NCBI GenBank assembly: GCA_030748895.1 | Contig: JASMLC010000003.1 | Coordinates: forward strand, 3,621-67,620 | Reading direction: 5' to 3' | DNA length: 64,000 nt | Source: Candidatus Poseidoniia archaeon | Lineage (GTDB): Archaea; Thermoplasmatota; Poseidoniia; MGIII; CG-Epi1 | In this document: piece by piece, positions 1-64,000 of the stretch | How positions within the stretch are numbered: position 1 is the first letter of the stretch | Layout: each line of letters begins with the position of its first letter | Notes under the pieces: model-generated | What the model saw: the letters and a program-made list of their open reading frames with translations, nothing else | Databases searched by the model: none | Told to the model about the DNA's origin: nothing | Program-made: the position numbers and the translations under genes

Positions 1-1710
1 CTCATCTGGTGCTGGGCCGCCGCGCTGGCGCTCAACTGGGAGCTGTGGCGCGGGAGCGGCGCGGCGGGCGGCGACGCGGCTGGTGCGCGGCGCCGCGGTG
101 ACGTGCACCAACAGCGAGTATTGGTGCTCTTCGCTTCGGGTATCCTGCTGGCGCTGGCGGCCATCCAGCTCGCGATTAACCCGTTCACGCTCTCCGACCC
201 GCTCCCGACCGAAGGACGCGGGCTGAACCCGCTGCTGCAATCGCCGTGGATGACCATTCATCCGCCGATAGTTTTCGCCGCCTACGGCTTCGCGGTGCCG
301 CTCTACGCGGCGGGGCTGGCGGCGCTGGTGGCGCGCGGCGACGCGTGGCTCGATGTAGGGCGGCGCTGGGCGCGCTGGTTCTGGCTGCTGACCGCGGGCG
401 CGCTGACGATGGGGGGCTACTGGGCCTACACGACGCTCGGCTGGGGCGGCTTCTGGGCGTGGGACCCCGTGGAAACGTCGGGGCTGCTGCCGTGGCTGGC
501 GGGCACCACCTTCCTGCACGCGGCGGTGATGGGGAAGCGCAAGCACCACTACGCACTGCTGGGGCCGCTGCTGGCGATGATGGTGCTGCTGCTGGTGCTG
601 TTCGAGTCGTTCGTCACGCGCGGCGGCATCTGGCTCTCGGTGCACGCCTTTCTGCCGTCGCAGGGCGATAGCGCCGCGCAGCGGTTCCTGGCCGTGATGG
701 CTGACGACCGCTCGGTGAAGGGGCTGGTGCTGCTGCTCGGCAGCTGTCTGGCAGCGACCGGTTTCACGACGGCGCGCGCCTACTCGCGCGCGCCGTCGCC
801 CGAGCCGCGGCAGCGCGAAAAGCTCGAGGAATGGCTCGACGAAGACACCACCTACTTTGGAGCAATCTACACCCAGCTGCTCATCCTGACCGTCACGCTG
901 GTGCTGCTGCTGACGGGAGTCAACGGCTACCTGCCCGGCTTCGTCTTCGAGACCCGGCTGGCGCTCTTCGTCGCGCTGCTGGCGGCGTTCTTCGCCATCT
1001 ACACGCTCCAGCGCTGGCATCCGCCGCGGCAGCTGCTCGGCTGGTGCGGCGCCGCCGCTGGCGCGAGCGTGGTGCTGGGGCTGCTGCTGCTCGGTGCACG
1101 CCCCGGCTCGTGGATGGCGGGCGCGGCACTACCGTGGGCCGCGCTCGCCGGCTACGCGGCGCTGCGCTATCTCTGGAGCTTCCGCGGGAAGCCATTGCTG
1201 CCGCGGCTGCGCGCGTGGGGGCCGTATATCGCGCATCTCGGCATCATCCTGGTGGCGCTCGGCTACGGCGTTTCCTACGGGCTGGACCAGGTTGAGACCA
1301 TCGAGCTGGAAGAGGGCGAAACCGCGGAGGCGGCCGGCTTCACGGTGACGCTCGACGAAGTCGCGATGCGCCCCGGCGAGGAGAACCGGCTCGAGGCGCA
1401 GTTCCGGCTGCACCGCGGCGACAAGCTCGTGGTTGACGCCACCGCGGCGCGGGTCAACACCGCCGGCAGCGCCGAATGGCGCACGCTCATCTACCTCGAG
1501 CACCGCCTCGACCGCGACATCTACGTCACGCTTGACGAGGCGGTCCCCGGCGAGGGCGACCAGCCGAGCCGCGCGACGCTCACCGTGCGGCAGATTCCCG
1601 GCATCATGCTGGTCTGGACCGGAGCGCTGCTAACGACGGGCGGCATGGCGCTCACGATGTTCACCGACTGGGCGCCGGGGAAGCAATGGCTACGCAAATT
1701 TAATTTCTGA
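1..1710 (+). CDS. ccmF: Cytochrome c biogenesis heme lyase CcmF/CcsA family (5' truncated by window edge)
   Basis: WGGFWAWDPVETSGLLPWL (WWD motif), conserved His in IHPP/FLHAA/SVHAF, many TM segments; frame open back to base 1. Confidence 0.9.
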   Translation, partial: LIWCWAAALALNWELWRGSGAAGGDAAGARRRGDVHQQRVLVLFASGILLALAAIQLAINPFTLSDPLPTEGRGLNPLLQSPWMTIHPPIVFAAYGFAVPLYAAGLAALVARGDAWLDVGRRWARWFWLLTAGALTMGGYWAYTTLGWGGFWAWDPVETSGLLPWLAGTTFLHAAVMGKRKHHYALLGPLLAMMVLLLVLFESFVTRGGIWLSVHAFLPSQGDSAAQRFLAVMADDRSVKGLVLLLGSCLAATGFTTARAYSRAPSPEPRQREKLEEWLDEDTTYFGAIYTQLLILTVTLVLLLTGVNGYLPGFVFETRLALFVALLAAFFAIYTLQRWHPPRQLLGWCGAAAGASVVLGLLLLGARPGSWMAGAALPWAALAGYAALRYLWSFRGKPLLPRLRAWGPYIAHLGIILVALGYGVSYGLDQVETIELEEGETAEAAGFTVTLDEVAMRPGEENRLEAQFRLHRGDKLVVDATAARVNTAGSAEWRTLIYLEHRLDRDIYVTLDEAVPGEGDQPSRATLTVRQIPGIMLVWTGALLTTGGMALTMFTDWAPGKQWLRKFNF

Positions 1711-1756
1711 CGATTGGTATTTAAATAATTCGAGTGCCAAGCCACCGGCGTTGTCG

Positions 1757-2061
1757 TCCTGACGGAGCGCCCGCTGCCGCGCCCCTTCTCCGCCCCGCTA
1801 CCCATCCGAGCGTCGGAAGTCCACGGTGGGGCTGCTCCCTTCCGGGCCTGACCCGATTCCCGTGGTGAAGGCCGACGGCCTGCCCTCCGGCAGACCGCAC
1901 TGACCGCCTGCGACCCCGGAGGACAGGACTTCACGGTCGGATTGCGGATTGGGCGACCCACTGGGTGCGCCGCCGCCGGCTGTCGCCCCCCCTGAAGGCG
2001 GTTGGGGGTCACAGGGTACGTCTAGCTCCCCGGCCAAGCTCAGCCCTCCCTTTCGTCAGGG
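1757..2061 (-). ncRNA. ffs: Archaeal SRP RNA (7S)
   Basis: Minus strand has the helix-8 motif TCAGGCCCGGAAGGGAGCAGC (1830-1851); terminal helix CCTGACG (2054-2060) / CGTCAGG (1758-1764) closes ~305 nt. Confidence 0.93.
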
Positions 2062-2064
2062 CAG

Positions 2065-3048
2065 CTATTTGGAGCTTTGCATGCCGAAAACCCGCTTCAG
2101 GCCGCGCGCCGAGCCGCGAAACAGCTTGCCGGTCCAGGTCTCCTGCTCGCCGCTGAACTGCTTCATGATGGCGTGGCCGTAGGGCTCGATGGTCTCGCTC
2201 GCGACCGTCGCGTAGCCGTGCTCGTGAATCTCGGCCAGCGTGTCGCCGTAGTAGCCCAGGATGTTTTCGTAGAGCATCTCGCCCGCGACTTGCGGCGCGG
2301 CGACTGCGAGCCCCGCCGCCTGCCGGGCGCGCGCGGTCGCCTGTAGCGTCATCACGCCCCCCAGCTCGAGCAGCGACTGCCCCTCGTCGGTCGCCGTGTC
2401 AAGGAAATCCTGCATGACGGTCGTCACTTCGTCGGTGACGTCGCCGGCGGCGCGGCCGGTGGTCGAGAAGAGCTCGCCGATGGAGTCGCGGATTTCGTCG
2501 ATGTTCTCGCGCACCTGCTCGTGCGAGAGCGGCGGCGTGTCGATGTTCTGCGCGAAGCTGGCGGTGGTGCGTTCAAGGCCTTCAAGGAGTTCGGCGAGCG
2601 AGCCGGGCTCGCTCGCCTCGTCGAGATAGCCCTTGGCGACCAGCTCGCCGTGGAGCCGGTCGAGATACACCTGCCCGCCCTTGACCGAGTCGGCGAAGAA
2701 GGCGAAGACCCACAGCGGCGAGAGATGCACCGTTGCGACGCCGATGCCCTCGATGGCGTTGCCGAGCAGCTTGCGCGTCGCGTAGTCGCCCGTAAGGCCT
2801 TCGTCCTCGTAGACGCCCTCGACGCCGCCGACGTTCTCGACCGCGAAGCGCAGGATGTTGCCGACGAACAGGTTGTAGCTGGTGGTGTCCTTGACGAAGT
2901 CCGGTACCAGCAGGTCGGTAGTCTCCTTCAGCATCCCGCCCAGCAGCGCCGTAAGGCCGCGCAGGTAGCGCTCCGGCAGCGAGATGGTGTAGAGCGCCCC
3001 CTCCCAGAGCGCCTCGCCGGCGCGCCGCAGCGGTTCAGGCATTGACAA
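2065..3048 (-). CDS. Hypothetical protein, 327 aa, acidic and predicted helical
   Basis: Clean ORF with normal composition, overlaps the hutI stop; no motif recognised. Confidence 0.7.
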   Translation of the reverse strand: MSMPEPLRRAGEALWEGALYTISLPERYLRGLTALLGGMLKETTDLLVPDFVKDTTSYNLFVGNILRFAVENVGGVEGVYEDEGLTGDYATRKLLGNAIEGIGVATVHLSPLWVFAFFADSVKGGQVYLDRLHGELVAKGYLDEASEPGSLAELLEGLERTTASFAQNIDTPPLSHEQVRENIDEIRDSIGELFSTTGRAAGDVTDEVTTVMQDFLDTATDEGQSLLELGGVMTLQATARARQAAGLAVAAPQVAGEMLYENILGYYGDTLAEIHEHGYATVASETIEPYGHAIMKQFSGEQETWTGKLFRGSARGLKRVFGMQSSK

Positions 3049-4240
3049 CCCGGCCGCCGATAATCACGGTCTCGACGTGGTTGATACCAAAATGGTAGGT
3101 CAAATGGCGGTAGTCGGGGACGTCGCACACCAGCAGGTCGGCGCGCCAGCCCGGCGCAATCGCACCGCGGTTACTGCGCCCCAGCGCCAGCGCGCCGTTG
3201 AGCGTCGCGGCGGTCAGCGCCTCGCCCGGCGTCAGCCCCATGCGGAAAACGGCGAGCTGCATCACCATCTGCATCGACTCAGTGTAGCAGTTGGGATTGC
3301 AGTCGGTCGCCAATGCGAGCGGAAGGCCGGCGGCGACCATCTTGCGCGCCGGCGCGAACTCCGACGAGAGCAGCGCCAGCGGCGTTCCCGGCAGCAGGAT
3401 GCCGGTCGCCCCCGAATCGCGCAGCGCCTCGATGGCCTCGAGCGTCGAGCCGGCGAGATGGTCGGCCGACGCGACGCGCAACTCGGCGCCGAGCGCGCCG
3501 CCGCCGCTGTCACCGAACTCGTCGGCGTGGATGCGCAAGCCCATCCCCGCCTCGCGCGCCGCCTCCAGCAGGCGGCGCGACTCGTCGACGGTGAAAGCGC
3601 CCTCCTCGCAGAAGACGTCGCAGTATTCGGCCAGCGCCGCCGCCTCGGGCAGCATCTGCTCCAGCTGCTCCAGGTATTCGCCGCGGCTCGCGTCGTCGGG
3701 GAGCGCGTGCGCGCCCATGAAGGTCGAAACCACCTCGGCCAGCCCCTGCTCGCCGAGCCAGCGCGCGACGCGCAGCTGCTTCAGCTCCTCCTCGCGCTGG
3801 AGTCCGTAGCCCGATTTTATCTCGATGGTCGTCGTTCCGGTGCGGGTCGCGTTGTGCAACCGCTTCAGCGACTGCTCGCGCAGCTCCTCCTCGTTGGCGG
3901 CGCGGGTCTCGCGGACGGTGCGCAGGATGCCGCCGCCGTCAGCCAGGATGTCCTGGTAGCTGCGCCCCTGCAGCTTCCACTCCAGCTCGTGCTCGCGCGA
4001 GCCGGCCCAGACAAGATGGGTGTGCGGGTCAACGAAACCGGGCACCACCACCTTGCCGCGCGCGTCGATGACTTCAGCCTCAGGGTAGTCCAGCTTGCGC
4101 CCCACCTCGACGATGCGGCCGTTGCGAATCGCGACGTCGCTACGGGTGTGCAGTTCGATACGTCCCATTGCGTCGCCCGCCAGCGGCGATTCCGATGCGG
4201 GGGGCGAAGCGACCTGCGTCGCACCCTTCAGCAACAGCAT
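3035..4240 (-). CDS. hutI: Imidazolonepropionase
   Basis: PGFVDPHTHLVWAG, EIKSGYGL, IHADE, LATDCNP amidohydrolase motifs; start refined to ATG at 4240 (MLLLKGAT). Confidence 0.95.
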   Translation of the reverse strand: MLLLKGATQVASPPASESPLAGDAMGRIELHTRSDVAIRNGRIVEVGRKLDYPEAEVIDARGKVVVPGFVDPHTHLVWAGSREHELEWKLQGRSYQDILADGGGILRTVRETRAANEEELREQSLKRLHNATRTGTTTIEIKSGYGLQREEELKQLRVARWLGEQGLAEVVSTFMGAHALPDDASRGEYLEQLEQMLPEAAALAEYCDVFCEEGAFTVDESRRLLEAAREAGMGLRIHADEFGDSGGGALGAELRVASADHLAGSTLEAIEALRDSGATGILLPGTPLALLSSEFAPARKMVAAGLPLALATDCNPNCYTESMQMVMQLAVFRMGLTPGEALTAATLNGALALGRSNRGAIAPGWRADLLVCDVPDYRHLTYHFGINHVETVIIGGRVVNA

Positions 4241-4288
4241 GGGCGCCCAGAGCGCGAAGCCATAAAGCCCGCTGGCGTTGCCGACTTG

Positions 4289-5560
4289 ATGCTCGAGATG
4301 GCGCGGTTCCGCGACTCGCCCGCAGCGATATTCGCCGACCTCGAGTGGCGCGGGCTTGACCGCGCCGCGGCTGAGACGGTCATCGCCGCTGACGAACGCT
4401 GGCGCAGCCTCATCGACGAAGGCAACAAGCTGCGCAGCGACCGCAACCGCATCTCGCGCGAAATTGGCACCGCCAAAAAGGCGGGCGGCGATACGCAGCC
4501 GCTGCTCGAGCAGATGCAAACGCTGAAGCAGCGGCTGCCGCAACTCGAGCAGGAGACTGCCGCCGCGCTGGCGGAGCGCGATACAGCACGCATGCGCGTC
4601 CCCAACCTGCTCGACGAGGCGGTACCGCAAGGCAACGGCCCCGACGGCAACGTCGAGCTGGCGCAGCATGGCGAACGGGGCGATTTCGGCTTCGAGCCGA
4701 AATCGCACAACGAGCTGCTCGAAACGCTGGCGGGCGCCGACCTAGAGCGCGCCGCGAAGGTCGCCGGGCGCCGCTTCTACTTCCTTACCGGGGGACTGGC
4801 GCGGCTCGAGCTGGCGCTGGTGAACTACGCGGTCGAGCTGCTGGCGGAACGCGGCTACGAGCCGGTGGTGCCGCCTTTCGTGATGAACCGCGAGGCGTAC
4901 GAAGGTGTCGTCGATTTGGGCGACTTCGAGGAGGTAATGTACAAAATCGAGGACCACGACCTCTACCTGATTGCCACCTCGGAACATCCTCTGACTGCGC
5001 GGTTCCGCGACGAAATCCTCGAGCCGAAATCGCTACCACTAAAGTTCTGCGGACTCTCGACCAACTTCCGGCGCGAGGTGGGCGCGCACGGCCTCTCCGA
5101 CCGCGGCATCTGGCGCGTCCACCAGTTCGCCAAGGTCGAGCAGGTCGCCATCTGCAAACCCGAGGATTCGGCCGCGCTGCACGAGGAGCTGCTGCAGAAC
5201 GCGGTCGACCTCCTCGCTGGGCTGGAAGTGCCGTTCCGCGTCATCGATATCTGCACCGGTGACATTGGTACCGTCGCCGCACGCAAGTTCGACCTCGAGG
5301 CGTGGATGCCCAGCGTGGGAGAGTGGAAGGAGGTCGTCAGCGCCAGCAACTGCACCGCCTACCAGTCCCTGCGGCTGAACATGCGCTACCGCACCCCCGA
5401 CGGGACCGCGACGCCGCACACACTCAATGCGACCGGCATCGCCACCACGCGCACGCTGGCCGCCATCCTCGAGAACTGCCAGCGAGCCGACGGCTCGGTC
5501 GCCATTCCCGAACCGTTGCGCAAGTGGATGGGCGACGCGGAAGCGCTGACGCCGGCATGA
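4289..5560 (+). CDS. serS: Seryl-tRNA synthetase
   Basis: N-terminal coiled coil, LIATSEHPL, FRREVGAHG...RVHQFAKVEQ, EVVSASNC; start refined to ATG at 4289. Confidence 0.97.
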   Translation: MLEMARFRDSPAAIFADLEWRGLDRAAAETVIAADERWRSLIDEGNKLRSDRNRISREIGTAKKAGGDTQPLLEQMQTLKQRLPQLEQETAAALAERDTARMRVPNLLDEAVPQGNGPDGNVELAQHGERGDFGFEPKSHNELLETLAGADLERAAKVAGRRFYFLTGGLARLELALVNYAVELLAERGYEPVVPPFVMNREAYEGVVDLGDFEEVMYKIEDHDLYLIATSEHPLTARFRDEILEPKSLPLKFCGLSTNFRREVGAHGLSDRGIWRVHQFAKVEQVAICKPEDSAALHEELLQNAVDLLAGLEVPFRVIDICTGDIGTVAARKFDLEAWMPSVGEWKEVVSASNCTAYQSLRLNMRYRTPDGTATPHTLNATGIATTRTLAAILENCQRADGSVAIPEPLRKWMGDAEALTPA

Positions 5561-6063
5561 GCGTCGCGCTGCTGCCGGGGCGCTTCCAGCCCTTCCACCG
5601 CGGCCATGTCGCCATCGCGCAAGCCGCAGTCGCCGACGGCCACGAACTGCTGGTGATGATTGGCTCGGCGCAGGAGGCGGGAACTTGGGAGAACCCCTTC
5701 TCGGCCGACGAGCGGCGCGAAATGGTCGCAGCCGGAATGGCGGCGGCCGGCCTCGCGCCACGCGCAATCATGGCGGTCGAGGACCTCAACGACTACGACC
5801 GCTGGGTCGCCCACGTCGTCGCGCGGCTGGGGCCGTTCGACTGCGTCTATTCCGCCAACACACTAGTGCAACGGCTTTTCGGCGCGGCAGGCTACCCCGT
5901 TATCGCGCCGGAGCTACAGAACCGCCGGGCGTGGGAGGGCGCCGCCATCCGTCAGGCTTTGGCCGCGGCGGGGGCATGGGAAGCGGCGCTGCAGCCCGAA
6001 GTGGCAGCGCTGGTACGCGGCTATGGCGGCCCGGAACGGCTGCGCGCGCTGGCGCCGGGATAG
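5557..6063 (+). CDS. nadM: Nicotinamide-nucleotide adenylyltransferase
   Basis: GRFQPFHRGH (HxGH), GSAQE...NPFSADER; ATG overlaps the serS stop (ATGA). Confidence 0.9.
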   Translation: MSVALLPGRFQPFHRGHVAIAQAAVADGHELLVMIGSAQEAGTWENPFSADERREMVAAGMAAAGLAPRAIMAVEDLNDYDRWVAHVVARLGPFDCVYSANTLVQRLFGAAGYPVIAPELQNRRAWEGAAIRQALAAAGAWEAALQPEVAALVRGYGGPERLRALAPG

Positions 6064-6122
6064 CGCTGCGAACAGCCTCGTGGCTCTCAAAGATATGCAT
6101 ATAAACTAAGGCAGGGCCCGTT

Positions 6123-6692
6123 TCAGTCGACCTTGACTCGAGTGCCCTGCGGTTTTTCCGACTCCTGCTTCTTGAGCACGAGGTCGAGGATACCGTTGGT
6201 GTAAGTTGCCTTGGCCGAGTCGGGAATGACCTTGCAGCGCAGCGGCAGCCGCTTGTAGTAGTTGCGCGCGTCGGTCTCGACCTTGATTACGACTTCCTGC
6301 TCGCTGGCGTCGATGTCAATATCGGCTTTCGAGACGCCGGGAAGCTCGACCGTAATGGCGACCTCCTCCTCTGTCTCGTTGGTGTCGGTTAGCGGCTCGC
6401 GGCTGCCGGCTTCCACCGTCGCCTTCTGGCCAGCCGGGCCAAACAGCCCGTGGCTGGTGTTGCCGAACTCCTCGAACTGCGGACGGCCGTCGGGGCCGGA
6501 GCGCATGCTGAAGCCCCAGACGAAGGGAGACTTGCCGTCCGCCTCGGGCATATTGCCTTCGGCAGCGTCGCGCATCATTTCGTCCATCGTCTTGCGCATG
6601 CGCCTGAACTCGGCGTCCAGGCTGCCGAACAGGTCGTCCAGGTTCCAGTCCTGACTGAACCAGTCATCTTTCTCGTCTCGTTTCCAGTTCAT
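6123..6692 (-). CDS. hsp20: Archaeal small heat-shock protein Hsp20
   Basis: PFVWGFSMRSGPDGRPQFEEFGN, alpha-crystallin domain ending ATYTNGILDL; SD GAGGT upstream. Confidence 0.93.
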   Translation of the reverse strand: MNWKRDEKDDWFSQDWNLDDLFGSLDAEFRRMRKTMDEMMRDAAEGNMPEADGKSPFVWGFSMRSGPDGRPQFEEFGNTSHGLFGPAGQKATVEAGSREPLTDTNETEEEVAITVELPGVSKADIDIDASEQEVVIKVETDARNYYKRLPLRCKVIPDSAKATYTNGILDLVLKKQESEKPQGTRVKVD

Positions 6693-6710
6693 AATTACCT
6701 CGTATCAGTA

Positions 6711-6727
6711 TACAACTTTAAGTTGTA
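6711..6727. promoter_or_regulatory. Perfect 8-1-8 inverted repeat TACAACTT-T-AAGTTGTA, candidate heat-shock operator
   Basis: Lies between the hsp20 TATA-like element (~6748-6757) and the start codon; core is AAC-N5-GTT. Confidence 0.6.
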
Positions 6728-6776
6728 AACCTCATGTTGCTTACTGCTATATATAATTATTGGCCCGGGCGACAAA

Positions 6777-9302
6777 TCAGCTGAACTCCATCTCGTCTTC
6801 GTCCTCGACAACTTGTGCCTTCACCACGACTGGCGTCGCTTCGACTGCCCCGGCCTCGACCGGTTGTACCGCTACAGCTTCGACCGGCGTTGCCTCCACG
6901 GGCTGCACTGCGACCGGCTCGACCGCGACTGCCTCGACCGGTGTCGCCTCCACAGGCTGCGCCACGACTGGCGCCGCTACGACCGGCTGCACGGCTACCG
7001 GTTCGGCCGCAACTGGTTGCGCCACTACTGGCTGCGCGGCGACGGGGGCTGGCGTTACGGCTAGCGCGGCCGCTACCGGCTGCACCGGCGCAGGTTCCGG
7101 CACGGGCGCAGTAATCGCGGCGGGCGGCGCCGCTTCGGCTGCCGCTACCGGGGGCGCCTCGGCAGAGGCGACCGGCAGCCCCTCCGCAGCGGCAACCGCG
7201 GGTGGCTCGTCAGGGTCGCCTTCCTCTTCCTCGTCATCGTAATCCTCATCGTCGCGCGAGACATACCAGTAGCCGCCGCCGGCAATCCCGGCGAAGAGTA
7301 CCGCCGCGACTCCGTAGAGCAGCAGGCTGGAACTGGTTTCTTCGGCCGCTGTCACCGCCTCGACCGAGAAAGCGCGCTTTTCGGAGATGCGCGCGTGCTG
7401 GTCGTTCGAAATCCAGACTTCCATGGTGTAGTGACCAGTAGCTGCGCTGCCGGGAACGCTGACGCGCAGCGTCACTGTCTGCGTGCCGCCGGGCGGAATC
7501 AGGATTAGCGACTGCGCCGAGACCGGCTGACCGTCGCGGTCGCTGAAGCTGAGCCAGCTCGAGGCGGCGGGGTCGGTCAATGATTCTGAAGCGAAATAAA
7601 TCCGGATTGGCTCTTCGGAGTTGGTGTTGCGCACCTCGAACTGGTGGCTCACCGAGCCCCCCTGCTCTGCGCTCAGTTGCAGGTTGGAGTGGCGCAGGTC
7701 GATTAAGCCGGACTGCACCAGCTCGATGTCGACCGTCGCGCTCTCGCTGCCACTGCCGCCGCCCGTGAGTGACGCACTGATGGTGGCGGTCCCGGTGCCA
7801 CCGCCGTAACTGGGGCTGACCGAGAGGGTCACCTGCACCTGTTGCGCCTCGTCCGGCGCGAGGCCGCTCACCATACTGGGGCTGAAGCTGGCCGTGAACG
7901 CCCCGGAGGGGTTGGAGACTGAGCTGAATGTGTAGCTCGCATCCTGGTTGCCCTTGTTGGTGACTGCAACCTGGAACTGCACTTCCCCGCGGTCGCGGAT
8001 GCTAATATCAGGGCTGCCGAGCAGGTCGAGCCGGAAGCTCCAGTCAGGGTCAGGAATACGCGCGGTCGTCGAGAAGACCTGACTGTCGTGGATGCCAGCA
8101 TCGCTCTCGGCGCGCGCAGTAACGACGGTGTTATCCTCCTCGCCGTCGCCCGCGCTGGAGGGGGCGGTAATCGTCAGCTGGACCGACTTGCTGTCGCCAG
8201 CGGCAAGGAAGAAATCGTCATCACCCAGTTCGGCGGTCCAGCCATCAATCGTGGCGGCGGTCGAGAGCAGGACGTTGTCGTCGCCGCTGCCGCTGTTGTA
8301 GACCGTCAGCGTGTAGGTATACGACTTGCCGGGGTTGACGTTACGCGAAGTGGTGCCGGCATCGACCTCCAGCTCGGGCTTGGCCGGGATGTCGACCCAG
8401 ACCGTGAAATCGGCGCTCCATTCGTGGTCGCTGAGCGTGTCGGTGAAGGTCACCTCGACCGAGTAGGCGTTGTTGCCCGCCGGCAGCGTATGGCCCTCGT
8501 AGGACCAGTCGAAGCGCGCCTGCATCCAGGTACCCTTGCTGGTCACCAGCTCGCAGCTGCCTTCCCAGGGCGGGTCGCCCTGCGGGCCCATGCGCATCGT
8601 GTAGCCCGCCTTGCCGCCGGGCAGGTAGTCGTTGCTGAAGGCGTCCTCAACACGGGCATAGACTGTCACCTTGCGGCCGGTCTCGTCGTGGTTGGCTGCC
8701 CCGTCAGCGGTGGCGCGGGCGTGGCCCACCGGCAGGATGATACCGCCTTCGAGATCGGGCGAGGCGCGCGAGCCATAGCGCAGCTCGATAGTGGCGTTGC
8801 CGGGCGGCTGCTGGCCCACGTTGAGGTTCCACTGCGCCTCGACACGCAGCGTGAAACCGGCGGTCGGCAGCGCGGTGTGCGCCAGCGTCCCGCTCCCCTC
8901 GAGGAGCGTCTCGCCGTCGTTGACCATCTCGGTAGCAGTCTCGAAGCTGCCCTGCACCTCGTCGGCGACAACGATGCTGAACTGCAACTTGATGTTGATA
9001 TCATGCGACGAGTGGACCGTCACCTTACCACTCCATTCACCCGAGGCGTTAATCGAGAAGCCGAGGCTGGATGACTCCCAGTCGGCGACATGGACGTAGC
9101 TGTTGCCGGTCGGGTTCGAGTCGACCTGCGCCGTGTGCGGGCTGGCGTCGGGCGGGCGGTCGACATCCAGGGCGCCCGGGGCTTCGGTAGAGGCGTCTTC
9201 GTCCATGTAGAACGCGACGGGAGCCTCCTCAGCGGGGAGCGCCGGCAGCAGCAGCAGCAGTGCCAGGCTACCCAGCAACAGCAGTGAACGGGAGAGGTGC
9301 AT
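6777..9302 (-). CDS. Secreted, membrane-anchored surface protein with Ig/NEW3-like beta domains and a cytoplasmic Pro/Val/Ala repeat tail
   Basis: Signal peptide MHLSRSLLLLGSLALLLLLPALPA; repeated TLTVYNSG/QVAVTNKG/FEVRNTN beta modules; TM LLLYGVAAVLFAGIAGGGYWY; low-complexity tail. Confidence 0.8.
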   Translation of the reverse strand: MHLSRSLLLLGSLALLLLLPALPAEEAPVAFYMDEDASTEAPGALDVDRPPDASPHTAQVDSNPTGNSYVHVADWESSSLGFSINASGEWSGKVTVHSSHDINIKLQFSIVVADEVQGSFETATEMVNDGETLLEGSGTLAHTALPTAGFTLRVEAQWNLNVGQQPPGNATIELRYGSRASPDLEGGIILPVGHARATADGAANHDETGRKVTVYARVEDAFSNDYLPGGKAGYTMRMGPQGDPPWEGSCELVTSKGTWMQARFDWSYEGHTLPAGNNAYSVEVTFTDTLSDHEWSADFTVWVDIPAKPELEVDAGTTSRNVNPGKSYTYTLTVYNSGSGDDNVLLSTAATIDGWTAELGDDDFFLAAGDSKSVQLTITAPSSAGDGEEDNTVVTARAESDAGIHDSQVFSTTARIPDPDWSFRLDLLGSPDISIRDRGEVQFQVAVTNKGNQDASYTFSSVSNPSGAFTASFSPSMVSGLAPDEAQQVQVTLSVSPSYGGGTGTATISASLTGGGSGSESATVDIELVQSGLIDLRHSNLQLSAEQGGSVSHQFEVRNTNSEEPIRIYFASESLTDPAASSWLSFSDRDGQPVSAQSLILIPPGGTQTVTLRVSVPGSAATGHYTMEVWISNDQHARISEKRAFSVEAVTAAEETSSSLLLYGVAAVLFAGIAGGGYWYVSRDDEDYDDEEEEGDPDEPPAVAAAEGLPVASAEAPPVAAAEAAPPAAITAPVPEPAPVQPVAAALAVTPAPVAAQPVVAQPVAAEPVAVQPVVAAPVVAQPVEATPVEAVAVEPVAVQPVEATPVEAVAVQPVEAGAVEATPVVVKAQVVEDEDEMEFS
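6800..7200 (-). repeat. Degenerate ~15-bp coding tandem repeats (PVAAQ/PVVAQ/PVEAT/AVQPV)
   Basis: Visible in both the DNA and the protein tail of the 841-aa ORF. Confidence 0.85.
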
Positions 9303-9340
9303 CAGGCAACGGCGATATCTGTTTCCATATTTAACTTGCG

Positions 9341-9838
9341 TTAATCGTCGCCGCCGAAATCCCAGATGCTGTCACCGATAAAATGGAGCGTCTTCACCGC
9401 CTTGCCGCGAGTGGCGGCGACCATCTCCGCGCCATCCATGCTCGCCTCGCCCACTGCCAGCGGCCGCTGGTGATTTTCCTCGCGCACCCAGACCAGGTCG
9501 CCCTTCGCGACCGCCTCTGCGACAGCGTTGATTCCGGCCGCCATCACGTTGGCGCCGTTGCGCAGGAATGGCACCGCGCCCATGTCCACCTGCACCCAGC
9601 CGCCCGGCGGTGTCACCACCAGCAGGCCGCGCACCGCGAGGTGCCAGCGGTCGCCGCGCTCAAGCGCAATCACGCGGCCGTCGCGCAACAGCGCCTGCCC
9701 CGTCGGGGACTGCGCCAGCTCGACCTCGCCGGGGCGGTAGCTGAATTCCAGCCCGTGCGCCTCGCCCAGCGCCGCGTTCAGCGTGCGCGCCTCGCGCTTG
9801 TTGACCGGGTGGCGGCGACGGAGGTTGAACTGCGCCAT
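9341..9838 (-). CDS. PUA-domain RNA-binding protein
   Basis: VDMGAVPFLRNGANVMAAGI...KGDLVWV...PLAVG...GKAVKTLHFIGD. Confidence 0.9.
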   Translation of the reverse strand: MAQFNLRRRHPVNKREARTLNAALGEAHGLEFSYRPGEVELAQSPTGQALLRDGRVIALERGDRWHLAVRGLLVVTPPGGWVQVDMGAVPFLRNGANVMAAGINAVAEAVAKGDLVWVREENHQRPLAVGEASMDGAEMVAATRGKAVKTLHFIGDSIWDFGGDD

Positions 9839-9885
9839 GCGGCCGCAGGACAGGGGGTCTTTTAGCGGACCGCGCTGGGCGCGCG

Positions 9886-11199
9886 ATGCGCATCGCAGTC
9901 ATGGGAACTGGCTACGTCGGACTCGTCACGGGAGCCACTTTCGCGGCCGGCGGCCACGACGTGGCGTGCCTCGATATCCTCCCCGAGCGGGTCGCAGCGC
10001 TCAACGCCGGCGACTGCCCGATTTTCGAGCCGGGGCTCCCCGAGCTGCTCGCCGCCGGCCTCGCGTCGGGGAAGCTGCGCGGCTCGGGCGAGATGGACGC
10101 TGAAATCGCGGCGGCCGACCTGACCTTCATCTGCGTCGGCACCCCGTCGCGCGACGACGGCTCGATGGACATGGCACAGGTCGAGTCGGCTGCAGCGGCC
10201 ATCGGCGACGCGCTCGCCGCTGGCGAGCGCGAGCATGTCGTCGTCGTGAAATCAACGGTTCTGCCGCGGACGACCGAGGAACTGGTGCTGCCCCGCGTGC
10301 TCGAGCGCAGCGGCCGCGACCGAAAGGCCGTGGGCTTCGCGATGAACCCCGAGTTCCTGCGCGAAGGCACGGCGGTCGCCGATGCCCTGCAGCCGGACCG
10401 CATCGTCATCGGCGCTGCCGACGGGCTGGCGCTGGCGAAGCTGCGCGAACTTTACGCGGGCGCGGAGTGCCCGGTGCTCGAGTGCGACCCCCGCACGGCG
10501 GAGATGGTCAAGTATGCCAGCAACGCGTTCCTCGCCGCCAAGGTCTCCTACGCCAACGAGGTCGCGAACCTGTGCGAGGCATGGGGTATTGATTTCGTTA
10601 CGGTCGCGGAGGGGATGGGGCTCGACGACCGCATCTCGCCCCGCTTCCTGCGCGCCGGCGCCGGCTACGGCGGCTCCTGCTTCCCCAAGGACGTCAAGGC
10701 ATTGCGCGCCGCCGCCGCCGCAGAAGACTTGCCGGCGGCGATGCTCGACGCGACGCTCGCCGTGAACGACTCGCAGCCGCTGCTGCTGGTCGCGTGGGCC
10801 CGCGACGCGCTCGGCTCGCTGCGCGGCAAGCGCGTCGCGCTGCTCGGCCTGGCGTTCAAGCCCGACACCGACGACGTGCGCGAGGCGCGCGCCGCCGTGG
10901 TGGCGCGCGCCCTGCTCGAAGCCGGCGCCGCCGTGGTGGGCTGCGACCCGCAGGCGGCCGCCAACTTCGGCGCACTGTGCGACATCGAGATTGCGCCTTC
11001 CGCAGAGGCGGCGCTCGCGGGCGCCGACTGCGCCATCCTGATGACCGAGTGGCCCGAGTACGCGGCGCTGCCGCCAGCCGTCTTCGCGGAGCGTATGGCG
11101 CGACCGCTGCTGCTCGACGGCCGCCGCGCCTGCGACGCGGCGGCGATGCGCGAAGCGGGCGTCGAGTATCGCGCTATCGGGCTCGGCGGGAGCGAGTAA
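9886..11199 (+). CDS. ugd: UDP-glucose/GDP-mannose 6-dehydrogenase
   Basis: GTGYVG, ICVGTP, VVKSTV, NPEFLREG, GYGGSCFPKD, GLAFKPDTDDVRE. Confidence 0.96.
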   Translation: MRIAVMGTGYVGLVTGATFAAGGHDVACLDILPERVAALNAGDCPIFEPGLPELLAAGLASGKLRGSGEMDAEIAAADLTFICVGTPSRDDGSMDMAQVESAAAAIGDALAAGEREHVVVVKSTVLPRTTEELVLPRVLERSGRDRKAVGFAMNPEFLREGTAVADALQPDRIVIGAADGLALAKLRELYAGAECPVLECDPRTAEMVKYASNAFLAAKVSYANEVANLCEAWGIDFVTVAEGMGLDDRISPRFLRAGAGYGGSCFPKDVKALRAAAAAEDLPAAMLDATLAVNDSQPLLLVAWARDALGSLRGKRVALLGLAFKPDTDDVREARAAVVARALLEAGAAVVGCDPQAAANFGALCDIEIAPSAEAALAGADCAILMTEWPEYAALPPAVFAERMARPLLLDGRRACDAAAMREAGVEYRAIGLGGSE

Positions 11200-11269
11200 A
11201 TTCTTTAATATGCCACCCAAGTCCGCCGTCTCCCCGCGGTCCGTGGACTGCGGAATCTGGTGAAACACC

Positions 11270-11434
11270 ATGACCAAAGGCACGGCATCATTCGGAAAGC
11301 GGCAGAAGAAGACCCACATCATCTGCCGGCGCTGCGGTCGTCACGCTTACCACGTTCGCAAGAAGCGCTGCGCCGCCTGCGGCTTCGGCGCCTCCGCGCG
11401 CCAGCGCAGCTACAGCTGGGCCAAGTCGCACTGA
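11270..11434 (+). CDS. rpl37e: 50S ribosomal protein L37e (missing from ORF track)
   Basis: Hand translation [54 protein letters not shown]; Zn finger CxxC...CxxC. Confidence 0.97.
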
Positions 11435-12837
11435 TGCCCCTCCGGGAGGCGTGCGGCGTCGTCGGCATCACCACCGCGACGCCGGTACTCCACAACCTGC
11501 TCGTCGGCCTCCGGGCGTTGCAGCACCGCGGGCAGGAATCAGCCGGCGTCGCGCTCTTCGACGGCGAGCACCTGACGCGGCGCGGGATGGGGCTGGTGTC
11601 GGAAGCGCTCACCAACTTCGAGACGCGCTTCCACGACGCCGCGACCGGCATCGGCCACGTGCGCTACTCGACCGCCGGCGGCTCCTCGCTGCGTAACGCG
11701 CAGCCGATTACCGCCAGCTTCGCGACCGGCGAGCTGAGCCTGGCGCACAACGGCACCATCTCCAACCAGCAGGAGCTGCGCGAGCAGTGGGAAGCCGAGG
11801 GCTCCGCCTTCATGTCCGACACCGACTCGGAAATCATCGTGCGGCTCATCGCGCACCGGCTGCCGCACGCCGGCTCGATGGTCGGCGCCATCCGCGAGGC
11901 TATGGGGCGCATGGTCGGCAGCTATTCGATTACGTTGCTGCACAACGACGAGCTCTTCGCCTTCCGCGACCCGCTCGGCATCAAGCCGCTCTGCCTCGGC
12001 GAGCTGCCCGACGGCCATGTCGTCGCCTCCGAGAGCGTCGCACTCGACGCGATGGGCGCCACTTTCGTGCGCGACATTACGCCGGGCGAGATTGTCCAGC
12101 TGACGCCCGACAGCGTCGTTTCGCATCCGCCCCCCGCCGGGGGCGAGCGGGCGTTCTGCATGTTCGAATACGTCTACTTCGCGCGACCCGACTCGCGCAT
12201 GGACGGGACGCTGGCCTACTCCGTGCGACAGGAACTGGGGCGCCAGCTCTGGCGCGAGCACCCGGTCGAGGCCGACGTCGTGGTGCCGGTGCCCGACTCC
12301 GGCATCGCGCACGCACTGGGCTTCGCCGAGGCGGCTGGAATTCCGTACCGCGAGGGGCTCATCAAGAACCGCTACGTCTGGCGCTCGTTCATCCAGCCGC
12401 ATGACGCGCAGCGCAAGGCGACCATCAACGAGAAGCTGAACCCGATGCGCGAGTTCCTCGAGGGGCAGCGAGTGGTACTCATCGACGACTCCATCGTGCG
12501 CGGCAACACTTCGCGCCGCATCGTTGCGCGCGTCCGCGAGGCGGGCGCGCGCGAGGTGCACCTGCGGGTCGGCTGCCCGCCAATAATTGCCCCCTGCTAC
12601 CTCGGCATCGACATGCCCAGCCGCGAGGAATTCATCGCCCCCGGCAAGAGCGCGGCCGAAATCACGCGCGACGTCGGCGCCGACTCTGTCGCTTATATAT
12701 CTATCGACGGGCTGGTGCGTGCAGTCGGCAAGCCGCACGACGAGCTCTGCCTCGGCTGCATCAGCGAGGAATACCCGGTCCCGATCCCGGGTGAGCGGAT
12801 ACGCGGACAGGCAACACTGGAAGAGTTCGAGGCGTAG
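11434..12837 (+). CDS. purF: Amidophosphoribosyltransferase
   Basis: REACGVVG (N-terminal nucleophile Cys), QHRGQESAG, GHVRYST, CMFEYVYFARPDS, LIDDSIVRGNT; ATG overlaps the rpl37e stop. Confidence 0.97.
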   Translation: MPLREACGVVGITTATPVLHNLLVGLRALQHRGQESAGVALFDGEHLTRRGMGLVSEALTNFETRFHDAATGIGHVRYSTAGGSSLRNAQPITASFATGELSLAHNGTISNQQELREQWEAEGSAFMSDTDSEIIVRLIAHRLPHAGSMVGAIREAMGRMVGSYSITLLHNDELFAFRDPLGIKPLCLGELPDGHVVASESVALDAMGATFVRDITPGEIVQLTPDSVVSHPPPAGGERAFCMFEYVYFARPDSRMDGTLAYSVRQELGRQLWREHPVEADVVVPVPDSGIAHALGFAEAAGIPYREGLIKNRYVWRSFIQPHDAQRKATINEKLNPMREFLEGQRVVLIDDSIVRGNTSRRIVARVREAGAREVHLRVGCPPIIAPCYLGIDMPSREEFIAPGKSAAEITRDVGADSVAYISIDGLVRAVGKPHDELCLGCISEEYPVPIPGERIRGQATLEEFEA

Positions 12838-12838
12838 G

Positions 12839-13333
12839 TTAGAGCGCGACCAGATAGTAGCGCTTGAAGCGACCCCAGAAACGCGACTCCAGTTCTCCGC
12901 GTCGCTCCAGTTCCCCGAGGTGGTAACTGGCCAGCTGCCGGCTTACCTCCAGGTTCTCGGCAATCTCCTTCTGACTCAGCCCGCTGCGGTCGGTCAGCAG
13001 CGCCAGGATTTGCTGCTGGAGCCGGTGCAGCAGCGGCCCCGGCTCCACCTTGACGCCGACCGGGAAGAAGCGCTTGTGCGTCCCTTCGATTTCGGTGCGA
13101 AGGAATCCTTCGGTCTCGAGGATATCGAGATGGTAGGTCACGACGCCGTTCGAGAGCTCGAGGTTGTCGCGAATGGATGAGTAGCAGTCGCCCGGGTTAG
13201 CGCGCACGTAGCCGTAAATCTGCCCGCGCACGAACTGGTCCAGCACTTCGTCCTTGCGGAGCCTGACGTAGAGCGGAAGGCAGAGCAGCCAGAGCCATGA
13301 CCGACCTCTGTCAGTCGCGTAGACGGCGGCGAA
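12839..13333 (-). CDS. Double winged-helix transcriptional regulator module with a short N-terminal hydrophobic segment; no start of its own, probable +1-frame continuation of the upstream surface protein
   Basis: LYVRLRKDEVLDQFVRGQIYGYVRANPG...LELSNGVVTYHLDILE...GLSQKEIAENLEVSRQLASYHL; frame is +1 relative to 13311..15704. Confidence 0.8.
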   Translation of the reverse strand, partial: FAAVYATDRGRSWLWLLCLPLYVRLRKDEVLDQFVRGQIYGYVRANPGDCYSSIRDNLELSNGVVTYHLDILETEGFLRTEIEGTHKRFFPVGVKVEPGPLLHRLQQQILALLTDRSGLSQKEIAENLEVSRQLASYHLGELERRGELESRFWGRFKRYYLVAL

Positions 13334-15704
13334 AGGAGGCGACCACCCCCGTTCCGCCCAGTGTGGCGATGACCATCGCCGCGCTCGGCCCGGGCAGGAA
13401 GCTGCCGCCATCCTCGGTCGCGATGACCGATGCCACTGCCTGGCCTGCGACCGTGCTGTCGCCGCGCGAGGCGGCACTTACCGAGAACACGAGCGTGTCC
13501 TTCTCGGCCGCGTCGGCCGGGACAGTTACGGTCGCAGTTACGGTCGTGAAGTCGCCCGCGCCGAGCGTCACTGAATCCTCGGAGAGCGTCACCGACCATC
13601 CGTCGGCGCTGGAATTGGTGTAGACCATCTGCGCCAGCAGGTCGAAGGTATCTTCCTGCCCGCCGGTGTTGAGCACCGTCACGCTGAAGCTGGCGTTTTC
13701 GCCCGGCGCGACTGCGCGCACCAGCGGTTCCATCGAGACCGCGACGCCGTATGCGCCGGAGTAAACTACGGGGCCGTCACGCCAGTCGGTATCGACCGCC
13801 TGCTTGCCGTCGCTGGCGAGGAAGCTGTATTCGTGGCTGCCCACCGCCAGGCCATCCACCGCGACGGCGTAGCGCACGCCCTCGCCGAAGCCGCCGTCGC
13901 CGTCGGAGTCGCGCGACATGACGTGCTTGGCGTCATCGAGTCGCAGCTTGACGTAATGCGGTGCATCGCCGTCGGCGTCGCTGTAGATTACGCTGAAGGT
14001 GAACTCGGTTTCGGGACTGCCCGATTCCGGCTCGACCATGCCGTCGCGGAGCTCCGGCGCGTGGTTCTCGCCGCCACCGCGCGGGTAGAGCGCGACTGCC
14101 TCGTGCTCCCACCAGTCGGTCGCTTCACGGTCACCCGAACGGTCGCCATCGCCACCGTCGCCACCATCTCCGCCATCTCCACCATCTCCACCATCTCCAC
14201 CATCGCCGCCATCGCCGCCATCATCGCCCTCTTCGGGGCCGATTAGCAGGTCAAGAGCATAGTGGCCCGCTTCCTCGGGCGACCAGTCAAAGTAGTGGGT
14301 GTCTTCCCCCGATTCGCCGTAGAGCACGAATTCCTCGAATATGTGGCCAACCTTGTGGTCACCCTGCCATACGCGCAGCATCACCCACACATCCAGCGCC
14401 TCATGTTCCGTATCACCGTTGAACCAGATGCGCGCGGTGTCGTCCTTGCCGTCCTCGTCGGTGTCGAGCACGTAAAGCTCGACCATTCGGAACCACGGGT
14501 CGCCGTGCTCTTCCTCGTCGTGCTCGGGACGCAGCTCGACGCCAGTCGTTTCGCCCGCCTCGACGTATATTTCGTCACCGTCCCATGCCTCGTTCTCCAG
14601 CGAGAGGCCGATGTAGTACCAGCCTTCCTCGAGCTCAAACTCATCGAGCAGGTGGTCGCCGTGCGGGACCTCGTATTCGCCGAGCAGGTCATCGCTGATG
14701 TAGAGCGCACCCCACTGCCCGTCGAAGTCGTTGATACTCCAGACCTTTAGCCAGCCGTAGTCGTCGTCATCCTGCTCGGGCGTGAGCAACACCTCGCTGG
14801 TCTCGCCGTCGTGGATTTCGACCTCCTTCTCGCTCCAGGCGTCGTTCTCGAGGATGAGCTTGACCGAGTGGCCGCCCGCCTCGATTTCGTAAATTGTATC
14901 GAGCAGGTAGGCATGCTCGGTCTGCTCTACCTCGTATTCTCCGACTACTTCGCCATCCAGCTTGAGCCAGCCCCACTGGTCCTCGAAGCTGCTTTCGACC
15001 CACACTTCGAGCGAGCCATAGCCGTCGTCGCCGTTATCGACCCAGGGGCCTTCCTGCCACTCGGTCTCGGCCATCGCGTCGCCGTCGCTGGCGATGTACT
15101 GGTAGGAATGCTCGCCCTCCTCCAGCTCGGAGAGGGTGCGCACGTACCAGACACCCTCGACGTAGTCGTCCGAATCGCCAGACTGCTCCATGTGGTATTC
15201 GTTGTAGGCGCTGTCCAGCCGCAGCTTGACATACTCCGGCGCGTCGTTGTCGGCGTCACGGTAGTAGACCTTGAAAGTGAATTCGGTCTCCGAGCTGCCT
15301 TCCTGCGGTGTTACCCACGGCTCGTGGAGCGTTGGTGCGCGGTTCTCCAGCACGGGCACCAGCAGCACCTCGCTGGTGTGGTTGGCCATGACCGTCGCCT
15401 CCTCCTGGCAGCTGGCGTCGTTCTCCAGCTCAAGCGTGACGACATAGTCGCCCGCGTACAGCTCGAGCGTGTCGAGCAAGTACGCCTCGTCGGACGCCTC
15501 GACCCAGTATTCGTCGATGAAGTCGTCGCCAATGTAGAGGTCGCCCCACTGGTCGTCGAAGTCGCTCTCGACCCGGATTTCCAGGTAGCCGTTGTCCGAG
15601 CTGCCTTCACCACCGAGCACTGCGGGGAGCAGGCCGACGGCAAGCATCAGCGCCAGCAGGATGCTGGAGCCCTGTGCGTAGCGGGAATTCATGGTTTTCA
15701 CCAC
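13311..15704 (-). CDS. Acidic repeat-rich surface protein with C-terminal PG-TM-RRR anchor
   Basis: Signal peptide; three G.L...FDDQWG.L..EY.V...LLD..EL..G...LEN repeats; two N(R/H)AP.L...GS.ETEFTF.V.Y.DAD.DAP.YVKLRLD repeats; ends FLPGPSAAMVIATLGGTGVVASFRRRLRD. Confidence 0.85.
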   Translation of the reverse strand: MVKTMNSRYAQGSSILLALMLAVGLLPAVLGGEGSSDNGYLEIRVESDFDDQWGDLYIGDDFIDEYWVEASDEAYLLDTLELYAGDYVVTLELENDASCQEEATVMANHTSEVLLVPVLENRAPTLHEPWVTPQEGSSETEFTFKVYYRDADNDAPEYVKLRLDSAYNEYHMEQSGDSDDYVEGVWYVRTLSELEEGEHSYQYIASDGDAMAETEWQEGPWVDNGDDGYGSLEVWVESSFEDQWGWLKLDGEVVGEYEVEQTEHAYLLDTIYEIEAGGHSVKLILENDAWSEKEVEIHDGETSEVLLTPEQDDDDYGWLKVWSINDFDGQWGALYISDDLLGEYEVPHGDHLLDEFELEEGWYYIGLSLENEAWDGDEIYVEAGETTGVELRPEHDEEEHGDPWFRMVELYVLDTDEDGKDDTARIWFNGDTEHEALDVWVMLRVWQGDHKVGHIFEEFVLYGESGEDTHYFDWSPEEAGHYALDLLIGPEEGDDGGDGGDGGDGGDGGDGGDGGDGGDGDRSGDREATDWWEHEAVALYPRGGGENHAPELRDGMVEPESGSPETEFTFSVIYSDADGDAPHYVKLRLDDAKHVMSRDSDGDGGFGEGVRYAVAVDGLAVGSHEYSFLASDGKQAVDTDWRDGPVVYSGAYGVAVSMEPLVRAVAPGENASFSVTVLNTGGQEDTFDLLAQMVYTNSSADGWSVTLSEDSVTLGAGDFTTVTATVTVPADAAEKDTLVFSVSAASRGDSTVAGQAVASVIATEDGGSFLPGPSAAMVIATLGGTGVVASFRRRLRD
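14144..14229 (-). repeat. 9-bp coding tandem repeat encoding (DGG)n linker
   Basis: GGDDGGDGGDGGDGGDGGDGGDGGDGD in the 797-aa protein. Confidence 0.9.
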
Positions 15705-15771
15705 CGTTTCAAGCCCTACAAGCTATATTAGGGGGCTGGTACAGAATTTTGCGTGTCGCCTGTTGCGTCGC

Positions 15772-16767
15772 CTATTCCCACAAAAACCAGGTGTCGCCAC
15801 CGTCGCGCACCGCGCTCACGTTGCCGCCCCACGCATCGGGCGCGCGCGCCTCGACCGTGCGCAGCGTGAATGGGTCGAGCAGCTGCAGTTCGCGTCCGCG
15901 CCGGCTCACCACCTGCACCTCGCGCTCCTCGCCCAGCCGGCGCGCCGCCTCCAGCCCGGAGAGCTTCGGCTTCCAGTCCGGCCGCGTTTCCGACGCGCAG
16001 CGAAGGCGGGCGCGTCGCTGCTCGATGGCGGCGACGCGCCACGCTGCGCTATCGTGGAGCACGACGTCGTCCGCCAGCACCGGCGGCAGCCGCACGCCGA
16101 AGGTGTGCCGTAGCACGTCGCGCCCCTCGCGGCGGCCGACCAGCGACGACGTCTCCTTGACTTCGCCGCCCATCACCAGCAGCAGCGCCCGCGCTAGCGC
16201 CCGCGCGCGGTCGGTCGACGAAAGCTGGAAGTCGTAGCCACCGCGCACCGGCCCGTCCTCGGTCGCAAAGAATTGCGGCGCGCCTTCCTCCAGCGCGGCA
16301 TTGACGCGCGTAACCGCCGCCGCGAGCACCGCCTCGCGGGGGGTCCGCAGCTGGAGCGTCGCCTCGTAGTAGCCGCCCGCCTGCCGCGAGCAGCTGGTGC
16401 AGGCGCGGAACTCGAGCAGGATATCGCGCTCGAAGCGCTGCTCGAGCGCGACGCCGTCGAGACTGCCGCTCGCGCTGCCGTCGGCGCGGAAGCGGTGCGG
16501 GTCGAGCTCGCGCAGCTCGAAGTCAAGCTGGTTCCCCGTCAGGCCATCCGCCCACGCCAGCGCCCCGCGCAGCGCCGCGCCAGCCGCGTCCGCCGGCGAG
16601 TCGTGCAGCTCCCAGCCGCCCGGCACTTCGCGCGCCGCGCAGTGGCGGCAGCAGATGGCCTGCACCGCCTGCGGGAACTCGGCCGGGCTATGGGCGGCGC
16701 TGAAGCAGGCATGGCACACGCTGCGCGCGAGCGGCGGCGGAGCGCCGCATTTCAGGCATTGCTGCAC
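15772..16767 (-). CDS. nmd3: NMD3-family ribosome-associated Zn-ribbon protein
   Basis: [31 protein letters not shown]; start refined to GTG at 16767. Confidence 0.85.
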
Positions 16768-16853
16768 GGCGCGGCAGCGACGGCCGGTTATGCTATTTGC
16801 GCGACGCACGCTTCTTAAGCAGCGCGAAGCTGCGCTGCTTCGCGGTGAGAGCA

Positions 16854-18784
<1,931 letters not shown>

Positions 18785-18788
<4 letters not shown>

Positions 18789-20425
18789 CCCGCCGGCGCG
18801 ACCATTCCTGCCGGGTCGAGCAGTTCGCGCAGCTCCTGCTCGGACAGGTCGGTGAGCTCCAGCGCTTCTTCCAGCACGGTGCGCCCGGACGCGTGCGCCG
18901 CCTTGGCAATCTTGGCGGCCTGCTCGTAGCCGACCGCGGGGGCGAGCGCCGTGGCGAGCATCAGCCCCGACTGGAGCAGCTCGGGACCGCGGCCGGTCGC
19001 TTCCAGCCCGGCGATGCACTTCTCGCCGAAGATGGTCGCGGAAGCGGCGAGCAGCTGGATTGCCTGTAGCAGGTTGTGGGCGGCGAGCGGCAGCATCGTG
19101 TTCAGCTCGAGGTAGCCGCCCTGCGCCGCGTGCAGCAGCGCGGTGTCGCACGCAATCGCCTGCGCGGACGCCTGGATGACCGCTTCGGGAATCACGGGGT
19201 TGACCTTGCCCGGCATGATGGACGAGCCGGGCTGCACCGACGGCAGCCTGAGTTCGGCCAGCCCGCAGCGCGGCCCCGAGCCGAGCCAGCGGATGTCATT
19301 GGCGACCTTCTGCAAAGCCACCGCCAGGCAGCGCAGCGCGCCGCCCAGCGCCAGTACCCCGTCGAGCGACGACTGCGCCAGGAAGTGGTTGTCGGTTTCA
19401 TGGACATCTATTCCGACCAGTTGCGAGAGCTCTTCGCACGCCAGCCCGGCAAACTCGGGGTGGGTGTTGACGCCGGTGCCGACCGCTGTGCCGCCCAGCG
19501 CCAGCGGCGCCAGCTCATCCTGCGCCACCAGCAGTCGGTCGAGCGCCCGCTCGACGAGCCCCGCGTAGCCCTGGAATTCCTGCCCCAGCCGGATGGGGGT
19601 GGCGTCCATCAAGTGGGTGCGGCCGGTCTTGATGACGTCGTGGAACTCCTGCGCCTTGGCTTCGAGCGCCGCCTGCAGCGCCAGCAGCGCTGGCAGCAAC
19701 TGGCCGTGCAGCTCAAGGAGCGCAGCGACGTGCAGCGCGGTCGGGACGACATCGTTGGAACTCTGCCCCAGATTAACGTGATCGTTGGGGTGCACCTTGC
19801 TGCCGAGCGACTCGCTCGCCAGCCGCGCGATGACCTCGTTAGCGTTCATGTTGCTCGACGTCCCCGACCCGGTCTGGAAAACGTCGACCGGGAAATGCGC
19901 GTCGTGCTCCCCCTCAGCCACGGCCAGCGCCACCTGCTCGACCGCTTCCGCAATCCCGCTGTCGAGCAGCCCCAGCTGCCGGTTGGCGCGCGCGGCGGCG
20001 ACCTTGATGCAGCCCAGCGCGCGGATGAAGCTGCGGCCCATGCGCAGGCCACTGACCGGGAAGTTCAGCACCGCGCGTTGCGTCGAAGCCCCCCACAGGG
20101 CGTCGGCCGGTACCTCCATCTCGCCCATCGTGTCCTGCTCGACGCGCGTGTAGGGGTCGGCCGGCAGCGCCCCCGCGCCTGCGGCAACATCCGGCACGGC
20201 TCCGGTCGCCGGCTGCGCGCCGACTACGGCGCGCAGCCGCTCGCGGCGGTGGGCCGGACACTGGAACAGCCCGTATTCCGGAAACCGGACGTGCCCCTCG
20301 CCCAGGTCGGCGAGCAGCTGGCCCAGCGCAGCCGTGAGCGAAAGGCCGTCGTAGCACGACTCGGCATAGCCCTGCAACTGCTGGTGCACCTCTTTCGTGA
20401 CGCGTATCGACGTGTAGTCGGGCAT
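18785..20425 (-). CDS. fumC: Class II fumarate hydratase with N-terminal RHH-like extension
   Basis: [53 protein letters not shown]; ~90 extra N-terminal residues in frame. Confidence 0.92.
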
Positions 20426-20454
20426 GAGCCACACTGGGCAGCACCGTATAAAAA

Positions 20455-20490
20455 TGTATGCAATATGTATTATTATGCAATATGCATACA
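20455..20490. promoter_or_regulatory. AT-rich operator-like array upstream of fumC: inverted TGTATGCA...TGCATACA plus direct TATGCAATATG x2
   Basis: Inverted halves at 20455-20462 and 20483-20490; direct copies at 20457-20467 and 20474-20484. Confidence 0.6.
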
Positions 20491-20583
20491 GAAATAGGAC
20501 GAGTCAGACTAATTCCGGCTAATGTGATGGTTCTCGTCGAGCAAATTGAGCCGACGCGCGCCGCAGTGAGTGCTGGCAGCCCG

Positions 20584-21375
20584 CTATTCCGAAACCAGCG
20601 CCAGCAGCGCGTCGTGCAGCACGCCATTGCTCGCGACGCACCCCACGCTGTCGGGCGTCCACGGCTCGCCCGTCAGGTCGCTGACGCGGCCGCCCGCCTC
20701 CGTGACTAGTATGATTCCGGCCGCGATGTCCCACACTTTCGCGCCCGATACTACGTAGCCGTCATACCTGCCCGCACCAACGTAGGCGATATCGAGCGCG
20801 GCGGAGCCGGTACGTCGCGTTGCACGGGAAACGCGGCAGAGCTTGTCCCACACCGAGCTAACCAGCCGGTAATCGGCTCCGTCACGGTCGTAGGGAAAGC
20901 CGGTCGCAAAGAGCCCGTTCACGAATTCCGCGTTCGCTGTTACCGCCAGCCGGCGTCGCTTGCCGCCCGACTCGAGCCAGGCGCCCTCCCCGCGAGCAGC
21001 AATGCAAAGCTCGTCGGTGAAGGGATTCGCAATTGCGCCGGCGGTGACTTCACCGCCCTCCAGCAGCGCCAGCGTGCTACAGCAGTGCGGAACCGCGTGC
21101 GCAAAGTTGGTCGTCCCGTCAATCGGGTCGACGACCCAGGTGCGGTCACCCGCACGGCCATCGCGCTGCGTACCCTCCTCGGCATGGATGCCATCCTGCG
21201 GCCGCTCGCGCTCGAGCAGCGCCACCATCACCGCCTCGGCAGCGCGGTCGGTCTCCGTCACAAGGTCGACCGGCCCCTTCATCTCGACCTGCTGCGGGCG
21301 GCCGAAGCCGGCGCGGATGGCCTCCGCGCCGGCTTGCGCGGCGGCGGCGGCAACCTCCATGTCGCTCAGCGGCAC
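20584..21375 (-). CDS. suhB: Inositol monophosphatase family protein
   Basis: DLVTETD, AEEG, WVVDPIDGTTNF, GSAALD, WDIAAG. Confidence 0.93.
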   Translation of the reverse strand: MPLSDMEVAAAAAQAGAEAIRAGFGRPQQVEMKGPVDLVTETDRAAEAVMVALLERERPQDGIHAEEGTQRDGRAGDRTWVVDPIDGTTNFAHAVPHCCSTLALLEGGEVTAGAIANPFTDELCIAARGEGAWLESGGKRRRLAVTANAEFVNGLFATGFPYDRDGADYRLVSSVWDKLCRVSRATRRTGSAALDIAYVGAGRYDGYVVSGAKVWDIAAGIILVTEAGGRVSDLTGEPWTPDSVGCVASNGVLHDALLALVSE

Positions 21376-22184
21376 AGGTGCTCGACTATGCCCTGAAAGA
21401 GCGGCCGCCCGTCGCCCGGCCCGTCGGGGTCACGGCCGTTGCTGGCCCAGTCAGAGTGCTGCCAGCCGTGGAACACCCGCTCGGGGTGCGGCATCATTCC
21501 CAGCACGTTGCCACGCGGGTTGGTGATGCCGGCGATATCGCCCGGCGCGCCATTGGGATTCCAGGGGTAGCCGGCGCCGGTGCTGCCTTCCGGGTCACAG
21601 TAACGGAACGCCACTTGCCCCGACGTCTCCAGCGCCGCGAGCCGCTCGTCGGGCAGCTGCAGCTTCCCCTCGGCGTGCGCGTTGGGGACCGCGATAACCT
21701 GCCCGCGCGCGTAGCGTGAAGTGAAGGGAGAGCCGCCGTTGCCCTCAACCTTCAGCATCACCGTGCGGGCTTCGAAACGGTTTGAGTCGTTGGTGTGCAA
21801 CACCGCCTCCGGGCCTTCGCTCAGGCCGTTCAGGGTGCCCGGCAGCGCGCCGGTCTCGACCAGTATCTGGAAGCCGTTGCAGACCCCCAGGACCGGGGCG
21901 CCGGAATTTATATACTCATCGAGTGAATCGCGCAAGCCCGCCCGCAGCCGCGCGGCGAAGATTGCGCCGGCGCGGACGTAGTCCCCGGCGGAGAATCCGC
22001 CCGGCAGGAAAAGCGCGTCATAGTCTGCCAGTTTCCGGTGCGGCTGCGCCTCGCCCAGCAGCTGCTTCAGGTGTACCTGTTCGGCGTTGCAGCCGAGCTG
22101 GCTGAATGCCGCCGCCGCCTCGTCTTCGCAGTTGGTGCCCTCGATGCGCAGCACCGCGACGTTGAGCTCCTGCGGGGAAGTCAT
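21366..22184 (-). CDS. purQ: Phosphoribosylformylglycinamidine synthase subunit PurQ
   Basis: EGTNCE, PGGFSAGDY, GVCNGFQIL, AHAEG, GMMPHPER; start refined to ATG at 22184. Confidence 0.96.
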   Translation of the reverse strand: MTSPQELNVAVLRIEGTNCEDEAAAAFSQLGCNAEQVHLKQLLGEAQPHRKLADYDALFLPGGFSAGDYVRAGAIFAARLRAGLRDSLDEYINSGAPVLGVCNGFQILVETGALPGTLNGLSEGPEAVLHTNDSNRFEARTVMLKVEGNGGSPFTSRYARGQVIAVPNAHAEGKLQLPDERLAALETSGQVAFRYCDPEGSTGAGYPWNPNGAPGDIAGITNPRGNVLGMMPHPERVFHGWQHSDWASNGRDPDGPGDGRPLFQGIVEHLCR

Positions 22185-22213
22185 CGGCGGCCGATGGTGG
22201 CAGCCGTAAAAAG

Positions 22214-22624
22214 CTAGTCCAGCCCGGGAAAGAAAATCGGGATTTCGCGCTCCGCGCTCTGCACCGAGTCGGAGCCGTGGACTACGTTCTCGTCCATAAC
22301 CAACCCGAAATCGCCGCGGATGGTCCCCGGCGCCGCCTGCGCGGGGTCGGTTGCGCCAATCAGCTTGCGCGCCAGCGCGACCGCGCCGGTCCCTTCCCAA
22401 ACGGTCGCGACGACCGGCCCGGAGTGGATGTAGGTGAGCAAGCTGTCGTAGAACGGCTTGCCCTCGTGTTCAGCGTAAAGCGCCTGCGATTGCGCCTCGC
22501 TTACGTCGAGCCGCTGCATGGCGGCCATGCGCAGGCCGGCGTCCTCGAAGCGTTGCAGGATGCGCCCGGCAAAGCCGCGTCGCACCGCGTCCGGCTTGAG
22601 CATCACGTAGGTCCGCTCGCTCAT
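22214..22624 (-). CDS. ndk: Nucleoside diphosphate kinase
   Basis: ERTYVMLKPDAV, GTIRGDF, NVVHGSDS; start refined to ATG at 22624. Confidence 0.97.
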   Translation of the reverse strand: MSERTYVMLKPDAVRRGFAGRILQRFEDAGLRMAAMQRLDVSEAQSQALYAEHEGKPFYDSLLTYIHSGPVVATVWEGTGAVALARKLIGATDPAQAAPGTIRGDFGLVMDENVVHGSDSVQSAEREIPIFFPGLD

Positions 22625-22809
22625 TTCTTCGCCTTGCGGGCCTTCCCGGTCCACTCGGTGCGCCCCGGAACCCGCTTCAGCTCAATCAGGTTCCGGCGGC
22701 ACTTGGAGCTGCAGAAATCGAAGGTCTGGCCGGTCTTGCGGACGTAGATCATTCCCGTTCCGGGCAGTATGCGCTTATCGCAGAAAGAACAGTTTCGCAG
22801 CTCAGCCAT
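22621..22809 (-). CDS. rpl24e: 50S ribosomal protein L24e
   Basis: CSFC...PGTG...FCSSKC...WT. Confidence 0.96.
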   Translation of the reverse strand: MAELRNCSFCDKRILPGTGMIYVRKTGQTFDFCSSKCRRNLIELKRVPGRTEWTGKARKAKK

Positions 22810-22811
22810 GA

Positions 22812-23021
22812 TTACCTCTTGCGGTCCAGCGCCTTCGCTTCTCGCGATGAGTCCATCAGCAGCAGCATGTCACCGACCTCGATCGGTCCCAGCACGTTGC
22901 GCCGGATAATGCGGCCGCGGTCATCGCCGTCGAGCACGCGCACCTTGACGGAACTCGCCTCGCCACGCATGCCGGTGCGGCCCAGCACCTCGACAACCTG
23001 CGCCGGAACGCCCTCTATCAT
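22812..23021 (-). CDS. rps28e: 30S ribosomal protein S28e
   Basis: GRTGMRGE...VKVRVL...RNVLGPI. Confidence 0.96.
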   Translation of the reverse strand: MIEGVPAQVVEVLGRTGMRGEASSVKVRVLDGDDRGRIIRRNVLGPIEVGDMLLLMDSSREAKALDRKR

Positions 23022-23392
23022 GCCTTCTGCGCTTCGCTAATCGCCTTCGTGACTTCGGTCAGCGACGCCTTCTTCTTGCCGACATCGGAAATCGCTACCG
23101 CAGCGGTCGGAACCTTGAGGCCGGACGCCTTGCCCAGCTCCTCGCGGGAGGGGACGTAGGTGTAGGGTATCTGCTTCTCAGCGCAGAGCATCGGCATGTG
23201 CGCCATGATTTCGGGCGGGCTGATGTCGAGCGCCATCACGACCAGCTTGGCCTGGCTGCGCTCGACGCGCTTCGTGACTTCATTGGCGCCCTTGTGGACC
23301 TTGCCGGTGTCGCGTGCGGCCTCGACGGCCAGATACGCCTTCTCGCTCAACTCCTTGGGAGCCTCATACGTTACGTAAATCGGGTTTGCCAT
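23018..23392 (-). CDS. rpl7ae: 50S ribosomal protein L7Ae (K-turn/K-loop binding)
   Basis: KGANEVTKRVER...LVVMALDISPPEI...LC.EK.IPY..V.SREELG. Confidence 0.97.
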   Translation of the reverse strand: MANPIYVTYEAPKELSEKAYLAVEAARDTGKVHKGANEVTKRVERSQAKLVVMALDISPPEIMAHMPMLCAEKQIPYTYVPSREELGKASGLKVPTAAVAISDVGKKKASLTEVTKAISEAQKA

Positions 23393-23482
23393 ATTTCCTC
23401 CTTCGGACCGAAGTCCTCATTATTCACGGGGGCTGCGCGCCACGAAACGGGGCCTATTTAAGCATCCCCGGATGCGCCGCGC

Positions 23483-23785
23483 GTGGCGCTCACCGTCTAC
23501 ACCACTGCTCCCGACGAGGAGACCGCCGAAAAGCTGGCGCGCGGTGCACTCGAGGCGGGCCTTGCGGCGTGCGTCAATTTCTGGCCGGTGCGGACGATGT
23601 ATCGCTGGGAGGGCGAGCTGCGCGACGACGCTGAGCAGTTGCTGCTGCTAAAGTGCGGGCGCGAGAAATGGGAGCAGCTGGAGCAGTTCATCAAGGAAAA
23701 CCACCCCTATTCGCTGCCCGCCATCGTCGCGCTGCCGTGGGAAGCAGCGCACGCGCCGTTCCGCGACTGGGTCGAGGGGGCATGA
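23483..23785 (+). CDS. cutA: Divalent-cation tolerance protein CutA
   Basis: LAACVN...Y.WEG...E.LLLLK...HPY..PAI. Confidence 0.93.
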   Translation: MALTVYTTAPDEETAEKLARGALEAGLAACVNFWPVRTMYRWEGELRDDAEQLLLLKCGREKWEQLEQFIKENHPYSLPAIVALPWEAAHAPFRDWVEGA

Positions 23786-25005
23786 GCGACTACGACGTCG
23801 TCGTCTGTGGCGGCGGGCCGAGCGGGACGACGACCGCCTTCTACGCCGCGCGAGCGGGGCTGCGCGTCGCGCTGGTCGACCGCGCGAAGTTCCCGCGCGA
23901 CAAGGCGTGCGGCGGACTGCTGACGCCGCGTGTGCTCAGCGAGCTGCCAGAACTGGCGCCGTTCATCGAGCCGGTTATCGAGTGCGCTTCACACGACGTG
24001 CGACTCTATTCGCCGTCGCTGAAATACCGCATCGACTTCGACTTCGGCCCGTACACGCCGTGGAATATCCGGCGCGAAATCTTCGACAACGCGCTGCTCG
24101 AGGCGGCGCGCGAAGCCGGCGCGGAGGTGTTCACCGGAACCCGCGCCAGCAGCTTCGACTTCAACGGCGGCGTCACCGTCGCGACCCCGCAAGGCGACCT
24201 GAGTGCGCAGGTAGTGGTCGGCGCGATGGGGGCCAACGACGCACTGGCACAGCGCGTGCGCGAGGCGCGCGGGGTGGCGCCGTGGCACGACGGGGAAATC
24301 GGGACCGCGCTGATGTGGGAGCCCGAGGTGGGTCGCGACTTCATGGAGCACGCCTTCGGCGACAAGCGGTCGCTGCTGGTCCACTTCCGGCCGGCCGGCA
24401 TCGAGGGCTACGGCTGGGTCTTCCCCAAGGACACCATCCTGAACATCGGCTTTGGCGGCTACAACCGCACCATCAAATCCATCAACGTGCGCGAAATCTG
24501 GAAGGACTACCTTGAGCTGCTGCGCAACGACGGCTACTTCCCCGCAGGCGACCCGGACCCGCCGGTGAAGGGCGCGCCGCTGCCGCTTGGCGGTCCACTG
24601 CGCGCGACAACCGCCGAGCGGACGCTGATTGTCGGCGACTCGGCCGGGATGGTCTCGCCGCTCTCGGGCGAAGGCATCTACTACGGCATGCACGCCGGCA
24701 AGCTGGCGGTCGAGACCATCCAGCAGGCGCTCGCGAGCGGTGACTTCTCGCAGCGGGCGCTCGACAGCTACCACCGCGCGTGGCAGCACGCTTTCGGGCA
24801 GGAGCTGCGCGACCTGTCGTTCTTCGCCAAACTGGCGCTGAAGTTCCCCGAACGGATGGTCTACTACGGCACCCGCGACCCGAAGATGTGCGAAATCTTC
24901 GCCGACCTGTTTCTCGGCGTGACCCCCGGCGGACTCGGCAAGCGCAAGCCGGTCGCCCGCGCCCTGCGCAACGTCATCCGCTACCCGTATTTCGGCTGGG
25001 GCTGA
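23782..25005 (+). CDS. Geranylgeranyl reductase-family flavoprotein
   Basis: GGGPSG, FPRDKACGG, GYGWVFPK, GDSAG..SPLSGEGI; ATG overlaps the cutA stop. Confidence 0.9.
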   Translation: MSDYDVVVCGGGPSGTTTAFYAARAGLRVALVDRAKFPRDKACGGLLTPRVLSELPELAPFIEPVIECASHDVRLYSPSLKYRIDFDFGPYTPWNIRREIFDNALLEAAREAGAEVFTGTRASSFDFNGGVTVATPQGDLSAQVVVGAMGANDALAQRVREARGVAPWHDGEIGTALMWEPEVGRDFMEHAFGDKRSLLVHFRPAGIEGYGWVFPKDTILNIGFGGYNRTIKSINVREIWKDYLELLRNDGYFPAGDPDPPVKGAPLPLGGPLRATTAERTLIVGDSAGMVSPLSGEGIYYGMHAGKLAVETIQQALASGDFSQRALDSYHRAWQHAFGQELRDLSFFAKLALKFPERMVYYGTRDPKMCEIFADLFLGVTPGGLGKRKPVARALRNVIRYPYFGWG

Positions 25006-25327
25006 ATATTTTCATCGGCTCCAGCACTCGCCGGCTGGCGCGGAAGCGGCCGCCGAAGCGCGCCTGCCCTTCGTGGATGAGCGTCGGCGCGTGGTCGCGC
25101 TGATAGGCTTCGAGCGCGACGCGGTCGCGCAGCCGGTACTGGATGGTCCAGCGTACTTTGTCGCCACCGCGCGATGTGGCGCCATCGGCCGCCGCATCGC
25201 GCTCGAACCACTCGGCGCCGAGGAAGCCGTCGATTTCGAGGATGTGCGCAATATGTGGCTTCAGCCACGCCGCGTATTCGTCAGCAATGTCGGGGTCGAC
25301 GGTGAGGTTGACTTCGTAGATTATCAT
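24974..25327 (-). CDS. DUF4286-like small protein
   Basis: MIIYEVNL.V...I..EY..WL..HI..IL...GF...YQRDHAP.L..EG..RFG. Confidence 0.75.
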   Translation of the reverse strand: MIIYEVNLTVDPDIADEYAAWLKPHIAHILEIDGFLGAEWFERDAAADGATSRGGDKVRWTIQYRLRDRVALEAYQRDHAPTLIHEGQARFGGRFRASRRVLEPMKIFSPSRNTGSG

Positions 25328-26283
25328 GCGGCGAATATGCGCTCGACAATCCACGCCGCGTCGAACGGCATCAAATCTTCGTAGTCCTGCCCGATGCCGA
25401 CGAACGCGATGGGGCGACCGATGGCGCTCGCAATCGAGAGCGCGGCGCCCCCCTTGGCATCGACGTCCAACTTGGTCAGGATGACCGCGTCGATGCCGAC
25501 CGTGGCGTGGAACTTGCGCGCCTGCTCGACCGCGTCGTTGCCGGCGAGCGCATCGCCGACGAACATGACCATATCGGGCTTCGCGACGCGCTGTATCTTG
25601 GCCATCTCGTCCATCAGGTTGGTATTGGTCTGCATCCGGCCGGCAGTATCAATCAGCACCACGTCGCGGTGCTTCGCCCTGGCGTGCGCGACTGCGTCGA
25701 ACGCGACCGCCGCCGGGTCGCCGCCCGCCTGGTGCGCGATGAACTTGCATCCCAGCTTGTTGGCGTGAATCTCCAGCTGTTCGATAGCGCCGGCGCGGAA
25801 CGTGTCGGCCGCCGCGAGGACGACGCTGCGCCCCTGCGCCTGCAGCCAGTGCGCCAGCCGCGCGATGGTGGTGGTCTTGCCGGTGCCGTTCACTCCGACA
25901 AAGGCGATTACCAGCGGTCCGTCGGCGCGGGCGAGCAGCCGCTGCGGGTCGAAGCTCTCGAGCGAGAGCAGCTCGACGAGGCTCGCCTTGAGCGCCTTCT
26001 CGATGGTCGGCGCGATTTCGCCCCGCGAGGCGACGCGCAGGCCGACCAGTCGCTCGCGTAGCTTCGCCTTCAGCGCCTCGACCGCCTCCATCGCGACGTC
26101 GCTCTCGAGCAGTGCTAGCTCCAGCTCCCACATCACGTTCTCGAGATGCTTTTCCTGCACCACGGCGCCCTTCTCGCGCTCCTCGGGGCGATACGCTTCG
26201 TAGCTCAAATCGAGCTGCGGCTCGATTTCGGCTTCCGCCTGCTTGCCAGCGCGCCGGAAGCGGTCGCGCAGCGACTTGAACAT
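25324..26283 (-). CDS. ftsY: Signal recognition particle receptor FtsY
   Basis: GVNGTGKTTT, AADTFRAGA, DTAGR, TKLDVDAKGG; start refined to ATG at 26283. Confidence 0.97.
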   Translation of the reverse strand: MFKSLRDRFRRAGKQAEAEIEPQLDLSYEAYRPEEREKGAVVQEKHLENVMWELELALLESDVAMEAVEALKAKLRERLVGLRVASRGEIAPTIEKALKASLVELLSLESFDPQRLLARADGPLVIAFVGVNGTGKTTTIARLAHWLQAQGRSVVLAAADTFRAGAIEQLEIHANKLGCKFIAHQAGGDPAAVAFDAVAHARAKHRDVVLIDTAGRMQTNTNLMDEMAKIQRVAKPDMVMFVGDALAGNDAVEQARKFHATVGIDAVILTKLDVDAKGGAALSIASAIGRPIAFVGIGQDYEDLMPFDAAWIVERIFAA

Positions 26284-26747
26284 CACCTGCCTCCCGGGAG
26301 CAGGAAGTCGGAGCCGACCTCCTTCGCCGCCTCGGCCTGCGCATAGAGTGCCTCGGCGCGTTCGCGCAGCTGCGCGTGCTGCTGCTGGAGCTGCGCCAGC
26401 GACTCGCGGTAGTCGCGTGTCGCCTTCTCGACCTCGTCCAGCCGCGACTGGAGCCGCTCGAGCGCCTGCTCGAGCGGCGCCTCCATGTAGACGCGCGAGC
26501 CGAGCCCAGTCAGCACCCGCTCCTGCGAGCCGAGGCTCGCAAAGAGCGAAGTGTTGTAGCCGACGGGGACCAGCATCTCGCGCCCTTCCGGCTCCTCCTG
26601 TAGGCCGTCGAGCGTCGTGCGCGCCTGCCAGATTTCGGCGCGCACCGCGGCGAGCGTCTCGAGCTGCGCCTCCCACGCGCGCACCTGCTGCTCGACCTGC
26701 GCCAGCGTATCCACGAGCTGCTTCAGCTCATCCTCGTCCTCGGACAC
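26283..26747 (-). CDS. pfdA: Prefoldin alpha subunit
   Basis: Coiled coil - beta hairpin (EMLVPVG...VLTGLGSRVYME) - coiled coil; directly upstream of ftsY. Confidence 0.88.
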   Translation of the reverse strand: MSEDEDELKQLVDTLAQVEQQVRAWEAQLETLAAVRAEIWQARTTLDGLQEEPEGREMLVPVGYNTSLFASLGSQERVLTGLGSRVYMEAPLEQALERLQSRLDEVEKATRDYRESLAQLQQQHAQLRERAEALYAQAEAAKEVGSDFLLPGGR

Positions 26748-26940
26748 GCGGCGCCATCCACCCCCGGATTAAAGCGCGACGTCGGCGTCGCGCTCGGCGG
26801 CGGGACGCCGAACCGAAGCAGCCGCGTGTCGAGTAGGGCGAGGCACGCCAGGCTGCGCTTGACGAAGCGACGCCGAACGGCGGAGCGCAGTCAACGGCCG
26901 TCTGCGGCCGAAGCCATTATATGCGGCAGCCAATGGAAAC

Positions 26941-27119
26941 GGGCGGCTGTCGAAGGCTCTGCCGACACATGAAGTGGAGTGCAAACGGCCGCGCAAATGA
27001 CGCCTCTAGGGTCCCCGCCGGATTCGTGATGGACGGGACAACCCAGGCGTCGCACACGTCGCCCGGTCAGGGTCAGGGCCCGGACTAATGATGGTGCCCG
27101 TTACGACCGGGGGACACCC
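26941..27119 (+). ncRNA. Three-hairpin box H/ACA pseudouridylation guide RNA
   Basis: Three hairpins, each with an 11-nt K-loop N-GA-N4-TGA-N (26963-73, 27020-30, 27082-92) and an ANA/ACA box (26995-97, 27054-56, 27114-16) 14 nt from the start of the 3' guide strand; TATA-like TTATAT at 26917-22. Confidence 0.88.
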
Positions 27120-27123
27120 TGTT

Positions 27124-28074
27124 TTAGCGATAAGCGGCGCTGAACGCCGCGAGGAATCCCGCGAGCTCCCCGTCGGGCAGCGCGTCGATGCCGGCCGCCT
27201 TGGGCCTCCCGCCGCCGCCGAAGCGCGCGCAGAGTGTGCCGGCGCCCTCCGGCGCCGCGAGCGGCGCGCGCAGCGAAACGCGCAAGCTGCCGTCGCCGTT
27301 CGCGACCAGCACCGCGTGCGCACGGCCGCGCTGCGCCTGCGCCAGCCGGTTTCCCAGCGGGCCGGCGATGCGCTGCGCCCATTTTTCGGCGGGCAGCTGC
27401 CACGCAGCTACGGTCTGCGTATCAAGCAAGGGTTCGGTTCTTTCGGCGTGGGCGATGTCAGCGCGGTAGCGCTCCCACAACTCGCCGGGGAGCGGCTGGC
27501 GCGCGAACTCCAGCGGGTCGGCGAACGGCGCCAGCGCGCGGTAGAGCGCGTCGGGTGCGACGTGCAGGTCGACGACGCGCAGGCCGTAGCTGTTGTAGTT
27601 GAGCGCGATGCCGAGCCGCCGCAGCGCCCCGGTTTCGTCGTCCGACAGCCCCGCGTCGGCGCAGAGCCGCGTCGCGAGCCGCAGGTGGTTGTCACCGAAC
27701 GCCGAGACGATGGCCCAGCGATGGTGCGCGCCGCCCAGCAGCCGGTCGACAATCAGCCCGGTGGACATTCGCGGCGCGGTGTCGATGTGCGTTTCGAGAC
27801 GCGGATGCTCGGCGACCGCGCCCGGGTCGTGGTGGTCGATGTAGCGGATGCGCGCGCCGGCCGCGAGCAGCCGCTCGACGTCGTCGCCGTTGCGGCGGTA
27901 GGAGACGTCGAGCACCGTCACCGTATCGCCCGCGCCCGCGTCGACGCGGGCGAGCAGCGCGTTGTCGCGCTTGACTCCCGTCACGAGTGTCGCCGTGCGG
28001 GGGCGCGCCAGCCGCAGCTGTTGCAGCGCGCAGATGCCGTCGGCGTCGCCGTTGAAGACGTCGTAGTGGGTCAT
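27124..28074 (-). CDS. DHH/DHHA1-family phosphoesterase
   Basis: NGDADG, VLDV, YIDHH, C-terminal GGGGRPKAAGI; start refined to ATG at 28074. Confidence 0.85.
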   Translation of the reverse strand: MTHYDVFNGDADGICALQQLRLARPRTATLVTGVKRDNALLARVDAGAGDTVTVLDVSYRRNGDDVERLLAAGARIRYIDHHDPGAVAEHPRLETHIDTAPRMSTGLIVDRLLGGAHHRWAIVSAFGDNHLRLATRLCADAGLSDDETGALRRLGIALNYNSYGLRVVDLHVAPDALYRALAPFADPLEFARQPLPGELWERYRADIAHAERTEPLLDTQTVAAWQLPAEKWAQRIAGPLGNRLAQAQRGRAHAVLVANGDGSLRVSLRAPLAAPEGAGTLCARFGGGGRPKAAGIDALPDGELAGFLAAFSAAYR

Positions 28075-28946
28075 GCGAGCCACCCCGGCAGCTCGCGGTC
28101 GCCCAACAATTGCGCCAGCGCGCGGTTGTGCGGCGCGTAATACTCCTCGAGCTGGCGCCGGCTCGCGTCGTCGAGTACGGCGGGGTGCGGTTTCGCGTTC
28201 AGCAGCCGGTGCGCGCCCGACAGCAGCCGCTTGCTCCACGGTGCCCAGCGCCAGAGCGGCGCGCAGCCGTGGTCGACCGCAATCGCCAGCCGCTGCACCG
28301 CGCGGCTGCGGTAGAGCAGCGAGACGTTCTCGGCGCCCGTTTGCGCCAGCGGAATCCCTCCGGCGTCAAGGTCGAGCCAGTTACAGATGCCCGCGAGCAG
28401 CGCGTCGCGGTCGGCGACCAGCGTGTCGAAGAACTCGACCCGCAGCGCGTCGACGCAGGTGGCCTGCCACTCCGGCAGCCAGCGCGCGTAGCAGCCGCCG
28501 GCGACGCCGAACAAATCCTGATTTTCGCGCCGCTCCAGCTCCGCCTCCGGGAGCGCGAGGCAGCGGTCGACGTAGTCGCTGAAGGCGACCCCCGTCAGGC
28601 GACCCTGCGACTGCCGGTAGCGGTAGTACGAGAAGGCGCGGCCGACCGGCTCGCGCAGCAGCAGGATGACGTGCGCGTCGGGCGCCACGGCGCGAATCGC
28701 CTCCGCGACAGCCGCGCCGCCGTAGCCGTAGCCGGGGGTGCCGTCGAGCCGCCACCGCTCACTTCGCGCGTGCGCGAAGTTGCGCGCGTAATCCGGCGGC
28801 GGGAGCGGGTCGCCCCAGCGCAGCGGCAGGAAGTGACCTGGCTCCTTGGGGCGCGCGCCGCATACTTCGGGATGCGCAGCGAGCCAGCTGAAGAGCGAGG
28901 TCGTGCCCGCCTTGGGGAAGCCGGCGAGGAACAGATTTGGCAGCAC
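28071..28946 (-). CDS. PAPS-dependent sulfotransferase
   Basis: 5'-PSB loop GFPKAGTTSL, KEPGHF, 3'-PB motif LLREPVGRAFSYY. Confidence 0.92.
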   Translation of the reverse strand: MLPNLFLAGFPKAGTTSLFSWLAAHPEVCGARPKEPGHFLPLRWGDPLPPPDYARNFAHARSERWRLDGTPGYGYGGAAVAEAIRAVAPDAHVILLLREPVGRAFSYYRYRQSQGRLTGVAFSDYVDRCLALPEAELERRENQDLFGVAGGCYARWLPEWQATCVDALRVEFFDTLVADRDALLAGICNWLDLDAGGIPLAQTGAENVSLLYRSRAVQRLAIAVDHGCAPLWRWAPWSKRLLSGAHRLLNAKPHPAVLDDASRRQLEEYYAPHNRALAQLLGDRELPGWLA

Positions 28947-28994
28947 GATGTTTCAGGGCCACAGCCCTTTATAATCGGAGCGAATGCAAAACAG

Positions 28995-30041
28995 TTGAAA
29001 TCCTACACGCTTTTCGACGGACTCCGGGTCGCCCTCGAGTCCGAAAGCGCTGCCGCTGCCGCGCACTTCGACGCCGAACTGCTCCCGCACGGCGCCGACG
29101 CCGGTGGCGAGCGACAGGAGATTTTCTTTCGCGAGACCGCCGTGCTCAGCGGCGGGGGCGGCGCGGTCGGGTCGCCCGACCGCGCCCGGCTCAAATTCGT
29201 CAAGGGCGCACCGCAATTCACTCTCGACGGCGACCGCATGCTGGTGCGCGCGTGGAACGGCACCCGCGCCTCGCTGCCGCTGGCGATGGGCGACCGCACG
29301 GTAGTCGAGTTCGAGCCGGAAATGCCGCTGGCGTTCCTCTTCAACACGCTCTTCCCGCCGCTGCTGCGCCGCCACCTGCGCCGCGAGGGGAAGGCGCTGC
29401 TCCACGCCTCGGCGGCCGAGGTCGACGGGCGGGCGGAAGTTTACTGCGGCTGGGCACACGCCGGCAAGACCAGCTCGCTGCTCGGCATGCTGCGTGACGG
29501 GGGGCGCTACCTCGGCGACGACAAGGTCGTCATCGACCGCGAAGGACGCATCCATCCCTGCCTGCTGCGGCTCAACCTCTTCGGCTACAACTTCGAGCAG
29601 CACCCCTGGCTGGTGAAGCGCGCGTTCCGGCCGGCGCGCTACCACTGGCTCAGCTGGTGGAACCGCCGCGCGCAGGGCGCACTGCGCCGCCCCTGGAACA
29701 AGGGGCCGCTGCGCGGCGGCTGGGAGTCAGTCGAATACGTGACCAAGACCGGCCTCCACAACCGCTACCGCCCTGAGGAACTGGAAATCCCGGTCGCCGA
29801 CGCGCCGGTGCCGCTCGGCACGTTCCACGTGCTGGCGCCGCTGCCGGAGCTTGAACTGGACGACCTCGCGCGGCGGCTGCGGTCGGTGAACGACGAGGAG
29901 GATTTCCTCCAGAAGCGGATGCAGCCGGCGGCCGACTTCCTGCATGGCGCGGCGTCGCTGTTCGAGGGAGGCGACGCCGAGGAGCGGCTGATTGCCGACG
30001 CGCTCGCGAATGCCGGAAAGATAACTTACGGGAGCGGTTGA
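28995..30041 (+). CDS. HPr-kinase-related P-loop protein
   Basis: LLHASA...GWAHAGKTS (Walker A)...LGDD; probable TTG start at 28995. Confidence 0.65.
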   Translation: MKSYTLFDGLRVALESESAAAAAHFDAELLPHGADAGGERQEIFFRETAVLSGGGGAVGSPDRARLKFVKGAPQFTLDGDRMLVRAWNGTRASLPLAMGDRTVVEFEPEMPLAFLFNTLFPPLLRRHLRREGKALLHASAAEVDGRAEVYCGWAHAGKTSSLLGMLRDGGRYLGDDKVVIDREGRIHPCLLRLNLFGYNFEQHPWLVKRAFRPARYHWLSWWNRRAQGALRRPWNKGPLRGGWESVEYVTKTGLHNRYRPEELEIPVADAPVPLGTFHVLAPLPELELDDLARRLRSVNDEEDFLQKRMQPAADFLHGAASLFEGGDAEERLIADALANAGKITYGSG

Positions 30042-31030
30042 TGGCGCGGCTGGCGCTGGTCTCCGACGACCTCCACTTCCTGCAGCACCTGCTCCCCGCA
30101 TGGGAACAGCAATTCGACCTGCGCGTCCTCAACCCGCCCAAGCCGCCGCCGCGCATCCGTGGCCCGCGCGACCTGCTGGCGGGGCTGCGCAACCGCCGGT
30201 TGCGCAGCCGCGAACTGCCGCCGCTGGCCGAGTGGGCTGACGTCGTCTTCTGCGAGTGGGCCACCCACTACCTCGAGTGGCTGAGCCACCACCCCGGACG
30301 CGCGAAGCTGGCGACGCGCATGCACCGCTACGAGCTCGAGCGGCACGCCAGCCGCGTCAACTGGGACAACGTTGCGCTGGTGCTTTTCGTCAGCGAGGCG
30401 ATGGAGCGCGCCTTCCGCACCGCAGTCCCCGACTACGGCGGGCAGACCGCGGTCGTTTACGAAAATATCGACTTCGCGAAATTCAGCCCCCGCGAACGCG
30501 GCGCGACCCACCGGCTGGGGATGCTGGGGCAGGTCATCCCGCGCAAGGGCGTCCGCGAAGCGGTCGAATTCTTTGCAGCGGTTGCCGAAGAGCTGCCGGC
30601 GCTGAGCCTCTCGATTGCAGGCGGGACGCCCGACGCGCGCTACCGGCAGCGCGTCGAGCAGGCCATCGCGGCGGCCGGTCTCGAAGGGCGAGTGACGCTG
30701 GAGGGATTCGTCCCCGACCTCCAGGCGTGGTACCATTCGCTCGACCTCATCGTCTCCAACTCGCGGGCCGAGGGGCTACAGACCTCGCTGGTCGAAGGAG
30801 TCGCCAGCGGCTGTCGCGCGCTGAGCCGCGGCTGGGCTGGCGCGGAGGAAGTGGTGCCGCCCGACGGGGTCTTCAGCTCCGCAACAGAGTTTCGCCAGCG
30901 ACTTGTCGAACACTACGCGCGCGGCGAGAAGACGCGCACCCGCCAGGCGACCGGAGAGCGCGAGGCGCTGCTGGAGCGGCTCAGCGCACGGCCACGCATG
31001 GCAGAGCTGCTCGCGGCGCTAGCGCCTTAG
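30038..31030 (+). CDS. GT4-family glycosyltransferase
   Basis: RKGVREA, GFVPDL, SRAEGLQTSLVEG (ExxxxxxxE). Confidence 0.85.
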   Translation: MMARLALVSDDLHFLQHLLPAWEQQFDLRVLNPPKPPPRIRGPRDLLAGLRNRRLRSRELPPLAEWADVVFCEWATHYLEWLSHHPGRAKLATRMHRYELERHASRVNWDNVALVLFVSEAMERAFRTAVPDYGGQTAVVYENIDFAKFSPRERGATHRLGMLGQVIPRKGVREAVEFFAAVAEELPALSLSIAGGTPDARYRQRVEQAIAAAGLEGRVTLEGFVPDLQAWYHSLDLIVSNSRAEGLQTSLVEGVASGCRALSRGWAGAEEVVPPDGVFSSATEFRQRLVEHYARGEKTRTRQATGEREALLERLSARPRMAELLAALAP

Positions 31031-32536
31031 CTCGTCGCGCAGGTAGCGCCCCATCGCGCCGGGGTTGAGTACGTCCCACGCGAAGTGGATGTCCGCCCAC
31101 TTCAGTCCGCCGATGACCGCCAGCAGGCAGTAGTAGAGCAGCCCGCCCAACGCTACGAGGCCGAAAAGCTCGAACCAGCGCTCGACCGCCAGCAACGGGT
31201 CGAGCTGCCAGAATAGCGCCGCCACCAGCAGCGCCGCCGCCAGCTGCCGCAGCACCTGCCGTGAGGGCGGCAGCGCCAGCTCGCGGTAGCAATACCAGCG
31301 CAGCCAGACGCCCGCCAGCAGCTCCGGCCCGAGCAGCGCCAGCGCCGCGCCTTCGCCGCCCAGCCCCGGCAGGTCATCGAGGCCGAGCTGCGGAATGCTC
31401 CGCGGGACGAGCAGGAGCATCAGCAGCACCGAGAGCATACCGGTGGCGAGGTTGACGCGCGTTGTCAGGGCTGGGCGGTCGGCGCCGCGTAGCGCAATCG
31501 ACCACGGGCGGTTCAGGATGCGCATCAGCGCCACCAGCGCCAGCAATTGCAGGACGCGCGTCGCGGGGAGGAACTCGCGGCTGATGAAGACCAGGATGAC
31601 TTCCTCGGCCCAGATGACGGTCAGCAGCACGACCGGAATCGCGACCAGCGCAGTATACCGCTCGGCGCGGATGATGCTGCTGGCGGCCGCCCGCGTCCCG
31701 CCGCGAGCGTGGAGCTGCGAGACCGACGGCAGCAGCATCCCCTCTAGCGAGAGCGCCAGCGCCCCGATGAAGAGCGCGATGCGCTGGACGCCGAAATAGA
31801 GCCCAACGTCCTCGGCGGCCCAGAAGATACCAATCAGCAGCTTGTCGAGGTGCGTCCGCAGCACCGCGAAGATAGAGGTGATGGCGACCGGCAGCGCGTA
31901 GGTCGAGTAGGAGCGGAAGGTTTCGCGGTCGGGGCGCGAAACCGGGTAGTCGCGAAAGTACCAGAGCGAGACCAGCGCAATCACCAGCGCGCCGAGCAGG
32001 TACGAGCGCGCCAGCCAGATTACGCCCAGCCCCGAGAGCGCGGCGAAAATCATCAGCAGCGACCGCAGCGAAGTGCCGAGCAGGTTCGGCACCGCCACGC
32101 GCGCGCCTTCCTGCCGGCCGGTAAAGGTCGCAACCATCACCCCCGTCAGCAGGAACACGACGTAGTAGGCGAGGATGGTCCCGAGCATGCCCTCGGTCTG
32201 GATGTCGTAGAGCTGCTTGCCGAGCAGTCCGGTCCAGGCCCAGTACGCGAGGCCGAAAACTGCCAGCATCAGCGCCAGCAGGCCCACCCGCACGGCGAGG
32301 AAGGTGCCGGTGCACTTGCCGAGGTCCATCCCCTCGGAGACGCGCTTGACGTGCGCCATGCGGAAGCCGAGGAAGGCGATGAAGGTGAAGCCCCCGACGA
32401 GCGAGAGCGCGTAGCCGAGTTCCCCCAGCGCGCCAGCACCCATGCGGCGCGCGACCAGCATGATGGCGGCCCACCCCAGGATGGCATTGAGGTTCTCGAC
32501 CGTGAAGAGCAGCATCACCTTGCGGGAGGTCGCCAC
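31019..32536 (-). CDS. Wzx/MurJ-like oligosaccharide flippase
   Basis: Multi-TM protein, DKLLIG.F....VG.Y motif; probable GTG start at 32536. Confidence 0.88.
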   Translation of the reverse strand: MATSRKVMLLFTVENLNAILGWAAIMLVARRMGAGALGELGYALSLVGGFTFIAFLGFRMAHVKRVSEGMDLGKCTGTFLAVRVGLLALMLAVFGLAYWAWTGLLGKQLYDIQTEGMLGTILAYYVVFLLTGVMVATFTGRQEGARVAVPNLLGTSLRSLLMIFAALSGLGVIWLARSYLLGALVIALVSLWYFRDYPVSRPDRETFRSYSTYALPVAITSIFAVLRTHLDKLLIGIFWAAEDVGLYFGVQRIALFIGALALSLEGMLLPSVSQLHARGGTRAAASSIIRAERYTALVAIPVVLLTVIWAEEVILVFISREFLPATRVLQLLALVALMRILNRPWSIALRGADRPALTTRVNLATGMLSVLLMLLLVPRSIPQLGLDDLPGLGGEGAALALLGPELLAGVWLRWYCYRELALPPSRQVLRQLAAALLVAALFWQLDPLLAVERWFELFGLVALGGLLYYCLLAVIGGLKWADIHFAWDVLNPGAMGRYLRDELRR

Positions 32537-32603
32537 GCTGCGCGACGGCCGTGCCGGTTTAAAGCGGCACCAGACGCAAATACGGTTGCGGCATGGCGCG
32601 CCC

Positions 32604-33161
32604 ATGGCCGAACTCGAGCTGTTGCGCGCCTCGCTGGCGGAGTCGCTGATTGTCTCCAAGGGCGAGTACCAGTACTTCGTGCATCCGCTCTCCGACGGGG
32701 TGCCGCTGGTCGAGGCCGCCATCCTGGATGAGGCGGCGGCGGCACTCGCCGCGCGAGTGCCGCCGGAGAGCGAAATCCTCGTCACCGCCGAGGCGATCGG
32801 GCTGCCGCTGGCGGCCGCCGTGACGCTGCGCACCGGGCTGCCCTACACGACGCTGCGCAAGCGCGCCTACGGCCTGCCGGGAGAGCGGGTCGTGACGCAG
32901 AAGACCGGCTACGGCGGCGCCGAACTTCACCTGAATGCGCCAGTCGAGGGGCGGCACGTCACCATCGTCGACGACGTACTCTCGACCGGGGGGACATTGC
33001 GCGCGATGTGCAGCGCACTCACCGCAGCGGGAGCGCTGATTGACCGGGTGCTGATTGTCTTCAGCAAGGTTGACCCGGTCGAGCTTTCGGCCGAACTGGG
33101 AGTGGAAATTGAAATCCTGCTTCAGGTGCACGTCGAGGGCGCGAAGGTGGTCATCGATTGA
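32604..33161 (+). CDS. hpt: Archaeal purine phosphoribosyltransferase
   Basis: YQYFVHPLSDGVP, PRPP motif IVDDVLSTGGT; start refined to ATG at 32604. Confidence 0.9.
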   Translation: MAELELLRASLAESLIVSKGEYQYFVHPLSDGVPLVEAAILDEAAAALAARVPPESEILVTAEAIGLPLAAAVTLRTGLPYTTLRKRAYGLPGERVVTQKTGYGGAELHLNAPVEGRHVTIVDDVLSTGGTLRAMCSALTAAGALIDRVLIVFSKVDPVELSAELGVEIEILLQVHVEGAKVVID

Positions 33162-34033
33162 AGCTGCTGGTTGGCGGCATCCTGGCGCTCGACGACTTGC
33201 GGACGCCGCACGCCAGCGGCGAAGCCATCGTGGGCGGCGCCGGAATCTACGCCTCGGTCGCGGCGAGCTTCTTCACGCAGCCGGGGCTGGTCGGCCCCGC
33301 CGGCATCGACTTCCCGCCGCATACGCTGGCGACGCTGCGCGAGCGCGGCGTCGCGCTCGACGGCGTGCCGCGGCTGCGCGAGCGCAGCTTCCACTGGTCG
33401 GGAGAATACCGCGGCGACATGGCGCAGGCGATTACCCACCAGACGCGTGTCGAAATCCTCGCCGCCTTCAGCTGGGACGTTCCCGCGGAGTGGCGCCAGC
33501 CAGCGGCGCTGTTGCTCTGCAACAACGACCCCTCCATCCAGTTGCGCCTCCTCGAGCAGGTGCAAGCAGACTGGGTCGCTACCGACTCGATGAACCTATG
33601 GATTGAGATTCAGCGCGACGCGCTCGAACAGGTTGTCGCGCAGACCGACCTGCTGTTCCTGAACGACGCCGAGGCGCTGGCATACAGCGGCGCCGCCTCA
33701 CTCGACGCGGCGGGCGTGGCGCTGCTCGACGCGGGGCCGCGCTTCGTCGTCATCAAGCGCGGCGCGGCCGGCGCGACGCTCTACCACGCCGGCGGTGACG
33801 CGACCATCCCGGCGCACCCCGCCGCGCAGTTCATCGACCCGACCGGCGCCGGCGACACCTTCGCCGGCGCCGCGTGCGGCTGGCTGGCGGAACGCACCCT
33901 CGACGCCGAAACGCTGGTCGAGGCGCTGCACCACGGCTCGGCGCTCGCGTCAGCGACGGTCGAGGGGCTTGGCACGACCGCGCTGCTGGCGCTCTCGGCG
34001 GAGGAAGCAGCGCGGCGGCGGGCGGCGCTGTAA
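33158..34033 (+). CDS. PfkB/ribokinase-family carbohydrate kinase
   Basis: GGAGIY, LFLNDAE, IDPTGAGDTFAG. Confidence 0.92.
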   Translation: MKLLVGGILALDDLRTPHASGEAIVGGAGIYASVAASFFTQPGLVGPAGIDFPPHTLATLRERGVALDGVPRLRERSFHWSGEYRGDMAQAITHQTRVEILAAFSWDVPAEWRQPAALLLCNNDPSIQLRLLEQVQADWVATDSMNLWIEIQRDALEQVVAQTDLLFLNDAEALAYSGAASLDAAGVALLDAGPRFVVIKRGAAGATLYHAGGDATIPAHPAAQFIDPTGAGDTFAGAACGWLAERTLDAETLVEALHHGSALASATVEGLGTTALLALSAEEAARRRAAL

Positions 34034-34034
34034 A

Positions 34035-34112
34035 TGGTGGGCCCGACCAGATTCGAACTGGCGACCACTCGGTTATGAGCCGAGCGCTCTAACCGGACTA
34101 AGCTACGGGCCC
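34035..34112 (-). tRNA. tRNA with CAT anticodon, most likely tRNA-Ile2 (CCA encoded)
   Basis: GGGCCCG acceptor stem, anticodon arm CTCGG-CT-CAT-AA-CCGAG, GTTCGAATC T-loop; the GGGCCC start resembles archaeal Ile2 rather than Met tRNAs. Confidence 0.9.
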
Positions 34113-34143
34113 GTGCGTGCGTGCTGGCGAGCGTGGCGCGCCG

Positions 34144-34220
34144 TGGCGCCGTCGAGCGGATTCGAACCGCTGACCGCCCGGTTAACAGCCGGGTGCTCTG
34201 GCCAACTGAGCTACGACGGC
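34144..34220 (-). tRNA. tRNA-Asn(GTT) (CCA encoded)
   Basis: Anticodon arm CCCGG-CT-GTT-AA-CCGGG, GGTTCGAATCC T-arm. Confidence 0.97.
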
Positions 34221-34441
34221 ACCGTCGCCCCCCTTTTCACCCCTTGCTTAAAGGCTTCGTGAGCGGATGACTGCACGGCGAGCTGCTCTGCAACGCGAGC
34301 GGCGGCGGCGTACATGCAGCGGCGCCGCTAGCACCCGGCCGGAGCTGGGGCTGGAAAAGATTAATACAGTTGTAGCCATCCCGCGGCCGATACGTATGAT
34401 GCGGGGCGAAACTTTTGCAGCCGATTCAGGGGTGGGCTGCA

Positions 34442-34678
34442 ATGACTGATTTGCAGGCGGACCACCAGCTGGATTGCAGCGGCCTCAGCTGTCCGCTACC
34501 AATCCTGAAGACCAAGAAAACCATGGATGGCCTCGGGAGCGGGGAGGTGCTCCGGATGGTCTCGACCGACCCCGGTTCCCTTAGCGACGTCACCGCCTGG
34601 ACCAACCGCACCGGCAATCCACTGCTCGATACAGCGGAGGACGACGGCGATTACATTTTCTTCATCCGCAAGAAATAA
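34442..34678 (+). CDS. tusA: Sulfur carrier TusA
   Basis: LDCSGLSCPLP (CPxP) motif; start refined to ATG at 34442. Confidence 0.95.
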   Translation: MTDLQADHQLDCSGLSCPLPILKTKKTMDGLGSGEVLRMVSTDPGSLSDVTAWTNRTGNPLLDTAEDDGDYIFFIRKK

Positions 34679-34706
34679 CTAACTTAAATATACATCGAGT
34701 AGAAAA

Positions 34707-35222
34707 ATGAGTGGAAACGGAACCAAGCGCATGGCACTGATTGCCTCCAAGGGCACGCTGGACTGGGCCTACCCCCCCTTCATCCTCGCCTCGACCGCAG
34801 TGGCGATGGAGATGGAGGTGGCGGTCTTCTTCACCTTCTACGGACTGACGCTGCTCAAGAAAAAAATCAAGGCGGGCGTTTCGCCAGCGGGCAACCCTGC
34901 GATGCCGATGAAGATGCCTTTCGGCCCGGAAGGGTTCCAGAACCTCAGCTGGCCCATCCCCAACATCGTGAGCGGCAACGTCCCCGGCTTCGAGACGGTC
35001 GCCACTTCGCTGATGAAGAAGACCTTCAAGAACAAGGGCGTTGCAACCGTCGAGGAGCTGCGCGATATCTGCCTCGAGAGCGGCGTGAAGCTGATTGGCT
35101 GCCAGATGACGATGGACGTCTTCGGCTTCAAGAAGGAAGAATTCATCGATGGCGTCGATATCGGCGGCGCGGCGACCTTCCTCGAGTTCGCGGCGGACGC
35201 CGACATCCAGCTGTTCGTCTGA
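34707..35222 (+). CDS. dsrE: DsrE-family sulfurtransferase (DsrE2/DsrE3-type)
   Basis: KGTLDWAYPPFILASTA...FFTFYGL, IGCQMTMDVF, GAATFL. Confidence 0.9.
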   Translation: MSGNGTKRMALIASKGTLDWAYPPFILASTAVAMEMEVAVFFTFYGLTLLKKKIKAGVSPAGNPAMPMKMPFGPEGFQNLSWPIPNIVSGNVPGFETVATSLMKKTFKNKGVATVEELRDICLESGVKLIGCQMTMDVFGFKKEEFIDGVDIGGAATFLEFAADADIQLFV

Positions 35223-35281
35223 GCCTGACTACGGGCTGCACGGCATCGGAACTGGCAGTGTCCGGAATATGCAGATTATAT

Positions 35282-35303
35282 TATATACAGGTTTTTGTAT
35301 ATA
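35282..35303. promoter_or_regulatory. Perfect 8-6-8 inverted repeat TATATACA-GGTTTT-TGTATATA, candidate ArsR-family operator
   Basis: Sits in the AT-rich promoter region ~30 bp upstream of the ArsR gene. Confidence 0.6.
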
Positions 35304-35332
35304 GTGGCCGGCCAAAGATTGAGCGGTGAACC

Positions 35333-35701
35333 GTGGCAACTACAATTTCGACTGAATTCATCCAGACTGCTGCCCGTATCCTGAAGACCCTTGGCCATCC
35401 CGACCGGTTGAAAATAGTCGAGTTCCTCGAGCATGGGGAGAAGACCGTGGGGCAGATTCAGCGGAAATTCGACCTGCTCCAGCCGGTGACCAGCCAGCAC
35501 CTCAGGATACTGTTCGAGAGGGATATCGTCACCTTCCGGCAGGAGGGAACCCGGTACTATTACTCCCTGGCTAACAATTTCATCATCAAGATTCTGGATT
35601 GCATGGCCGAGGTACAGGAGAAACTGGATTCGGGAGAATGGGATTTTGACTTTGGCGTCGTGCACCAGAAAACCGGGGAGGGGGGACAGATTCATTCCTG
35701 A
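35333..35701 (+). CDS. ArsR/SmtB-family repressor (BigR/SqrR/sHdrR-like)
   Basis: LKTLGHPDRLKIV...EKTVGQI...QPVTSQHLRIL...V...EG...YYSL. Confidence 0.9.
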   Translation: MATTISTEFIQTAARILKTLGHPDRLKIVEFLEHGEKTVGQIQRKFDLLQPVTSQHLRILFERDIVTFRQEGTRYYYSLANNFIIKILDCMAEVQEKLDSGEWDFDFGVVHQKTGEGGQIHS

Positions 35702-35726
35702 AAGGGAATTAACGCACGAGGCAAAC

Positions 35727-36104
35727 ATGGACGACGACGATGGTAGTGTAATAATTTTCATGACTACCGGCCCCGCCACGCCGCAGCGCTGCGCGACGCC
35801 ATTCTATATGGCGACCATGGCAGCAGCGATGGACAGTGAAGCGCAGATGGTGTTCCAGATTGATGGTACCCTGCTGCTGAAGAGAGGCGTCGCCGAAAAC
35901 CTCGACGCCGTGGAAGGAGGCAAGAAGATTATTGATTTCATCCGCGAGGCGAAGGAGATGGGCGTGGAAATGTACGTCTGCTCCGCTTCGCTGGCGTTGC
36001 ACGGCATGACCAAGGAGGACCTCATCGAGGAGTGCGACGACGTGGTGGGTGCAGCCTACATGACCGAGGCGGGGCTGGAGAGCGACATGGTGCTGACTTA
36101 CTGA
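35727..36104 (+). CDS. dsrE: Second DsrE-family sulfurtransferase
   Basis: RCATPFYMA..AAAMD.E..MVF..DG..LL, YVCSASL; start refined to ATG at 35727. Confidence 0.85.
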   Translation: MDDDDGSVIIFMTTGPATPQRCATPFYMATMAAAMDSEAQMVFQIDGTLLLKRGVAENLDAVEGGKKIIDFIREAKEMGVEMYVCSASLALHGMTKEDLIEECDDVVGAAYMTEAGLESDMVLTY

Positions 36105-36565
36105 TGGCGCTGGTCCGGAACTGCCTGCTGCCGTCGGACCTGTTATACGACGTGCCGACCAACATCTGGGTACGGGAACTGGATGACGGCACGGTCGAAA
36201 TCGGGATGACCGATATCGCGCAGACGCTGGCAGGGTCAATTATCCACTGCCGCCCCAAGAAGGTGGGCAAGAAAGTCAAGAAAGGCAAAAGCGTGGCGAC
36301 CGTCGAGAGCGGTAAGTGGGTCGGCCCGGTGCGCTCGCCCTTCGCCGGCAATATCGCAGAGCGCAACGACGCGGTCGCCGACGACGCCACCATCCTGAAT
36401 CGCAGTCCCTACGGGGAAGGCTGGATTGTGCGCATTGCGCCCGCCGACCTGGAGGGGGGCCGGGCGGGGCTGGTCGGCGTCGAGGAGGCGATTACGCTCT
36501 ACGAGGATTACATGCAGGAAAAGGAGCTGGCGAGCTGCATCCACTGCGAGGGCTTCGAGGAATAA
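36104..36565 (+). CDS. lbpA: Lipoate-binding protein LbpA (GcvH-like)
   Basis: VESGKWVGPV lipoyl-Lys motif, NRSPYGEGW, Cys near both termini; no gcvT/gcvP nearby; precedes shdrC1. Confidence 0.88.
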   Translation: MALVRNCLLPSDLLYDVPTNIWVRELDDGTVEIGMTDIAQTLAGSIIHCRPKKVGKKVKKGKSVATVESGKWVGPVRSPFAGNIAERNDAVADDATILNRSPYGEGWIVRIAPADLEGGRAGLVGVEEAITLYEDYMQEKELASCIHCEGFEE

Positions 36566-36568
36566 CGC

Positions 36569-37291
36569 GTGCTCTCACTCTACAAGGATGCTGGATACCA
36601 GGACGTGCTGGTCGGGGAGAAACAGGCACTTTTTGACCAAGTGGCGCAGGACATGCGCTATCCGCACGAGCTCTACGGCTGCTACGAATGCGGTATCTGT
36701 GTCGCTGCCTGCCCCTCAGCGCGTTTCTACGATTTCAGCCCGCGCGTCTTCGCACAGGTGATGGCGCGCGAGGATGTCCACACCTTCTACGAGTTGCTCA
36801 ACGACTCGGTCTGGGACTGCTCGCAGTGCTTCTCCTGCACCTGCTGTCCGCGCGAGAACAATCCCGGAGCCATCATCACCATCATGCGCGAAGTGGCGGT
36901 GAACAACGGGCTCGCTTCCGCCAAGGAGGCGCTCCAGGCCTACTCCCGCATTATCTTCAAGGTGATGTCGACCGGTACCCAGGTCTCGCCCGATATGTTG
37001 CAACCTGACTTCTTCCCGGACTGGGGGCCGGACGTGCGCGACGTCTCGGAGAACCTCGATATCTGGCGCCGGGCGATACCCCCGGAGACAATGCACACTG
37101 TCGAGCTGGCTTGGGACGTCAGCGAGAAGACCCGGCTGGAGCTCTACATGATCTGGAAGCTGACCGGCAACCTCGAGATGATTGAGAATATCGACGAGGG
37201 GCTCTTCATGATTCTGGAGGAGGTCATGGAGGAATTGCTGGAGGAGCACGGCTATGATATCGATGATTTTGACAACATACTGGAGGGCTGA
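36569..37291 (+). CDS. shdrC1: sHdr iron-sulfur subunit C1
   Basis: CYECGICVAACP and CSQCFSCTCCP ferredoxin motifs; cluster position. Confidence 0.88.
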   Translation: MLSLYKDAGYQDVLVGEKQALFDQVAQDMRYPHELYGCYECGICVAACPSARFYDFSPRVFAQVMAREDVHTFYELLNDSVWDCSQCFSCTCCPRENNPGAIITIMREVAVNNGLASAKEALQAYSRIIFKVMSTGTQVSPDMLQPDFFPDWGPDVRDVSENLDIWRRAIPPETMHTVELAWDVSEKTRLELYMIWKLTGNLEMIENIDEGLFMILEEVMEELLEEHGYDIDDFDNILEG

Positions 37292-37297
37292 CTGAGG

Positions 37298-38518
37298 ATG
37301 GCAAGCGCACAGGTCCAGCTGGAGATGGCTGACAAATCCGTCCCCCTCAAGGCGGCGGAGCGCGAATTCGAGCGGCCTGCGGAGCCGCCAACCGAGGACC
37401 TGCGGGAACTGCTGTTCGAGCTGGAGGCGGCGGGCGAACTGGAGGTGCAGCGAGTCCCCGAACCCTACGTGGAGGTCGATACGAAATATGGCCGCAAGAA
37501 GAAAATCCCCATCGAGAACACCTGGCACCACAAGTCGTGCGGCCAGTGCGGGCACATCCCCGGCTACTCGACCTCCATATTCTGGCTGAATCGCCAGTTC
37601 GGCCTCGACTACCACGACCCGCGTGACCAGACCTCCTGCACCGCCTGGAACTACTACGCCTCCTCCACCTCGAACCCGGCCGCGCAGGCGGCGGTCGCCT
37701 GCCGCAACTTCGCGCAGGCGAAGCTGGACGGCTACTTCCCGCTCATCCACTGCGGCACCAGTTACGGCCATTACAAGGAGGTGCGCAACGAGCTGCTGCA
37801 CCACCCCGAGCTGCGCGCGCAGGTGCGACAAATCCTGGAACGACTCGGGCTGCCCTTCGTCTTCCCGGAGGAGATTGTGCACTACTCCGAATGGGTGCAT
37901 GTTATGCGGGACGATATCGCCAAAAAACAGGTTTACGACTTCTCCAGAATCACCGCGACCGTGCATCCCGCCTGCCACTACCACAAGCTGGTTGTCGAGG
38001 ACGCCATCTACGACCGCGACCTGTATGATGGACAGCGTACCGCCATCGTCTCCGGGCTGGTCAAGGCGCTGGGCGCCAAGGTAGCGGACTACTCGACCTG
38101 GCACGACTGCTGCGGCTTCGGTTTCCGGCACATTCTGGTCAGCCGCGACTTCTCCCGCTCGTTCGCGACCATCCGCAAGATTGAACGCATGAAGATAGAG
38201 GCCGACCCGGATGTCACGCTGACCCACGATACCGGCTGCGTCACAACGCTCGACAAAAGCCAGTTCTCGACGCAGGCGCACGGCCGCAACGTCGGCATCC
38301 CGGTGATGTCCGACGCACAGTTCGCCGCGCTCTCGATGGGGGCGCACCCCTACCTGGTCTGCCAGCTGCACTGGCATGGCGTCGACATGAAGCCGCTGCT
38401 GGAACTGATGGGGATTGACCACGTAAAGGCGTGGAAGGAGTTCGAAGGAATTGCGGACCACCTGAAGGACAATCCAGAAGAGTACCTTACCTGGGAGGAA
38501 TGCCTGGATGAGCAATAA
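37298..38518 (+). CDS. shdrB1: sHdr subunit B1 (CCG domains)
   Basis: HKSCGQCGHIPGY, DQTSCTAWNYY, HCGTSYG, HDCCGFGFRH, HDTGC. Confidence 0.92.
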   Translation: MASAQVQLEMADKSVPLKAAEREFERPAEPPTEDLRELLFELEAAGELEVQRVPEPYVEVDTKYGRKKKIPIENTWHHKSCGQCGHIPGYSTSIFWLNRQFGLDYHDPRDQTSCTAWNYYASSTSNPAAQAAVACRNFAQAKLDGYFPLIHCGTSYGHYKEVRNELLHHPELRAQVRQILERLGLPFVFPEEIVHYSEWVHVMRDDIAKKQVYDFSRITATVHPACHYHKLVVEDAIYDRDLYDGQRTAIVSGLVKALGAKVADYSTWHDCCGFGFRHILVSRDFSRSFATIRKIERMKIEADPDVTLTHDTGCVTTLDKSQFSTQAHGRNVGIPVMSDAQFAALSMGAHPYLVCQLHWHGVDMKPLLELMGIDHVKAWKEFEGIADHLKDNPEEYLTWEECLDEQ

Positions 38519-39572
38519 CAGAATAATGGTCATCGGCGGCGGGCCGGCCGGCCTTGAAGCGGCGCGTGGCGTCGTCGAGCTGGGATACGAGCTGGTGCTG
38601 GTGGAGCAACGGAACGAATTGGGCGGCACCCCCATCTCGGCCAGCTACGCGGCGCTGACGCCCGACATGGAAGATACCGAAGTGGCAATGGCGCGCATGG
38701 TTAACGCCGTCACGAACGATTCGCTCGCGGACATCCGGCTCGACAGCACTATTACGGCCGTCGAGGGGACCGCGCCCGACCTGAGCGTTACGCTCGAGAC
38801 GGAGGGCGGGTCCGAAGTGGTCGAGGTCGGCGCCGTGGTCGTCGCCACCGGATTCAAGCACTTCGACCCCGGCAAGGAGACGCAGCGCTACGGTTACTAC
38901 GAGTACGACGACGTAATCACGCTGGTCGACGCCGAGAAGATGCTCAAGGCGGGCAAGTTTGTCCGGCCGTCGACAGGGGAGCCGCCGAAGCAGGTCTGCT
39001 TCATCCAGTGCGTCGGCAGCCGCGACCGCCAGCTGGGGAACAAGTGGTGCTCGAAGGTCTGCTGCGGTATCGCCACCAAAGAGGCCATTGAAATCCGGCA
39101 GCTGCTGCCGGACTGCAAAGTAATCGTATTCTACATCGACATGCGCATGTACGGCTTCTGGGAGGATGAACTCTACTGGAAGGCGCAGGAGGAGGAGAAA
39201 GTCGCCTTCATCCGCGGTATCGTCAGCGAAGTCACCATGCGGGGGGACTCGGTCATGGTCAAGGGCGAGGATACCACTATGGGGCGGCCGATGGAGGTGT
39301 TGATGGACGTCGTCATCCTGTCCGTCGGGATGGAGCCCAGCGACGGCACCATCGCGATGGCCGAAATGTTCAACCTGCCGCTCGAATGTCACGGCTGGAT
39401 AGAGACCGTGGGTGGTGCGCTGAACACAGTGCAGACCCCGGTCGACGGAATTTTCGTCGCCGGCGCGGCCGCGGGACCGGCCGACCTCGAGGATTCCATC
39501 TCAATGGGGGGTGCCGCAGCGCTCAAGGCATGCGCGTTCGTGCGCCGCATCCAGCTGCCGGTAGTCGAATAA
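38508..39572 (+). CDS. shdrA: sHdr flavoprotein subunit A (short HdrA)
   Basis: IGGGPAG, QCVGSRD, CSKVCCG, FYIDMR; short form lacking the HdrA ferredoxin insert. Confidence 0.92.
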   Translation: MSNNRIMVIGGGPAGLEAARGVVELGYELVLVEQRNELGGTPISASYAALTPDMEDTEVAMARMVNAVTNDSLADIRLDSTITAVEGTAPDLSVTLETEGGSEVVEVGAVVVATGFKHFDPGKETQRYGYYEYDDVITLVDAEKMLKAGKFVRPSTGEPPKQVCFIQCVGSRDRQLGNKWCSKVCCGIATKEAIEIRQLLPDCKVIVFYIDMRMYGFWEDELYWKAQEEEKVAFIRGIVSEVTMRGDSVMVKGEDTTMGRPMEVLMDVVILSVGMEPSDGTIAMAEMFNLPLECHGWIETVGGALNTVQTPVDGIFVAGAAAGPADLEDSISMGGAAALKACAFVRRIQLPVVE

Positions 39573-39573
39573 C

Positions 39574-40341
39574 ATGCTCTACGATTCGTTGACCGTCCAG
39601 GAAGTGGTCGACTCCGAATCTTCGGCAGAATTCCTGAAGGAGGCGACCAAGCTCGCCACTTTGCGCGAGCTCGAAAACATCGCCCAGCGACTGGAGGCGA
39701 AACAGGAGCTGTTCGCAGAGCTGCTCGCCCCTAAACGGCTCGCAGCTTTGGCGAAGGCGGACTTCGTCCTGCTGCTGAGCCACGTCTTCTCAATCCGGCG
39801 CAAGGCACGCAGGCTGCTGCGGCTGGTCGGCGTCGAGCCCTTCCGCCAACAAACGCAGGAGCTGCTCTACGGCGAGGGCGACGTGGGCGACCGCTTCGAG
39901 CGCTTCCTGACCGCGTTCGAGGGGAAGCTCGATGAGCGCCGGTCCATCAACCTCGCCAGCGAACTGCTCCACTTCCACGACCCCGAGCAGTACTGCCTCT
40001 GGACCAGCTGGGTCTGGGACCCCGCCACCGGCTCGGGCGCGCTGCCGATGGTCGTGCAGGAAGGGGTCGAAATCGGCGGTGCAAGCCCCGCGGAGCGGTA
40101 CCGCAACGTCGGCGCCGCAGTGCGGCTGGTGAACGAGGTCGGGCAGGCGCGGAACCTCTCCGGGAACGCCGCCGGCATGCTGGGCACCAACCTGCTCCTC
40201 GCCTGCGTCCACGCCGTCTACATGTACACCGTCTTCCGGCTCAAGCTTTCGGACGAATTCAACCGCATCCTGCCGGAACTCCCCGAGCTTGTCGAGCGGG
40301 TGCTCGGCGTGCGCGGGCTGGAGGTGGCTGCACGTGGGTGA
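39574..40341 (+). CDS. shdrH: sHdr-associated hypothetical protein (sHdrH/Hyp)
   Basis: Position between shdrA and the second C/B module; ELLHF..PE.Y.LWTSWVWD motif. Confidence 0.7.
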   Translation: MLYDSLTVQEVVDSESSAEFLKEATKLATLRELENIAQRLEAKQELFAELLAPKRLAALAKADFVLLLSHVFSIRRKARRLLRLVGVEPFRQQTQELLYGEGDVGDRFERFLTAFEGKLDERRSINLASELLHFHDPEQYCLWTSWVWDPATGSGALPMVVQEGVEIGGASPAERYRNVGAAVRLVNEVGQARNLSGNAAGMLGTNLLLACVHAVYMYTVFRLKLSDEFNRILPELPELVERVLGVRGLEVAARG

Positions 40342-41614
40342 CCACAAGTATCAGGAATTCGTCGAGAAAGAGGAGGCTGTCATCGAAGGTATCGACGTCT
40401 CCGGCGCCTGGAACCGGATGTGGGTGCCGCGCGAACTGACCGAGTATGATTTTACTTTCCTCGACCGGGTCACCGACCTGTCGGGCGGCGAGTCTATGGG
40501 CTGGTGCTACCAGTGCGCCGAGTGCATCGGCGTCTGCCCGGTGGACAACGTCGGCTCGTATGGCCCGCGCAAGCTCTACCGCAAGCTGCAGACCGGGCTG
40601 GACCTGTTCAACCACCCCGACCTCTGGCTCTGCACCACCTGCAACAACTGCCTGCGGGTCTGCCCCAAGGAGGTGGACATGATGCAGATTATGCCGGCTG
40701 TACGCGAGCAGGCGATACTCGACGGCAACGTCCCCGGTGAATTGCAGGAGATGCTACAGAACGTCGCCGAGTACGGCAACCCGATGGGCGAGTCAGCGCG
40801 CAAGCGGATGCGCTGGTTGAAGAAGTTCGACGAGCCGGTGCGCGACCTCTCGAAGGAGCCGGGCGAGGTGGATGTGCTCTGGTACGTCAGCGACTACTTC
40901 AGCTACCACCCGCGCGGCAACGACGCCGCGAAGGCGATGGTGCGCGTCTTCAACCGGCTGGGGGTCGATTTCGGCATCCTCGGGCGCGACGAGCGCTGCG
41001 ACGGGGATTCGCAGCGGCTCTGCGGCGAGAGCGGGCTTTTCGAGGAGCTGGCGGAGCACAACCACGCGCTGTTCGAGCAGAACCCGCACGAGCGGCTGGT
41101 GGTGAGCGACCCGCACGCCTACAACGCCTTCCGGAACGAGTACCCGAAGCTGACCGGGACCGAATACAACGTCCAGCACTACACGCAGTTCCTGGCCGAA
41201 AAGGTGGAGCAGCTGACGGAAATGTTCACCGGCGAGTTTGCCCGCAAAGTCACCTTCCACGACCCCTGCTACCTCGGGCGGCACAACAACGAATACGAAG
41301 CTCCCCGCACGCTCATCGAGGCGGTCCCCGGCATCGAGTTCGTCGAGATGTTCTGCTGCAAGCAGCAGGGCTACTGCTGCGGCGGTGGCGGAGGCGGGAT
41401 GTGGCTCGACGGGATGGTCGCCGACCACACCACCGAGCGGCTGTCCGAGAACCGGGTCCGGGAGGCGGTCGAGGTCGGCGCCGAGGTGCTGGTAGTCTGC
41501 TGTCCCTACGAGGTCTCGCGCTTCGAGGACGCGGTGAAATCGACCGGGAACGATGGCAAGCTGGAGGTGCTCGATATCATCGAAATCATTGCCAGCTGCC
41601 TTGGAGACGGCTGA
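40334..41614 (+). CDS. Fused HdrC/HdrB-like subunit (sHdrC3B3-type, HdrD-like)
   Basis: CYQCAECIGVCP, CTTCNNCLRVCP, then HDPCYLGR, CCGGGGG, CCP; probable GTG start at 40334. Confidence 0.85.
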   Translation: MGDHKYQEFVEKEEAVIEGIDVSGAWNRMWVPRELTEYDFTFLDRVTDLSGGESMGWCYQCAECIGVCPVDNVGSYGPRKLYRKLQTGLDLFNHPDLWLCTTCNNCLRVCPKEVDMMQIMPAVREQAILDGNVPGELQEMLQNVAEYGNPMGESARKRMRWLKKFDEPVRDLSKEPGEVDVLWYVSDYFSYHPRGNDAAKAMVRVFNRLGVDFGILGRDERCDGDSQRLCGESGLFEELAEHNHALFEQNPHERLVVSDPHAYNAFRNEYPKLTGTEYNVQHYTQFLAEKVEQLTEMFTGEFARKVTFHDPCYLGRHNNEYEAPRTLIEAVPGIEFVEMFCCKQQGYCCGGGGGGMWLDGMVADHTTERLSENRVREAVEVGAEVLVVCCPYEVSRFEDAVKSTGNDGKLEVLDIIEIIASCLGDG

Positions 41615-41624
41615 AGGAGCAAAT

Positions 41625-42365
41625 ATGAAAATCGCAGTCCTGCTGAAAATGGTGCCCGACCTGGTCGAGGAACTCGAGGTTGACGCTTCGGGGAAGGCGC
41701 TCGACACAGATGAGCTAAAGTTCAAGCTTAACGAATTCGACGACCACGCGCTGGAAGAGGCACTGCTGCTCGGTGGCGAGGAAGACGAGGTCGTTGCCCT
41801 TGCGCTGGAGGGTGAGGAAAACGAAAAGCTGCTTTTCACCGCGCTCGCAAAGGGAGCCAACCGTGCAGTGCAACTCACCGGCGTGCAGCCGGGGGGCTCG
41901 GGCGAACAGGCGACAGCCTTCGCCGCTGCGCTAGCAGAAAGCAGCTTCGATTTGATCCTGACCGGCGTCCAGTCGGTCGATGACCGCGAAGGGCAGCTGG
42001 GGCCGCTGCTAGCGGCGCAAATGGGACTTCCGTGCGTTTCGGTCGTCACCGGCGTATCTGTCGCCGATGGCGTCGCGACGGTAAACAAGGAGTATTCCGA
42101 CGGCGTGATGGCCGAGTTCGAGGTCACGCTCCCGGCGGTGCTCGGCATCCAGGCGGCGCGGCAGCCGCCGCGCTACGCGCCGGTCAGCAAGGTGCGGCAG
42201 GTGCAGCAATCGGCGACGCTCGAGACGCTGGCGGTTAACGCTGGCGAAGCCGGAACGGGCAGCCAAATCACCGCGATGGCGCCGCCCGAGACCGGTGCGG
42301 GGGCGAAGATGCTCGACGACGCGACCGCGCTGCTGGAAGTACTGCGCGGCGAGGGGGTGGCGTAA
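41625..42365 (+). CDS. etfB: Electron transfer flavoprotein beta subunit
   Basis: KMVPD, NEFDDHALEEAL, GVQSVD...GQLG, PRY; start ATG at 41625 with SD GGAG. Confidence 0.93.
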   Translation: MKIAVLLKMVPDLVEELEVDASGKALDTDELKFKLNEFDDHALEEALLLGGEEDEVVALALEGEENEKLLFTALAKGANRAVQLTGVQPGGSGEQATAFAAALAESSFDLILTGVQSVDDREGQLGPLLAAQMGLPCVSVVTGVSVADGVATVNKEYSDGVMAEFEVTLPAVLGIQAARQPPRYAPVSKVRQVQQSATLETLAVNAGEAGTGSQITAMAPPETGAGAKMLDDATALLEVLRGEGVA

Positions 42366-43300
42366 TGGGCGGCGTGATGGTCGTCTGCGAGCATCTCTCG
42401 GGCGAGTTCGCCGATATTACTTTCGAGCTACTCGGGCTCGCCGCTGGTCTCGGGGCGGGCGAGGTGAGCGCGGTCACCTTCGGCTCCATGGCGGGCAAGG
42501 CGGGCGAACTGGGCGCCGCCGGCAGCGTCATCGACGCTGGTGGCGACGACGACTACAACCCGGAGGGCTACGCAGCAGCCGTCAGTGCGGCGGTCGAGGC
42601 GTACTCGCCCGACCTGCTGCTGGTCGGCTCGACCTCGATGGGGATGGATATTGCCGGCCCGGTCGCCGCCGCGCGCGGGCTGCCGCTGGTCGCCTACTGC
42701 ACCGCCGTCGAGGGCGCCAACGGGGGGTTCGCCTGCAGCAGTTCGCTCTACGGCGGCAAGCTGGGCGTCAGCTCGCAGGTCTCCAGCCCGGCAGTGGCGA
42801 TGCTACTGCCGGGCGCCTGCGACGGGGACACGGGTCGCGTTACCGGGTCGCCTTCGGTGAGCGAGCTCGCCGTCCCGGAGTTGGCCGGGAAGGTGCGCTT
42901 CAGCCGGCTCATCGAGCCCGAGGCGGGGGACGTTGACATCACCCAGTCGGGAGTGCTGGTGGCGGTCGGCCGCGGAATCGGGAGCAAGGACGATATCGAG
43001 CTGGCGGAAGAGCTGGCCGAGCTGCTCGACGCCGACCTCGCCTGCTCGCGGCCCATCGTCGACGCCGGCTGGATGGAAAAATCACGGCAGATTGGTAAAT
43101 CGGGCTTCAAGGTCAAGCCACGTGTCTACATCGCCCTCGGTATCTCCGGCGCGCCGGAGCACATCGAAGGGATGAAGGATTCAGCGACGATTATCGCCAT
43201 CAACAGCGACGAGGACGCGCCTATCTTCGACGTCGCCCACTACGGCCTCGCCGAGGACCTGTTCGACGTCTGCGAAGAACTGGTCGAGGAGCTGGAATGA
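42365..43300 (+). CDS. etfA: Electron transfer flavoprotein alpha subunit
   Basis: VAVGRGI, ACSRPIVD, QIGKSG, YIALGISGAPEH, AINSD.DAPIF. Confidence 0.95.
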   Translation: MGGVMVVCEHLSGEFADITFELLGLAAGLGAGEVSAVTFGSMAGKAGELGAAGSVIDAGGDDDYNPEGYAAAVSAAVEAYSPDLLLVGSTSMGMDIAGPVAAARGLPLVAYCTAVEGANGGFACSSSLYGGKLGVSSQVSSPAVAMLLPGACDGDTGRVTGSPSVSELAVPELAGKVRFSRLIEPEAGDVDITQSGVLVAVGRGIGSKDDIELAEELAELLDADLACSRPIVDAGWMEKSRQIGKSGFKVKPRVYIALGISGAPEHIEGMKDSATIIAINSDEDAPIFDVAHYGLAEDLFDVCEELVEELE

Positions 43301-43318
43301 GCCGGGAGGGCGGCCGCG

Positions 43319-45331
43319 CTGCTCCCGCTCGCTGACCGGCTGGCGTTCCTGGCGCTGCTGGGCGCCTGCCTGGCGCTGGCGTGGCCGGGCTTCGCGCGGA
43401 TTTTCGCGACGGTGAGGCAAGGGCAGCCGGCGGACCGGTCGGACAACCTGCCGGGCCGCTTCGCGCGGGCGTTGCTGGAAGTGGCGATGCAGAAGCCACT
43501 CGCGAGCGCGCGGCCGCTGGTGAACATCTTCCACGCCTTCATCTTCTTCGGCTTCAGCTTCTACCTGCTGGTTAACGTGGTAGACGTGCTGGAAGCGTTC
43601 GTCCCCGACTGGGAAACGGTCTGGCAGGGGTCGGTGGCGGACGGCTTCAATCTGCTGACCGACCTCTTCAGCGTCTTCGTGCTGGTGGGGATGCTCTTCT
43701 TCCTGCACCGCCGCTTCATCACGAAACCAAAGGTGCTGGGGTTCAACTCCAACGTGCTGCTGCACCCCGGCGTCGCCGCGGGCGGTGTGCGGCGCGACTC
43801 ACTCATCGTCGGCGGCTTCATCCTGCTGCACGTCGGCTCGCGCTGGGTGGGCAGCGCGCTGCGGCTGGCGGAAGCGGGCGGCCCCGACCCCTGGATGCCG
43901 ACCGCCAGCCTGCTGCTGCCGCTCTTCACTGGAATGGAGCCGGGGCTGCTGGAGCAGGCGATTCGCGCCACGTGGTGGCTGGCGCTGGGGCTCATCCTGC
44001 TGTTCATTCCCTACTTCCCGCGCAGCAAGCACATCCACCTGATGGTGGCGCCGGTGAACCTGGCGCTGCGGCGCGAGACTCCGCGCGGTGCGCTCGACGC
44101 TGTGCAGGACCCCGCGCAGCCGGGCAGCACGACGCTGACGGGGCTGCCGTGGCCGCAGGTGCTCGACCCGTTCGCCTGCATCATGTGCACCCGCTGCCAC
44201 GAAGTCTGCCCGGCGCACGAGAGCGGCACACCGCTCTCGCCGTCAGCACTGGAAATTAACAAGCGCTACCACATCAACGCCAATGCGGCGGAAGTGGCGG
44301 CGGGCGGTGCGCGGGAGAGCCTGCTGGATTACGCTATCTCGCCCGACGCGACCTGGTCCTGCACCGCCTGCTACGCCTGCGTGCAGGTCTGCCCGGTCGG
44401 CAACGAACCGATGCACGACATTCTGGAGTTGCGCCGCAACCTGGTTTTCGACGGCAAGATGCCCGACGAGCTGGGCGAGGTGCTGCGCAGCCTTGACGAG
44501 CAGGGCAACTCCTTCGGCGAATCGAACCGCAAGCGGAGCAAGTGGGCGAAGAAGCTCGAGCTCAAGGACGCCCGCAAGGAGCCGGTCGACTTGCTCTGGT
44601 TCGTCGGCGACTTCGCTTCGTTCAACCAGTCCTGCACCGCCACTACCCGCAAGGTGGCCGAAGTACTGGCCGCCGCCGGAGTCGACTTTGGCGTCATCCG
44701 CAAGGGCGAGCGCAGCGCCGGCAACGACGTGCGGCGGGTGGGTGAGGAGGGACTCTTCGAGTCGCTCGCGGAACAGAATATCGAGCTGCTCGCGAAGTGC
44801 GAATTCAACCGCATCATGACCACTGACCCGCACACCTACAACGCGCTCAAGAACGAGTATCCGGCGCTCGGCGGCGAATACGAGGTGGTGCACTACTCGA
44901 CCCTGCTGGTCGAACTCATCGAGGCTGGGGCCATCCGGCTGGAGCAGCCGCTGGCAGGCAACGCTACCTTCCATGACCCTTGCTATCTCGGGCGCTACAA
45001 CAACATCTACGACGCACCGCGGCAGGTCATCGAGGGATGCGGGCTAAAGCTGGTCGAGATGCCGCGCAACCGCGAGAACTCGTTCTGCTGCGGCGCTGGC
45101 GGCGGGCAAATCTGGCTCAACGACCATGACGACATGACGCAGCGCCCTTCGGAGATGCGCATCGAGGAAGCGCTTTCGGTCGGTGTCTCGCGCTTCCTGG
45201 TCGCCTGCCCCAAGGATATGACCATGTATTCCGACGCGGCCAAGACTAGCGGACACGAGGAGGAAATTGCCGTCGAGGATATCATCGACCTGGTCCACTC
45301 GGCAATGGGAATCGAGGGTGTTGCCGCATGA
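43319..45331 (+). CDS. Membrane-bound ETF:quinone oxidoreductase (EMO/FadF-like: b-type membrane domain, 2x[4Fe-4S], CCG domains)
   Basis: TM His residues (FHAFIF, LLHVGS, KHIHL), CIMCTRCHEVCP, CTACYACVQVCP, HDPCYLGR, CCGAGGG; frame open to 43301, probable CTG start at 43319. Confidence 0.85.
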   Translation: MLPLADRLAFLALLGACLALAWPGFARIFATVRQGQPADRSDNLPGRFARALLEVAMQKPLASARPLVNIFHAFIFFGFSFYLLVNVVDVLEAFVPDWETVWQGSVADGFNLLTDLFSVFVLVGMLFFLHRRFITKPKVLGFNSNVLLHPGVAAGGVRRDSLIVGGFILLHVGSRWVGSALRLAEAGGPDPWMPTASLLLPLFTGMEPGLLEQAIRATWWLALGLILLFIPYFPRSKHIHLMVAPVNLALRRETPRGALDAVQDPAQPGSTTLTGLPWPQVLDPFACIMCTRCHEVCPAHESGTPLSPSALEINKRYHINANAAEVAAGGARESLLDYAISPDATWSCTACYACVQVCPVGNEPMHDILELRRNLVFDGKMPDELGEVLRSLDEQGNSFGESNRKRSKWAKKLELKDARKEPVDLLWFVGDFASFNQSCTATTRKVAEVLAAAGVDFGVIRKGERSAGNDVRRVGEEGLFESLAEQNIELLAKCEFNRIMTTDPHTYNALKNEYPALGGEYEVVHYSTLLVELIEAGAIRLEQPLAGNATFHDPCYLGRYNNIYDAPRQVIEGCGLKLVEMPRNRENSFCCGAGGGQIWLNDHDDMTQRPSEMRIEEALSVGVSRFLVACPKDMTMYSDAAKTSGHEEEIAVEDIIDLVHSAMGIEGVAA

Positions 45332-46740
45332 CCAACTACGGCTTCGTCATCGACAACCGGTCCTGCATCGGCTGCCACGCCTGCACGGTCGCCTGCAAGT
45401 CGGAGCACGATGTCCCCATCGGGGTGAACCGTACCCACGTCAAGTACATCGAGAAAGGGACCTTCCCAAACAGCAGCCGCGAATTCAGCGTCCACCGCTG
45501 CAACCATTGCGAGGACGCGCCCTGCACCACCCTCTGCCCCACCACCGCACTCTTCACCCGCGATGACGGCATCGTCGATTTCGACGATGCCCGCTGCATC
45601 GGCTGCAAGTCCTGCATGCAGGCGTGCCCCTACGACGCGCTCTACATAGACCCCAATCAGGGCACCGCGGCGAAGTGCAACTACTGCGTCCACCGGCTCG
45701 AGAATTCCTACGAGCCAGCCTGCGTTATCGTCTGCCCCACCGAGGCCATCATCTCGGGCGACCTTGACGACCCCGGCTCGAGGATAGCGCAGCTTGTTGC
45801 CATCCATGAGACGACGGTGCGCAAGCCCGATTCGGGAGCGAAACCAAATGTCTTCTACATCGATGCGAGCGAGGAGATGCTCGACCCCACCGCCACCGCG
45901 CGCACCGGGACCGGGATGTGGAGCGAGCAGGTCGCCGGCGTCGGCCATTTCGCGAAATACGCCGAGCAGCGGCTCGAAGCTGCCGACAACAACTCGCTGC
46001 TAATCCAGCTCGCGCTGGAAAAGAAGGCGAGCGAGGCGCCGCCGCGCGACCGCGCCATCATCTGCGACGTCGCCGCCAAGCTGGCCGACGAATCCCCGCA
46101 GGCTAAACGCGCCTACGACGCGCCGTCGAAAGGCGTCCTTTGGGGCTGGGAAGTCTCCGCCTACATCTGGACCAAGGCGATTGCGTCAGGGACCTATCTG
46201 GTCGCGACGCTGCTCTGGCTCGGCGACTATCTCGAGATGGAAACACAGCTCTGGTGGCTGGTGGTGGGAACCGGGCTTGCATTCCTGGGCATCACCGGCG
46301 CGCTGCTCGTGCTCGACCTTGACCGGCCCGACCGCTTTCTTTACATCATGCTGCGGCCCAACTGGAGCTCGTGGCTCGTCAGGGGCGCCTACCTGCTGGC
46401 GAGCTTCGGTGGAATCCTGGCCGCCACCACCGCGGTGCTGTTCTTCGAACTTGACGAATCGCTCCTGCGCTGGCTCGCCTACGCCGGCATCCCGCTCTCC
46501 GCGCTCACCGCCGTCTACACGGCGTGGCTGTTCCAGCAGGCGAAGGGACGCTCGTGGTCGCGCGACGCCGCGCTGCCGGCGAAGTTCATGCTCGAGACTA
46601 TTGTCATCGGCTCCGCCACGCTGCTGATACTTACCAGCCCCGCGCCGCTCTACATCCTGGCGGCACTGGCAGTACTGGCGGCAGCCCTGCTGCACGGCCG
46701 GAAAGTGGTGCAGGAGCCGCAACTGGAGAGCCTGATATGA
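45328..46740 (+). CDS. Fused 4Fe-4S electron-transfer subunit (PsrB/DmsB-like) and NrfD/PsrC-like membrane anchor
   Basis: CIGCHACTVAC, CNHCEDAPC, CIGCKSCMQACPY, KCNYC; then WGWEVSAY...DLDRPDRF...SWLVRGA TM region. Confidence 0.9.
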   Translation: MTNYGFVIDNRSCIGCHACTVACKSEHDVPIGVNRTHVKYIEKGTFPNSSREFSVHRCNHCEDAPCTTLCPTTALFTRDDGIVDFDDARCIGCKSCMQACPYDALYIDPNQGTAAKCNYCVHRLENSYEPACVIVCPTEAIISGDLDDPGSRIAQLVAIHETTVRKPDSGAKPNVFYIDASEEMLDPTATARTGTGMWSEQVAGVGHFAKYAEQRLEAADNNSLLIQLALEKKASEAPPRDRAIICDVAAKLADESPQAKRAYDAPSKGVLWGWEVSAYIWTKAIASGTYLVATLLWLGDYLEMETQLWWLVVGTGLAFLGITGALLVLDLDRPDRFLYIMLRPNWSSWLVRGAYLLASFGGILAATTAVLFFELDESLLRWLAYAGIPLSALTAVYTAWLFQQAKGRSWSRDAALPAKFMLETIVIGSATLLILTSPAPLYILAALAVLAAALLHGRKVVQEPQLESLI

Positions 46741-49526
46741 AGTCCGAAAAGACGTTTATCGAGCGGATGGCCGAGGGAATTGGTATCATTCCCCGCATCG
46801 ACCGCGAAGAGGCGCAAGGGGCGACGCGCCCCTTGCGCCACTACCCCGGCCCGGAAGAGTGGGACGACCATATCGAACTCGACGCCAACGCCTGGCCGGA
46901 GCGTGTCGAGCATCGCTACTCGCTAGTGCCAACCACCTGCTTCAACTGCGAATCAGCCTGCGGGATGCTCGCCTGGGTTGACAAGGAGACCGGCCGGGTG
47001 CGCAAGTTCGAGGGCAACCCGGCGCATCCCGCCAGCCGCGGCCGCAACTGCGCTAAGGGGCCGGCGACCATCAACCAGATTAACGATACCGAACGCATCC
47101 TGCACCCGCTGAAGCGCAAGGGCGACCGTGGCGCGGGAGAGTGGGAGCGCATCTCGTGGGAGCAGGCGCTGGACGAAATCTCGACGAAAATTCGCGACTC
47201 GCTCAACACCGGCGCACGCGAGCGGGTGGTCTACCACGTCGGCCGCCCCGGGCACGAAGGCTACGCCGAGCGGGTGCTGAAGGCATGGGGCGTCGATGGC
47301 CATAACTCGCACACCACCATCTGCTCGGCGGGAGCCCGCTGCGGCTACGCGCTGTGGCATAAGTTCGACCGGCCGAGCCCCGACCATTCCAGCGCGAAGG
47401 TCATCCTGCTCGTCAGCTCACATCTCGAGACCGGCCACTACTTCAATCCGCACGCACAGCGCATCGTCGAAGGCATGATGAACGGCGCCAAGCTCATCGT
47501 GCTCGACCCGCGGCTCTCGAACACCGCTTCGATGGCCGACCACTGGCTGCCGGTCTATCCCGGCTCCGAGCCGGCGCTGTTCCTCGCCATCGCTCGTTAT
47601 ATACTCGTCGAGGAGCTCTACGACCGTCGTTTCCTCGAGGAATGGGTCAACTGGCCGGAGTGGATGGCAGCCGCACACCCCGATGACGACGCGACGTTCG
47701 AGCACTTCGTCACGCGGCTGATTGAGCAATACGCGGAATACACCTTCGAGTTCGCCGCCGCGGAATGCCAGGTGCCGGTCGAGCAGGTCGCCGAAGTCGC
47801 AAAGGTGGTCGCCAGCGCCGGCAGCCGACTCTCGACCCATGTCTGGCGGGCGGGCGCCATCGGCAACCTCGGCGGCTGGCAGGTGGCACGCACGCTGCAT
47901 TTCCTGAACGTGCTCACCGGCTCGGTCGGCACCGAAGGGGGGACCTCGCCCAGCGCCTGGACCAAGTTCCACCCCACCTTCTTCGACGTACCGCCGCCGC
48001 AGGAGGCGTGGAACGAACTCATCTGGCCGCCCGAATACACACTCTCCCACTACGAGATGAGCCAGATACTGCCGCACCTGATCAAGGACGGGCGCGGCAG
48101 CATGGACGTCTACTTCACGCGGGTCTTCAACCCGGTCTGGACATTCCCCGACGGCTTCTCCTGGATTGAGATGCTCTCGAATGCGGAGGCGGTCGGCTGT
48201 CACATCGCGCTCACCCCGACCTGGAACGAGACCGCCTTCTTCGCCGACTACGTGCTCCCAATGGGGCACGCCAGCGAGCGGCACGACATCAACTCCTACG
48301 AAACGCACGCCGGGATGTGGATAGCGTTCCGCCAGCCGGTACTGCGCGAGTTCGCCCGTCGGCAGGGGAAGCCGGTGCGCTTCACCCACGAGGCCAACCC
48401 GGGCGAAGTGTGGGAGGAGGACGAGTTCTGGATTGAGCTCTCCTGGCACATCGACCATGACGGCTCGCTCGGCATCCGCAAGCACTTCGAGTCGCCGTAC
48501 CGGGCGGGCGAGTGTATCACCGTCGACGAATACTACCGCTACATCTTCGAGCACGTCAAGGGCTTGCCCGAGGCGGCCGCGGAAGAGGAGTTGTCGCCGC
48601 TGGACTACATGCGCAAGCATGGCGCCTTCCTGGTCGAGCCGGCGGTCTACGACAAGCACGAGACTGAAGTTGCCGACGGAGGCGTTGAAATCGAAGGCAC
48701 TCAGCGGCTCGGCTTCCCGACGCCGAGCCGCAAGCAGGAGTTCTACTCGCAGACGATGGTAGACTTCGGCCATCCCGAGCACGCAATCCCCGACTATCGC
48801 ATCCGCTCGCACATCCACCCCGAGCGTCTCAACCACGAGGCGGGCGAGTATGTGCTGCTGCCCAATTTCCGGCTGCCGACGCACATCCACTCGCGCTCGG
48901 CCAACTCGAAATGGCTGGCCGAGATTGCGCACCGCAACCCGGTCTGGCTCCATCCGCAGGACGCCCGCGAACTGGGCGTCAGCGACGGGGACCTGCTGAA
49001 AATCGAGACCGAAATTGGGCATTTCGTCGACAAGGTGTGGGTCACCGAATCCATCAAGCCCGGCATCGTCGGCTGCTCGCACCACATCGGGAGGTGGCGG
49101 CGGCAGCAGGACGCCGGCAACCGCTACATGTCGGCCAGGGTCGACATCACGAACCCGGAGCCGGGGCGCTGGCGCATGCGCACGCTCGCTGGTATCCGCC
49201 CGTGGAAATCGAAGGACGCCGACACCCGACGCGTGTGGTGGCGTGACGGTGGCGTCCACCAGAACCTGACGCACGCGGTGCAGCCCGACCCCATTTCTGG
49301 GGCGCACTGCTGGCTCCAGAAAGTTAAGCTCACGAAACCGGGCCTCGACGACGAATACGGTGATATCGAGGTCGATACCGACCGGTCATTCGCATACTTC
49401 AAGGAGTGGAACCAGTGGGCCAAGGATACCGAAACGCATCCCGACGGCTTGCGCAGGCCGCTCTGGATGGGGCGCCCGCTGACGCCCGCCAAAGGGCAGT
49501 TCTGGCTAAATAGCCGGGAGGAATGA
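46737..49526 (+). CDS. Mo/W-bisPGD oxidoreductase catalytic subunit, PsrA/PhsA/SoeA-like, no Tat signal
   Basis: CFNCESACG...CAKG FeS motif, HTTICS putative Cys ligand, DYVLPMGHASER, C-terminal molybdopterin-binding domain; start refined to ATG at 46737. Confidence 0.9.
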   Translation: MKSEKTFIERMAEGIGIIPRIDREEAQGATRPLRHYPGPEEWDDHIELDANAWPERVEHRYSLVPTTCFNCESACGMLAWVDKETGRVRKFEGNPAHPASRGRNCAKGPATINQINDTERILHPLKRKGDRGAGEWERISWEQALDEISTKIRDSLNTGARERVVYHVGRPGHEGYAERVLKAWGVDGHNSHTTICSAGARCGYALWHKFDRPSPDHSSAKVILLVSSHLETGHYFNPHAQRIVEGMMNGAKLIVLDPRLSNTASMADHWLPVYPGSEPALFLAIARYILVEELYDRRFLEEWVNWPEWMAAAHPDDDATFEHFVTRLIEQYAEYTFEFAAAECQVPVEQVAEVAKVVASAGSRLSTHVWRAGAIGNLGGWQVARTLHFLNVLTGSVGTEGGTSPSAWTKFHPTFFDVPPPQEAWNELIWPPEYTLSHYEMSQILPHLIKDGRGSMDVYFTRVFNPVWTFPDGFSWIEMLSNAEAVGCHIALTPTWNETAFFADYVLPMGHASERHDINSYETHAGMWIAFRQPVLREFARRQGKPVRFTHEANPGEVWEEDEFWIELSWHIDHDGSLGIRKHFESPYRAGECITVDEYYRYIFEHVKGLPEAAAEEELSPLDYMRKHGAFLVEPAVYDKHETEVADGGVEIEGTQRLGFPTPSRKQEFYSQTMVDFGHPEHAIPDYRIRSHIHPERLNHEAGEYVLLPNFRLPTHIHSRSANSKWLAEIAHRNPVWLHPQDARELGVSDGDLLKIETEIGHFVDKVWVTESIKPGIVGCSHHIGRWRRQQDAGNRYMSARVDITNPEPGRWRMRTLAGIRPWKSKDADTRRVWWRDGGVHQNLTHAVQPDPISGAHCWLQKVKLTKPGLDDEYGDIEVDTDRSFAYFKEWNQWAKDTETHPDGLRRPLWMGRPLTPAKGQFWLNSREE

Positions 49527-49562
49527 TGTGGTGGAGAATGGAAAACGGTCGATGGAGCTGCG

Positions 49563-50702
49563 ATGATTGAACTGCCGATAGCAGCCGCGGCCGGGAAGAA
49601 TTGCGAAAGCGATGCGGGAGGGACGATAACGCATGTGCGCACGAGTCAGGCAGCAGCGCTGGTGATGGGGGCCGAGAAGGGGCAGTTCTACCGCGGGGCG
49701 AAACTGCACTCGATTAACGTCCTGCTCGACTATGAGGATGGCTGCCATGCGCGGTGCGGCTACTGCGGCCTGGCCAAGTCGCGCGAATCGGAGGATGACT
49801 GGACCGACCGCTCATTCATCCGGGTCAACTGGCCGCTGGTCTCTCTCGATCAGGTAAACGAGTCCATCAGCAGCGGCTCGGTGCCGGACATCGAACGCGT
49901 CTGCGTCTCGATGGTACTCAATCGCGGGGCGCGGGAGGATACGATTGACGCGGTCCGCAAGCTCTCGGAATCCACCTCACGCATCTCAATCCTGCTGATG
50001 CCAACGGTAATTGACAAGGAATGGCTAATCCGGGCGAAAGAGGCAGGGGCCGACATGGTCGCCACTGCGCTTGACGCGGCGACCCGTAAGGTGTTCAACT
50101 CCGTGCGCGGCAAGGACGTGCAGGGGCCGCTGGACTGGGATCAGTACTGGGAAATCGTCGTCGACACCATCGAGGTCTTCGGCCCGCGCAACGCCGGCAT
50201 CCACCTTGTCGCAGGGCTGGGCGAGACCGAGCAGGAGATGGTGGCGACCATGCAGGAGGCGTACGACATGGGCGCGCTGACGCACCTTTTCTCGTTCAAC
50301 CCCGAGCCTGGAACGGCCCTCGGCGAGTGGCCGCAGCCGCCAATCGGTTCCTACCGCCGCATACAGCTCGCGCGCTACATCATCAACGAGCATTTCGGCC
50401 GCGGCGACGCGATGGCCTTTGATGACAAGGGGAATATCGTGGACTTCGACCTCGAGTCGGAACTGCTCAAGCAGCTCATTGACGAGGGGAAGGCGTTCAT
50501 GACATCGGGCTGTGCCGGGAAAACGGTCGATTGCGCCTGCAATCGACCGTTCGGGAACTGCACGCCCTACCAGGCGGCGCAGGGACGCTGGCGCAACTTC
50601 CCGATTCCACCCGAGGAATCCGATATCGTCCACGCGCGGCGGCAGCTGCTGGACTACGACGGAAAGGAGGATGAGGAAATTGATCCCTTTGACGATGACT
50701 GA
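49563..50702 (+). CDS. lipS2: Radical SAM lipoyl synthase subunit LipS2
   Basis: CHARCGYC (CX3CX2C) and C-terminal TSGC...CNRP motif. Confidence 0.82.
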   Translation: MIELPIAAAAGKNCESDAGGTITHVRTSQAAALVMGAEKGQFYRGAKLHSINVLLDYEDGCHARCGYCGLAKSRESEDDWTDRSFIRVNWPLVSLDQVNESISSGSVPDIERVCVSMVLNRGAREDTIDAVRKLSESTSRISILLMPTVIDKEWLIRAKEAGADMVATALDAATRKVFNSVRGKDVQGPLDWDQYWEIVVDTIEVFGPRNAGIHLVAGLGETEQEMVATMQEAYDMGALTHLFSFNPEPGTALGEWPQPPIGSYRRIQLARYIINEHFGRGDAMAFDDKGNIVDFDLESELLKQLIDEGKAFMTSGCAGKTVDCACNRPFGNCTPYQAAQGRWRNFPIPPEESDIVHARRQLLDYDGKEDEEIDPFDDD

Positions 50703-51717
50703 AACTCGCCAGGATATCATCGATTTCTGTATGACTGCCCCCGAGGCGGAGCTCGAGCCGCTTTTCGAGCAGGCGTGGACGCAGTCCCGCCAGCGTTTTG
50801 GCAACAGCATCTCACTCAATGTTCCCGGAATGGTCTCGTACGAGACTGAGCACATTGCCGAAGACGACCCCTTCCGGTTCCCCTCGATTTCGATTACCGG
50901 CCCCGCCTGCTCCCTCGGCTGCGAGCATTGCGATGCGAAGATGGTTGAGACCATGATACCAGCCACCACTCCGGAGGCGCTCTGGGATATGTTTCTCAAA
51001 ACCGTCGAGCGGGGGGGCACCGGCTGCCTTGTGAGCGGTGGCTCGACCCTCGCGGGCGATGTGCCGCTACTGCGGTTCATCCCGACCATCAAGCGCGCCA
51101 AGCAGGAGCTGGGGCTCGCGATTGTCGTCCATACGGGCGTCGTCTACGAGGAGGTGGCCGCCGCGCTGGGAGAAGCAGGTATCGACGGGGCGATGCTCGA
51201 TATCATGGGCTCGAACGACACCATCCGCGAAATCTACCACCTCGACCTCATGAAGGAGGCGTTCGAGCATTCGATGGAGCTGCTCAACAGGTACGGAGTG
51301 CCGCTGATGCCGCACATCGTGGTCGGGCTGCAGCGCGGTGAGTTGCGGGGCGAAGCCGAAGCAGTGCGCATGATTGCCCGCCACAACCCGGAGCGGGTGA
51401 TGGTAGTCGCGTTCAAGCCACTGCTCGGGACACCGATGGAGAACTCGCCCACCAGCACCCCGCTGGAGATTGCCCGCGTAGTGCTCGCCTGCCGGCTGGC
51501 GATGCCGGATACGACGGTCATCATGGGCTGCGCGCGCCCGCCGGGGGAGCACAAGGTCGAGACCGACCGACTGGTCATCCGGGCCGGGGTGAACGGGATG
51601 GCGTACCCTTCCGAGGAAGGGCACGACTTTGCGCGCGAGCTGGGGCTCGACATCTCGGTCTCGTCGGGCTGCTGCTGCCTGATGGATGACGAAGCGAAGG
51701 GAGGCTGCTGCAATTGA
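50695..51717 (+). CDS. lipS1: Radical SAM lipoyl synthase subunit LipS1
   Basis: CSLGCEHC, GCARP and terminal CCC motifs; start uncertain (50671-50695). Confidence 0.82.
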   Translation: MTETRQDIIDFCMTAPEAELEPLFEQAWTQSRQRFGNSISLNVPGMVSYETEHIAEDDPFRFPSISITGPACSLGCEHCDAKMVETMIPATTPEALWDMFLKTVERGGTGCLVSGGSTLAGDVPLLRFIPTIKRAKQELGLAIVVHTGVVYEEVAAALGEAGIDGAMLDIMGSNDTIREIYHLDLMKEAFEHSMELLNRYGVPLMPHIVVGLQRGELRGEAEAVRMIARHNPERVMVVAFKPLLGTPMENSPTSTPLEIARVVLACRLAMPDTTVIMGCARPPGEHKVETDRLVIRAGVNGMAYPSEEGHDFARELGLDISVSSGCCCLMDDEAKGGCCN

Positions 51718-53372
51718 GCCGCGAAGCGGGAAAGTGGCGGTTGCTCGACACCGGCGTCCACACCGCCGCCGAGAACATGGCGCTGGACCAGGCACTCTTC
51801 GACGCGCGCGTTGCCGGCGAGGTCCCGAACACGCTGCGCTTCATGCAATTCTCACCTTCGGCGGTGCTCGTTGGCCACCACCAAGTAGTTGCCCAAGAGG
51901 CACGGGTTGACTGGTGCGCGAAGCACAGTGTCGATATCAACCGGCGATTGACTGGCGGCGGCGCGATTTACTTTGACGCGACCCAGATTGGGTGGGAACT
52001 GGTCGGCTCCCTCGACGATTTTACGGGCCGGGACATGACCGGGCTGACCCGTACCATCTGCGAGGCGGCCGCCGCCGGCCTGCAGGAACTCGGAGTGGCG
52101 GCGGAGTTCAGGCCGCGCAACGACATTGAGGTCGAGGGACGCAAAATCTCGGGCACCGGCGGGGTCGCCGACGACGGGGTCTTCCTCTACCAGGGGACGG
52201 TGCTGGTCGAGTTCGACATCGAGGCGATGCTGCTGGCGCTACGCATTCCGAACGAGAAACTCACGCCGCGAGGGCTCGAGACCGCTCGCGAGCGGGTCTC
52301 CTGCCTTTCGGACCTGCTGTCGCAGGTTCCCGCGAGGGAGCAAATCCAGGCGGCGCTCGCCAGCGCCTTCGCGCACGCCTTCGAAATCGAGTTCGAAACC
52401 GGCGAGCTGACGGCATGGGAGCAGGAGCGATTTGCGTCAAAACTGCCTGAAATCGAGTCGGACGACTGGATAAACGCCATCACGGCGCCGGCCGAGGACA
52501 AGCAAATCTACACTTCAATCCACAAGCGACCGGGAGGGATGCTGCGCATTCACGCCGCGGTCGACGTCAAGCGCTCGTGGCTGCGGCAGGTCCTGATTAC
52601 GGGCGACTTCTTCATCAATCCCCGCCGGGCAATCATGGACCTGGAGGCGGAGTTGATGAACACCCCGTTTCCCCAGGTGCGCCCGGTCATCATGCGCTTC
52701 TTCGAAAAGCACAAGGTGGATCTGGTCGGGCTCACCCCGGGGGATTTCTGCGACGCGGTCAAGCTTGCGCTGGAGCAGACCACCTACAGTGGCATCGGGA
52801 TTGCGGAGGCGGACTCGAGCTCGGTCTATCCCGTAAACGTCCCCGAAGGCAAGAGCATCGAGCAGGTTATGTCGGACGCGACCGTCATGTTGCTCCCCTA
52901 TTGCGCAAAGCTGCCTGATTGCGACTACCGCTTCAAGCAGGGATGCGACGAGTGCGGTCTCTGTAGTATGGGTGATGCCTACCGCATGGCGCGGGAGAAT
53001 GGGCTGGAAGCGGTCACCATCGTCAAGTTCAAGCATCTCAAGGCAACACTCGCTGAAATGAAGGCGCAAGGCGTCAAGTCCTGGATTGGTTGCGCTTGCG
53101 AGGCGTTCTTCATCAAGCGCAACGAGGCGTTCCGTGACGCCGGGATTCCCGGCGTGGTGCTGGATATCGTTGGCAAGACTTGCTACCAGCTGGGCGAGGA
53201 GGGCGAGGCGTACGCTGGCACCTTCGAGGCGCAGGCGGACCTGAAGCTGCCGCTGCTGGAGGCGGTAATGGACAACGTCAACCCGGAATTCAACGCCAGG
53301 TTCATTCAACCCACGACGCCTACTACGACCGCCGACCAGCATGCCAGCGCCGAGCGGAATTTCAGCGTATGA
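51714..53372 (+). CDS. lplA: Lipoate:protein ligase sLpl(AB) type with extra Cys-rich C-terminal (DUF116-like) domain
   Basis: NMALD, RRLTGGGAIYFD, RNDIEVEGRKISGTG, GDFF; tail LLPYC...CDECGLC...IGCACE. Confidence 0.88.
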   Translation: MSREAGKWRLLDTGVHTAAENMALDQALFDARVAGEVPNTLRFMQFSPSAVLVGHHQVVAQEARVDWCAKHSVDINRRLTGGGAIYFDATQIGWELVGSLDDFTGRDMTGLTRTICEAAAAGLQELGVAAEFRPRNDIEVEGRKISGTGGVADDGVFLYQGTVLVEFDIEAMLLALRIPNEKLTPRGLETARERVSCLSDLLSQVPAREQIQAALASAFAHAFEIEFETGELTAWEQERFASKLPEIESDDWINAITAPAEDKQIYTSIHKRPGGMLRIHAAVDVKRSWLRQVLITGDFFINPRRAIMDLEAELMNTPFPQVRPVIMRFFEKHKVDLVGLTPGDFCDAVKLALEQTTYSGIGIAEADSSSVYPVNVPEGKSIEQVMSDATVMLLPYCAKLPDCDYRFKQGCDECGLCSMGDAYRMARENGLEAVTIVKFKHLKATLAEMKAQGVKSWIGCACEAFFIKRNEAFRDAGIPGVVLDIVGKTCYQLGEEGEAYAGTFEAQADLKLPLLEAVMDNVNPEFNARFIQPTTPTTTADQHASAERNFSV

Positions 53373-53379
53373 GGCACTG

Positions 53380-54435
53380 ATGCCCCTGGAGTGGGACCTA
53401 ATCGTGGTCGGTGGCGGCCCCGGGGGCGCCGCCGCGGCCGCCGTTGCGGCCGTGGCGGGACTGGAGACGCTGTTACTCGAGCGCGGCGGGACGTTGCGGC
53501 ACAAGCCATGCGGCGGAATCCTGCCCGAAATCACCGAGGAACTCATCGAGGAAGTGTTTGGCGCCCCGCTGCCGCCCGAGGTGCTGGCGGAGCAGGGGGA
53601 GCTTCGCCTGCGCTACACCCCCCCGAGCGGCGAGGCGAACGGCGGACGCGTGCGGGAGAGTCGCCTGCTCAACGTGAAGCGAGACCATTTCGACCAGTGG
53701 CTGCGCGACCGCGCGGCGCTCGCGGGCGCGACCGTGCAGCATGACGCGCGGGTTTCGGACGTGGAAGCGAACGGCGGATTCAGCATCAGCTACAGCCAGC
53801 GTGGCAAGGAGCGGCAAGCAACGGCTGCACAGCTGGTGGGCGGTGACGGAGTCCACTCACTGGTTCGGCGCAGGCTCGCGCCAGACGCGGCCGCGCCGAA
53901 AATGCTCGTCGGCCAGCGGCTGGTGCGGGTCGCTGGTGAATTGCCGGCCGACTTCCACTGCGTTTTCGCCGGGATGCTCAGCCCGTTCTACGCCTACACC
54001 GTACCGAAGGGCGGGCTGCTCAAGATCGGGAGCGGGATGACTGAGGAGGAACGGACCGACCTGATGCCATCGCTCGACCGCTTCAGCGAATGGCTCGAGC
54101 AGAACGGCATAGCCAAGCTCGGCGAAGTGGTCCAGCAGGAGGGCTGGGCAATCCCCTTCGGGGAACCGCGGCTCGACGCTGCGGGTGCGCTGCTCGTCGG
54201 CGACGCGGCAGGGCTCTGCAACCCACTCTCGGGGGAGGGCATCCGGCTGGCCATCGAGAGCGGACAGTTGGCGGCCGAGGCGATTATCGAGTCGGGAGCG
54301 CGGTCGCCTGTACAGAACTACCGTGAAGGCGTCGCCGGCATCGCACAGATGGTAGCCGCGCTGCATCGCATCGTGCTCGCCACCGACGATGAAACGCGCG
54401 AAAAGTTCGTCGCCGCTGAACTCGCTCGCCCGTAG
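53380..54435 (+). CDS. lipT: FAD-dependent geranylgeranyl-reductase-like oxidoreductase, probable LipT
   Basis: GGGPGG, KPCGG, GDAAGLCNPLSGEGI; last gene of the lipS/lpl module; start ATG at 53380. Confidence 0.75.
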   Translation: MPLEWDLIVVGGGPGGAAAAAVAAVAGLETLLLERGGTLRHKPCGGILPEITEELIEEVFGAPLPPEVLAEQGELRLRYTPPSGEANGGRVRESRLLNVKRDHFDQWLRDRAALAGATVQHDARVSDVEANGGFSISYSQRGKERQATAAQLVGGDGVHSLVRRRLAPDAAAPKMLVGQRLVRVAGELPADFHCVFAGMLSPFYAYTVPKGGLLKIGSGMTEEERTDLMPSLDRFSEWLEQNGIAKLGEVVQQEGWAIPFGEPRLDAAGALLVGDAAGLCNPLSGEGIRLAIESGQLAAEAIIESGARSPVQNYREGVAGIAQMVAALHRIVLATDDETREKFVAAELARP

Positions 54436-54470
54436 CAACGCGCTCTTTAACCGGCGCAGGCTCCCGCGGC

Positions 54471-55700
54471 GTGGCCCATGTCGTGATGCTGCGCACCCGC
54501 CTCACCAGCGGCGCGCAGCCCGAGCCGGTCGTCGCCGACACCGCCGCTTCGCTCGCTGCGCTGGACCACGAAGTGACGCTGCTGGCATGGGACCGCGACG
54601 GTGATAGCGACTGCGAAGCGCAGGCCGGGTGGGGGCGCCTCGTGCGCTACCGGCGCGCCTGCTCGCTCAACGCACCGCTGGCGTTCGTGCGCGAGCTGCC
54701 GCGCTTCTGGTGCTGGTGTCTGCGGCGGATTATTGCCTTGCGGGGAGGTGATCTCGTAATTCACGCGCACGACCTCGACACGCTGCCGCTCGGTCTGTTT
54801 GCGGCGCGACTGCTGCGCGCGCCGCTGGTCTACGACTGCCACGAGAATTATCCGGCGCTGGTCGAAGGCGCCGTATCGCACCGTGCGGCGCTGCGGCTGC
54901 ACCAGCTCGAGGCGCGGCTGCTGCGCCGCTGCGATGGCGTGCTGGCAGCGGGACCGCAGGGCTTCGCACGGCTGACCGCGATGCGACACGAGGGGGGCGG
55001 CGCGCCGTTCAGCGCGCCGCTGGAGGAAGCGCTCGCAGTCCTGAAACTGCCGCAGCCGGAGCTGGTTCGCGACGGGGTTGCGCTGGTCGGCAACCTGAAA
55101 CGGCTGGAGGATTATCCAGCCGCGACGATCGCGGCACGGAAACCCGGAAAACAGCTAAAAGTTCTTTATATAGGTGTCCTCGAGAAACGGCCGTCGCGCG
55201 GAATCCTCGAAACCGCGCTCGCTATCGAAGGGCTGCGCGACGTCGAGTTTCAGATTGGCGGCTTCGGAACGCTGGTGCCGCAGCTCGAACGGCTCTGCCG
55301 GCGGCTGCGCCACAGCCGCTACCTCGGCCCGGTCCCGCCCGGCGATGTGGCACGGTTGACGCTGGAAGCGGACGCGGTGCTGATGGCGCTCGACCCAGCC
55401 AACCTCAACAGCCGGCTCAGCGCACCCAACAAGCTGTTCGAAGCGATGTGCGCCGGCGTACCGGTCATTACCTGCAGCGAGCTGCTGATGGGGCATTTTG
55501 TCGCCGACGAACAAATCGGCGCCACCTTCGCGTGGGGCGACTGGCGGGCGCTGCGCCGCAGCGCCCGCGAGCTGCGCGACTCCCCTGCCACGCGCGACGC
55601 GATGGGACGCCGCGGCCGCGCGCTGGCTGAGTCGGGATTCCACTGGGACGCGGCTGCCGAGCGGCTGGCGCGGCTCTATGACTCGGTGCTGAAACGGTAG
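54471..55700 (+). CDS. GT4-family glycosyltransferase
   Basis: HAHDLDTL, VYDCHE, PNKLFEAMCAGVPVI. Confidence 0.88.
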   Translation: MAHVVMLRTRLTSGAQPEPVVADTAASLAALDHEVTLLAWDRDGDSDCEAQAGWGRLVRYRRACSLNAPLAFVRELPRFWCWCLRRIIALRGGDLVIHAHDLDTLPLGLFAARLLRAPLVYDCHENYPALVEGAVSHRAALRLHQLEARLLRRCDGVLAAGPQGFARLTAMRHEGGGAPFSAPLEEALAVLKLPQPELVRDGVALVGNLKRLEDYPAATIAARKPGKQLKVLYIGVLEKRPSRGILETALAIEGLRDVEFQIGGFGTLVPQLERLCRRLRHSRYLGPVPPGDVARLTLEADAVLMALDPANLNSRLSAPNKLFEAMCAGVPVITCSELLMGHFVADEQIGATFAWGDWRALRRSARELRDSPATRDAMGRRGRALAESGFHWDAAAERLARLYDSVLKR

Positions 55701-56710
55701 TCATCCAGCTCCGCTTCGGGGACGATGACCGGCTCGGCATCGACCTGCCGGATTTCGAGCATACCGGCCCGCGGCGCGTCGAATTGCGGCATTTGCGGCC
55801 GGCGCCCCTCAACAAGGTCGACAATCGCGGCGGCAAAGTTGGCGCCGGCGCCGGTGTAGAGCCAGGGGCGCGCCGCGAAGCGAGCGTTGATTTCGGTAAC
55901 GAGTGGTCGGCCGTCGCGGTCCTCGCGCAGGTCAACCGAGACCGTGCCCGAGCCGTCGAGTCGTTCGCAGATTGCGGCGCCGATGGTATTGAGCCGCTCG
56001 TCGTGGAGCGTGCGGCCGGTGCGAATGTTGCCGGTGATGCCGGAGACCGCCGCGGCTGCCATCAGGTAGTCGAGCCGCTCCGACGAACCGGAGGTAACCA
56101 GCTCGCCTTCCCACAGGATGCCGGTCCAGTTGAAATTGCGGCACGGCAGGTATTCCTGCACCAGCCACTTCCAGCGCCGCTCGCGCCAGTAATGCAGCCA
56201 CGCCGTCGCCTCGTCCAGCTCGCGCACCAGGATTGACCCGCGGCCGCCCGCGCCCGACGCGGCGCGCAGCCAGAGCGGCGGCTCCAGCTCGTCGAAGGCG
56301 TGCGCGAGGTCCGCTGCGGTGCGCACTGCGAGCGTGCGCGGAGTCGCCACCAGCCCGTCGAGGAACTTGACCGTGCGCCCCTTGTCGAGGAAAGTCGCAA
56401 CGAGGCTCTCCGGCAGCGCGAAGAGCGGCGCCGCAAGGCGGTCGCGCTGCGGCGAAACCAGCCCCAGCTCGCCGTCCGGGTTGCAGAGCACCAGCCCGAT
56501 GCCCTCGTCGGCGATAATCGCGTTGAGCGCATCGTAGTAGCCGGGGTCGCGCGCCGGCGGTGCGGGGTGCACCGCGTCGGCGACCTGCTTGCCGATGAGC
56601 AGGTTGCGCGGGTCCATGTCGGTACCGACGACCGCGTGCCCCGCCTGGCGCAGGCTGCGCGCGAGGTCCATGCCGATATTTCCGCCGATGCCGGTGACCA
56701 GGATCTTCAT
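55676..56710 (-). CDS. ATP-grasp enzyme (carbamoyl-phosphate-synthase-like short form)
   Basis: ILVTGIGG, GAGGRGS, VQEYLP, TEINARF. Confidence 0.85.
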   Translation of the reverse strand: MKILVTGIGGNIGMDLARSLRQAGHAVVGTDMDPRNLLIGKQVADAVHPAPPARDPGYYDALNAIIADEGIGLVLCNPDGELGLVSPQRDRLAAPLFALPESLVATFLDKGRTVKFLDGLVATPRTLAVRTAADLAHAFDELEPPLWLRAASGAGGRGSILVRELDEATAWLHYWRERRWKWLVQEYLPCRNFNWTGILWEGELVTSGSSERLDYLMAAAAVSGITGNIRTGRTLHDERLNTIGAAICERLDGSGTVSVDLREDRDGRPLVTEINARFAARPWLYTGAGANFAAAIVDLVEGRRPQMPQFDAPRAGMLEIRQVDAEPVIVPEAELDDYRFSTES

Positions 56711-56734
56711 CGGCCGTGCACGCTTGGGCCGGTA

Positions 56735-58186
56735 TTAAGTGTTGAAGTCCAATACCTGCGTCTCGAAGCTCTGCAAGTTGACCGCGATGGCGCGGTTGGG
56801 GTCGGGCTGGAAGCCCATCATGCGCTGGAAGTCGGTCTGCGACTGCCAGGTTCCCGGGTTGAGCAGCAGCATCCCCTGATGCCGCTCGACCCCGCACGAA
56901 TGGACGTGGCCGGTGACAAAGATGTCGGGCATTTCACGAATCAGCATGTGGTCCTGATCCTCCGGCGCGAGCGGGGTCTTGCCGCCGTAAATCGGCGCCA
57001 GGTGGCGGCGCAGCAGCAGCTCCTTCATCATCAGGATGGGCTTGTCGTAGGTCAGGTCGCGCAGGCTCACGAGGTCGTCGAACGACTTGCCATGGTAGCA
57101 GAGCACATTGACCCCGGCCAGGTCGAGCAGAGCCGGGTTGGCGGTGAAGGTGACGCCGGGCGGGTAGCGCTCCTGCACGCGCTCCGGCAGCGGTAGCTGC
57201 GGCTCCATCAGCCGCACGGCGTCGTGGTTGCCCGGCAGGACGATGACCTGAATGTCGGGCGGCAGCTTCTCCAGCTCGCGCTGCATCACCGCATACTGCT
57301 CCCAGACGTCGGTAATCTCCAGCTCCGCCTCCTGCCCGGGGTAGGCATCGATGCCGTCAACCACGTCGCCCGCCAGCACCAGGTAGCCCGGGCGTGGAAT
57401 CCACTCGCGGTGGTAGTCGACGTCACCATTCAGCCACGCCACGAAGCGGTCCCACTGCGCCTGCTGGAAGGTGTTGCTGCCGATATGCAGGTCGGAGATG
57501 AAGAGCGCGGTCCACGGCTCCGCCGCGCGCCCCGGCTCGCGGGCGCGACCCTGGTAGGGGCGTACGATGGGGCCGTTGGCGAACAGCATGTCACCGCGGC
57601 GGCTCAGGCGGCCCGAAATCCCGATAACCTCGTCGTGCAGCAGGTTGTGGCTCGCCTCGTCCGCCTCGCCAAACATCACCGCCAGGCGGCCGTCCGGGTC
57701 CTCCAGCACCGCATGCACGCGGCCGCCCTGCAGCTGTCGCACCTCGGCGACCATCCCGACCACCGTGCTCTCGCCGTCGGGGTCGACCTGCCGCAGCCCG
57801 CTCGCGTCGCGCATCGCCGGGTCGCGTCGCACCAGCCGCGCCAGCGTGCGGAAGCGGTCGTTGAAGAGCGCGACATAGCTCTGTAATTGGCCGTCGGCGC
57901 GGGTGCGCCCGATTTGCCGCTGGATGATGACCGGCGGCAGCGCACCGGTCGCCTCGCGGACAATCGGCGTCGGCTCTTCCGGCTCAGGGAGCAGGTCGCC
58001 GAGGCCGAGGAAAAGCTGCGGCGAATCGAGCGCCAGTAGCGACTGCTCGAGCCAGCCGAGGCCGTTGGGATGCGCGACGACGCGCTCAACCAATTCCGGC
58101 GACGGCAGCATGTTGCGCTGCGAAAGCCATGCTACCACCTCCTGCTCGTCCGCGGCCAAGTTCAGCCCCAATGGGGGAGTCGGCAA
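56735..58186 (-). CDS. polB: DNA polymerase D small (proofreading) subunit DP1
   Basis: OB fold then SDLHIGS, GDVVDG, PGNHD, YHG, GHVH, NPGTWQ.QT.FQ; start uncertain. Confidence 0.95.
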   Translation of the reverse strand: MPTPPLGLNLAADEQEVVAWLSQRNMLPSPELVERVVAHPNGLGWLEQSLLALDSPQLFLGLGDLLPEPEEPTPIVREATGALPPVIIQRQIGRTRADGQLQSYVALFNDRFRTLARLVRRDPAMRDASGLRQVDPDGESTVVGMVAEVRQLQGGRVHAVLEDPDGRLAVMFGEADEASHNLLHDEVIGISGRLSRRGDMLFANGPIVRPYQGRAREPGRAAEPWTALFISDLHIGSNTFQQAQWDRFVAWLNGDVDYHREWIPRPGYLVLAGDVVDGIDAYPGQEAELEITDVWEQYAVMQRELEKLPPDIQVIVLPGNHDAVRLMEPQLPLPERVQERYPPGVTFTANPALLDLAGVNVLCYHGKSFDDLVSLRDLTYDKPILMMKELLLRRHLAPIYGGKTPLAPEDQDHMLIREMPDIFVTGHVHSCGVERHQGMLLLNPGTWQSQTDFQRMMGFQPDPNRAIAVNLQSFETQVLDFNT

Positions 58187-58224
58187 AACAGTTGTCCCTT
58201 TTTCCCCTCCACGGCTGGCGCGCC

Positions 58225-58611
58225 ATGACTCCCCTCGAAATCGCTGGCCTGCTGCTGCTAGCGCTGTTTGCTGGCGCAGCGTGGCGCGAAGTGGTGTGGC
58301 GGCTGCGGAAGCGGCAGCTAGAGCAGGTGGCCATCAGCCGCTCGCGCAGCGTGCTGGGCGGCAAGTTCGCCGAGCAGCTGGCGCCGTTCCTGCCCGACTT
58401 CCCCGCCGACCCCACGGAAGCGCGCTTCCTCGGCAGCCCGGTCGACCTGGTCGTCTTCCCCGGGCTCGCGGAAGGCAATCCGCGCGAAATCGTCTTTGTC
58501 GAGGTCAAGTCAGGCAACGCACGGCCGACCGCGGTCCAGCGGCGGCTCGAGGCGCTTGTCGCGGAGGGGCGCGTGCGCTGGAAATTGCTCCGCGTCAACC
58601 TCCCTCGCTGA
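58225..58611 (+). CDS. Membrane-anchored Holliday-junction-resolvase-like endonuclease (Endonuc_Holl type)
   Basis: N-terminal TM, SRSVLGGKFAEQLAPF...ARFLGSPVDLVVF...FVEVKSG (PD-(D/E)xK); start ATG at 58225. Confidence 0.85.
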   Translation: MTPLEIAGLLLLALFAGAAWREVVWRLRKRQLEQVAISRSRSVLGGKFAEQLAPFLPDFPADPTEARFLGSPVDLVVFPGLAEGNPREIVFVEVKSGNARPTAVQRRLEALVAEGRVRWKLLRVNLPR

Positions 58612-58785
58612 AGCCCTCGAGAACGCGCGGCGGCCGGTATTTAGTCGCGCTCCACCTGCGCCCCGGACAGCCGGCCGCGGCGGCGAGAGGGGGGTTAAAA
58701 ATCAGCACCCCGCGCCGCGCCGGTCCACAGCGTTTATACGCGGACTGCTATACCTGCGGTCCCGCGGTTGAGCGGGTTCCCACTA

Positions 58786-60054
58786 ATGCAGTCAGCGCAA
58801 GCTTCCCGTAACGTTTTCGACGCCCTCGCGGGCGAAGGACGCATATTCCGCAACCGCGGCGTGCTCTCCTCAGACTACATTCCGAAGGACTTCCCGCACC
58901 GTAACGACGAGATAGACCAGGTGGCGCATATCCTGCGCCCGGCGCTAGAAGGTTCGCGGCCGAGCAACATCCTGATTTACGGGCAGACCGGCACCGGCAA
59001 GACCGCGGTCGCCAGGTATATCTGCGACCAGCTGAAGGACAAGGTCACCGCTAACGGGGGGGCTATCCACACCGCGCACATCAACTGCAAGCGGGTCAAC
59101 ACGCCCTATGGCATCCTCGCCAATATCGGGCAGACCTACACCACCAACTGGGAGGACTCGATTCCGCACACCGGCTGGCGACTGGAGCAGGTCTACGCGG
59201 CGCTCTGCCGCAAGGCGGAGGAGGCGGGCGGCATCGCGCTGGTGGTGCTCGATGAAGTCGACGCACTGGTGAAGAAATCGGGCGACGAGGTGCTCTACCA
59301 CCTCACCGGCATCAACGCCGACCTCGGGAACGCCCGTATGTCGCTCATCGGCATCTCCAACGACACCAAGTTCACCACCTTCCTCGACCCGCGCGTCAAG
59401 TCGCGCCTCGGCGAGGAATCGCTGACTTTTCCGCCCTACAACGCGCTACAGCTGCGCGACATCCTCGAACAGCGCACCGGGCAGGCATTCCACGAAGGAG
59501 CGCTCGACCCGCAGGTCCTCTCGCTCTGCGCCGGCCGTGCCGCGCAGGAGCACGGCGACGCCCGCAAGGCGCTCGACCTGCTGCGCATCGCGGCCGAGAT
59601 GGCCGAACGCGACGGCTCGCGGCCGGTGACGGTCGACTATGTCGACCGCGCCGAGAGCATGATGGAGCAGGACCAGGTGCGCAAGATGGTGCTCCAGCTG
59701 CCGTTGCAGCACAAGGCGGTGCTCGCATCGATACTCGCCAACGAGTCGCAGTCGCGGCTCGACCGGCAGACCACCGGCGACGTCTACGATACCTACTACC
59801 GCATGTGCAACCGCTTCGAACTCGACGCGCTGACGCAGCGCCGCATCGGCGGCATCATTTCCGAGCTGGACATGCAGGGCGTCATCTCGGCGCGCGTCGC
59901 CAGCCTCGGTCGCCACGGCCGCACCCGTTTCATCTCGACCGCGGTGCCATTCAGCGAACTCCAGCCGATTATCAGCGACGACTCTTTCATGTCGAGCGCG
60001 CTCGACCTCGCCGCCGACGGCCACTTCGCGCAGCCGCAGCTACGGCTGATGTAG
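58786..60054 (+). CDS. cdc6: Orc1/Cdc6 replication initiator
   Basis: Walker A GQTGTGKT, Walker B VVLDEVD, GDARKALDLLR, C-terminal winged helix; start ATG at 58786. Confidence 0.97.
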   Translation: MQSAQASRNVFDALAGEGRIFRNRGVLSSDYIPKDFPHRNDEIDQVAHILRPALEGSRPSNILIYGQTGTGKTAVARYICDQLKDKVTANGGAIHTAHINCKRVNTPYGILANIGQTYTTNWEDSIPHTGWRLEQVYAALCRKAEEAGGIALVVLDEVDALVKKSGDEVLYHLTGINADLGNARMSLIGISNDTKFTTFLDPRVKSRLGEESLTFPPYNALQLRDILEQRTGQAFHEGALDPQVLSLCAGRAAQEHGDARKALDLLRIAAEMAERDGSRPVTVDYVDRAESMMEQDQVRKMVLQLPLQHKAVLASILANESQSRLDRQTTGDVYDTYYRMCNRFELDALTQRRIGGIISELDMQGVISARVASLGRHGRTRFISTAVPFSELQPIISDDSFMSSALDLAADGHFAQPQLRLM

Positions 60055-60058
60055 CGCT

Positions 60059-60595
60059 TCAGTCGCGCTCTTTCCAGCCCGCGGCCCAGCCCTGCTCCCA
60101 GCCGGCAACCCACGCTGCCTTCATCCCCGCCTCGCGTGCGGCCGCCTGCGCCTGCTGCAATATTTTGTCGCGCTGCTCGCGTGATACTTGCGGCAGCCGC
60201 GTCGGCTGCCGCAAGCCGTGGATGGCGACCAGCAGCGCGCCGACACCGCCGAGCGCCGCCAGCACGGCGACCATCGCAGAAGCGGCGAGCCACGCCGCCA
60301 GCGCAAGTAGCAGCGCGCACGCCAGCGCCAGCCACGGCAGCGTGCGCGAACGCGGCTGCGGCGTGACCAGCGCGGCCAGTCGCTCCGCCTCCCCGCGTGC
60401 GGCGTCGGTCGCCGCCTCGGCCTCGCGCCATGCGGCGCCGGTCGCCGCCCGCTGAAGCGCGTCGCGGTCCGCCCCCACCTCGGCCGCGAGCGCCGCCGCA
60501 CGGCCGTCCGCCTCGCCCTCGTCGAAGCGCGCCTGCTTCTGCGCCATGCCGCGCGCCTTGTTCATCCCGTAGCGCGCCCACGCCTGCTTGCCCAC
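60059..60595 (-). CDS. Hypothetical membrane protein with two TM helices
   Basis: Ala-rich ORF with hydrophobic LPWLALACALLLALAAWLAA...VLAALGGVGALLVAI; no motif recognised. Confidence 0.55.
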   Translation of the reverse strand: MGKQAWARYGMNKARGMAQKQARFDEGEADGRAAALAAEVGADRDALQRAATGAAWREAEAATDAARGEAERLAALVTPQPRSRTLPWLALACALLLALAAWLAASAMVAVLAALGGVGALLVAIHGLRQPTRLPQVSREQRDKILQQAQAAAREAGMKAAWVAGWEQGWAAGWKERD

Positions 60596-60640
60596 GACGC
60601 GGCAGCGGACAGCGGCTAAATCAGGTGCGGCTGGCGGGAC

Positions 60641-62209
60641 CTAATCGCGGTAAGTCCCGGGGAAGAATAGCAGCAGGCCGGTGATAATCTCCAGCCTGCC
60701 GAGCCACATCAGCAGCGATAGCACGCTAAGCGTGCCGTTCGAGAGGCCGGCGTAGCTGGCGCCGGGGCCGACCGCGCCGAGGCCGGGGCCGACATTGCTG
60801 AGGCACGCAATCGAGGCGGCCATCGCATCAACCAGCCCCCAGCCCGGCTCGAGGTAGAGCAGCACCAGCGCGCCGGTCAGGAACAGGATTATGTAGATGA
60901 AGAAGAAGACGGCGACGTTGCGCACCAGCGTCTCGTCGAGCACCTTGGCGCCCAGCCGCAGCTTGCGCACCGCGCGCGGGTGGACCACGAGGAACAGTTC
61001 GCGCCAGAGCGCCTTGAGCAGGATTTCGATGCGGATGACCTTGAGGCCGCCGGTGGTCGAGCCGGCGCAGCCGCCAATGAACATCAGCAGCAGCAGCACG
61101 AACTGCGCCGCCACCGCCCAGCTACCGTAGTCCTGCGAGGTGAAGCCGGTGCCGGTCAGGATGGAGACCACCTGAAACAGCGCCGGCCGCAGCGCCTCGC
61201 CAAAGGCCCAGCCGTTGCCCCGTAGCGGCGCCCAGAGGCCGACGACCACCAGCGCAATCGCGATACCCACGAAACTGAGGTAGTAGCGGAACTCGCCGCT
61301 GGTCCAGAGGTGCTGCCACCCCCGCAAAAGCCGTTGCTCGTCGTTGCGGCGCAAGCTGATGAAAAAGCCGTAGAGCAGCACGAAATTGATTCCCGCCAGC
61401 AGCATGAAGGCGATGACGATGCCTTCGACAAGGCCACTATCGTAGGCGCCAATCGAGCCCGCTTGCGGCGAGAAACCGCCGGTCGAGAGATTGGAGAAAG
61501 CGGTGCAGACCGCGTCGTAGAGCGGCAGCTCGCCGACGAAGCGCAGCAGCAGCATCTCAGCGACCGTTAGGCCGGCGTAGAGCCCCCACAGCAGCCGCGC
61601 CGTCTGCGCCATCTGCGGCTTGACGCGCGTGACGCCGGTGCCGGGCATCTCGGCGCGCAGCACCTGGATGCCGCCACCGAGCAGCCGCGACAGCACCACC
61701 GTCGCGAGCACGATAATCCCCATACCACCCAGCCACTGCGACTGCGAGCGCCACAGCAGCAGCGACTTGGGCGCTGCGAAGTAGCCGTCGTCAGTGGTGC
61801 CGTTGGCGACCGAGGCGTCGAAGACGGTTGCACCGGTCGTCGTCAGCCCCGAGATTGACTCGAAGTACGCCTCGGCCAGCGTCAGGTCGTACGCCAGCAG
61901 CGGCTCGCCGTCACTGCCCGCCATGTCGCCCGCCATCACGTAAGGAATCGCGCCAAACACCGCGAAGAGCAACCACGCCGCGCTCACCAGCGCGAACGCC
62001 TCACGGTCGCGCAGCTCCTCGTCACTGCGGAAGCGGTAGTAGAGCAGAAGTCCCCCACCGACCGAGAGCAGCAGCGGCAGCCCGTAGAGCCACGCCACCT
62101 GTTCGCGCGGTTCGCCCAGCAGCAGTCCCGCGAACAGCGGCAGCAGGAAGGTGCTGCCGAACAGCGCCAGCAGCACTCCCAGCAGGCTCAGCAACAGGCG
62201 TCCGCGCAT
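60641..62209 (-). CDS. trkH: Trk potassium uptake membrane protein
   Basis: Four pore loops SGLTTTG, NLSTGGF, LTGTGF, LSNVGPG; GGCAGST.GG.K; start ATG at 62209. Confidence 0.96.
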   Translation of the reverse strand: MRGRLLLSLLGVLLALFGSTFLLPLFAGLLLGEPREQVAWLYGLPLLLSVGGGLLLYYRFRSDEELRDREAFALVSAAWLLFAVFGAIPYVMAGDMAGSDGEPLLAYDLTLAEAYFESISGLTTTGATVFDASVANGTTDDGYFAAPKSLLLWRSQSQWLGGMGIIVLATVVLSRLLGGGIQVLRAEMPGTGVTRVKPQMAQTARLLWGLYAGLTVAEMLLLRFVGELPLYDAVCTAFSNLSTGGFSPQAGSIGAYDSGLVEGIVIAFMLLAGINFVLLYGFFISLRRNDEQRLLRGWQHLWTSGEFRYYLSFVGIAIALVVVGLWAPLRGNGWAFGEALRPALFQVVSILTGTGFTSQDYGSWAVAAQFVLLLLMFIGGCAGSTTGGLKVIRIEILLKALWRELFLVVHPRAVRKLRLGAKVLDETLVRNVAVFFFIYIILFLTGALVLLYLEPGWGLVDAMAASIACLSNVGPGLGAVGPGASYAGLSNGTLSVLSLLMWLGRLEIITGLLLFFPGTYRD

Positions 62210-62210
62210 G

Positions 62211-63569
62211 TCAGCGGAAGAGCTTCTCCAGCGCCGGTAGCTGCCCCTTGAGCGTGAATACCAGCAAGTGGTCGCCTCCCTGCAGGACTTCGTCCTCGTC
62301 GGGGAAGAGCGGCTCGCCGCCGCGGTTGATGAGTGCCACCATGCTCCCTTCGGGGAGCCCGAGCTTCGCGATGGACTTCTCCGCCAGGCCATTGTCAGCC
62401 TTGACCAGGAACTCGCGAATCGACGCCTCGCCACCCTGCAATTCCTCCAGCGCCTCGATTTCCTCGGTCGCCGTGGCGCGGTTGAGGATAGCGGTCACCG
62501 CGACCCGCTTGGGGTTGATGAGCGTGTCAACGCCGGTGTTCTGCACGACGTGCTCCAGCTCGGTCTGGTAGACCAGCGCCACCGTGCGACGCGCCCCCTC
62601 GCGCTTGGCGAGCAGGCAACTGAGCATGTTCAGGTCCTCGCGCTCGGTCGCCGCGACGAATAAATCTTCGTGGCGAATACCTTCCTCGCGCAGGAAATGG
62701 CGGTCGGTCGGCGACCCCACCAGCACAGTAACGTCGTCGGGTAGTTGCTCGCTGACCTCCTCGGCGCGTGCGCGGTCCGGCTCGACTAGATAGACCTGCA
62801 CCCCGTCGTAGCGGCGCGAAACCTGTTCGGCCAGCCGCAAGGCAACCTGCGTGCTGCCGGCAATCATGAGCCGCTTGATGTTCCCCTCGCCCGTAACTTC
62901 CTTCGGCGCGCCAAGCGACTCTGAAAGCTCCTCGAGTTCATTGACGTCGCTCAGCAGCACCAGTAGCCGGTCGCGTGGCAGCAAGACTTCCTCGCTGCGC
63001 GGGATAATCACGCCCTCATCGCGCGAAACCAGCACGACGCGGCAGTGCGGCGGCAGCTCGACGCTGTCGAGCGTGCGGCCCACCGCGGGCGAGCTGTCGT
63101 CCAGCCTGACTTCGAGGATACGTAGCTTGCCGACCGAGAAATGCTCGAGCCGCGTCAGCGCTGGCCGCGACAGGATTTGCCAGATGCGGTGCATCGCCAG
63201 CTCGTCGGGGCTGATGCAGGCGTCAATCCCGTAAACCTGCTGCGGGTCTGGCTCGAGCGGCCAGTCGAGCAACTCAGGCGCATTGATACGCGCAATCGTG
63301 CGGCAGCCCATCGCCTTGGCGAAGGTGCAACCGATGATGTTGACCATGTCATTGCCGGTCACGCCAATGAACAGGTCAGCCCCCGTCAGCTGCTCGACGA
63401 GCAGCTTCGGCGCCGCAGCGTGACCGTGCAGCACCTGTGCGTCGAGCCCCTGCGCTCGCTTGACAGCGGCTGGGTTGGAGTCTATCATGCTGACGCCGTG
63501 GCCGCGATTGATCAGGTCCCGGGCCACCCGGTAACCTACGTCACCCGCGCCCGCTATGACCACGCGCAT
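62211..63569 (-). CDS. trkA: Trk potassium uptake regulatory protein
   Basis: Two RCK_N/RCK_C pairs, GAGDVG. Confidence 0.95.
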   Translation of the reverse strand: MRVVIAGAGDVGYRVARDLINRGHGVSMIDSNPAAVKRAQGLDAQVLHGHAAAPKLLVEQLTGADLFIGVTGNDMVNIIGCTFAKAMGCRTIARINAPELLDWPLEPDPQQVYGIDACISPDELAMHRIWQILSRPALTRLEHFSVGKLRILEVRLDDSSPAVGRTLDSVELPPHCRVVLVSRDEGVIIPRSEEVLLPRDRLLVLLSDVNELEELSESLGAPKEVTGEGNIKRLMIAGSTQVALRLAEQVSRRYDGVQVYLVEPDRARAEEVSEQLPDDVTVLVGSPTDRHFLREEGIRHEDLFVAATEREDLNMLSCLLAKREGARRTVALVYQTELEHVVQNTGVDTLINPKRVAVTAILNRATATEEIEALEELQGGEASIREFLVKADNGLAEKSIAKLGLPEGSMVALINRGGEPLFPDEDEVLQGGDHLLVFTLKGQLPALEKLFR

Positions 63570-63612
63570 TTTGCGCCTTCACCGAAGGCGCGATTTAAGC
63601 GCTGCGGTTTGT

Positions 63613-64000
63613 CTATCGACGAGAAAGCCTTTCCAGTGCCAGTACCAGCGCGCCCCCGAGCAGCGCCGCCAGCGCCACTTCAGGCCAGTTTGCGCCCACT
63701 CCCAGCGGCGAAAGGTCGCCCGCGCGCACGTCGTAGCTCGCCTTCCACGGCCAGAGCGCGCGCAGCGAGCCGGCCATGACGCCCGTGAGCACGGCGAGCG
63801 TGCGCCCCGGCCGCTCGGCGAGCAGCCGCTGCAGCCGCGGTACCACCACCAGCGCCGCGACGAGGCCGCCGCTGCCGAACCAGAGCAGCGGCGCCAGCCG
63901 CAAATCGTGTACCGCACCGGCAATCGCGGCGTACTGCCCCAGCATTACCAGCACCAGCGAGCCGCTCACCCCCGGCAGTAGCATCGCCGTCAGCGCCAGC
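63613..64000 (-). CDS. DUF368-family membrane protein (5' truncated by window edge)
   Basis: AMLLPGVSGSLVLVMLGQY...GSLRALWPWK. Confidence 0.8.
   Translation of the reverse strand, partial: LALTAMLLPGVSGSLVLVMLGQYAAIAGAVHDLRLAPLLWFGSGGLVAALVVVPRLQRLLAERPGRTLAVLTGVMAGSLRALWPWKASYDVRAGDLSPLGVGANWPEVALAALLGGALVLALERLSRR

Follow-up and report, generated by a model that had tools for sequence, protein, structure and literature searches.

A putative ribbon-helix-helix domain fused to a fumarase-like lyase, and conserved palindromes at its promoter, in Marine Group III archaea

The gene described here lies in a 64,000-nucleotide stretch of DNA from a Candidatus Poseidoniia archaeon (the whole stretch is called the window). 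It encodes a 546-amino-acid protein whose reading frame occupies positions 18785..20425 of the minus strand and starts with an ATG at 20425; a GTG at 20434 is also in frame. The protein begins with a domain of about 70 residues (the N-domain), followed by a variable linker of about 17 residues, a conserved 12-residue junction and a lyase core spanning approximately residues 99–546. A TATA box and two palindromes precede the gene. The features, in window coordinates, are as follows.

18785..20425, minus strand: complete coding sequence of the fusion (546 amino acids plus stop), with N-domain, linker and class II fumarase/aspartase-family core
20294..20425, minus strand: putative ribbon-helix-helix (RHH) core, residues 1–44
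20219..20293, minus strand: conserved C-terminal part of the N-domain, residues 45–69, ending in helix 3
20168..20218, minus strand: variable linker, residues 70–86
20132..20167, minus strand: conserved junction, residues 87–98, leading into the lyase N-terminus
18788..20131, minus strand: class II fumarase/aspartase-family core, with Pfam Lyase_1 at residues 101–423 and FumaraseC_C at residues 490–542
19199-19228, minus strand: lyase signature loop G-S-x-x-M-x-x-K-x-N, residues 400–409, present in the window protein
20447..20454, minus strand: TATA box TTTTTATA, ending 22 nt ahead of the first base of the ATG at 20425
20457..20471, minus strand: promoter-proximal palindrome P2, AATACA-TAT-TGCATA (coding strand), ending 2 nt short of the TATA box and covering the expected BRE position
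20474..20488, minus strand: distal palindrome P1, TATGCA-TAT-TGCATA, perfect

The putative RHH core consists of a strand (residues 4–10, YTSIRVT), helix A (residues 11–24), a DGLS loop and helix B (residues 30–43). Its invariant residues include Y4, T5, I7, R8, V9, T10, K11, V13, L17 and Y20, as well as C24, Y25, L28, S29, L34 and L41. In residues 45–69, positions V46, F48, P49, G52, C56, P57 and R65 are invariant and H45 is nearly so; C24 and C56 are thus two invariant cysteines of the N-domain. The linker is rich in Ala, Gly and Pro in the window protein and in Lys and Ser in low-G+C relatives, and the ‘LP-x-DP’ portion of the junction is found in fused proteins only. A preliminary description of this DNA had laid out the N-terminus as a strand, two helices and a linker. 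These elements are retained here, but the direct step from helix B to the linker is not, as that layout omitted the intervening conserved segment of about 25 residues (GHVRFP-x-YG-x-F-x-CP and a third helix).

By sequence, the core belongs to the fumarate lyase superfamily (class II fumarase/aspartase). It matches Pfam Lyase_1 (residues 101–423) with 315.2 bits, above the gathering cut-off of 27, and like FumC and AspA it combines Lyase_1 and FumaraseC_C domains with the signature loop, whereas the N-terminal addition of about 98 residues sets it apart from both. Among solved structures, fumarases match it best (447 bits, against 371 for aspartase), and non-fused homologues of 465–489 amino acids share 65–70% identity. 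Because the core scores under both NCBIfam equivalog cut-offs, those for fumC (TIGR00979; 517.6 bits, cut-off 664.75) and for the aspartase subfamily aspA (NF008909; 506.8 bits, cut-off 510), the enzyme is called only ‘fumarase-like’.

The window by itself proves nothing about the extension, because at its G+C content of 67–68% a 95-codon extension would be open by chance about 1 time in 8, as estimated from base composition. GC3 nevertheless stays at 0.83–0.90 throughout the extension in the fusion frame, following the coding pattern. The in-frame extension is common to 84 protein clusters of 545–568 amino acids that are 64–94% identical to the window protein, and the fusion is present in 36 species-representative genomes ranging from 36 to 67% G+C, all of them Poseidoniia and mostly labelled Marine Group III. 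The lyase signature shares an open frame with the N-domain in 33 of the 36; the remaining three are cut by contig ends. In genomes at 36–40% G+C, where the probability of a chance open frame of this length is about 0.001, a stop codon lies 6–8 codons upstream of the Met of the fusion. Furthermore, the segment from promoter through N-domain to core junction (window:19900-20700) was recovered complete from 11 independent metagenome runs (seawater or marine), and metatranscriptome contigs of a relative cross the domain–core junction.

Values of dN/dS for the N-domain are 0.01–0.13 among closer pairs and 0.20 in the most distant pair, compared with 0.04–0.09 for the core and 0.07–0.8 for the linker where computable. 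Comparison across these genomes demonstrates that the extension is an in-frame fusion under purifying selection, kept throughout Marine Group III archaea, and the fusion is neither a chance frame nor an assembly artefact. The fusion pointed out in the preliminary description is therefore borne out by the 84 clusters, the 36 genomes and dN/dS values near those of the core. The search of related genomes that it proposed recovered the same architecture, and the lack of conservation that it had raised as an objection was not found.

The N-domain is probably an RHH fold, on moderate evidence from alignment and modelling. In hhalign comparisons, the N-domain profile aligns in register with CopG of plasmid pMV158 over 43 columns (26% identity, score 19.4, E = 0.0009), a score reached by 1 of 600 composition-matched shuffles and marginal, at about p = 0.04, once corrected for the 13 panel proteins. 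The alignment with Mnt covers 33 columns (z = 3.5) and requires the same 2-residue insertion. With the minimal repressors CopG, Mnt and Arc, the N-domain shares the helix-B cap G/D-L-S-x-[ST/N], and its predicted strand-helix-helix order lines up in register with CopG and Mnt, a likeness that lies under the level of detection by family HMMs. CopG positions 4, 6 and 8, its DNA-reading positions, align to Y4, S6 and R8. Unlike these repressors, which stand alone at 45–83 amino acids, the fused domain is attached to an enzyme, has its insertion where helix A ends and continues into a C-terminal extension.

Family searches yielded no such match. No RHH family appears among Pfam, NCBIfam or PHROG matches to the N-domain even at E <= 10, and a PDB profile search returned nothing. 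The former searches gave just scattered weak matches to unrelated families. An exhaustive HMMER search with the domain profile against 1.84 billion cluster representatives found no distant relatives; its 9 matches are all fragments of the fusion itself. The N-domain is thus without detectable sequence relatives outside the fusion, and for this reason we regard it as a candidate new RHH family.

AlphaFold2 (AF2) gave a monomer model of low confidence with no strands at the N-terminus, whereas a tandem model (first alignment row in tandem, homologue rows in single copy) placed strands at residues 4–10 and 102–108, each followed by two helices. Mean pLDDT is low (42–51) across monomer and tandem models. 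In Foldseek searches of the PDB, the top matches of the tandem model are TraY chains (E 0.7–1.3, non-significant); E values overall are about 0.2–1.3, also non-significant, and searches with the monomer model are meaningless. The top viral Foldseek matches, again non-significant, include a protein of an archaeal virus that bears the name ‘Ribbon-helix-helix domain’. The RHH pattern claimed in the preliminary description therefore gains from the in-register CopG and Mnt alignments and from the tandem topology, and loses from the missing profile matches and low model confidence. Likewise, the profile and AlphaFold check that it advised produced strand-helix-helix twice in tandem but no family profile match and a low pLDDT.

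The FP-x-[YF] motif of the N-domain resembles the end of the repeats of TraY, the F plasmid relaxosome protein. These repeats end in H-L-x-[RK]-[FY]-P-[DK]-F, and the N-domain reads G-H-V-R-F-P-x-Y, a local match of just 9–11 columns (P about 0.01–0.09); hhalign against the TraY family alignment recovers just the short FP-x-F motif. TraY differs in being a natural tandem, with two RHH repeats per chain, and in carrying no fused enzyme.

Upstream of the gene, 22 nt separate the TATA box from the ATG at 20425, and the mRNA is accordingly expected to be leaderless or nearly so; the same spacing recurs at other genes of the window, a leaderless pattern. Metatranscriptome contigs end inside the palindromes, with one continuing through from upstream, and because of these ends they do not locate the transcription start. 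The palindromes follow a 15-bp consensus, TATRCA-N3-TGYATA, with 6-bp arms and a 3-bp spacer. In the window their starts are 17 bp apart, a spacing that becomes 28 bp in one clade, equivalent to an extra helical turn. P1, P2 and their flanks (20455-20490, 36 bp) form one larger dyad, TGTATGCA...TGCATACA, and the corresponding operator sequence of the low-G+C clade is GTATGCAAAATGCATATTTATGCAAAATGCATAC.

Each of the 38 fused sequences reaching into the upstream region has the palindrome pair directly next to its TATA box, at a constant 31–32 nt from the ATG, and the pair is absent upstream of three non-fused close relatives. These comparisons of upstream DNA demonstrate that the palindromes are found only together with the N-domain. 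What the preliminary description called an upstream repeat is thus a strongly conserved palindrome pair that accompanies the N-domain. No further operator sites are present elsewhere in the 64-kb window, and the only others in 296 kb of related DNA are sites with 1 mismatch inside acs, at 4 loci. A metagenome scan with the single palindrome included chance matches among the matches listed and is uninformative about a regulon. An Rfam search of the upstream region matched no RNA family, and no transcription-factor gene was found in the conserved neighbourhood of the fusion gene. For the Bathy1 clade, a candidate link of S6T with G-to-A variants of the half-sites was discarded because R/Y variation at that operator position is also common in other clades.

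Because the N-domain is RHH-like and the gene's own promoter carries two matching palindromes, the enzyme probably controls its own gene. On balance, we favour the reading that the fusion gene encodes a bifunctional, candidate autoregulating ‘trigger enzyme’ resembling PutA and NikR, in which one polypeptide joins in frame a catalytic-type module and a presumptive DNA-binding N-domain. In this model, N-domains from two subunits would pair through their N-terminal strands (residues 4–10) to form an RHH dimer, and the outward-facing, invariant Y4, S6, R8 and T10 would, by alignment with CopG, read the TGCA-containing half-sites. Class II fumarases are tetramers, and in NikR a central tetrameric domain stands between two RHH dimers, each of which binds one half of a dyad operator. 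By analogy, the lyase tetramer could present two RHH dimers, such that one tetramer might occupy both arms of a palindrome, or both palindromes. Binding across the BRE and TATA box would then block TFB and TBP and give negative autoregulation in the manner of PutA. More speculatively, binding might respond to substrate (fumarate, malate or aspartate) or to oxidation and reduction of the invariant pair Cys24 and Cys56.

The expected arrangement of a fumarase tetramer with N-terminal RHH domains is therefore that of NikR, although the tetramerization domain of NikR is a small metal sensor and not an enzyme, and hhalign found no significant sequence similarity between the N-domain and NikR (sequence from PDB 1q5v). 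PutA is an autogenous repressor of its own regulon in which the RHH domain mediates dimerization (PMC5293562). The fusion protein resembles the trifunctional PutA of Escherichia coli and Salmonella in joining an N-terminal domain, here a putative RHH, to a metabolic enzyme, and its predicted target sites are in the control region of its own gene. PutA is nevertheless bacterial and the fusion protein archaeal, its flavin-dependent PRODH/P5CDH enzyme is unrelated to the lyase tetramer, and it switches by proline-driven membrane binding, whereas no switch is known for the fusion protein. The N-domain also adds its conserved segment of about 25 residues, and hhalign detected no sequence similarity to PutA (z = 0.3).

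A broader proposal, which we hold tentatively and regard as possible but doubtful, is that in this abundant uncultured marine archaeal lineage the tetramer of a central-metabolism lyase acts as the dedicated metabolite- or redox-responsive transcription factor of its own leaderless gene, a feedback circuit within a single polypeptide, through an orphan RHH-type domain without relatives elsewhere. We know of no such enzyme-regulator in Archaea and of no trigger enzyme in the fumarase family, and a literature search found neither a trigger enzyme for a fumarase nor a comparable RHH–enzyme fusion in archaea. Enzymes of this kind, among them PutA, BirA and PepA, are few in number (PMC6524683, PMC5293562); if the proposal is true, it would add the first one described for a fumarase. 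Both the protein and its presumed operator are defined and conserved, so that a test can use a 36-bp DNA and recombinant protein, and no culture is required.

Among other explanations, it is conceivable, albeit rather unlikely, that the N-domain is real and conserved but does not bind DNA, serving instead in oligomerization, allostery, partner binding or as a Cys redox or metal module, and that a separate factor, for example a helix-turn-helix dimer of the Lrp, TrmB or ArsR type, binds the palindromes. The palindromes would suit such a factor: 6-bp arms with a 3-bp spacer fit helix-turn-helix dimers, which classically bind 15-bp palindromes with a distance of 9 bp between arms. Yet the palindromes strictly co-occur with the N-domain, are missing from the three non-fused relatives and lie in a conserved neighbourhood that has no regulator gene. 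As for the domain itself, the lack of significant RHH family matches, the low-confidence structure models and the invariant C24 and C56 with the nearly invariant H45, which hint at a metal or redox site, are set against in-register alignment with both CopG and Mnt, invariant residues at the DNA-reading positions of CopG and a strand that appears solely when two copies are modelled.

It is improbable that two forms are made, a full-length protein acting mainly as regulator and a shorter, enzyme-only form initiated at an internal Met (DTMGEMEV). This Met is conserved, and NCBI pipelines chose it in many metagenome-assembled genomes (MAGs), giving records of 447 or 454 amino acids. Its conservation says nothing about initiation, however, because the residue belongs to a conserved motif at the N-terminus of the lyase itself and non-fused relatives have it too. 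Moreover, no clear Shine-Dalgarno sequence was seen upstream of it, and the extension contains no AT-rich promoter box, the sole TATA-like box being the one upstream of the ATG at 20425. Translation from a downstream start, including the GTG near the core that had been raised as a counter-argument to the fusion, is unlikely on this sequence evidence, and the TATA spacing fits the ATG at 20425. Several GenBank and UniProt entries for high-G+C members of this lineage likewise start about 90–100 residues late and omit the N-domain, a recurring annotation error that conceals it from domain-architecture surveys.

A role for class II fumarases in the DNA-damage response has been reported in other organisms, and an RHH-like module borne by a fumarase could tether the enzyme to DNA generally, for example for local production of fumarate or malate. 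We consider this very unlikely: palindromes of specific sequence and fixed position beside the gene's own TATA box point to promoter control, and nothing in the analysis bears on DNA damage. Finally, the extension can hardly be an untranslated or accidental open frame ahead of a true lyase of about 450 amino acids. Such a frame is not improbable in this high-G+C window alone, and two metagenome contigs carry a separate small ORF, but the frame is conserved in genomes at 36–40% G+C in which a stop closely precedes the Met, dN/dS is 0.01–0.13, GC3 tracks the coding pattern and the two odd contigs break precisely at the variable linker.

The latter contigs, L001 and L002, came from a word-indexed homologue search with the N-terminal 103 amino acids, which had first suggested a separate upstream gene for the N-domain in the form of two short stand-alone ORFs. 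This reading was rejected because the variable linker is where each contig breaks or shifts frame, and because a 545-amino-acid fused cluster, P0007, carries an N-terminus identical to that of the stand-alone ORFs.

A minus-strand open reading frame of 546 codons encodes an N-terminal extension in frame with a class II lyase, confirming the fusion gene that the preliminary description had claimed at this position.

Features of the fusion gene and its surroundings (window positions)
16797–18788, plus strand: acetyl-CoA synthetase gene (acs), convergent with the fusion gene
18785–20425, minus strand: fusion coding sequence, ATG start
20447–20454: TATA box TTTTTATA, last base 22 nt upstream of the ATG
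20455–20490: larger dyad, P1 and P2 together
20457–20471: proximal palindrome (P2), left arm degenerate
20474–20488: distal palindrome (P1), perfect

The window alone makes a weak case for a coding extension. At roughly 68% G+C, a stretch of 95 codons is expected to stay open by chance about once in eight, as estimated from base composition. GC3 through the extension is 0.83–0.90 in the fusion frame. Comparative sequence evidence decides the matter and confirms the extension as a genuine part of the protein. A whole-protein search returned 84 clusters of 545–568 aa (99–100% query coverage, 64–94% identity), every one with the extension. An N-domain alignment scan of one genome per species found 36 loci, every one in a Poseidoniia archaeon; most carry the label Marine Group III, and none bears the label of another lineage. 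In 33 of these the open frame continues to the lyase signature; contig ends truncate the remaining three. The G+C content of genomes carrying the fusion spans 36 to 67%, and at the AT-rich end the Met is preceded by a stop codon at a distance of 6–8 codons, so that frame and start are well defined. Pairwise dN/dS is 0.01–0.13 for the N-domain (0.20 in the single most distant pair), close to the 0.04–0.09 of the enzyme core, and 0.07–0.8 for the linker where computable. The cluster and locus counts, together with the low dN/dS, show that the extension is conserved and under purifying selection. Moreover, the segment 19900–20700, spanning promoter, N-domain and core junction, was found complete in 11 independent marine metagenome runs, and metatranscriptome contigs from a CG-Epi1 relative cross the domain–core junction.

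Two metagenome contigs present the N-domain as a separate small open reading frame, a reading that we reject because the break or frameshift falls precisely in the variable linker in both, and because the same N-terminus occurs fused in a 545-aa cluster (P0007). In one (L001:1270–1767) unrelated AT-rich sequence begins in the linker, and in the other (L002:1910–2210) about 50 nt are missing there; chimeric or collapsed assembly is the probable cause.

The lyase, of the class II fumarase/aspartase family, occupies residues ~99–546, with Pfam Lyase_1 on residues 101–423 (315 bits), the signature loop at 400–409 and FumaraseC_C on 490–542. The top-ranking NCBIfam model is fumC_II at 517.6 bits, under its equivalog cut-off of 664.75, and the aspartase subfamily model follows just behind (506.8 bits against a cut-off of 510). 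Among solved structures, fumarases lead (3rd8, 447 bits) and aspartases score lower (1j3u, 371 bits). We therefore call the core fumarase-like: the claimed fumarase stands as to class II family and best structural match but falls below the fumC equivalog cut-off, and these scores do not fix the substrate as that of a fumarase or an aspartase. A non-fused relative (P0099, 489 aa; L039:1355–4470) is encoded directly after two class I (Fe-S) fumarase genes, an arrangement that puts in question whether lyases of this clade act as fumarases or as aspartases.

Among clades with only ~45–50% identity in the first 65 residues, 23 of these positions are invariant, including Y4, T5, I7, R8, V9, T10, K11, C24 and C56.

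Anatomy of the N-terminal extension (fusion-protein residues)
4–10: strand YTSIRVT, alternating polar and hydrophobic
11–24: helix A
Between helices A and B: loop, D/G-L-S
30–43: helix B
After helix B: conserved segment GHVRFP-x-YG-x-F-x-CP
58–69: third helix, after the GHVRFP segment
About 17 residues: linker, variable in composition and sequence
Leading into the lyase: conserved junction LP-x-DPYTR-x-E-x-D

The N-domain is an orphan at the sequence level. Profile searches of Pfam, NCBIfam, PHROG and PDB gave no ribbon-helix-helix (RHH) family match, and an exhaustive HMMER search of 1.84 billion representatives recovered only fragments of the same fusion. We compared its profile with a panel of 13 RHH sequences, of which 11 were each confirmed full length as a PDB entry, and two TraY repeats were confirmed separately. 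The alignment with CopG takes in 43 columns and stays in register from the strand through helix B (score 19.4, pairwise E = 0.0009); one of 600 composition-matched shuffles reached this score, a marginal p of ~0.04 after correction for 13 tests. This alignment places Y4, S6 and R8 at CopG positions 4, 6 and 8, which contact DNA in the CopG–DNA structure. The Mnt alignment is shorter, at 33 columns (z = 3.5), and, like the CopG one, carries a two-residue insertion where helix A ends.

An AF2 monomer model, suggested in the preliminary description, contains helices only, but a tandem two-copy construct forms strands at 4–10 and 102–108, each followed by two helices, at low confidence (mean pLDDT 42–51 across the N-domain models). 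Foldseek with the tandem model ranked F-plasmid relaxosome chains first, from entries verified to contain TraY, a natural tandem-RHH protein (E 0.7–1.3). The top viral matches include one from a Sulfolobales virus that bears the name 'Ribbon-helix-helix domain'. TraY repeat ends, H-L-x-R-[FY]-P-D-F, resemble GHVRFP-x-Y of the N-domain, a local match only. RHH, as first claimed, is thus the best-supported predicted fold, and a quite probable one given the CopG and Mnt register and the tandem strands, although family profiles do not match and model confidence is low. Because family profiles do not establish membership of the RHH superfamily, we place the domain in no named RHH family.

Translation most likely starts at the ATG at 20425, since the sole AT-rich box near the gene lies 22 nt upstream and the extension contains no AT-rich or TATA-like box, which favours the proposed N-terminus over a downstream start. 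Several other window genes have a TATA-like box 19–27 nt upstream of the start codon, a spacing typical of leaderless archaeal mRNAs. An in-frame GTG at 20434 would precede the inferred transcription start. In assembled metatranscriptomes the contigs stop within the palindromes and so do not confirm the start from RNA.

Several public records of high-G+C relatives (P0008, P0188–P0190, P0094–P0096; for example OIR10918.1 and UniRef100_A0A1J5T5U4) begin at an internal Met, giving proteins of 447 or 454 aa that lack the ~95-aa N-terminal domain, a recurring start-codon error; some JGI and NCBI entries of the same clade are full length. A Met further upstream in frame lengthens the open reading frame by seven codons in a few clusters (554-aa forms). 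In the low-G+C loci (L009–L038), (G)ACGATAAT occupies the 9–12 nt just before the ATG, nearly invariant between species and outside the coding sequence in most; it may serve as an initiator, as a promoter-proximal element or as an additional binding site.

Upstream alignment of all loci reveals a near-invariant element of two 15-bp palindromes, TATRCA-N3-TGYATA, spaced 17 bp start to start. The proximal one ends 1–2 nt before the TATA box and, in every locus, 31–32 nt before the ATG. Even in 67% G+C genomes the element retains its AT-rich sequence, and the intergenic DNA around it shows no conservation. Palindromes of the CG-Bathy1 clade (L026:3912–3954, L029:3912–3954) are spaced 28 bp apart; the additional 11 bp equal one helical turn, so relative helical phase is kept. 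Both arms of the distal palindrome in this clade are changed symmetrically (TATACA...TGTATA).

With up to one mismatch allowed, no further copy of the motif exists in the 64-kb window; 296 kb of related DNA adds only one-mismatch copies, which lie within acs coding sequence at four loci. These copies, TATACA-N3-TGAATA (L009:6783, L018:6795, L023:6678, L032:5114; all low-G+C), probably reflect conservation of the coding sequence and not a second operator. The element is absent upstream of three close non-fused homologues (65–70% identity), and the upstream region matches no Rfam family. N-domain fusion and a dyad at the gene's own TATA box thus co-occur strictly. The upstream repeat of the preliminary description is borne out as this conserved pair, an element new relative to that account.

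Class II fumarases are tetramers, and NikR is a tetramer with two RHH dimers. If the N-domains pair into RHH dimers, the fusion tetramer would, like NikR, present two of them on flexible linkers, with each TGCA-containing arm read by one dimer; one tetramer could then occupy each palindrome and two the whole putative operator, or a single tetramer might span both palindromes. P2 lies over the BRE position and directly beside the TATA box, so a protein bound there would hinder TFB/TBP binding and repress transcription. The palindromes also stand upstream of the TATA box, and occupancy may activate the gene rather than repress it. Under repression, the fusion protein would negatively regulate its own gene, as PutA does (PMC5293562), perhaps, more speculatively, under control of substrate or the invariant Cys pair. 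NikR and PutA are functionally the closest analogues, NikR through the tetrameric arrangement that we infer here and trifunctional PutA as an RHH–enzyme fusion and autogenous repressor (PMC5293562), the RHH here being predicted. Such proteins belong to the general category of 'trigger enzymes' (PMC6524683), an interpretation partly supported here and strengthened by the operator evidence. The literature that we searched describes neither an RHH–fumarase fusion nor, for Marine Group III archaea, this feature.

Other neighbours of the fusion gene encode an inositol-monophosphatase-family protein, a PurQ-like amidotransferase and nucleoside diphosphate kinase, with no transcription-factor gene among them in the window. 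The acs and fusion stop codons overlap (TTAG, 18785–18788), leaving no intergenic terminator region. An aldo-keto reductase gene separates the monophosphatase and fusion genes in relatives (L001, L002, L018) and is missing from L008 and the window (20426–20583), where ~95 nt lie between the end of the monophosphatase gene and the operator, and ~158 nt between that end and the ATG. The 67% G+C window holds other short AT-rich islands (~6692–6770, minus strand; 28968–28982; 34651–34707; 35206–35290) that may serve other genes as promoters or operators; one holds the palindrome ACAACTTAAAGTTGT, and another is a TATA-like box apparently common to a divergent gene pair.

Follow-up and report, generated by a model that had tools for sequence, protein, structure and literature searches.

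A putative type II sHdr-LbpA sulfur-oxidation cluster with a Soe-like molybdoenzyme in a Marine Group III-type archaeon

Described sHdr systems and the layout of the locus

Type II sHdr-LbpA clusters (shdrC1B1AHB3-etfAB-emo) have been described from Sulfobacillus, Chloroflexota, Actinomycetota and other bacteria (Justice 2014, PMC4378227; Tanabe et al. 2024, PMC11094781), and are recognized by the presence of shdrC1B1AHB3 and etfAB in one syntenic cluster (PMC11582611). Type II systems are presented in PMC11094781 as being without any experiment, and a single sentence there lists them in Thermoplasmatota. The type I systems of Hyphomicrobium denitrificans, Aquifex, Acidithiobacillus and Sulfolobales share sHdrA, B1, C1, H, LbpA and TusA/DsrE with the locus described here, but have separate sHdrC2 and sHdrB2 in place of a fused sHdrB3 and lack both Etf and EMO. 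Surveys list the system for the phylum; its interest here lies in the ecology of the host, a member of Marine Group III (MGIII), deep-sea planktonic archaea usually held to feed on organic matter, which carries a complete gene set of the bacterial sulfur-oxidation type.

The locus lies in a 64,000-nucleotide stretch of DNA (the window) and comprises 19 tightly packed plus-strand genes from the tusA ATG at 34442 to the lipT stop at 54435 (Table 1). The series tusA, dsrE, arsR, dsrE, lbpA, shdrC1-B1-A-H-B3, etfB, etfA and EMO-like is followed by FeS-NrfD, Mo-bisPGD, lipS2, lipS1, LplA-DUF116 ligase and lipT-like. Eight junctions overlap, by 1 to 32 bases each, and three gaps exceed 30 bases (110, 111 and 36), with gene starts taken from the gene calls of public contigs that encode an identical sHdrA protein. 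The identities, order and shared orientation proposed in the earlier note were all recovered, with significant Pfam or NCBIfam matches for 18 of the 19 genes (the exception being sHdrH) and cofactor motifs intact across the cluster proteins. Fourteen public contigs carry exactly this sHdrA sequence, which together with the recurring gene order places the cluster far beyond chance. Two tRNA genes lie directly upstream, and the same tRNA-Met/tRNA-Asn pair is found upstream of tusA in a 92%-identical locus.

Table 1. Features of the sHdr locus and its upstream tRNA genes, in window coordinates
Feature	Coordinates	Strand	Evidence
tRNA-Met	34035-34112	-	ARAGORN
tRNA-Asn	34144-34220	-	ARAGORN
tusA, sulfur carrier	34442-34678	+	Pfam TusA 2.6e-23
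dsrE, DrsE_2 type (DsrE2/3-like), 171 aa	34707-35222	+	Pfam DrsE_2 1.5e-51
arsR, ArsR-family regulator	35333-35701	+	Pfam HTH_5 4.5e-11
dsrE, DsrE3-like, 125 aa	35727-36104	+	Pfam DsrE 3.6e-17
lbpA, lipoate-binding protein	36104-36565	+	Pfam GCV_H 1e-34
shdrC1, 2x[4Fe-4S] ferredoxin-like subunit	36569-37291	+	best NCBIfam HdrC, below cutoff
shdrB1, CCG-domain putative catalytic subunit	37298-38518	+	Pfam CCG, NCBIfam HdrB 3.6e-36
shdrA, Fe/S flavoprotein, 354 aa	38508-39572	+	PDB 6tjr, 283 bits, full length
shdrH, conserved protein	39574-40341	+	position between shdrA and shdrB3
shdrB3, HdrC-like/HdrB-like fusion	40334-41614	+	Pfam Fer4_8 + CCG
etfB	41625-42365	+	Pfam ETF
etfA	42365-43300	+	Pfam ETF_alpha
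EMO-like membrane protein	43412-45331	+	Pfam Fer4 + CCG
Four-cluster ferredoxin fused to NrfD-type anchor	45328-46740	+	Pfam Fer4_11 + NrfD
Mo/W-bisPGD catalytic subunit, 929 aa	46737-49526	+	Pfam Molybdop_Fe4S4, Molybdopterin, Molydop_binding
lipS2, radical-SAM lipoyl synthase	49563-50702	+	best NCBIfam LipS2, 210 bits (cutoff 270)
lipS1, radical-SAM lipoyl synthase	50671-51717	+	best NCBIfam LipS1, 207 bits (cutoff 230)
Lipoate:protein ligase + Cys-rich DUF116	51714-53372	+	Pfam LplA-B_cat 1.4e-43, DUF116 1.9e-10
lipT-like (tentative) FAD oxidoreductase, geranylgeranyl-reductase-like	53380-54435	+	Pfam FAD_binding_3 4.2e-15

The sHdr core and its sulfur carriers

Because shdrC1B1AHB3 and etfAB form one syntenic cluster in the window, the rule of PMC11582611 makes this a type II sHdr cluster, and both family matches and synteny agree with the layout first read from the DNA (a fused C/B subunit, here sHdrB3, with etfAB and EMO). 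Gene set and order are those of bacterial type II clusters, as are the sHdrB3 fusion with its one noncubane site and the presence of EtfAB, EMO, LbpA, TusA/DsrE and lipoate-assembly genes, with the core proteins sharing 55-87% identity with their homologues in uncultured bacteria. The locus differs from these in its archaeal host (MGIII, MGIIb), in the FeS-NrfD/Mo module built into the operon and in the fusion of the ligase to DUF116. It has a single lbpA and no thioredoxin-like gene, whereas MGIIb and the closest bacterium do have a thioredoxin-like gene, and it encodes a clear TusA and two DsrE where Tanabe et al. (PMC11094781) give only DsrE3B for Thermoplasmatota.

The sHdrA protein matches PDB 6tjr at 39% identity; that entry is named as a generic flavoprotein and was taken as H. 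denitrificans sHdrA by its organism and length. Architecture and cluster cysteines are those of type I sHdrA, with a GxGxxG motif and four invariant cluster cysteines (C168/181/185/186). Methanogen HdrA (∼650 aa) matches sHdrA only in part (residues 104-343, 163-197 bits), and a neighbor-joining (NJ) tree of few sequences, without bootstrap, placed the window protein inside type II sHdrA and not with methanogen HdrA, in favor of the earlier note. The HdrA thioredoxin-reductase core, HdrB CCG fold and HdrC ferredoxin are shared with methanogenic HdrABC-MvhAGD and FlxABCD-HdrABC, but the window HdrA lacks their N-terminal, inserted and C-terminal ferredoxin domains (354 versus ∼650 aa), and LbpA, TusA and DsrE are encoded instead of mvh or flx genes.

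Eight cysteines are invariant in sHdrC1 (65-86% identity to type II clusters) and in sHdrB1 (70-89%), where 10 of 11 sequences share a ninth, while the 8 + 5 cysteine pattern of sHdrB3 corresponds to two cubane clusters and one noncubane site. Two CxxCxxCxxxC(P)-type motifs are present in each of sHdrC1, sHdrB3 and EMO, and one complete CCG site in each of the last two. sHdrH gave no match in Pfam or NCBIfam profile searches; all related loci nevertheless have a homologue, of 35-91% identity, between shdrA and shdrB3. The etfB/etfA pair is syntenic in all type II loci compared. The EMO-like gene is likewise syntenic in type II loci (40-73% identity), and its product has an N-terminal TM/His domain with predicted TM segments, followed by 2x[4Fe-4S] and CCG.

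TusA carries its active-site cysteine in a CPLP motif and shares 41-59% identity with its counterparts in related operons. The DrsE_2-type DsrE matches PDB entries 3pnx, 2qs7 and 3mc3 and is 77-82% identical to its counterparts in sHdr-type as well as PDO-type operons, and the DsrE3-like protein has its top PDB match, over its full length, in 3mc3 (3.5e-15), which is Saccharolobus solfataricus DsrE3A (PMC11094781). In LbpA, the lipoyl-lysine (ESGKW) lines up with that of GcvH and the C-terminal tail reads CIHCEGFE. The protein is 44-93% identical to LbpAs of shdr clusters versus 34-40% to three true GcvH, which form a separate clade in an NJ tree (no bootstrap, few sequences) where the window LbpA falls with the shdr-cluster LbpAs; the expected separation from GcvH is thus borne out. 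The ArsR protein has only one conserved cysteine, C90, in an alignment with orthologues, whereas the characterized sHdrR has two.

Reading function from homology and gene context, we consider it likely that this MGIII-type chromosome encodes a type II sHdr-LbpA system that oxidizes protein-bound sulfane sulfur in the cytoplasm, joined to a Soe-like molybdoenzyme and a dedicated lipoate set, and that oxidation would probably reach sulfate. TusA and the two DsrE would hand over sulfane sulfur as persulfide to a complex of sHdrA, B1, C1, B3 and H, which, acting with lipoylated LbpA, would oxidize it to sulfite, with EtfAB and then the membrane-bound EMO-like protein carrying the electrons to the quinone pool. 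The one-cysteine ArsR probably keeps the cluster repressed until sulfane sulfur is present. The gene set for a sulfane-sulfur route claimed earlier stands, but its description as self-contained is too strong because the window lacks any enzyme for generating or importing sulfane sulfur, whether SQR, rhodanese, Sox or a transporter.

The molybdoenzyme module and the lipoate genes

The fused FeS-NrfD protein has a PsrB/DmsB/TtrB-like ferredoxin part, with TtrB and DsrO as best NCBIfam matches (below cutoff), and its NrfD part, which has TM segments, covers the N-terminal half of the model (HMM positions 7-194 of 313). The Mo subunit has an FS0 motif, a cysteine (Cys196) at the Mo-ligand position in an alignment to PsrA and ArrA, and no Tat signal at its N-terminus. 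Its nearest characterized relative is Thermus PsrA (PDB 2vpw, 1.5e-37), but it is only ∼33% identical to JGI-named thiosulfate/polysulfide reductase chain A representatives and its NCBIfam PhsA score (193 bits) is far under the cutoff of 694. No curated model covers the family, and JGI names of close homologues are generic and not SoeA; the subunit is a member of an uncharacterized family and not a demonstrable SoeA. PsrABC/PhsABC, although giving the best structural and profile matches and sharing the cysteine ligand, are Tat-exported, periplasmic and made of three separate subunits. By architecture and context the module resembles SoeABC of Allochromatium vinosum, Aquifex aeolicus and Ruegeria in its Tat-less, cytoplasm-facing Mo-bisPGD subunit of ∼930 aa with FS0, its four-cluster ferredoxin, its NrfD-type anchor and its tie to cytoplasmic sulfite-producing pathways, differing in the fused B and C parts, the shortened anchor and the gene order BC-A.

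The sulfite-oxidizing role proposed for this module is drawn from gene context. Two archaeal lineages and Actinomycetota have the FeS-NrfD/Mo pair adjoining their shdr clusters, and beside an Acidobacteriota cluster the fetched stretch takes in the FeS-NrfD gene alone of the two. In MGII archaea and one bacterium the pair instead comes after a fused rhodanese/persulfide dioxygenase and is followed by a TauE or DASS anion transporter, and Rhodococcus likewise has it in a persulfide-dioxygenase context. sHdr and persulfide dioxygenase both release sulfite, and because both upstream enzyme types do so, we read the pair as probably a Soe-like sulfite:quinone oxidoreductase. The cytoplasm-facing Mo-bisPGD enzyme would then oxidize sulfite to sulfate and deliver electrons through the fused ferredoxin/NrfD partner to quinone.

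It is possible, though doubtful, that the substrate of the Mo enzyme is not sulfite but thiosulfate, polysulfide, or a thiosulfonate or persulfide bound to TusA/DsrE. The enzyme might, for instance, split thiosulfate into sulfite and a carrier-bound sulfane sulfur for use by sHdr or persulfide dioxygenase. The Psr/Phs-type character of the closest characterized or named relatives, the cysteine ligand as in Psr and Arr, and the generic JGI names would fit such a substrate, and CstB-like rhodanese-fused persulfide dioxygenases form thiosulfate. Quinol-driven thiosulfate reduction is, however, strongly endergonic, and the module is preceded by either of two unrelated enzymes that form sulfite and followed by TauE/DASS anion exporters. 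The constant company of TusA and the DrsE_2-type DsrE would also favor a carrier-bound substrate, against which Thermomicrobium roseum and haloarchaea have the module with neither TusA nor DsrE.

Both the sHdr complex and the Soe-like enzyme could in principle run reductively, with electrons drawn from ETF-linked substrate oxidation passing via EMO and sHdr, or the Mo enzyme, to a disulfide, polysulfide or sulfite in niches poor in oxygen, but we regard this as highly improbable. EMO was first described in syntrophs, with electrons flowing in the opposite direction. Relatives of Hdr and Psr are reductases, and one archaeal relative is labelled SI054, which looks like a Saanich Inlet sample. 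Against this, the Mo enzyme is oriented toward the cytoplasm, the cytochrome c maturation protein CcmF encoded in the window fits a respiratory lifestyle, and pairing with TusA, DsrE and LbpA is a sulfur-oxidizer signature in all studied cases (PMC11094781).

The lipoyl cofactor of LbpA would be made by LipS1, LipS2 and the LplA-DUF116 ligase, possibly with the LipT-like flavoprotein. LipS1 and LipS2 both have the radical-SAM CxxxCxxC motif and are 76-78% identical to the pair beside the MGIIb cluster, which the LplA-DUF116 fusion also adjoins. Bacterial sLpl aligns only with the N-terminal portion of the ligase, from roughly half to 0.66 of its length (283-367 of 552 aa), the DUF116 part lying outside the alignment. 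Lipoate genes adjoin the cluster in both archaeal lineages, arranged differently, and the lip genes and the ligase fusion are specific to these lineages (29-41% identity to bacterial lip genes). The lipT-like gene has no counterpart in any related locus compared.

Host, physiological use and origin

The flanks encode archaeal NMD3, Cdc6, Hjc and PolD DP1, and cluster mates of ≥90% identity carry the names Marine Group III CG-Bathy2 or Candidatus Poseidoniia, which makes the host a Marine Group III-type member of the Thermoplasmatota, the phylum proposed in the earlier note. A bacterial segment wrongly joined to an archaeal contig in assembly or binning, a possibility raised in that note, was considered, given core proteins 55-82% identical to bacterial ones and an overall GC of 0.58-0.65 within the cluster versus 0.67-0.70 outside. 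We count this explanation as refuted: independent assemblies contain the same contig, and GC at synonymous sites (GC3) matches the flanks (0.84 versus 0.86), the overall dip being due to amino-acid composition. Cluster and immediate flanks are gene-for-gene the same in six loci from five different sources, on contigs of up to 88 kb, and a further 86.9-kb contig, fetched via two flank genes, connects the far flanks on either side with the distal part of the cluster. Archaeal relatives of 42%, 60% and 62% GC, moreover, have the cluster at their own GC, and its lip genes and LplA-DUF116 fusion are confined to the two archaeal lineages.

The same biochemistry might serve not lithotrophic growth but starvation persistence, or the disposal of, or gain of electrons from, sulfane sulfur released from organosulfur compounds (cysteine, methionine, or methanethiol from DMSP) during heterotrophic breakdown, a reading that we consider unlikely. 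The host lineage is regarded as heterotrophic, Sox, SQR and carbon-fixation genes are absent from the window, and an MGII sister operon pairs an ArsR regulator with a detoxification-type persulfide dioxygenase. The type II cluster of the heterotroph T. roseum belongs to a starvation regulon, with 45-fold induction (PMC6776052). An outlay of 20 kb and 19 genes with two quinone-reducing exits argues instead for energy conservation. Lithotrophic and disposal or starvation roles are compatible and not mutually exclusive.

The archaeal cluster was found in MGIII and in MGIIb Thalassarchaeaceae, where one locus has the gene order of the window; a survey for such synteny within Thermoplasmatota had been suggested in the earlier note. 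This order recurs across archaea and at least six bacterial phyla; examples are MAGs labelled Acidobacteriota, Acidimicrobiia, Planctomycetota, Gemmatimonadota and Actinomycetota, as well as one bacterium that carries a type IX secretion (T9SS) gene. The archaeal clusters form one clade among bacterial type II clusters in small NJ trees without bootstrap, a pattern suggestive of ancient transfer from bacteria. Marine bacteria are the most likely source of the core sHdr block, gained long ago, and this block appears to have replaced a persulfide-dioxygenase block within an older arsR-tusA-dsrE...FeS/NrfD-Mo frame.

Gene content and the type II sHdr core

[quoted passage not shown] With gene starts taken as those called on public contigs encoding an identical sHdrA, the genes are tightly packed, overlapping at eight junctions and separated by more than 30 bases at three only. 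Type II sHdr is defined by the presence of shdrC1, B1, A, H and B3 and etfAB within one syntenic cluster (PMC11582611, PMC11094781), and in the window these genes are contiguous and co-oriented, forming a core that is orthologous and syntenic with at least eight other type II loci. As expected for type II, sHdrB3 joins an HdrC2-like dicluster domain to an HdrB2-like domain, and it carries two CxxCxxCxxxC motifs (eight cysteines, two cubane clusters) together with five conserved cysteines for a single noncubane site, a pattern that agrees with the published description (PMC11094781). Four of the five CCG-site cysteines are invariant and one is found in 12/13 sequences, and the first CCG region is degenerate. 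EMO is a membrane-bound, HdrD-like ETF:(methyl)menaquinone oxidoreductase. The EMO-like protein of the window, encoded after etfAB, agrees with its counterparts in all type II loci both in position and in architecture (a TM/His domain, two cubane motifs and a CCG motif), and electrons would probably pass to quinone both through Etf/EMO and through the FeS-NrfD protein encoded next to it.

The window sHdrA (354 aa) gave a full-length match of 283 bits to PDB 6tjr, an entry with a generic name that is cited as the Hyphomicrobium denitrificans sHdrA structure (PMC11094781), whereas its alignment to the ~650-aa methanogen HdrA was confined to residues 104 to 343 and scored 163 to 197 bits. It retains a GxGxxG motif and four invariant cluster cysteines. 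In a neighbor-joining (NJ) tree of sHdrA, computed without bootstrap and with methanogen HdrA sequences as the outgroup, the window and its archaeal relatives fell inside bacterial type II, with H. denitrificans type I as sister. A methanogen-type Hdr was rejected on the length of the protein, of which the core alone aligns to the methanogen form; the short form and the greater closeness to H. denitrificans sHdrA, by bits and in the NJ tree, identify it as sHdr. No mvh, flx or fdh gene neighbors the cluster in the window, which argues against a methanogenic or Flx-type HdrABC.

The sulfur transferases TusA (82 bits, with a CPLP motif) and DsrE3, with active-site cysteines, lie inside the cluster, in keeping with type II. 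The 125-aa DsrE matches PDB 3mc3, which is DsrE3A by name (PMC11094781), and the 171-aa DsrE belongs to the DrsE_2 type. DsrE3B has been described as the sole transferase in Thermoplasmatota with type II sHdr (PMC11094781), but the window clearly has TusA and a second DsrE too. The cluster is predicted to act on sulfane sulfur in the oxidative direction with sulfite as an intermediate. As to the source of sulfane sulfur, SQR, rhodanese, Sox and an importer are all absent within the window.

Regulation would fall to the ArsR protein, in which one conserved cysteine (C90) is common to the orthologues in Marine Group IIb (MGIIb), in the related locus L016 and in the Marine Group II (MGII) operon of the persulfide dioxygenase (PDO) type; with one shared cysteine only, any persulfide sensing would have to be intersubunit. 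The tRNA pair immediately upstream of tusA is also found upstream in L015, a locus 92% identical to the window, and was not found in L016 or in L017, another related locus; it could be a former integration site.

Coordinates of features in the window and in related loci
Feature	Locus	Coordinates	Strand	Content
CcmF gene	window	1-1710		cytochrome c maturation gene; window starts inside it
Surface protein	window	6777-9302	-	large, predicted
Spurious ORF	window	27088-28140	+	long; overlaps the next
Spurious ORF	window	27124-28239	-	long
tRNA-Arg	window	27379-27453		within both spurious ORFs
tRNA-Met, tRNA-Asn	window	34035-34220	-	immediately upstream of tusA
Whole cluster	window	34442-54435	+	19 genes
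Genes 1-5	window	34442 onward	+	tusA, dsrE (DrsE_2 type, 171 aa), arsR, dsrE (125 aa), lbpA
arsR	window	35333-35701	+	single conserved cysteine
LbpA tail	window	36530-36562	+	LbpA residues 143-153
Type II core	window	36569-43300	+	shdrC1 to etfA
Genes 6-12	window		+	shdrC1, shdrB1, shdrA, shdrH, shdrB3 (fused C/B), etfB, etfA
Genes 13-15	window		+	EMO-like membrane Fe-S protein, fused four-cluster ferredoxin/NrfD, 929-aa Mo-bisPGD subunit
Genes 16-19	window	up to 54435	+	lipS2, lipS1, LplA-type ligase fused to DUF116, lipT-like flavoprotein
Ligase-DUF116 fusion	window (MGIII)	51714-53372	+	DUF116 part cysteine-rich
Surface protein	L008	1-1522		large, predicted; past window position 64000
sHdrB1-like gene	L014	787-4490		Acidithiobacillus ferrooxidans plasmid pACF1; solitary, with its GcvH/LbpA-like and hemerythrin-domain neighbors
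PDO-type operon	MGII (Poseidoniales) and marine bacterium	L025/L026 6224-13610, L030, L031 5777-14317		arsR-tusA-dsrE(DrsE_2)-rhodanese/PDO fusion-FeS/NrfD-Mo-TauE; marine bacterium version with DASS transporter
Mo subunit gene	L027	8852-12856		GC-rich contig with bacterial-type neighbors
Ligase-DUF116 fusion	L028 (MGIIb)	1-1584		DUF116 part cysteine-rich
Thioredoxin-like gene	L028	5921-6214		between lbpA and shdrC1
Thioredoxin-like gene	L029	5900-6178		between lbpA and shdrC1

Host, contig integrity and relatives

Genes for archaeal NMD3, Cdc6/Orc1, Hjc resolvase and DP1, the small subunit of PolD, flank the cluster together with ordinary housekeeping genes, and the 90%-identity cluster mates of Cdc6, SerRS and the Mo subunit are named "Marine Group III euryarchaeote CG-Bathy2," "Marine Group III euryarchaeote" or "Candidatus Poseidoniia archaeon," names that NCBI places in Thermoplasmatota. 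On these grounds the host is a Thermoplasmatota archaeon of the Marine Group III (MGIII) type. Six loci from five different sources (two ENA metagenome assemblies, two NCBI MAGs, one Logan assembly and one Tara run) carry the cluster and its immediate flanks with the same genes throughout. On one more contig, which is 86.9 kb long and was retrieved from another assembly by means of two flank genes, both distant flanks are connected with the distal portion of the cluster. GC is 0.58 to 0.65 over the cluster versus 0.67 to 0.70 outside, a dip that sits in codon positions 1 and 2 (amino-acid composition), while GC3 is 0.84 in the cluster and 0.86 in the flanks. The chimeric bacterial join that the earlier note had named as grounds for refutation is therefore excluded, by GC3 as well as by the recurrence across assemblies and the archaeal flanks. 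Recent horizontal transfer is also unlikely, since GC3 is ameliorated and relatives carry the cluster at their own host GC (42% to 68%).

Elsewhere in the window, the CcmF gene implies c-type cytochromes in this MGIII archaeon. The large surface proteins flanking the region give faint CARDB, Ig-like or fn3 matches and are typical of Poseidoniia cell-surface genes, and the tRNA-Arg illustrates the many false ORFs in sequence of 68% GC.

Synteny from tusA to emo is kept in all full-length loci compared. A contig scan with sHdrB3, which used exact peptide seeds and returned 10 loci, is a sample and not a Thermoplasmatota census. In a separate list of sHdrB3 homologues, the few archaeal names all have at least 82% identity: Poseidoniia/MGIII stand at 92 to 100%, and Candidatus Thalassarchaeaceae (MGIIb), whose protein is indexed in 100 blocks of the searched collection, at 82%. 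The next matches have bacterial names or context, namely, a bacterium with a type IX secretion gene (77%), Marinimicrobia (73%), Chloroherpeton thalassium (69%), and Myxococcota, Acidobacteriota and Armatimonadota (62 to 70%). NJ trees of sHdrA, B1, B3, C1 and EMO placed the four archaeal sequences in one clade that is nested among bacteria and adjoins marine bacterial lineages. Small plasmids of A. ferrooxidans carry an sHdrB1-like gene, 52% identical to that of the window on pACF1, beside a GcvH/LbpA-like gene and hemerythrin-domain genes, with no other shdr genes. A search of plasmids with sHdrB1 found this solitary gene only, and the locus was rejected as a reference sHdr cluster.

Type II sHdr has been recorded for Thermoplasmatota, as the only archaeal phylum, and for 12 bacterial phyla, in 130 GTDB assemblies altogether (PMC11094781), and its occurrence in Thermoplasmatota is thus already catalogued. 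The present analysis adds an assignment of hosts (MGIII, with MGIIb as a second), a modular link to the PDO-type operon and a candidate sulfite-oxidizing module. In the searchable literature, outside of which many subscription papers lie, "Marine Group II" and "sHdr" occurred together in no paper, and those few papers pairing Poseidoniales or Marine Group III with "heterodisulfide" concern other subjects according to their titles and abstracts.

LbpA and lipoate assembly

The lysine of the LbpA ESGKW motif aligned to the GcvH lipoyl-lysine. LbpA shares 44 to 93% identity with the leading LbpA in other shdr clusters and 34 to 40% with three true GcvH proteins, which formed their own clade in an NJ tree (no bootstrap, few references); a GcvH identity was rejected on this tree, in agreement with the original naming of the gene. 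Neither gcvT nor gcvP lies near lbpA in the window. LbpA ends in a CIHCEGFE tail with a CxxC motif. Archaeal type II clusters and several bacterial ones keep this tail in their leading LbpA, and others have CFRC or CMRC instead; the GcvH sequences compared, three fragments from PDB, stop short of the region matching this tail. Between lbpA and shdrC1, MGIIb and the closest bacterium have a gene for a thioredoxin-like protein in which the C-x-G-C motif reads CPGC or CAGC; this gene is absent in the window, where lbpA and shdrC1 are 3 bases apart.

LipS2 (210 bits, NCBIfam cutoff 270) and LipS1 (207 bits, cutoff 230) are best matches that both fall below cutoff; each protein contains CxxxCxxC, and the ligase matches LplA-B_cat (1.4e-43). 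The MGIIb cluster has the same three lip genes, LplA-DUF116 fusion included, upstream in divergent orientation; they are 76 to 80% identical to those of the window, versus 29 to 41% for the bacterial counterparts. The sLpl of bacterial type II clusters aligns from the start of the archaeal ligase over about half to 0.66 of its length (283 to 367 of 552 aa), not over the DUF116 part. Linkage to the cluster is thus kept in archaea, and the lip genes have a history separate from that of the sHdr core. At the distal end, where the earlier note had placed lipT, a geranylgeranyl-reductase-like flavoprotein is indeed encoded, but its assignment as LipT is weak and it has no syntenic counterpart in related loci.

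The FeS-NrfD/Mo module

The Mo subunit carries an FS0 motif. It lacks a Tat signal, its first 60 residues containing neither a twin-arginine motif nor a hydrophobic region, and its Cys196 aligned with the region of the Mo-ligand cysteine in Thermus PsrA and Shewanella ArrA. Among characterized enzymes and profiles, it best matches PsrA (1.5e-37) and PhsA (193 bits against a cutoff of 694). Clustering at 50% gave one main full-length representative for the family; several further full-length or longer representatives, at 41 to 46% identity, are unnamed, and the nearest named ones, at ~33%, bear the JGI name thiosulfate/polysulfide reductase chain A. No SoeA model was found in NCBIfam, and a plasmid tblastn returned generically named homologues only. 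The partner is a four-cluster ferredoxin fused to the first half of an NrfD anchor, with four cluster motifs and NrfD TM helices. The module thus resembles SoeABC in combining a cytoplasm-facing, Tat-less Mo-bisPGD subunit with a four-cluster FeS part and an NrfD anchor, but differs from it in that the FeS and NrfD parts are fused and the anchor is half-length. Indirect hints speak against orthology to proven SoeA, since the relatives of the Mo subunit carry generic names, the nearest named being Psr/Phs. Unlike the Tat-exported, periplasmic PsrABC and PhsABC, however, it lacks a Tat signal, and its PhsA score is far below cutoff.

The FeS-NrfD/Mo pair is a mobile two-gene unit. It occurs in or beside shdr clusters of MGIII, MGIIb and Actinomycetota, and the FeS-NrfD gene alone falls inside the stretch fetched for an Acidobacteriota shdr cluster. 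Rhodococcus jostii pRHL3 carries it in a dsrE-tusA-FeS/NrfD-Mo-mrp operon inside a sulfide-detoxification island, T. roseum alone beside a CsoR-like regulator, and Natrinema with mrp. The PDO-type operons of MGII and a marine bacterium also contain the pair, and shdr genes are absent from them. The frame genes (ArsR, TusA, DrsE_2-type DsrE, FeS-NrfD and Mo) are 41 to 79% identical between the window and the MGII operon, which makes the archaeal sHdr cluster look like the PDO frame with one block exchanged, as though dsrE3-lbpA-shdr-etf-emo had been swapped in for the PDO block.

Persulfide dioxygenase and sHdr have in common that they yield sulfite in the cytoplasm, and transport of sulfite/sulfate-type anions is the function of TauE and DASS proteins. 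In this gene context, the Mo module is most economically read as a Soe-like sulfite:quinone oxidoreductase. Action of the Mo enzyme on thiosulfate or persulfide instead of sulfite is a serious rival. Building on the sulfite:quinone reading, we tentatively propose, as a possibility we rate somewhat below even, that the FeS-NrfD protein and Tat-less Mo subunit represent a so far uncharacterized cytoplasmic sulfite:quinone oxidoreductase family that is SoeABC-like in function and not orthologous, and that would serve as the common downstream step for two interchangeable sulfane-to-sulfite blocks in one arsR-tusA-dsrE frame, the O2-dependent PDO in MGII and the O2-independent sHdr in MGIII and MGIIb.

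MGII and MGIII are among the most abundant planktonic archaea and have been modeled as organoheterotrophs. The host is of ecological significance. If the two-block proposal is true, abundant planktonic Poseidoniia would be sulfur-oxidizing lithoheterotrophs taking part in oceanic cryptic sulfur cycling. The predicted sulfane-sulfur-to-sulfate route, with two quinone-reducing exits, would supply MGII and MGIII with extra energy of inorganic or organosulfur origin and would bring archaea into the oxidative half of pelagic sulfur cycling. As a compact, naturally assembled type II sHdr operon, the cluster brings together the core, a predicted electron exit, predicted sulfite oxidation, cofactor assembly and a regulator. 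In many organisms without canonical SoeABC, the FeS-NrfD/Mo pair, given its recurrence, is a concrete candidate for the cytoplasmic sulfite-oxidizing step that is missing there.

A Mo subunit 72% identical to that of the window is encoded at L027 without the FeS-NrfD partner; the gene upstream encodes a 350-aa protein without a family, and multihaem cytochrome genes lie nearby.

Follow-up and report, generated by a model that had tools for sequence, protein, structure and literature searches.

In a marine archaeon of the Thermoplasmatota, a type II sHdr-LbpA cluster contains two genes, here called BC and A, whose predicted products make up a complex iron-sulfur molybdoenzyme of the MopB superfamily with its FeS and NrfD parts in one polypeptide. 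On sequence comparison the BC-A family is an uncharacterised clade of its own, set apart from SoeABC by published descriptions and not by sequence. At least 593 species-level genomes carry the two-gene module, and metagenomic sequences with it number in the thousands. The best-supported role of BC-A is that of a SoeABC-like sulfite:quinone oxidoreductase, a reading whose chances we judge to be evenly balanced and whose substrate is taken from gene context.

The locus and its junctions

The window is the whole stretch of 64,000 nucleotides that was analysed. Its type II sHdr-LbpA core (34415..43300, + strand) consists, according to Pfam, of TusA, DsrE, an ArsR/BigR-like regulator, DsrE, LbpA, sHdrC1, sHdrB1, sHdrA, sHdrH, sHdrB3, EtfB and EtfA, and is the presumed source of the BC-A substrate. 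The core is followed by an emo-like gene (43412..45331, + strand) for a membrane Fe-S/CCG protein (Pfam Fer4 and CCG), which takes its name from the ETF:menaquinone oxidoreductase of type II sHdr clusters (PMC11094781). BC and A come next, and 3' of A are the lipoate-assembly genes (49563..54435, + strand) for LipS1, LipS2, an Lpl-DUF116 protein and a LipT-like FAD protein, with Pfam matches to Radical_SAM, BATS, LplA-B_cat, DUF116 and FAD_binding_3. BC-A is not a component of the published definition of the type II cluster, shdrC1B1AHB3-etfAB-emo (PMC11094781). The match of the regulator to BigR reaches 55.8 bits and is below the cut-off. Arsenic metabolism, at which ArsR-type regulators might hint, was rejected, as ars genes are absent and the regulator resembles BigR.

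The emo stop codon and the BC start codon overlap in an ATGA (45328..45331, + strand, in the context GCATGA), and a second ATGA (46737..46740, + strand) joins the BC stop to the A start; both were read in the sequence, and the second indicates translational coupling. The emo/BC junction is also called on five independent contigs. An assembly artefact was ruled out, since the same arrangement occurs in five independently assembled contigs from different samples. BC-A is predicted to be transcribed and translated as an extension of the shdr-etf-emo unit, and metatranscriptomes of hydrothermal-vent and seawater samples contain related transcripts, 90-95% alike, by which emo, BC, A and lipS are covered.

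The two subunits and their orientation

The A gene (46737..49526, + strand) encodes the predicted Mo/W-bisPGD catalytic subunit, which has 929 residues and no signal peptide. Pfam places Molybdop_Fe4S4 at residues 63-116, Molybdopterin at 120-521 and Molydop_binding at 710-803, with PF00384, PF01568 and PF04879 all exceeding their cut-offs. Translation is assigned to ATG 46737, the start used for the 929-residue protein by gene callers on five independent contigs. A longer ORF beginning at GTG 46524, returned by the ORF finder, was considered as a Tat-bearing start and rejected, as it overlaps BC, is unconserved and is without a hydrophobic region. The cysteines of FS0 are C68/C71/C75/C105, and the predicted molybdenum ligand is C196, in the motif HNSHTTICS. 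This cysteine aligns with Cys173 of PsrA (2vpw_A), the molybdenum ligand of the 2vpw structure, and the surrounding motif HNSHTxICSAGAR is invariant in the A homologues. The four-cysteine FS0 and the motif H[NS]SH[TS]x[IVL]CS are kept in all 82 full-length homologues, which bears out the original prediction of an FS0 motif and a probable cysteine ligand. The absence of a twin-arginine leader, also predicted, extends to the family: an RR motif with a hydrophobic region N-terminal to FS0 was found in none of the same 82 sequences, nor in the window A. The N-terminal extension of roughly 60 residues is conserved. The best solved structure for A is PsrA (2vpw_A, E=1.5e-37); an AlphaFold model built from a 10-sequence alignment has a mean pLDDT of 50, too low for the active site to be read from it.

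The BC gene (45328..46740, + strand) encodes 470 residues in which an FeS domain is fused to an NrfD/PsrC-type anchor. That B and C share one ORF, that BC precedes A and that both ORFs lie at exactly these positions had been predicted, and Pfam identifies Fer4_11 (E=5.6e-23) and NrfD (E=2.9e-14, residues 268-435) in BC, both above cut-off, although the NrfD match covers just profile positions 7-194 of 313. Residues 1-182 form a four-[4Fe-4S] ferredoxin domain, PsrB/TtrB-like (Fer4_11 and 2vpw_B), that matches Thermus thermophilus PsrB (2vpw_B) with E=5e-48. Its 16 cysteines make up four CxxCxxCxxxC-type motifs; 20 archaeal homologues keep every one of them, and in a cross-phylum set of 71 homologues each is conserved to at least 97%. 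A hydrophilic linker (residues 183-270), in which the motif W198..Q201..GVGH207 is conserved, leads to the anchor (residues 272-462), a six-helix NrfD/PsrC-type quinone-site domain by the NrfD match, AlphaFold and Foldseek.

The AlphaFold model of BC was used for its membrane part alone, the FeS domain being of low confidence. It contains six transmembrane helices (274-298, 306-330, 349-372, 377-403, 416-436 and 440-462) with pLDDT above 90, and Foldseek aligns this part with PsrC (2vpw_C) at a probability of 1.0 and a TM-score of 0.54. The anchor retains the first four-helix bundle, which in PsrC holds the quinone site. The shortened membrane part noted in the original prediction is thus present in the window but is not a feature of the whole family: bacterial orthologues of BC have about 535-560 residues and eight transmembrane helices, and the six-helix anchor is peculiar to Poseidoniales-type archaea.

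The loops of BC, as read from the sequence, carry 12 lysines and arginines on the predicted cytoplasmic side and none on the outer side, and the predicted topology is N-in, C-in. The FeS domain would be cytoplasmic because of the fusion of B to C and the positive-inside rule, and the active site of A would be cytoplasmic because A has no Tat signal; BC, too, is without an export signal. The domain, charge and Tat evidence together supports the earlier description: a complex iron-sulfur molybdoenzyme of the quinone type, encoded by two genes and facing the cytoplasm.

Relationship to characterised molybdoenzymes

A is 26-29% identical to PsrA, PhsA, TtrA, ArrA and DmsA and reaches the cut-off of no NCBIfam model. 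The best of these models is PhsA, at 193 bits against a cut-off of 694; TtrA gives 112 bits against 1750. The best NCBIfam match of BC is TtrB, at 178 bits against 416. In neighbour-joining trees the A family falls outside the PsrA/PhsA/ArrA group and groups with TtrA at 13% support. The trees and the NCBIfam scores agree with the suggestion, made from the window sequence, of an uncharacterised clade within the DMSO reductase family. By score, the characterised enzymes closest to the family are reductases, PsrA/PhsA in the case of A and TtrB in that of B, an observation that weighs against a sulfite role. Database labels for the A family are 'molybdopterin-dependent oxidoreductase', 'formate dehydrogenase' and possible DMSO reductase, and the source names of 20 representative clusters are either generic or 'thiosulfate/polysulfide reductase chain A' only.

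PsrABC (Thermus thermophilus, 2vpw) and PhsABC provide the best structure and profile matches for A, the B domain and the anchor fold, and the position of the cysteine ligand is alike. PsrA and PhsA, however, are Tat-exported reductases of the outer face, whereas A is Tat-less; A is about 170 residues longer and shares about 28% identity with them over the N-terminal half. PhsC is a cytochrome b, unlike the NrfD-type anchor of BC. TtrABC, encoded as ttrBCA, has the order B, C, then A in common with BC-A, and TtrA is similarly long (about 1020 residues), but TtrA is periplasmic (Tat) and TtrB and TtrC are separate, while A is Tat-less and B and C are fused. That BC-then-A is the order of ttrBCA also counts against a sulfite role. 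Fusion has a precedent within the superfamily in the alternative complex III (ActB) and QrcB, where ActB joins an A-like protein to B. ActB and QrcB have lost the cofactor and face the periplasm, and their fusion is of A with B, in contrast to that of B with C in BC-A.

BC-A also shares features of its layout with SoeABC of Allochromatium vinosum and Aquifex aeolicus. Common to both are a Tat-less catalytic subunit that faces the cytoplasm and carries Mo-bisPGD and FS0, an FeS unit of four clusters, a haem-free NrfD-type anchor and a place downstream of cytoplasmic sulfite producers (rDsr or sHdr). In SoeABC the three subunits are separate proteins and SoeC has eight helices, whereas in BC-A B and C are fused, with six helices in archaea and eight in bacteria. 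The SoeABC genes are ordered A-B-C, unlike BC-A, where BC precedes A. SoeA was reportedly put at about 109 kDa by Dahl in 2013, and A here has 929 residues. For SoeA we found no matching NCBIfam model and no PDB entry, and SoeA candidates retrieved by plasmid tblastn (from Tritonibacter, Thioclava, Caballeronia and Azoarcus) proved to be other MopB enzymes. The JGI names given to the A family are the generic COG0243 and never the KEGG name soeA. SoeC has been reported from Proteobacteria, Clostridia and Aquificae only (PMC8076601), and only five archaeal matches were reported for bSreA/SoeA (PMC10100899). The carriers of BC-A (Thermoplasmatota, Halobacteria, Bacteroidota, Actinomycetota, Chloroflexota and others) do not overlap with these ranges. 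The JGI naming and the non-overlapping ranges are indirect signs against membership of A in the SoeA clade; 'SoeABC-like' as used here is an analogy for how BC-A may work and not a statement of family membership.

Gene neighbourhoods and proposed function

Carriers of the module come from marine and soil habitats and include Poseidoniales, haloarchaea, Marinimicrobia, Bacteroidota, Planctomycetota, Rhodococcus jostii RHA1 and Thermomicrobium roseum. Between carriers from two domains and many phyla, the A subunits share 57-90% identity. Of 83 loci, 76 have BC directly 5' of A; among the 46 with at least 5 kb on each flank the figure is 45. B and C are likewise fused in 76 of 83. Placement of the module in an sHdr cluster, the starting point of the original prediction, is true of the window and five contigs and is not typical: sHdr genes adjoin BC-A in only three or four of the 83 loci, the sHdr contexts being the window and loci L003 and L080, and the module is not a regular component of sHdr clusters. 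The proposed check of co-occurrence with sHdr pointed elsewhere, as the module is far more commonly found with a persulfide-dioxygenase-like-rhodanese protein, SQR, rhodanese, YeeE and SulP/TauE, in aerobic heterotrophs and marine archaea. Frequent occurrence away from sulfur genes was nevertheless not what we observed, since 32 of the 46 full-flank loci are linked to sulfur genes. At the other 14 no scored sulfur gene lies within 10 kb, which speaks against a sulfite role.

The neighbour families were checked against Pfam or NCBIfam. A SulP permease is directly 3' of A in 29 loci and TauE is a neighbour in five. The fusion of MBL to rhodanese that we call persulfide-dioxygenase-like (PDO/Rhd) is found beside BC-A in 24 bacterial and five archaeal-type loci, a rhodanese in 17, a type-III-SQR-like gene in 11 (in two of them between BC and A), a split YeeE in 10 and TusA/DsrE in about six. 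One Poseidoniales operon reads ArsR-TusA-DsrE-PDO/Rhd-BC-A-TauE, and plasmid pRHL3 of R. jostii RHA1 has the order Rhd, TrxA, MBL, ArsR, MBL, DsrE, TusA, BC, A, with the module at RHA1_RS43835/43840. In T. roseum a CsoR-family regulator is 5' of BC-A. In the closest relative (90% identical) the module is behind PDO-Rhd and not in an sHdr cluster, which suggests that it serves either sulfite-producing system.

It is the contexts combining cytoplasmic sulfite production with an anion exporter that make the SoeABC-like role the best supported, and BC-A is the best candidate for the missing cytoplasmic step from sulfite to sulfate. The sHdr-LbpA system works in the cytoplasm and turns sulfane sulfur into sulfite (PMC11094781), and SoeABC is the known cytoplasm-facing sulfite:quinone oxidoreductase, for which inversion of the anchor is expected (PMC8076601). 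In the window sulfite would come from the sHdr-LbpA system, and in most other carriers from the persulfide-dioxygenase-like-rhodanese protein, after SQR or thiosulfate import. Judging from gene context, sulfite made in the cytoplasm would be oxidised to sulfate at the Mo-bisPGD site of A, two electrons would pass from FS0 through the four [4Fe-4S] clusters of BC to (mena)quinone, and the sulfate would leave through a SulP or TauE transporter, often adjoining A. The enzyme would work in the manner of SoeABC, but with a fused BC, the order BC then A and, in these archaea, a six-helix anchor.

A different substrate is suggested by TusA and DsrE, which are immediately 5' and in one operon with BC-A in Poseidoniales, Marinimicrobia, RHA1 and L003. 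Their presence directly 5' in several operons could signal a protein-bound persulfide as substrate, at odds with the sulfite role. BC-A might then act on sulfane sulfur, either as a stepwise dehydrogenase of TusA/DsrE-bound persulfide, an O2-independent counterpart of persulfide dioxygenase with a logic comparable to that of SoxCD, or as an inner-side reductase of polysulfide, thiosulfate or tetrathionate. The best structure and profile matches (PsrABC, PhsA and TtrB) and the resemblance in gene order to ttrBCA would suit this. Aquifex SoeABC itself is reported, in work by Boughanemi from 2020, to reduce sulfur and tetrathionate in vitro, a further point against the sulfite role. We consider action on sulfane sulfur unlikely, though it deserves some weight. 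In most loci the persulfide step is already served, by a persulfide-dioxygenase-like gene or by sHdr, so that sulfite is the intermediate still in need of an enzyme, and a sulfate permease or TauE beside A suits an oxyanion as product. Most hosts are aerobes, and a sulfur reductase inside such cells would be caught in a futile cycle with SQR and the dioxygenase; the low identity to PsrA, PhsA and TtrA and the position of the family outside those clades point the same way. The reversible sulfur reductase offered in the original prediction fits poorly with aerobic hosts and O2-dependent persulfide-dioxygenase-like neighbours.

Anaerobic respiration of DMSO, or of another S- or N-oxide, has been suggested for a Marine Group II gene set of molybdopterin oxidoreductase, 4Fe-4S ferredoxin and TraB (PMC6741140). 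TraB does adjoin BC-A in seven Poseidoniales loci, and DmsA/YnfE is the second-best NCBIfam match of A, but its 169 bits compare with a cut-off of 778. In the trees the assemblage that holds the A family excludes the references DmsA, NasA and FdhA, so that they show no clustering of the family with formate, nitrate or DMSO reductases, A is Tat-less and would face the cytoplasm, and the neighbours conserved across phyla are sulfur genes, with no dms or tor genes or TorD chaperones; respiratory DMSO reduction by BC-A therefore seems very improbable. A formate dehydrogenase or nitrate reductase is harder still to credit. An NCBI record for a 73%-identical protein does bear the name 'formate dehydrogenase', next to the generic JGI name, yet the Fdh-alpha model gives 141 bits against a cut-off of 666 and no formate or nitrate genes occur in the neighbourhoods. 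Formate dehydrogenases such as FdhF and FdnG have a histidine adjoining the Sec/Cys ligand, where A has a serine after its ligand cysteine. Finally, since BC-A is directly behind emo, itself a quinone-reducing exit for sHdr electrons, the module could be non-catalytic, with its cofactor lost as in QrcB/ActB, and wire sHdr/Etf electrons to quinone. To this we give hardly any credence, as all 82 homologues keep FS0, the ligand cysteine and the molybdopterin-binding domains without exception and the module mostly occurs without sHdr, Etf or Emo.

Returning to sulfite oxidation, we put forward tentatively, and at slightly less than even chances, a wider proposal. On it the BC-A family would be a cytoplasmic sulfite:quinone oxidoreductase of a second kind, organised independently and built on a fused FeS-NrfD subunit. 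It would give Marine Group II archaea, Marinimicrobia, marine Bacteroidota, Planctomycetota, haloarchaea and some Actinomycetota and Chloroflexota, all of which marker-gene surveys score as lacking a route from sulfite to sulfate, their main one. Surveys of marine sulfur cycling score sulfite oxidation through soeABC, sorAB, SUOX or aprAB-sat, and the direct enzymes are often rare or absent, as in Bohai Sea sediments (PMC12345210). Among the carriers of BC-A are some of the planktonic archaea and bacteria with the highest abundance. Several carriers are cultured, so that the question can be tested directly; besides R. jostii RHA1 and T. roseum they include Lutibacter aestuarii, Gaetbulibacter, Flavilitoribacter nigricans and Natrinema. 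The fused FeS-NrfD protein and its natural six-helix form offer a minimal model of cytoplasm-facing NrfD-type anchors. If BC-A is a sulfite oxidiser, it would supply the step missing downstream of both sHdr and persulfide dioxygenase, change the tally of complete sulfur oxidisers and add an energy gain at the level of quinone to what has been called mere sulfide detoxification. The oxidation of sulfide by heterotrophs through SQR and persulfide dioxygenase would then be energy-conserving and complete to sulfate.

Gene pair and genomic setting

The interval in which the original prediction placed a molybdoenzyme without a Tat signal and a fused FeS-NrfD partner is filled exactly by two co-directional genes, confirming the observation. 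The fused subunit is encoded by BC (45328-46740, 470 aa), whose ATG overlaps the stop codon of the preceding gene (GCATGA), and the BC stop in turn overlaps the ATG at 46737 (ATATGA) of the catalytic subunit gene, A (46737-49526, 929 aa). A longer start for A from the ORF finder, GTG at 46524, would give a 216-nt overlap with BC and was rejected; the 929-aa form is called by gene callers on five independent contigs with an identical protein. The region is chromosomal, in a genome of ~66% GC, with housekeeping genes around it such as those for CcmF, SerRS, acetyl-CoA synthetase and fumarase. At least 20 seawater and marine metagenome runs contain nearly identical DNA. Metatranscriptome contigs from hydrothermal vents and seawater that are 90-95% alike span emo, BC, A and the lip genes, and so relatives are probably transcribed in situ, with DNA carry-over possible in contig data.

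As predicted, the pair lies inside an sHdr cluster. From the Pfam matches, the type II sHdr-LbpA cluster as defined in PMC11094781 is complete in the window, with TusA, DsrE, ArsR (BigR-like), DsrE, LbpA, sHdrC1, B1, A, H, B3, EtfB, EtfA and Emo in order upstream of BC-A and LipS1, LipS2, Lpl-DUF116 and LipT downstream. The published definition contains no molybdoenzyme (PMC11094781). Genes for tRNA-Met and tRNA-Asn (34035-34220) are found immediately 5' of the sulfur cluster and the GC content falls from ~0.69 to 0.58-0.64 across its first 8 kb (34001-42000), perhaps the boundary of an island gained by horizontal transfer. Over 34415-36104, TusA is accompanied by two genes assigned at the level of the DsrE family; for type II clusters of Thermoplasmatota only DsrE3B is described (PMC11094781). 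The lipoate-protein ligase of the cluster (51714-53372, 552 aa) carries a C-terminal DUF116 fusion. Elsewhere in the window, two long ORFs with no Pfam match, 13311-15704 on the minus strand (797 aa) and 28110-30041 on the plus strand (643 aa), may be spurious given the GC-rich DNA.

Features of the A and BC proteins

A contains the Pfam domains Molybdop_Fe4S4 (63-116), Molybdopterin (120-521) and Molydop_binding (710-803), and the closest solved structures are PsrA (E=1.5e-37) and ArrA. The FS0 motif and probable cysteine ligand noted originally are borne out by the invariance of C68, C71, C75 and C105, and of C196 within HNSHTTICSAGAR. C196 aligns with PsrA Cys173, the Mo ligand in the PsrA structure. 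Residues 1-60 form a conserved hydrophilic extension (S-x-IE-x-x-AE-x-x-G-x-IP ... YP-x-P-x-EW). The lack of a twin-arginine leader noted originally extends from the window protein to its full-length homologues, none of the 82 combining the motif with a hydrophobic region before FS0. A falls below the cut-off of every NCBIfam model, scoring 193 bits for PhsA (cut-off 694), 169 for DmsA/YnfE (cut-off 778), 153 for type II DMSO reductase, 141 for Fdh-alpha, 119 for ArrA and 112 for TtrA.

BC combines the B and C subunits in one ORF, as originally read. Its N-terminal part (1-182) is a PsrB-type ferredoxin (Fer4_11; E=5e-48 to T. thermophilus PsrB). Among NCBIfam models TtrB scores best for this part, with 178 bits (cut-off 416), and the 16 cysteines of the four cluster motifs are conserved across 71 homologues from many phyla. 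A hydrophilic linker follows with conserved W198, Q201, G204-V-G-H207 and, ahead of helix 1, R261-x-Y-D-x-P-x-K-G. The match to Pfam NrfD (268-435) stops at position 194 of the 313-position profile. AlphaFold, which models the FeS domain poorly, predicts six transmembrane helices with pLDDT >90 (274-298, 306-330, 349-372, 377-403, 416-436 and 440-462), and the membrane part resembles PsrC (2vpw_C; Foldseek probability 1.0, TM-score 0.54 on the target). The predicted cytoplasmic loops contain 12 Lys+Arg and the outer loops none, which places the FeS domain, both termini and a conserved DLDRPxRF...RPxxxSWLxxG loop in the cytoplasm. In alignments the Poseidoniales-type BC lacks ~66 residues, corresponding to two helices of the second four-helix bundle, while bacterial orthologues are 535-560 aa long with eight hydrophobic segments. 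The shortening of the membrane part is therefore real but specific to this lineage.

Distribution, phylogeny and gene neighbourhoods

The best 120 database matches share 63-90% identity with A and are 868-954 aa long, except for one 768-aa fragment, and where the source is named it is Ca. Poseidoniales or Thermoplasmatota; every one of the best 120 matches to BC is a fusion of 466-489 aa. Scanning one genome per GTDB species gave a relative in at least 593 species, the best 80 of which include Poseidoniales, Marinimicrobia, Saprospiraceae, Lewinellaceae, Flavobacteriaceae, Cyclobacteriaceae, Planctomycetota, Acidobacteriota, KSB1 and Calditrichota, with Flavilitoribacter nigricans, Lutibacter aestuarii and Gaetbulibacter as cultured carriers. 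Plasmid records of Thermomicrobium roseum, Rhodococcus jostii RHA1 and several haloarchaea carry relatives at 50-56% identity. In a library clustered at 50% identity the protein P0121 (59% identical) heads the list as the sole full-length family representative; the next full-length relatives are 33-46% identical and many bear Tat signals. A Tat-bearing sister group shares an N-terminal YPPxExW motif with the family. The nearest outgroup proteins, P0126 (1115 aa) and P0182 (1123 aa), have both the motif and the Tat signal, indicating that a periplasmic sister clade exists. The BC-A family probably arose through loss of export.

Neighbour-joining trees were built from 317 columns of the N-terminal half of A (100 bootstraps), with PhsA, TtrA, DmsA, NasA and FdhA from annotated plasmids and segments of PsrA and ArrA from PDB alignments as references. 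The family is monophyletic (support 61-78%) and forms a clade with unnamed Tat-bearing and Tat-less relatives (70-72%). It lies outside the PsrA/PhsA/ArrA group and apart from DmsA, NasA and FdhA, and so does not cluster with the formate, nitrate or DMSO reductases; a grouping with TtrA is supported at only 13% and carries no weight. A is 26-29% identical to each labelled reference.

For the neighbourhoods, all ORFs of 83 non-redundant loci were clustered and recurrent families checked against Pfam and NCBIfam. The order noted originally, BC immediately 5' of A, is found at 76/83 loci, and at 45/46 of those whose two flanks each reach at least 5 kb. A SulP sulfate permease lies immediately 3' of A at 29 loci. 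Other recurrent neighbours are a persulfide-dioxygenase-like metallo-beta-lactamase-rhodanese fusion (bacterial type at 24 loci, archaeal type at five), rhodanese (17), a type-III-SQR-like flavoprotein (11), a split YeeE/YedE sulfur transporter (10), TusA/DsrE (about six), TauE (five), a Crp-type regulator (seven), MoeB (six) and, in Poseidoniales only, TraB (seven). At least one sulfur gene occurs within 10 kb at 32/46 full-flank loci and none at 14/46. Adjacency to sHdr genes is confined to the window, L003 and L080, with a partial case in L055. In the closest relative, from an uncultured euryarchaeote (L006; A 90% identical), the pair follows the persulfide-dioxygenase-like fusion instead of emo, so within a single archaeal lineage the module has changed its sulfur context. 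Gene orders elsewhere are ArsR-TusA-DsrE-PDO/Rhd-BC-A-TauE on a Guaymas-plume Poseidoniales contig, rhodanese, TrxA, MBL, ArsR, MBL, DsrE, TusA, BC, A and Mrp/NBP35 on RHA1 plasmid pRHL3, and CsoR-family regulator, BC and A in T. roseum.

In two Bacteroidota/Saprospiraceae loci (L039, 8121-9311, and L067) BC and A are separated by the gene for the type-III-SQR-like flavoprotein, the tightest link of the module to sulfide oxidation seen. On a 1.1-Mb contig of bacterium 3_bin.21 (L001/L007, 10001-12856) an A homologue (72% identical) stands without a neighbouring BC, flanked by genes for large Pfam-less proteins and multihaem cytochromes; perhaps its partner is another protein, or its BC gene lies at a different site. 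The Mrp/NBP35 (ApbC/MrpORP-like) Fe-S carrier gene immediately 3' of A in the actinobacterium RHA1 (L087, 12799-13968) and the haloarchaeon Natrinema (L089, 12005-13165) may encode a dedicated maturation factor replacing a TorD-type chaperone. On the Azoarcus sp. KH32C plasmid pAZKH (L088, 4245-8487) the order B-C-A occurs with no fusion, in an operon that includes a TorD chaperone and adjoins genes for a sensor kinase, a sigma-54 regulator and a PhnD-like binding protein. The A protein of this operon shares 29% identity with the window protein, and the operon looks Ttr/Psr-like.

Likely function and relation to SoeABC

As read from the sequence, the two translationally coupled polypeptides provide a Mo-bisPGD subunit carrying FS0, another four [4Fe-4S] clusters and the first bundle of an NrfD anchor with its quinone site, all on the cytoplasmic side. 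BC-A is very probably a cytoplasm-facing, quinone-linked molybdoenzyme of sulfur metabolism. That its physiological substrate is sulfite we would rate at about an even chance, from the convergence of the gene contexts. Each recurrent context would yield cytoplasmic sulfite, whether through sHdr-LbpA, through SQR and the persulfide-dioxygenase-like protein, or through YeeE thiosulfate import with rhodanese and the persulfide-dioxygenase-like protein. In every context the enzyme for the next step is missing and an anion exporter (SulP or TauE) adjoins A, and the regulators (BigR-like ArsR, CsoR family) belong to families with known sensors of sulfane sulfur or sulfite. The main rival, kept alive by the adjoining sulfur-carrier genes and by the resemblance of the module to Psr/Phs/Ttr, is that the enzyme acts on sulfane sulfur carried by TusA/DsrE, or else on thiosulfate, polysulfide or tetrathionate. 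An overwhelmingly aerobic set of hosts fits a dehydrogenase that feeds the quinone pool and does not fit an internal sulfur reductase.

In the literature searched we found no description of the BC-A module. A review of NrfD proteins lists no B-C fusion and reports SoeC, invariably an unfused protein of eight helices, only from Proteobacteria, Clostridia and Aquificae (PMC8076601). From archaea no more than five bSreA/SoeA sequences are reported (PMC10100899), KEGG-based ocean surveys place soeABC mainly in Alphaproteobacteria, and in Marine Group II 'molybdopterin oxidoreductase, 4Fe-4S ferredoxin and TraB' were taken as a hint of DMSO respiration (PMC6741140). JGI names the family COG0243 only, and neighbouring clades receive KEGG-derived names. 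Naming, described organisation and taxonomic range together suggest that the family differs from what is now called SoeABC. BC-A is a complex iron-sulfur molybdoenzyme that probably works like SoeABC and differs from it in subunit organisation, gene order, anchor and taxonomic range.
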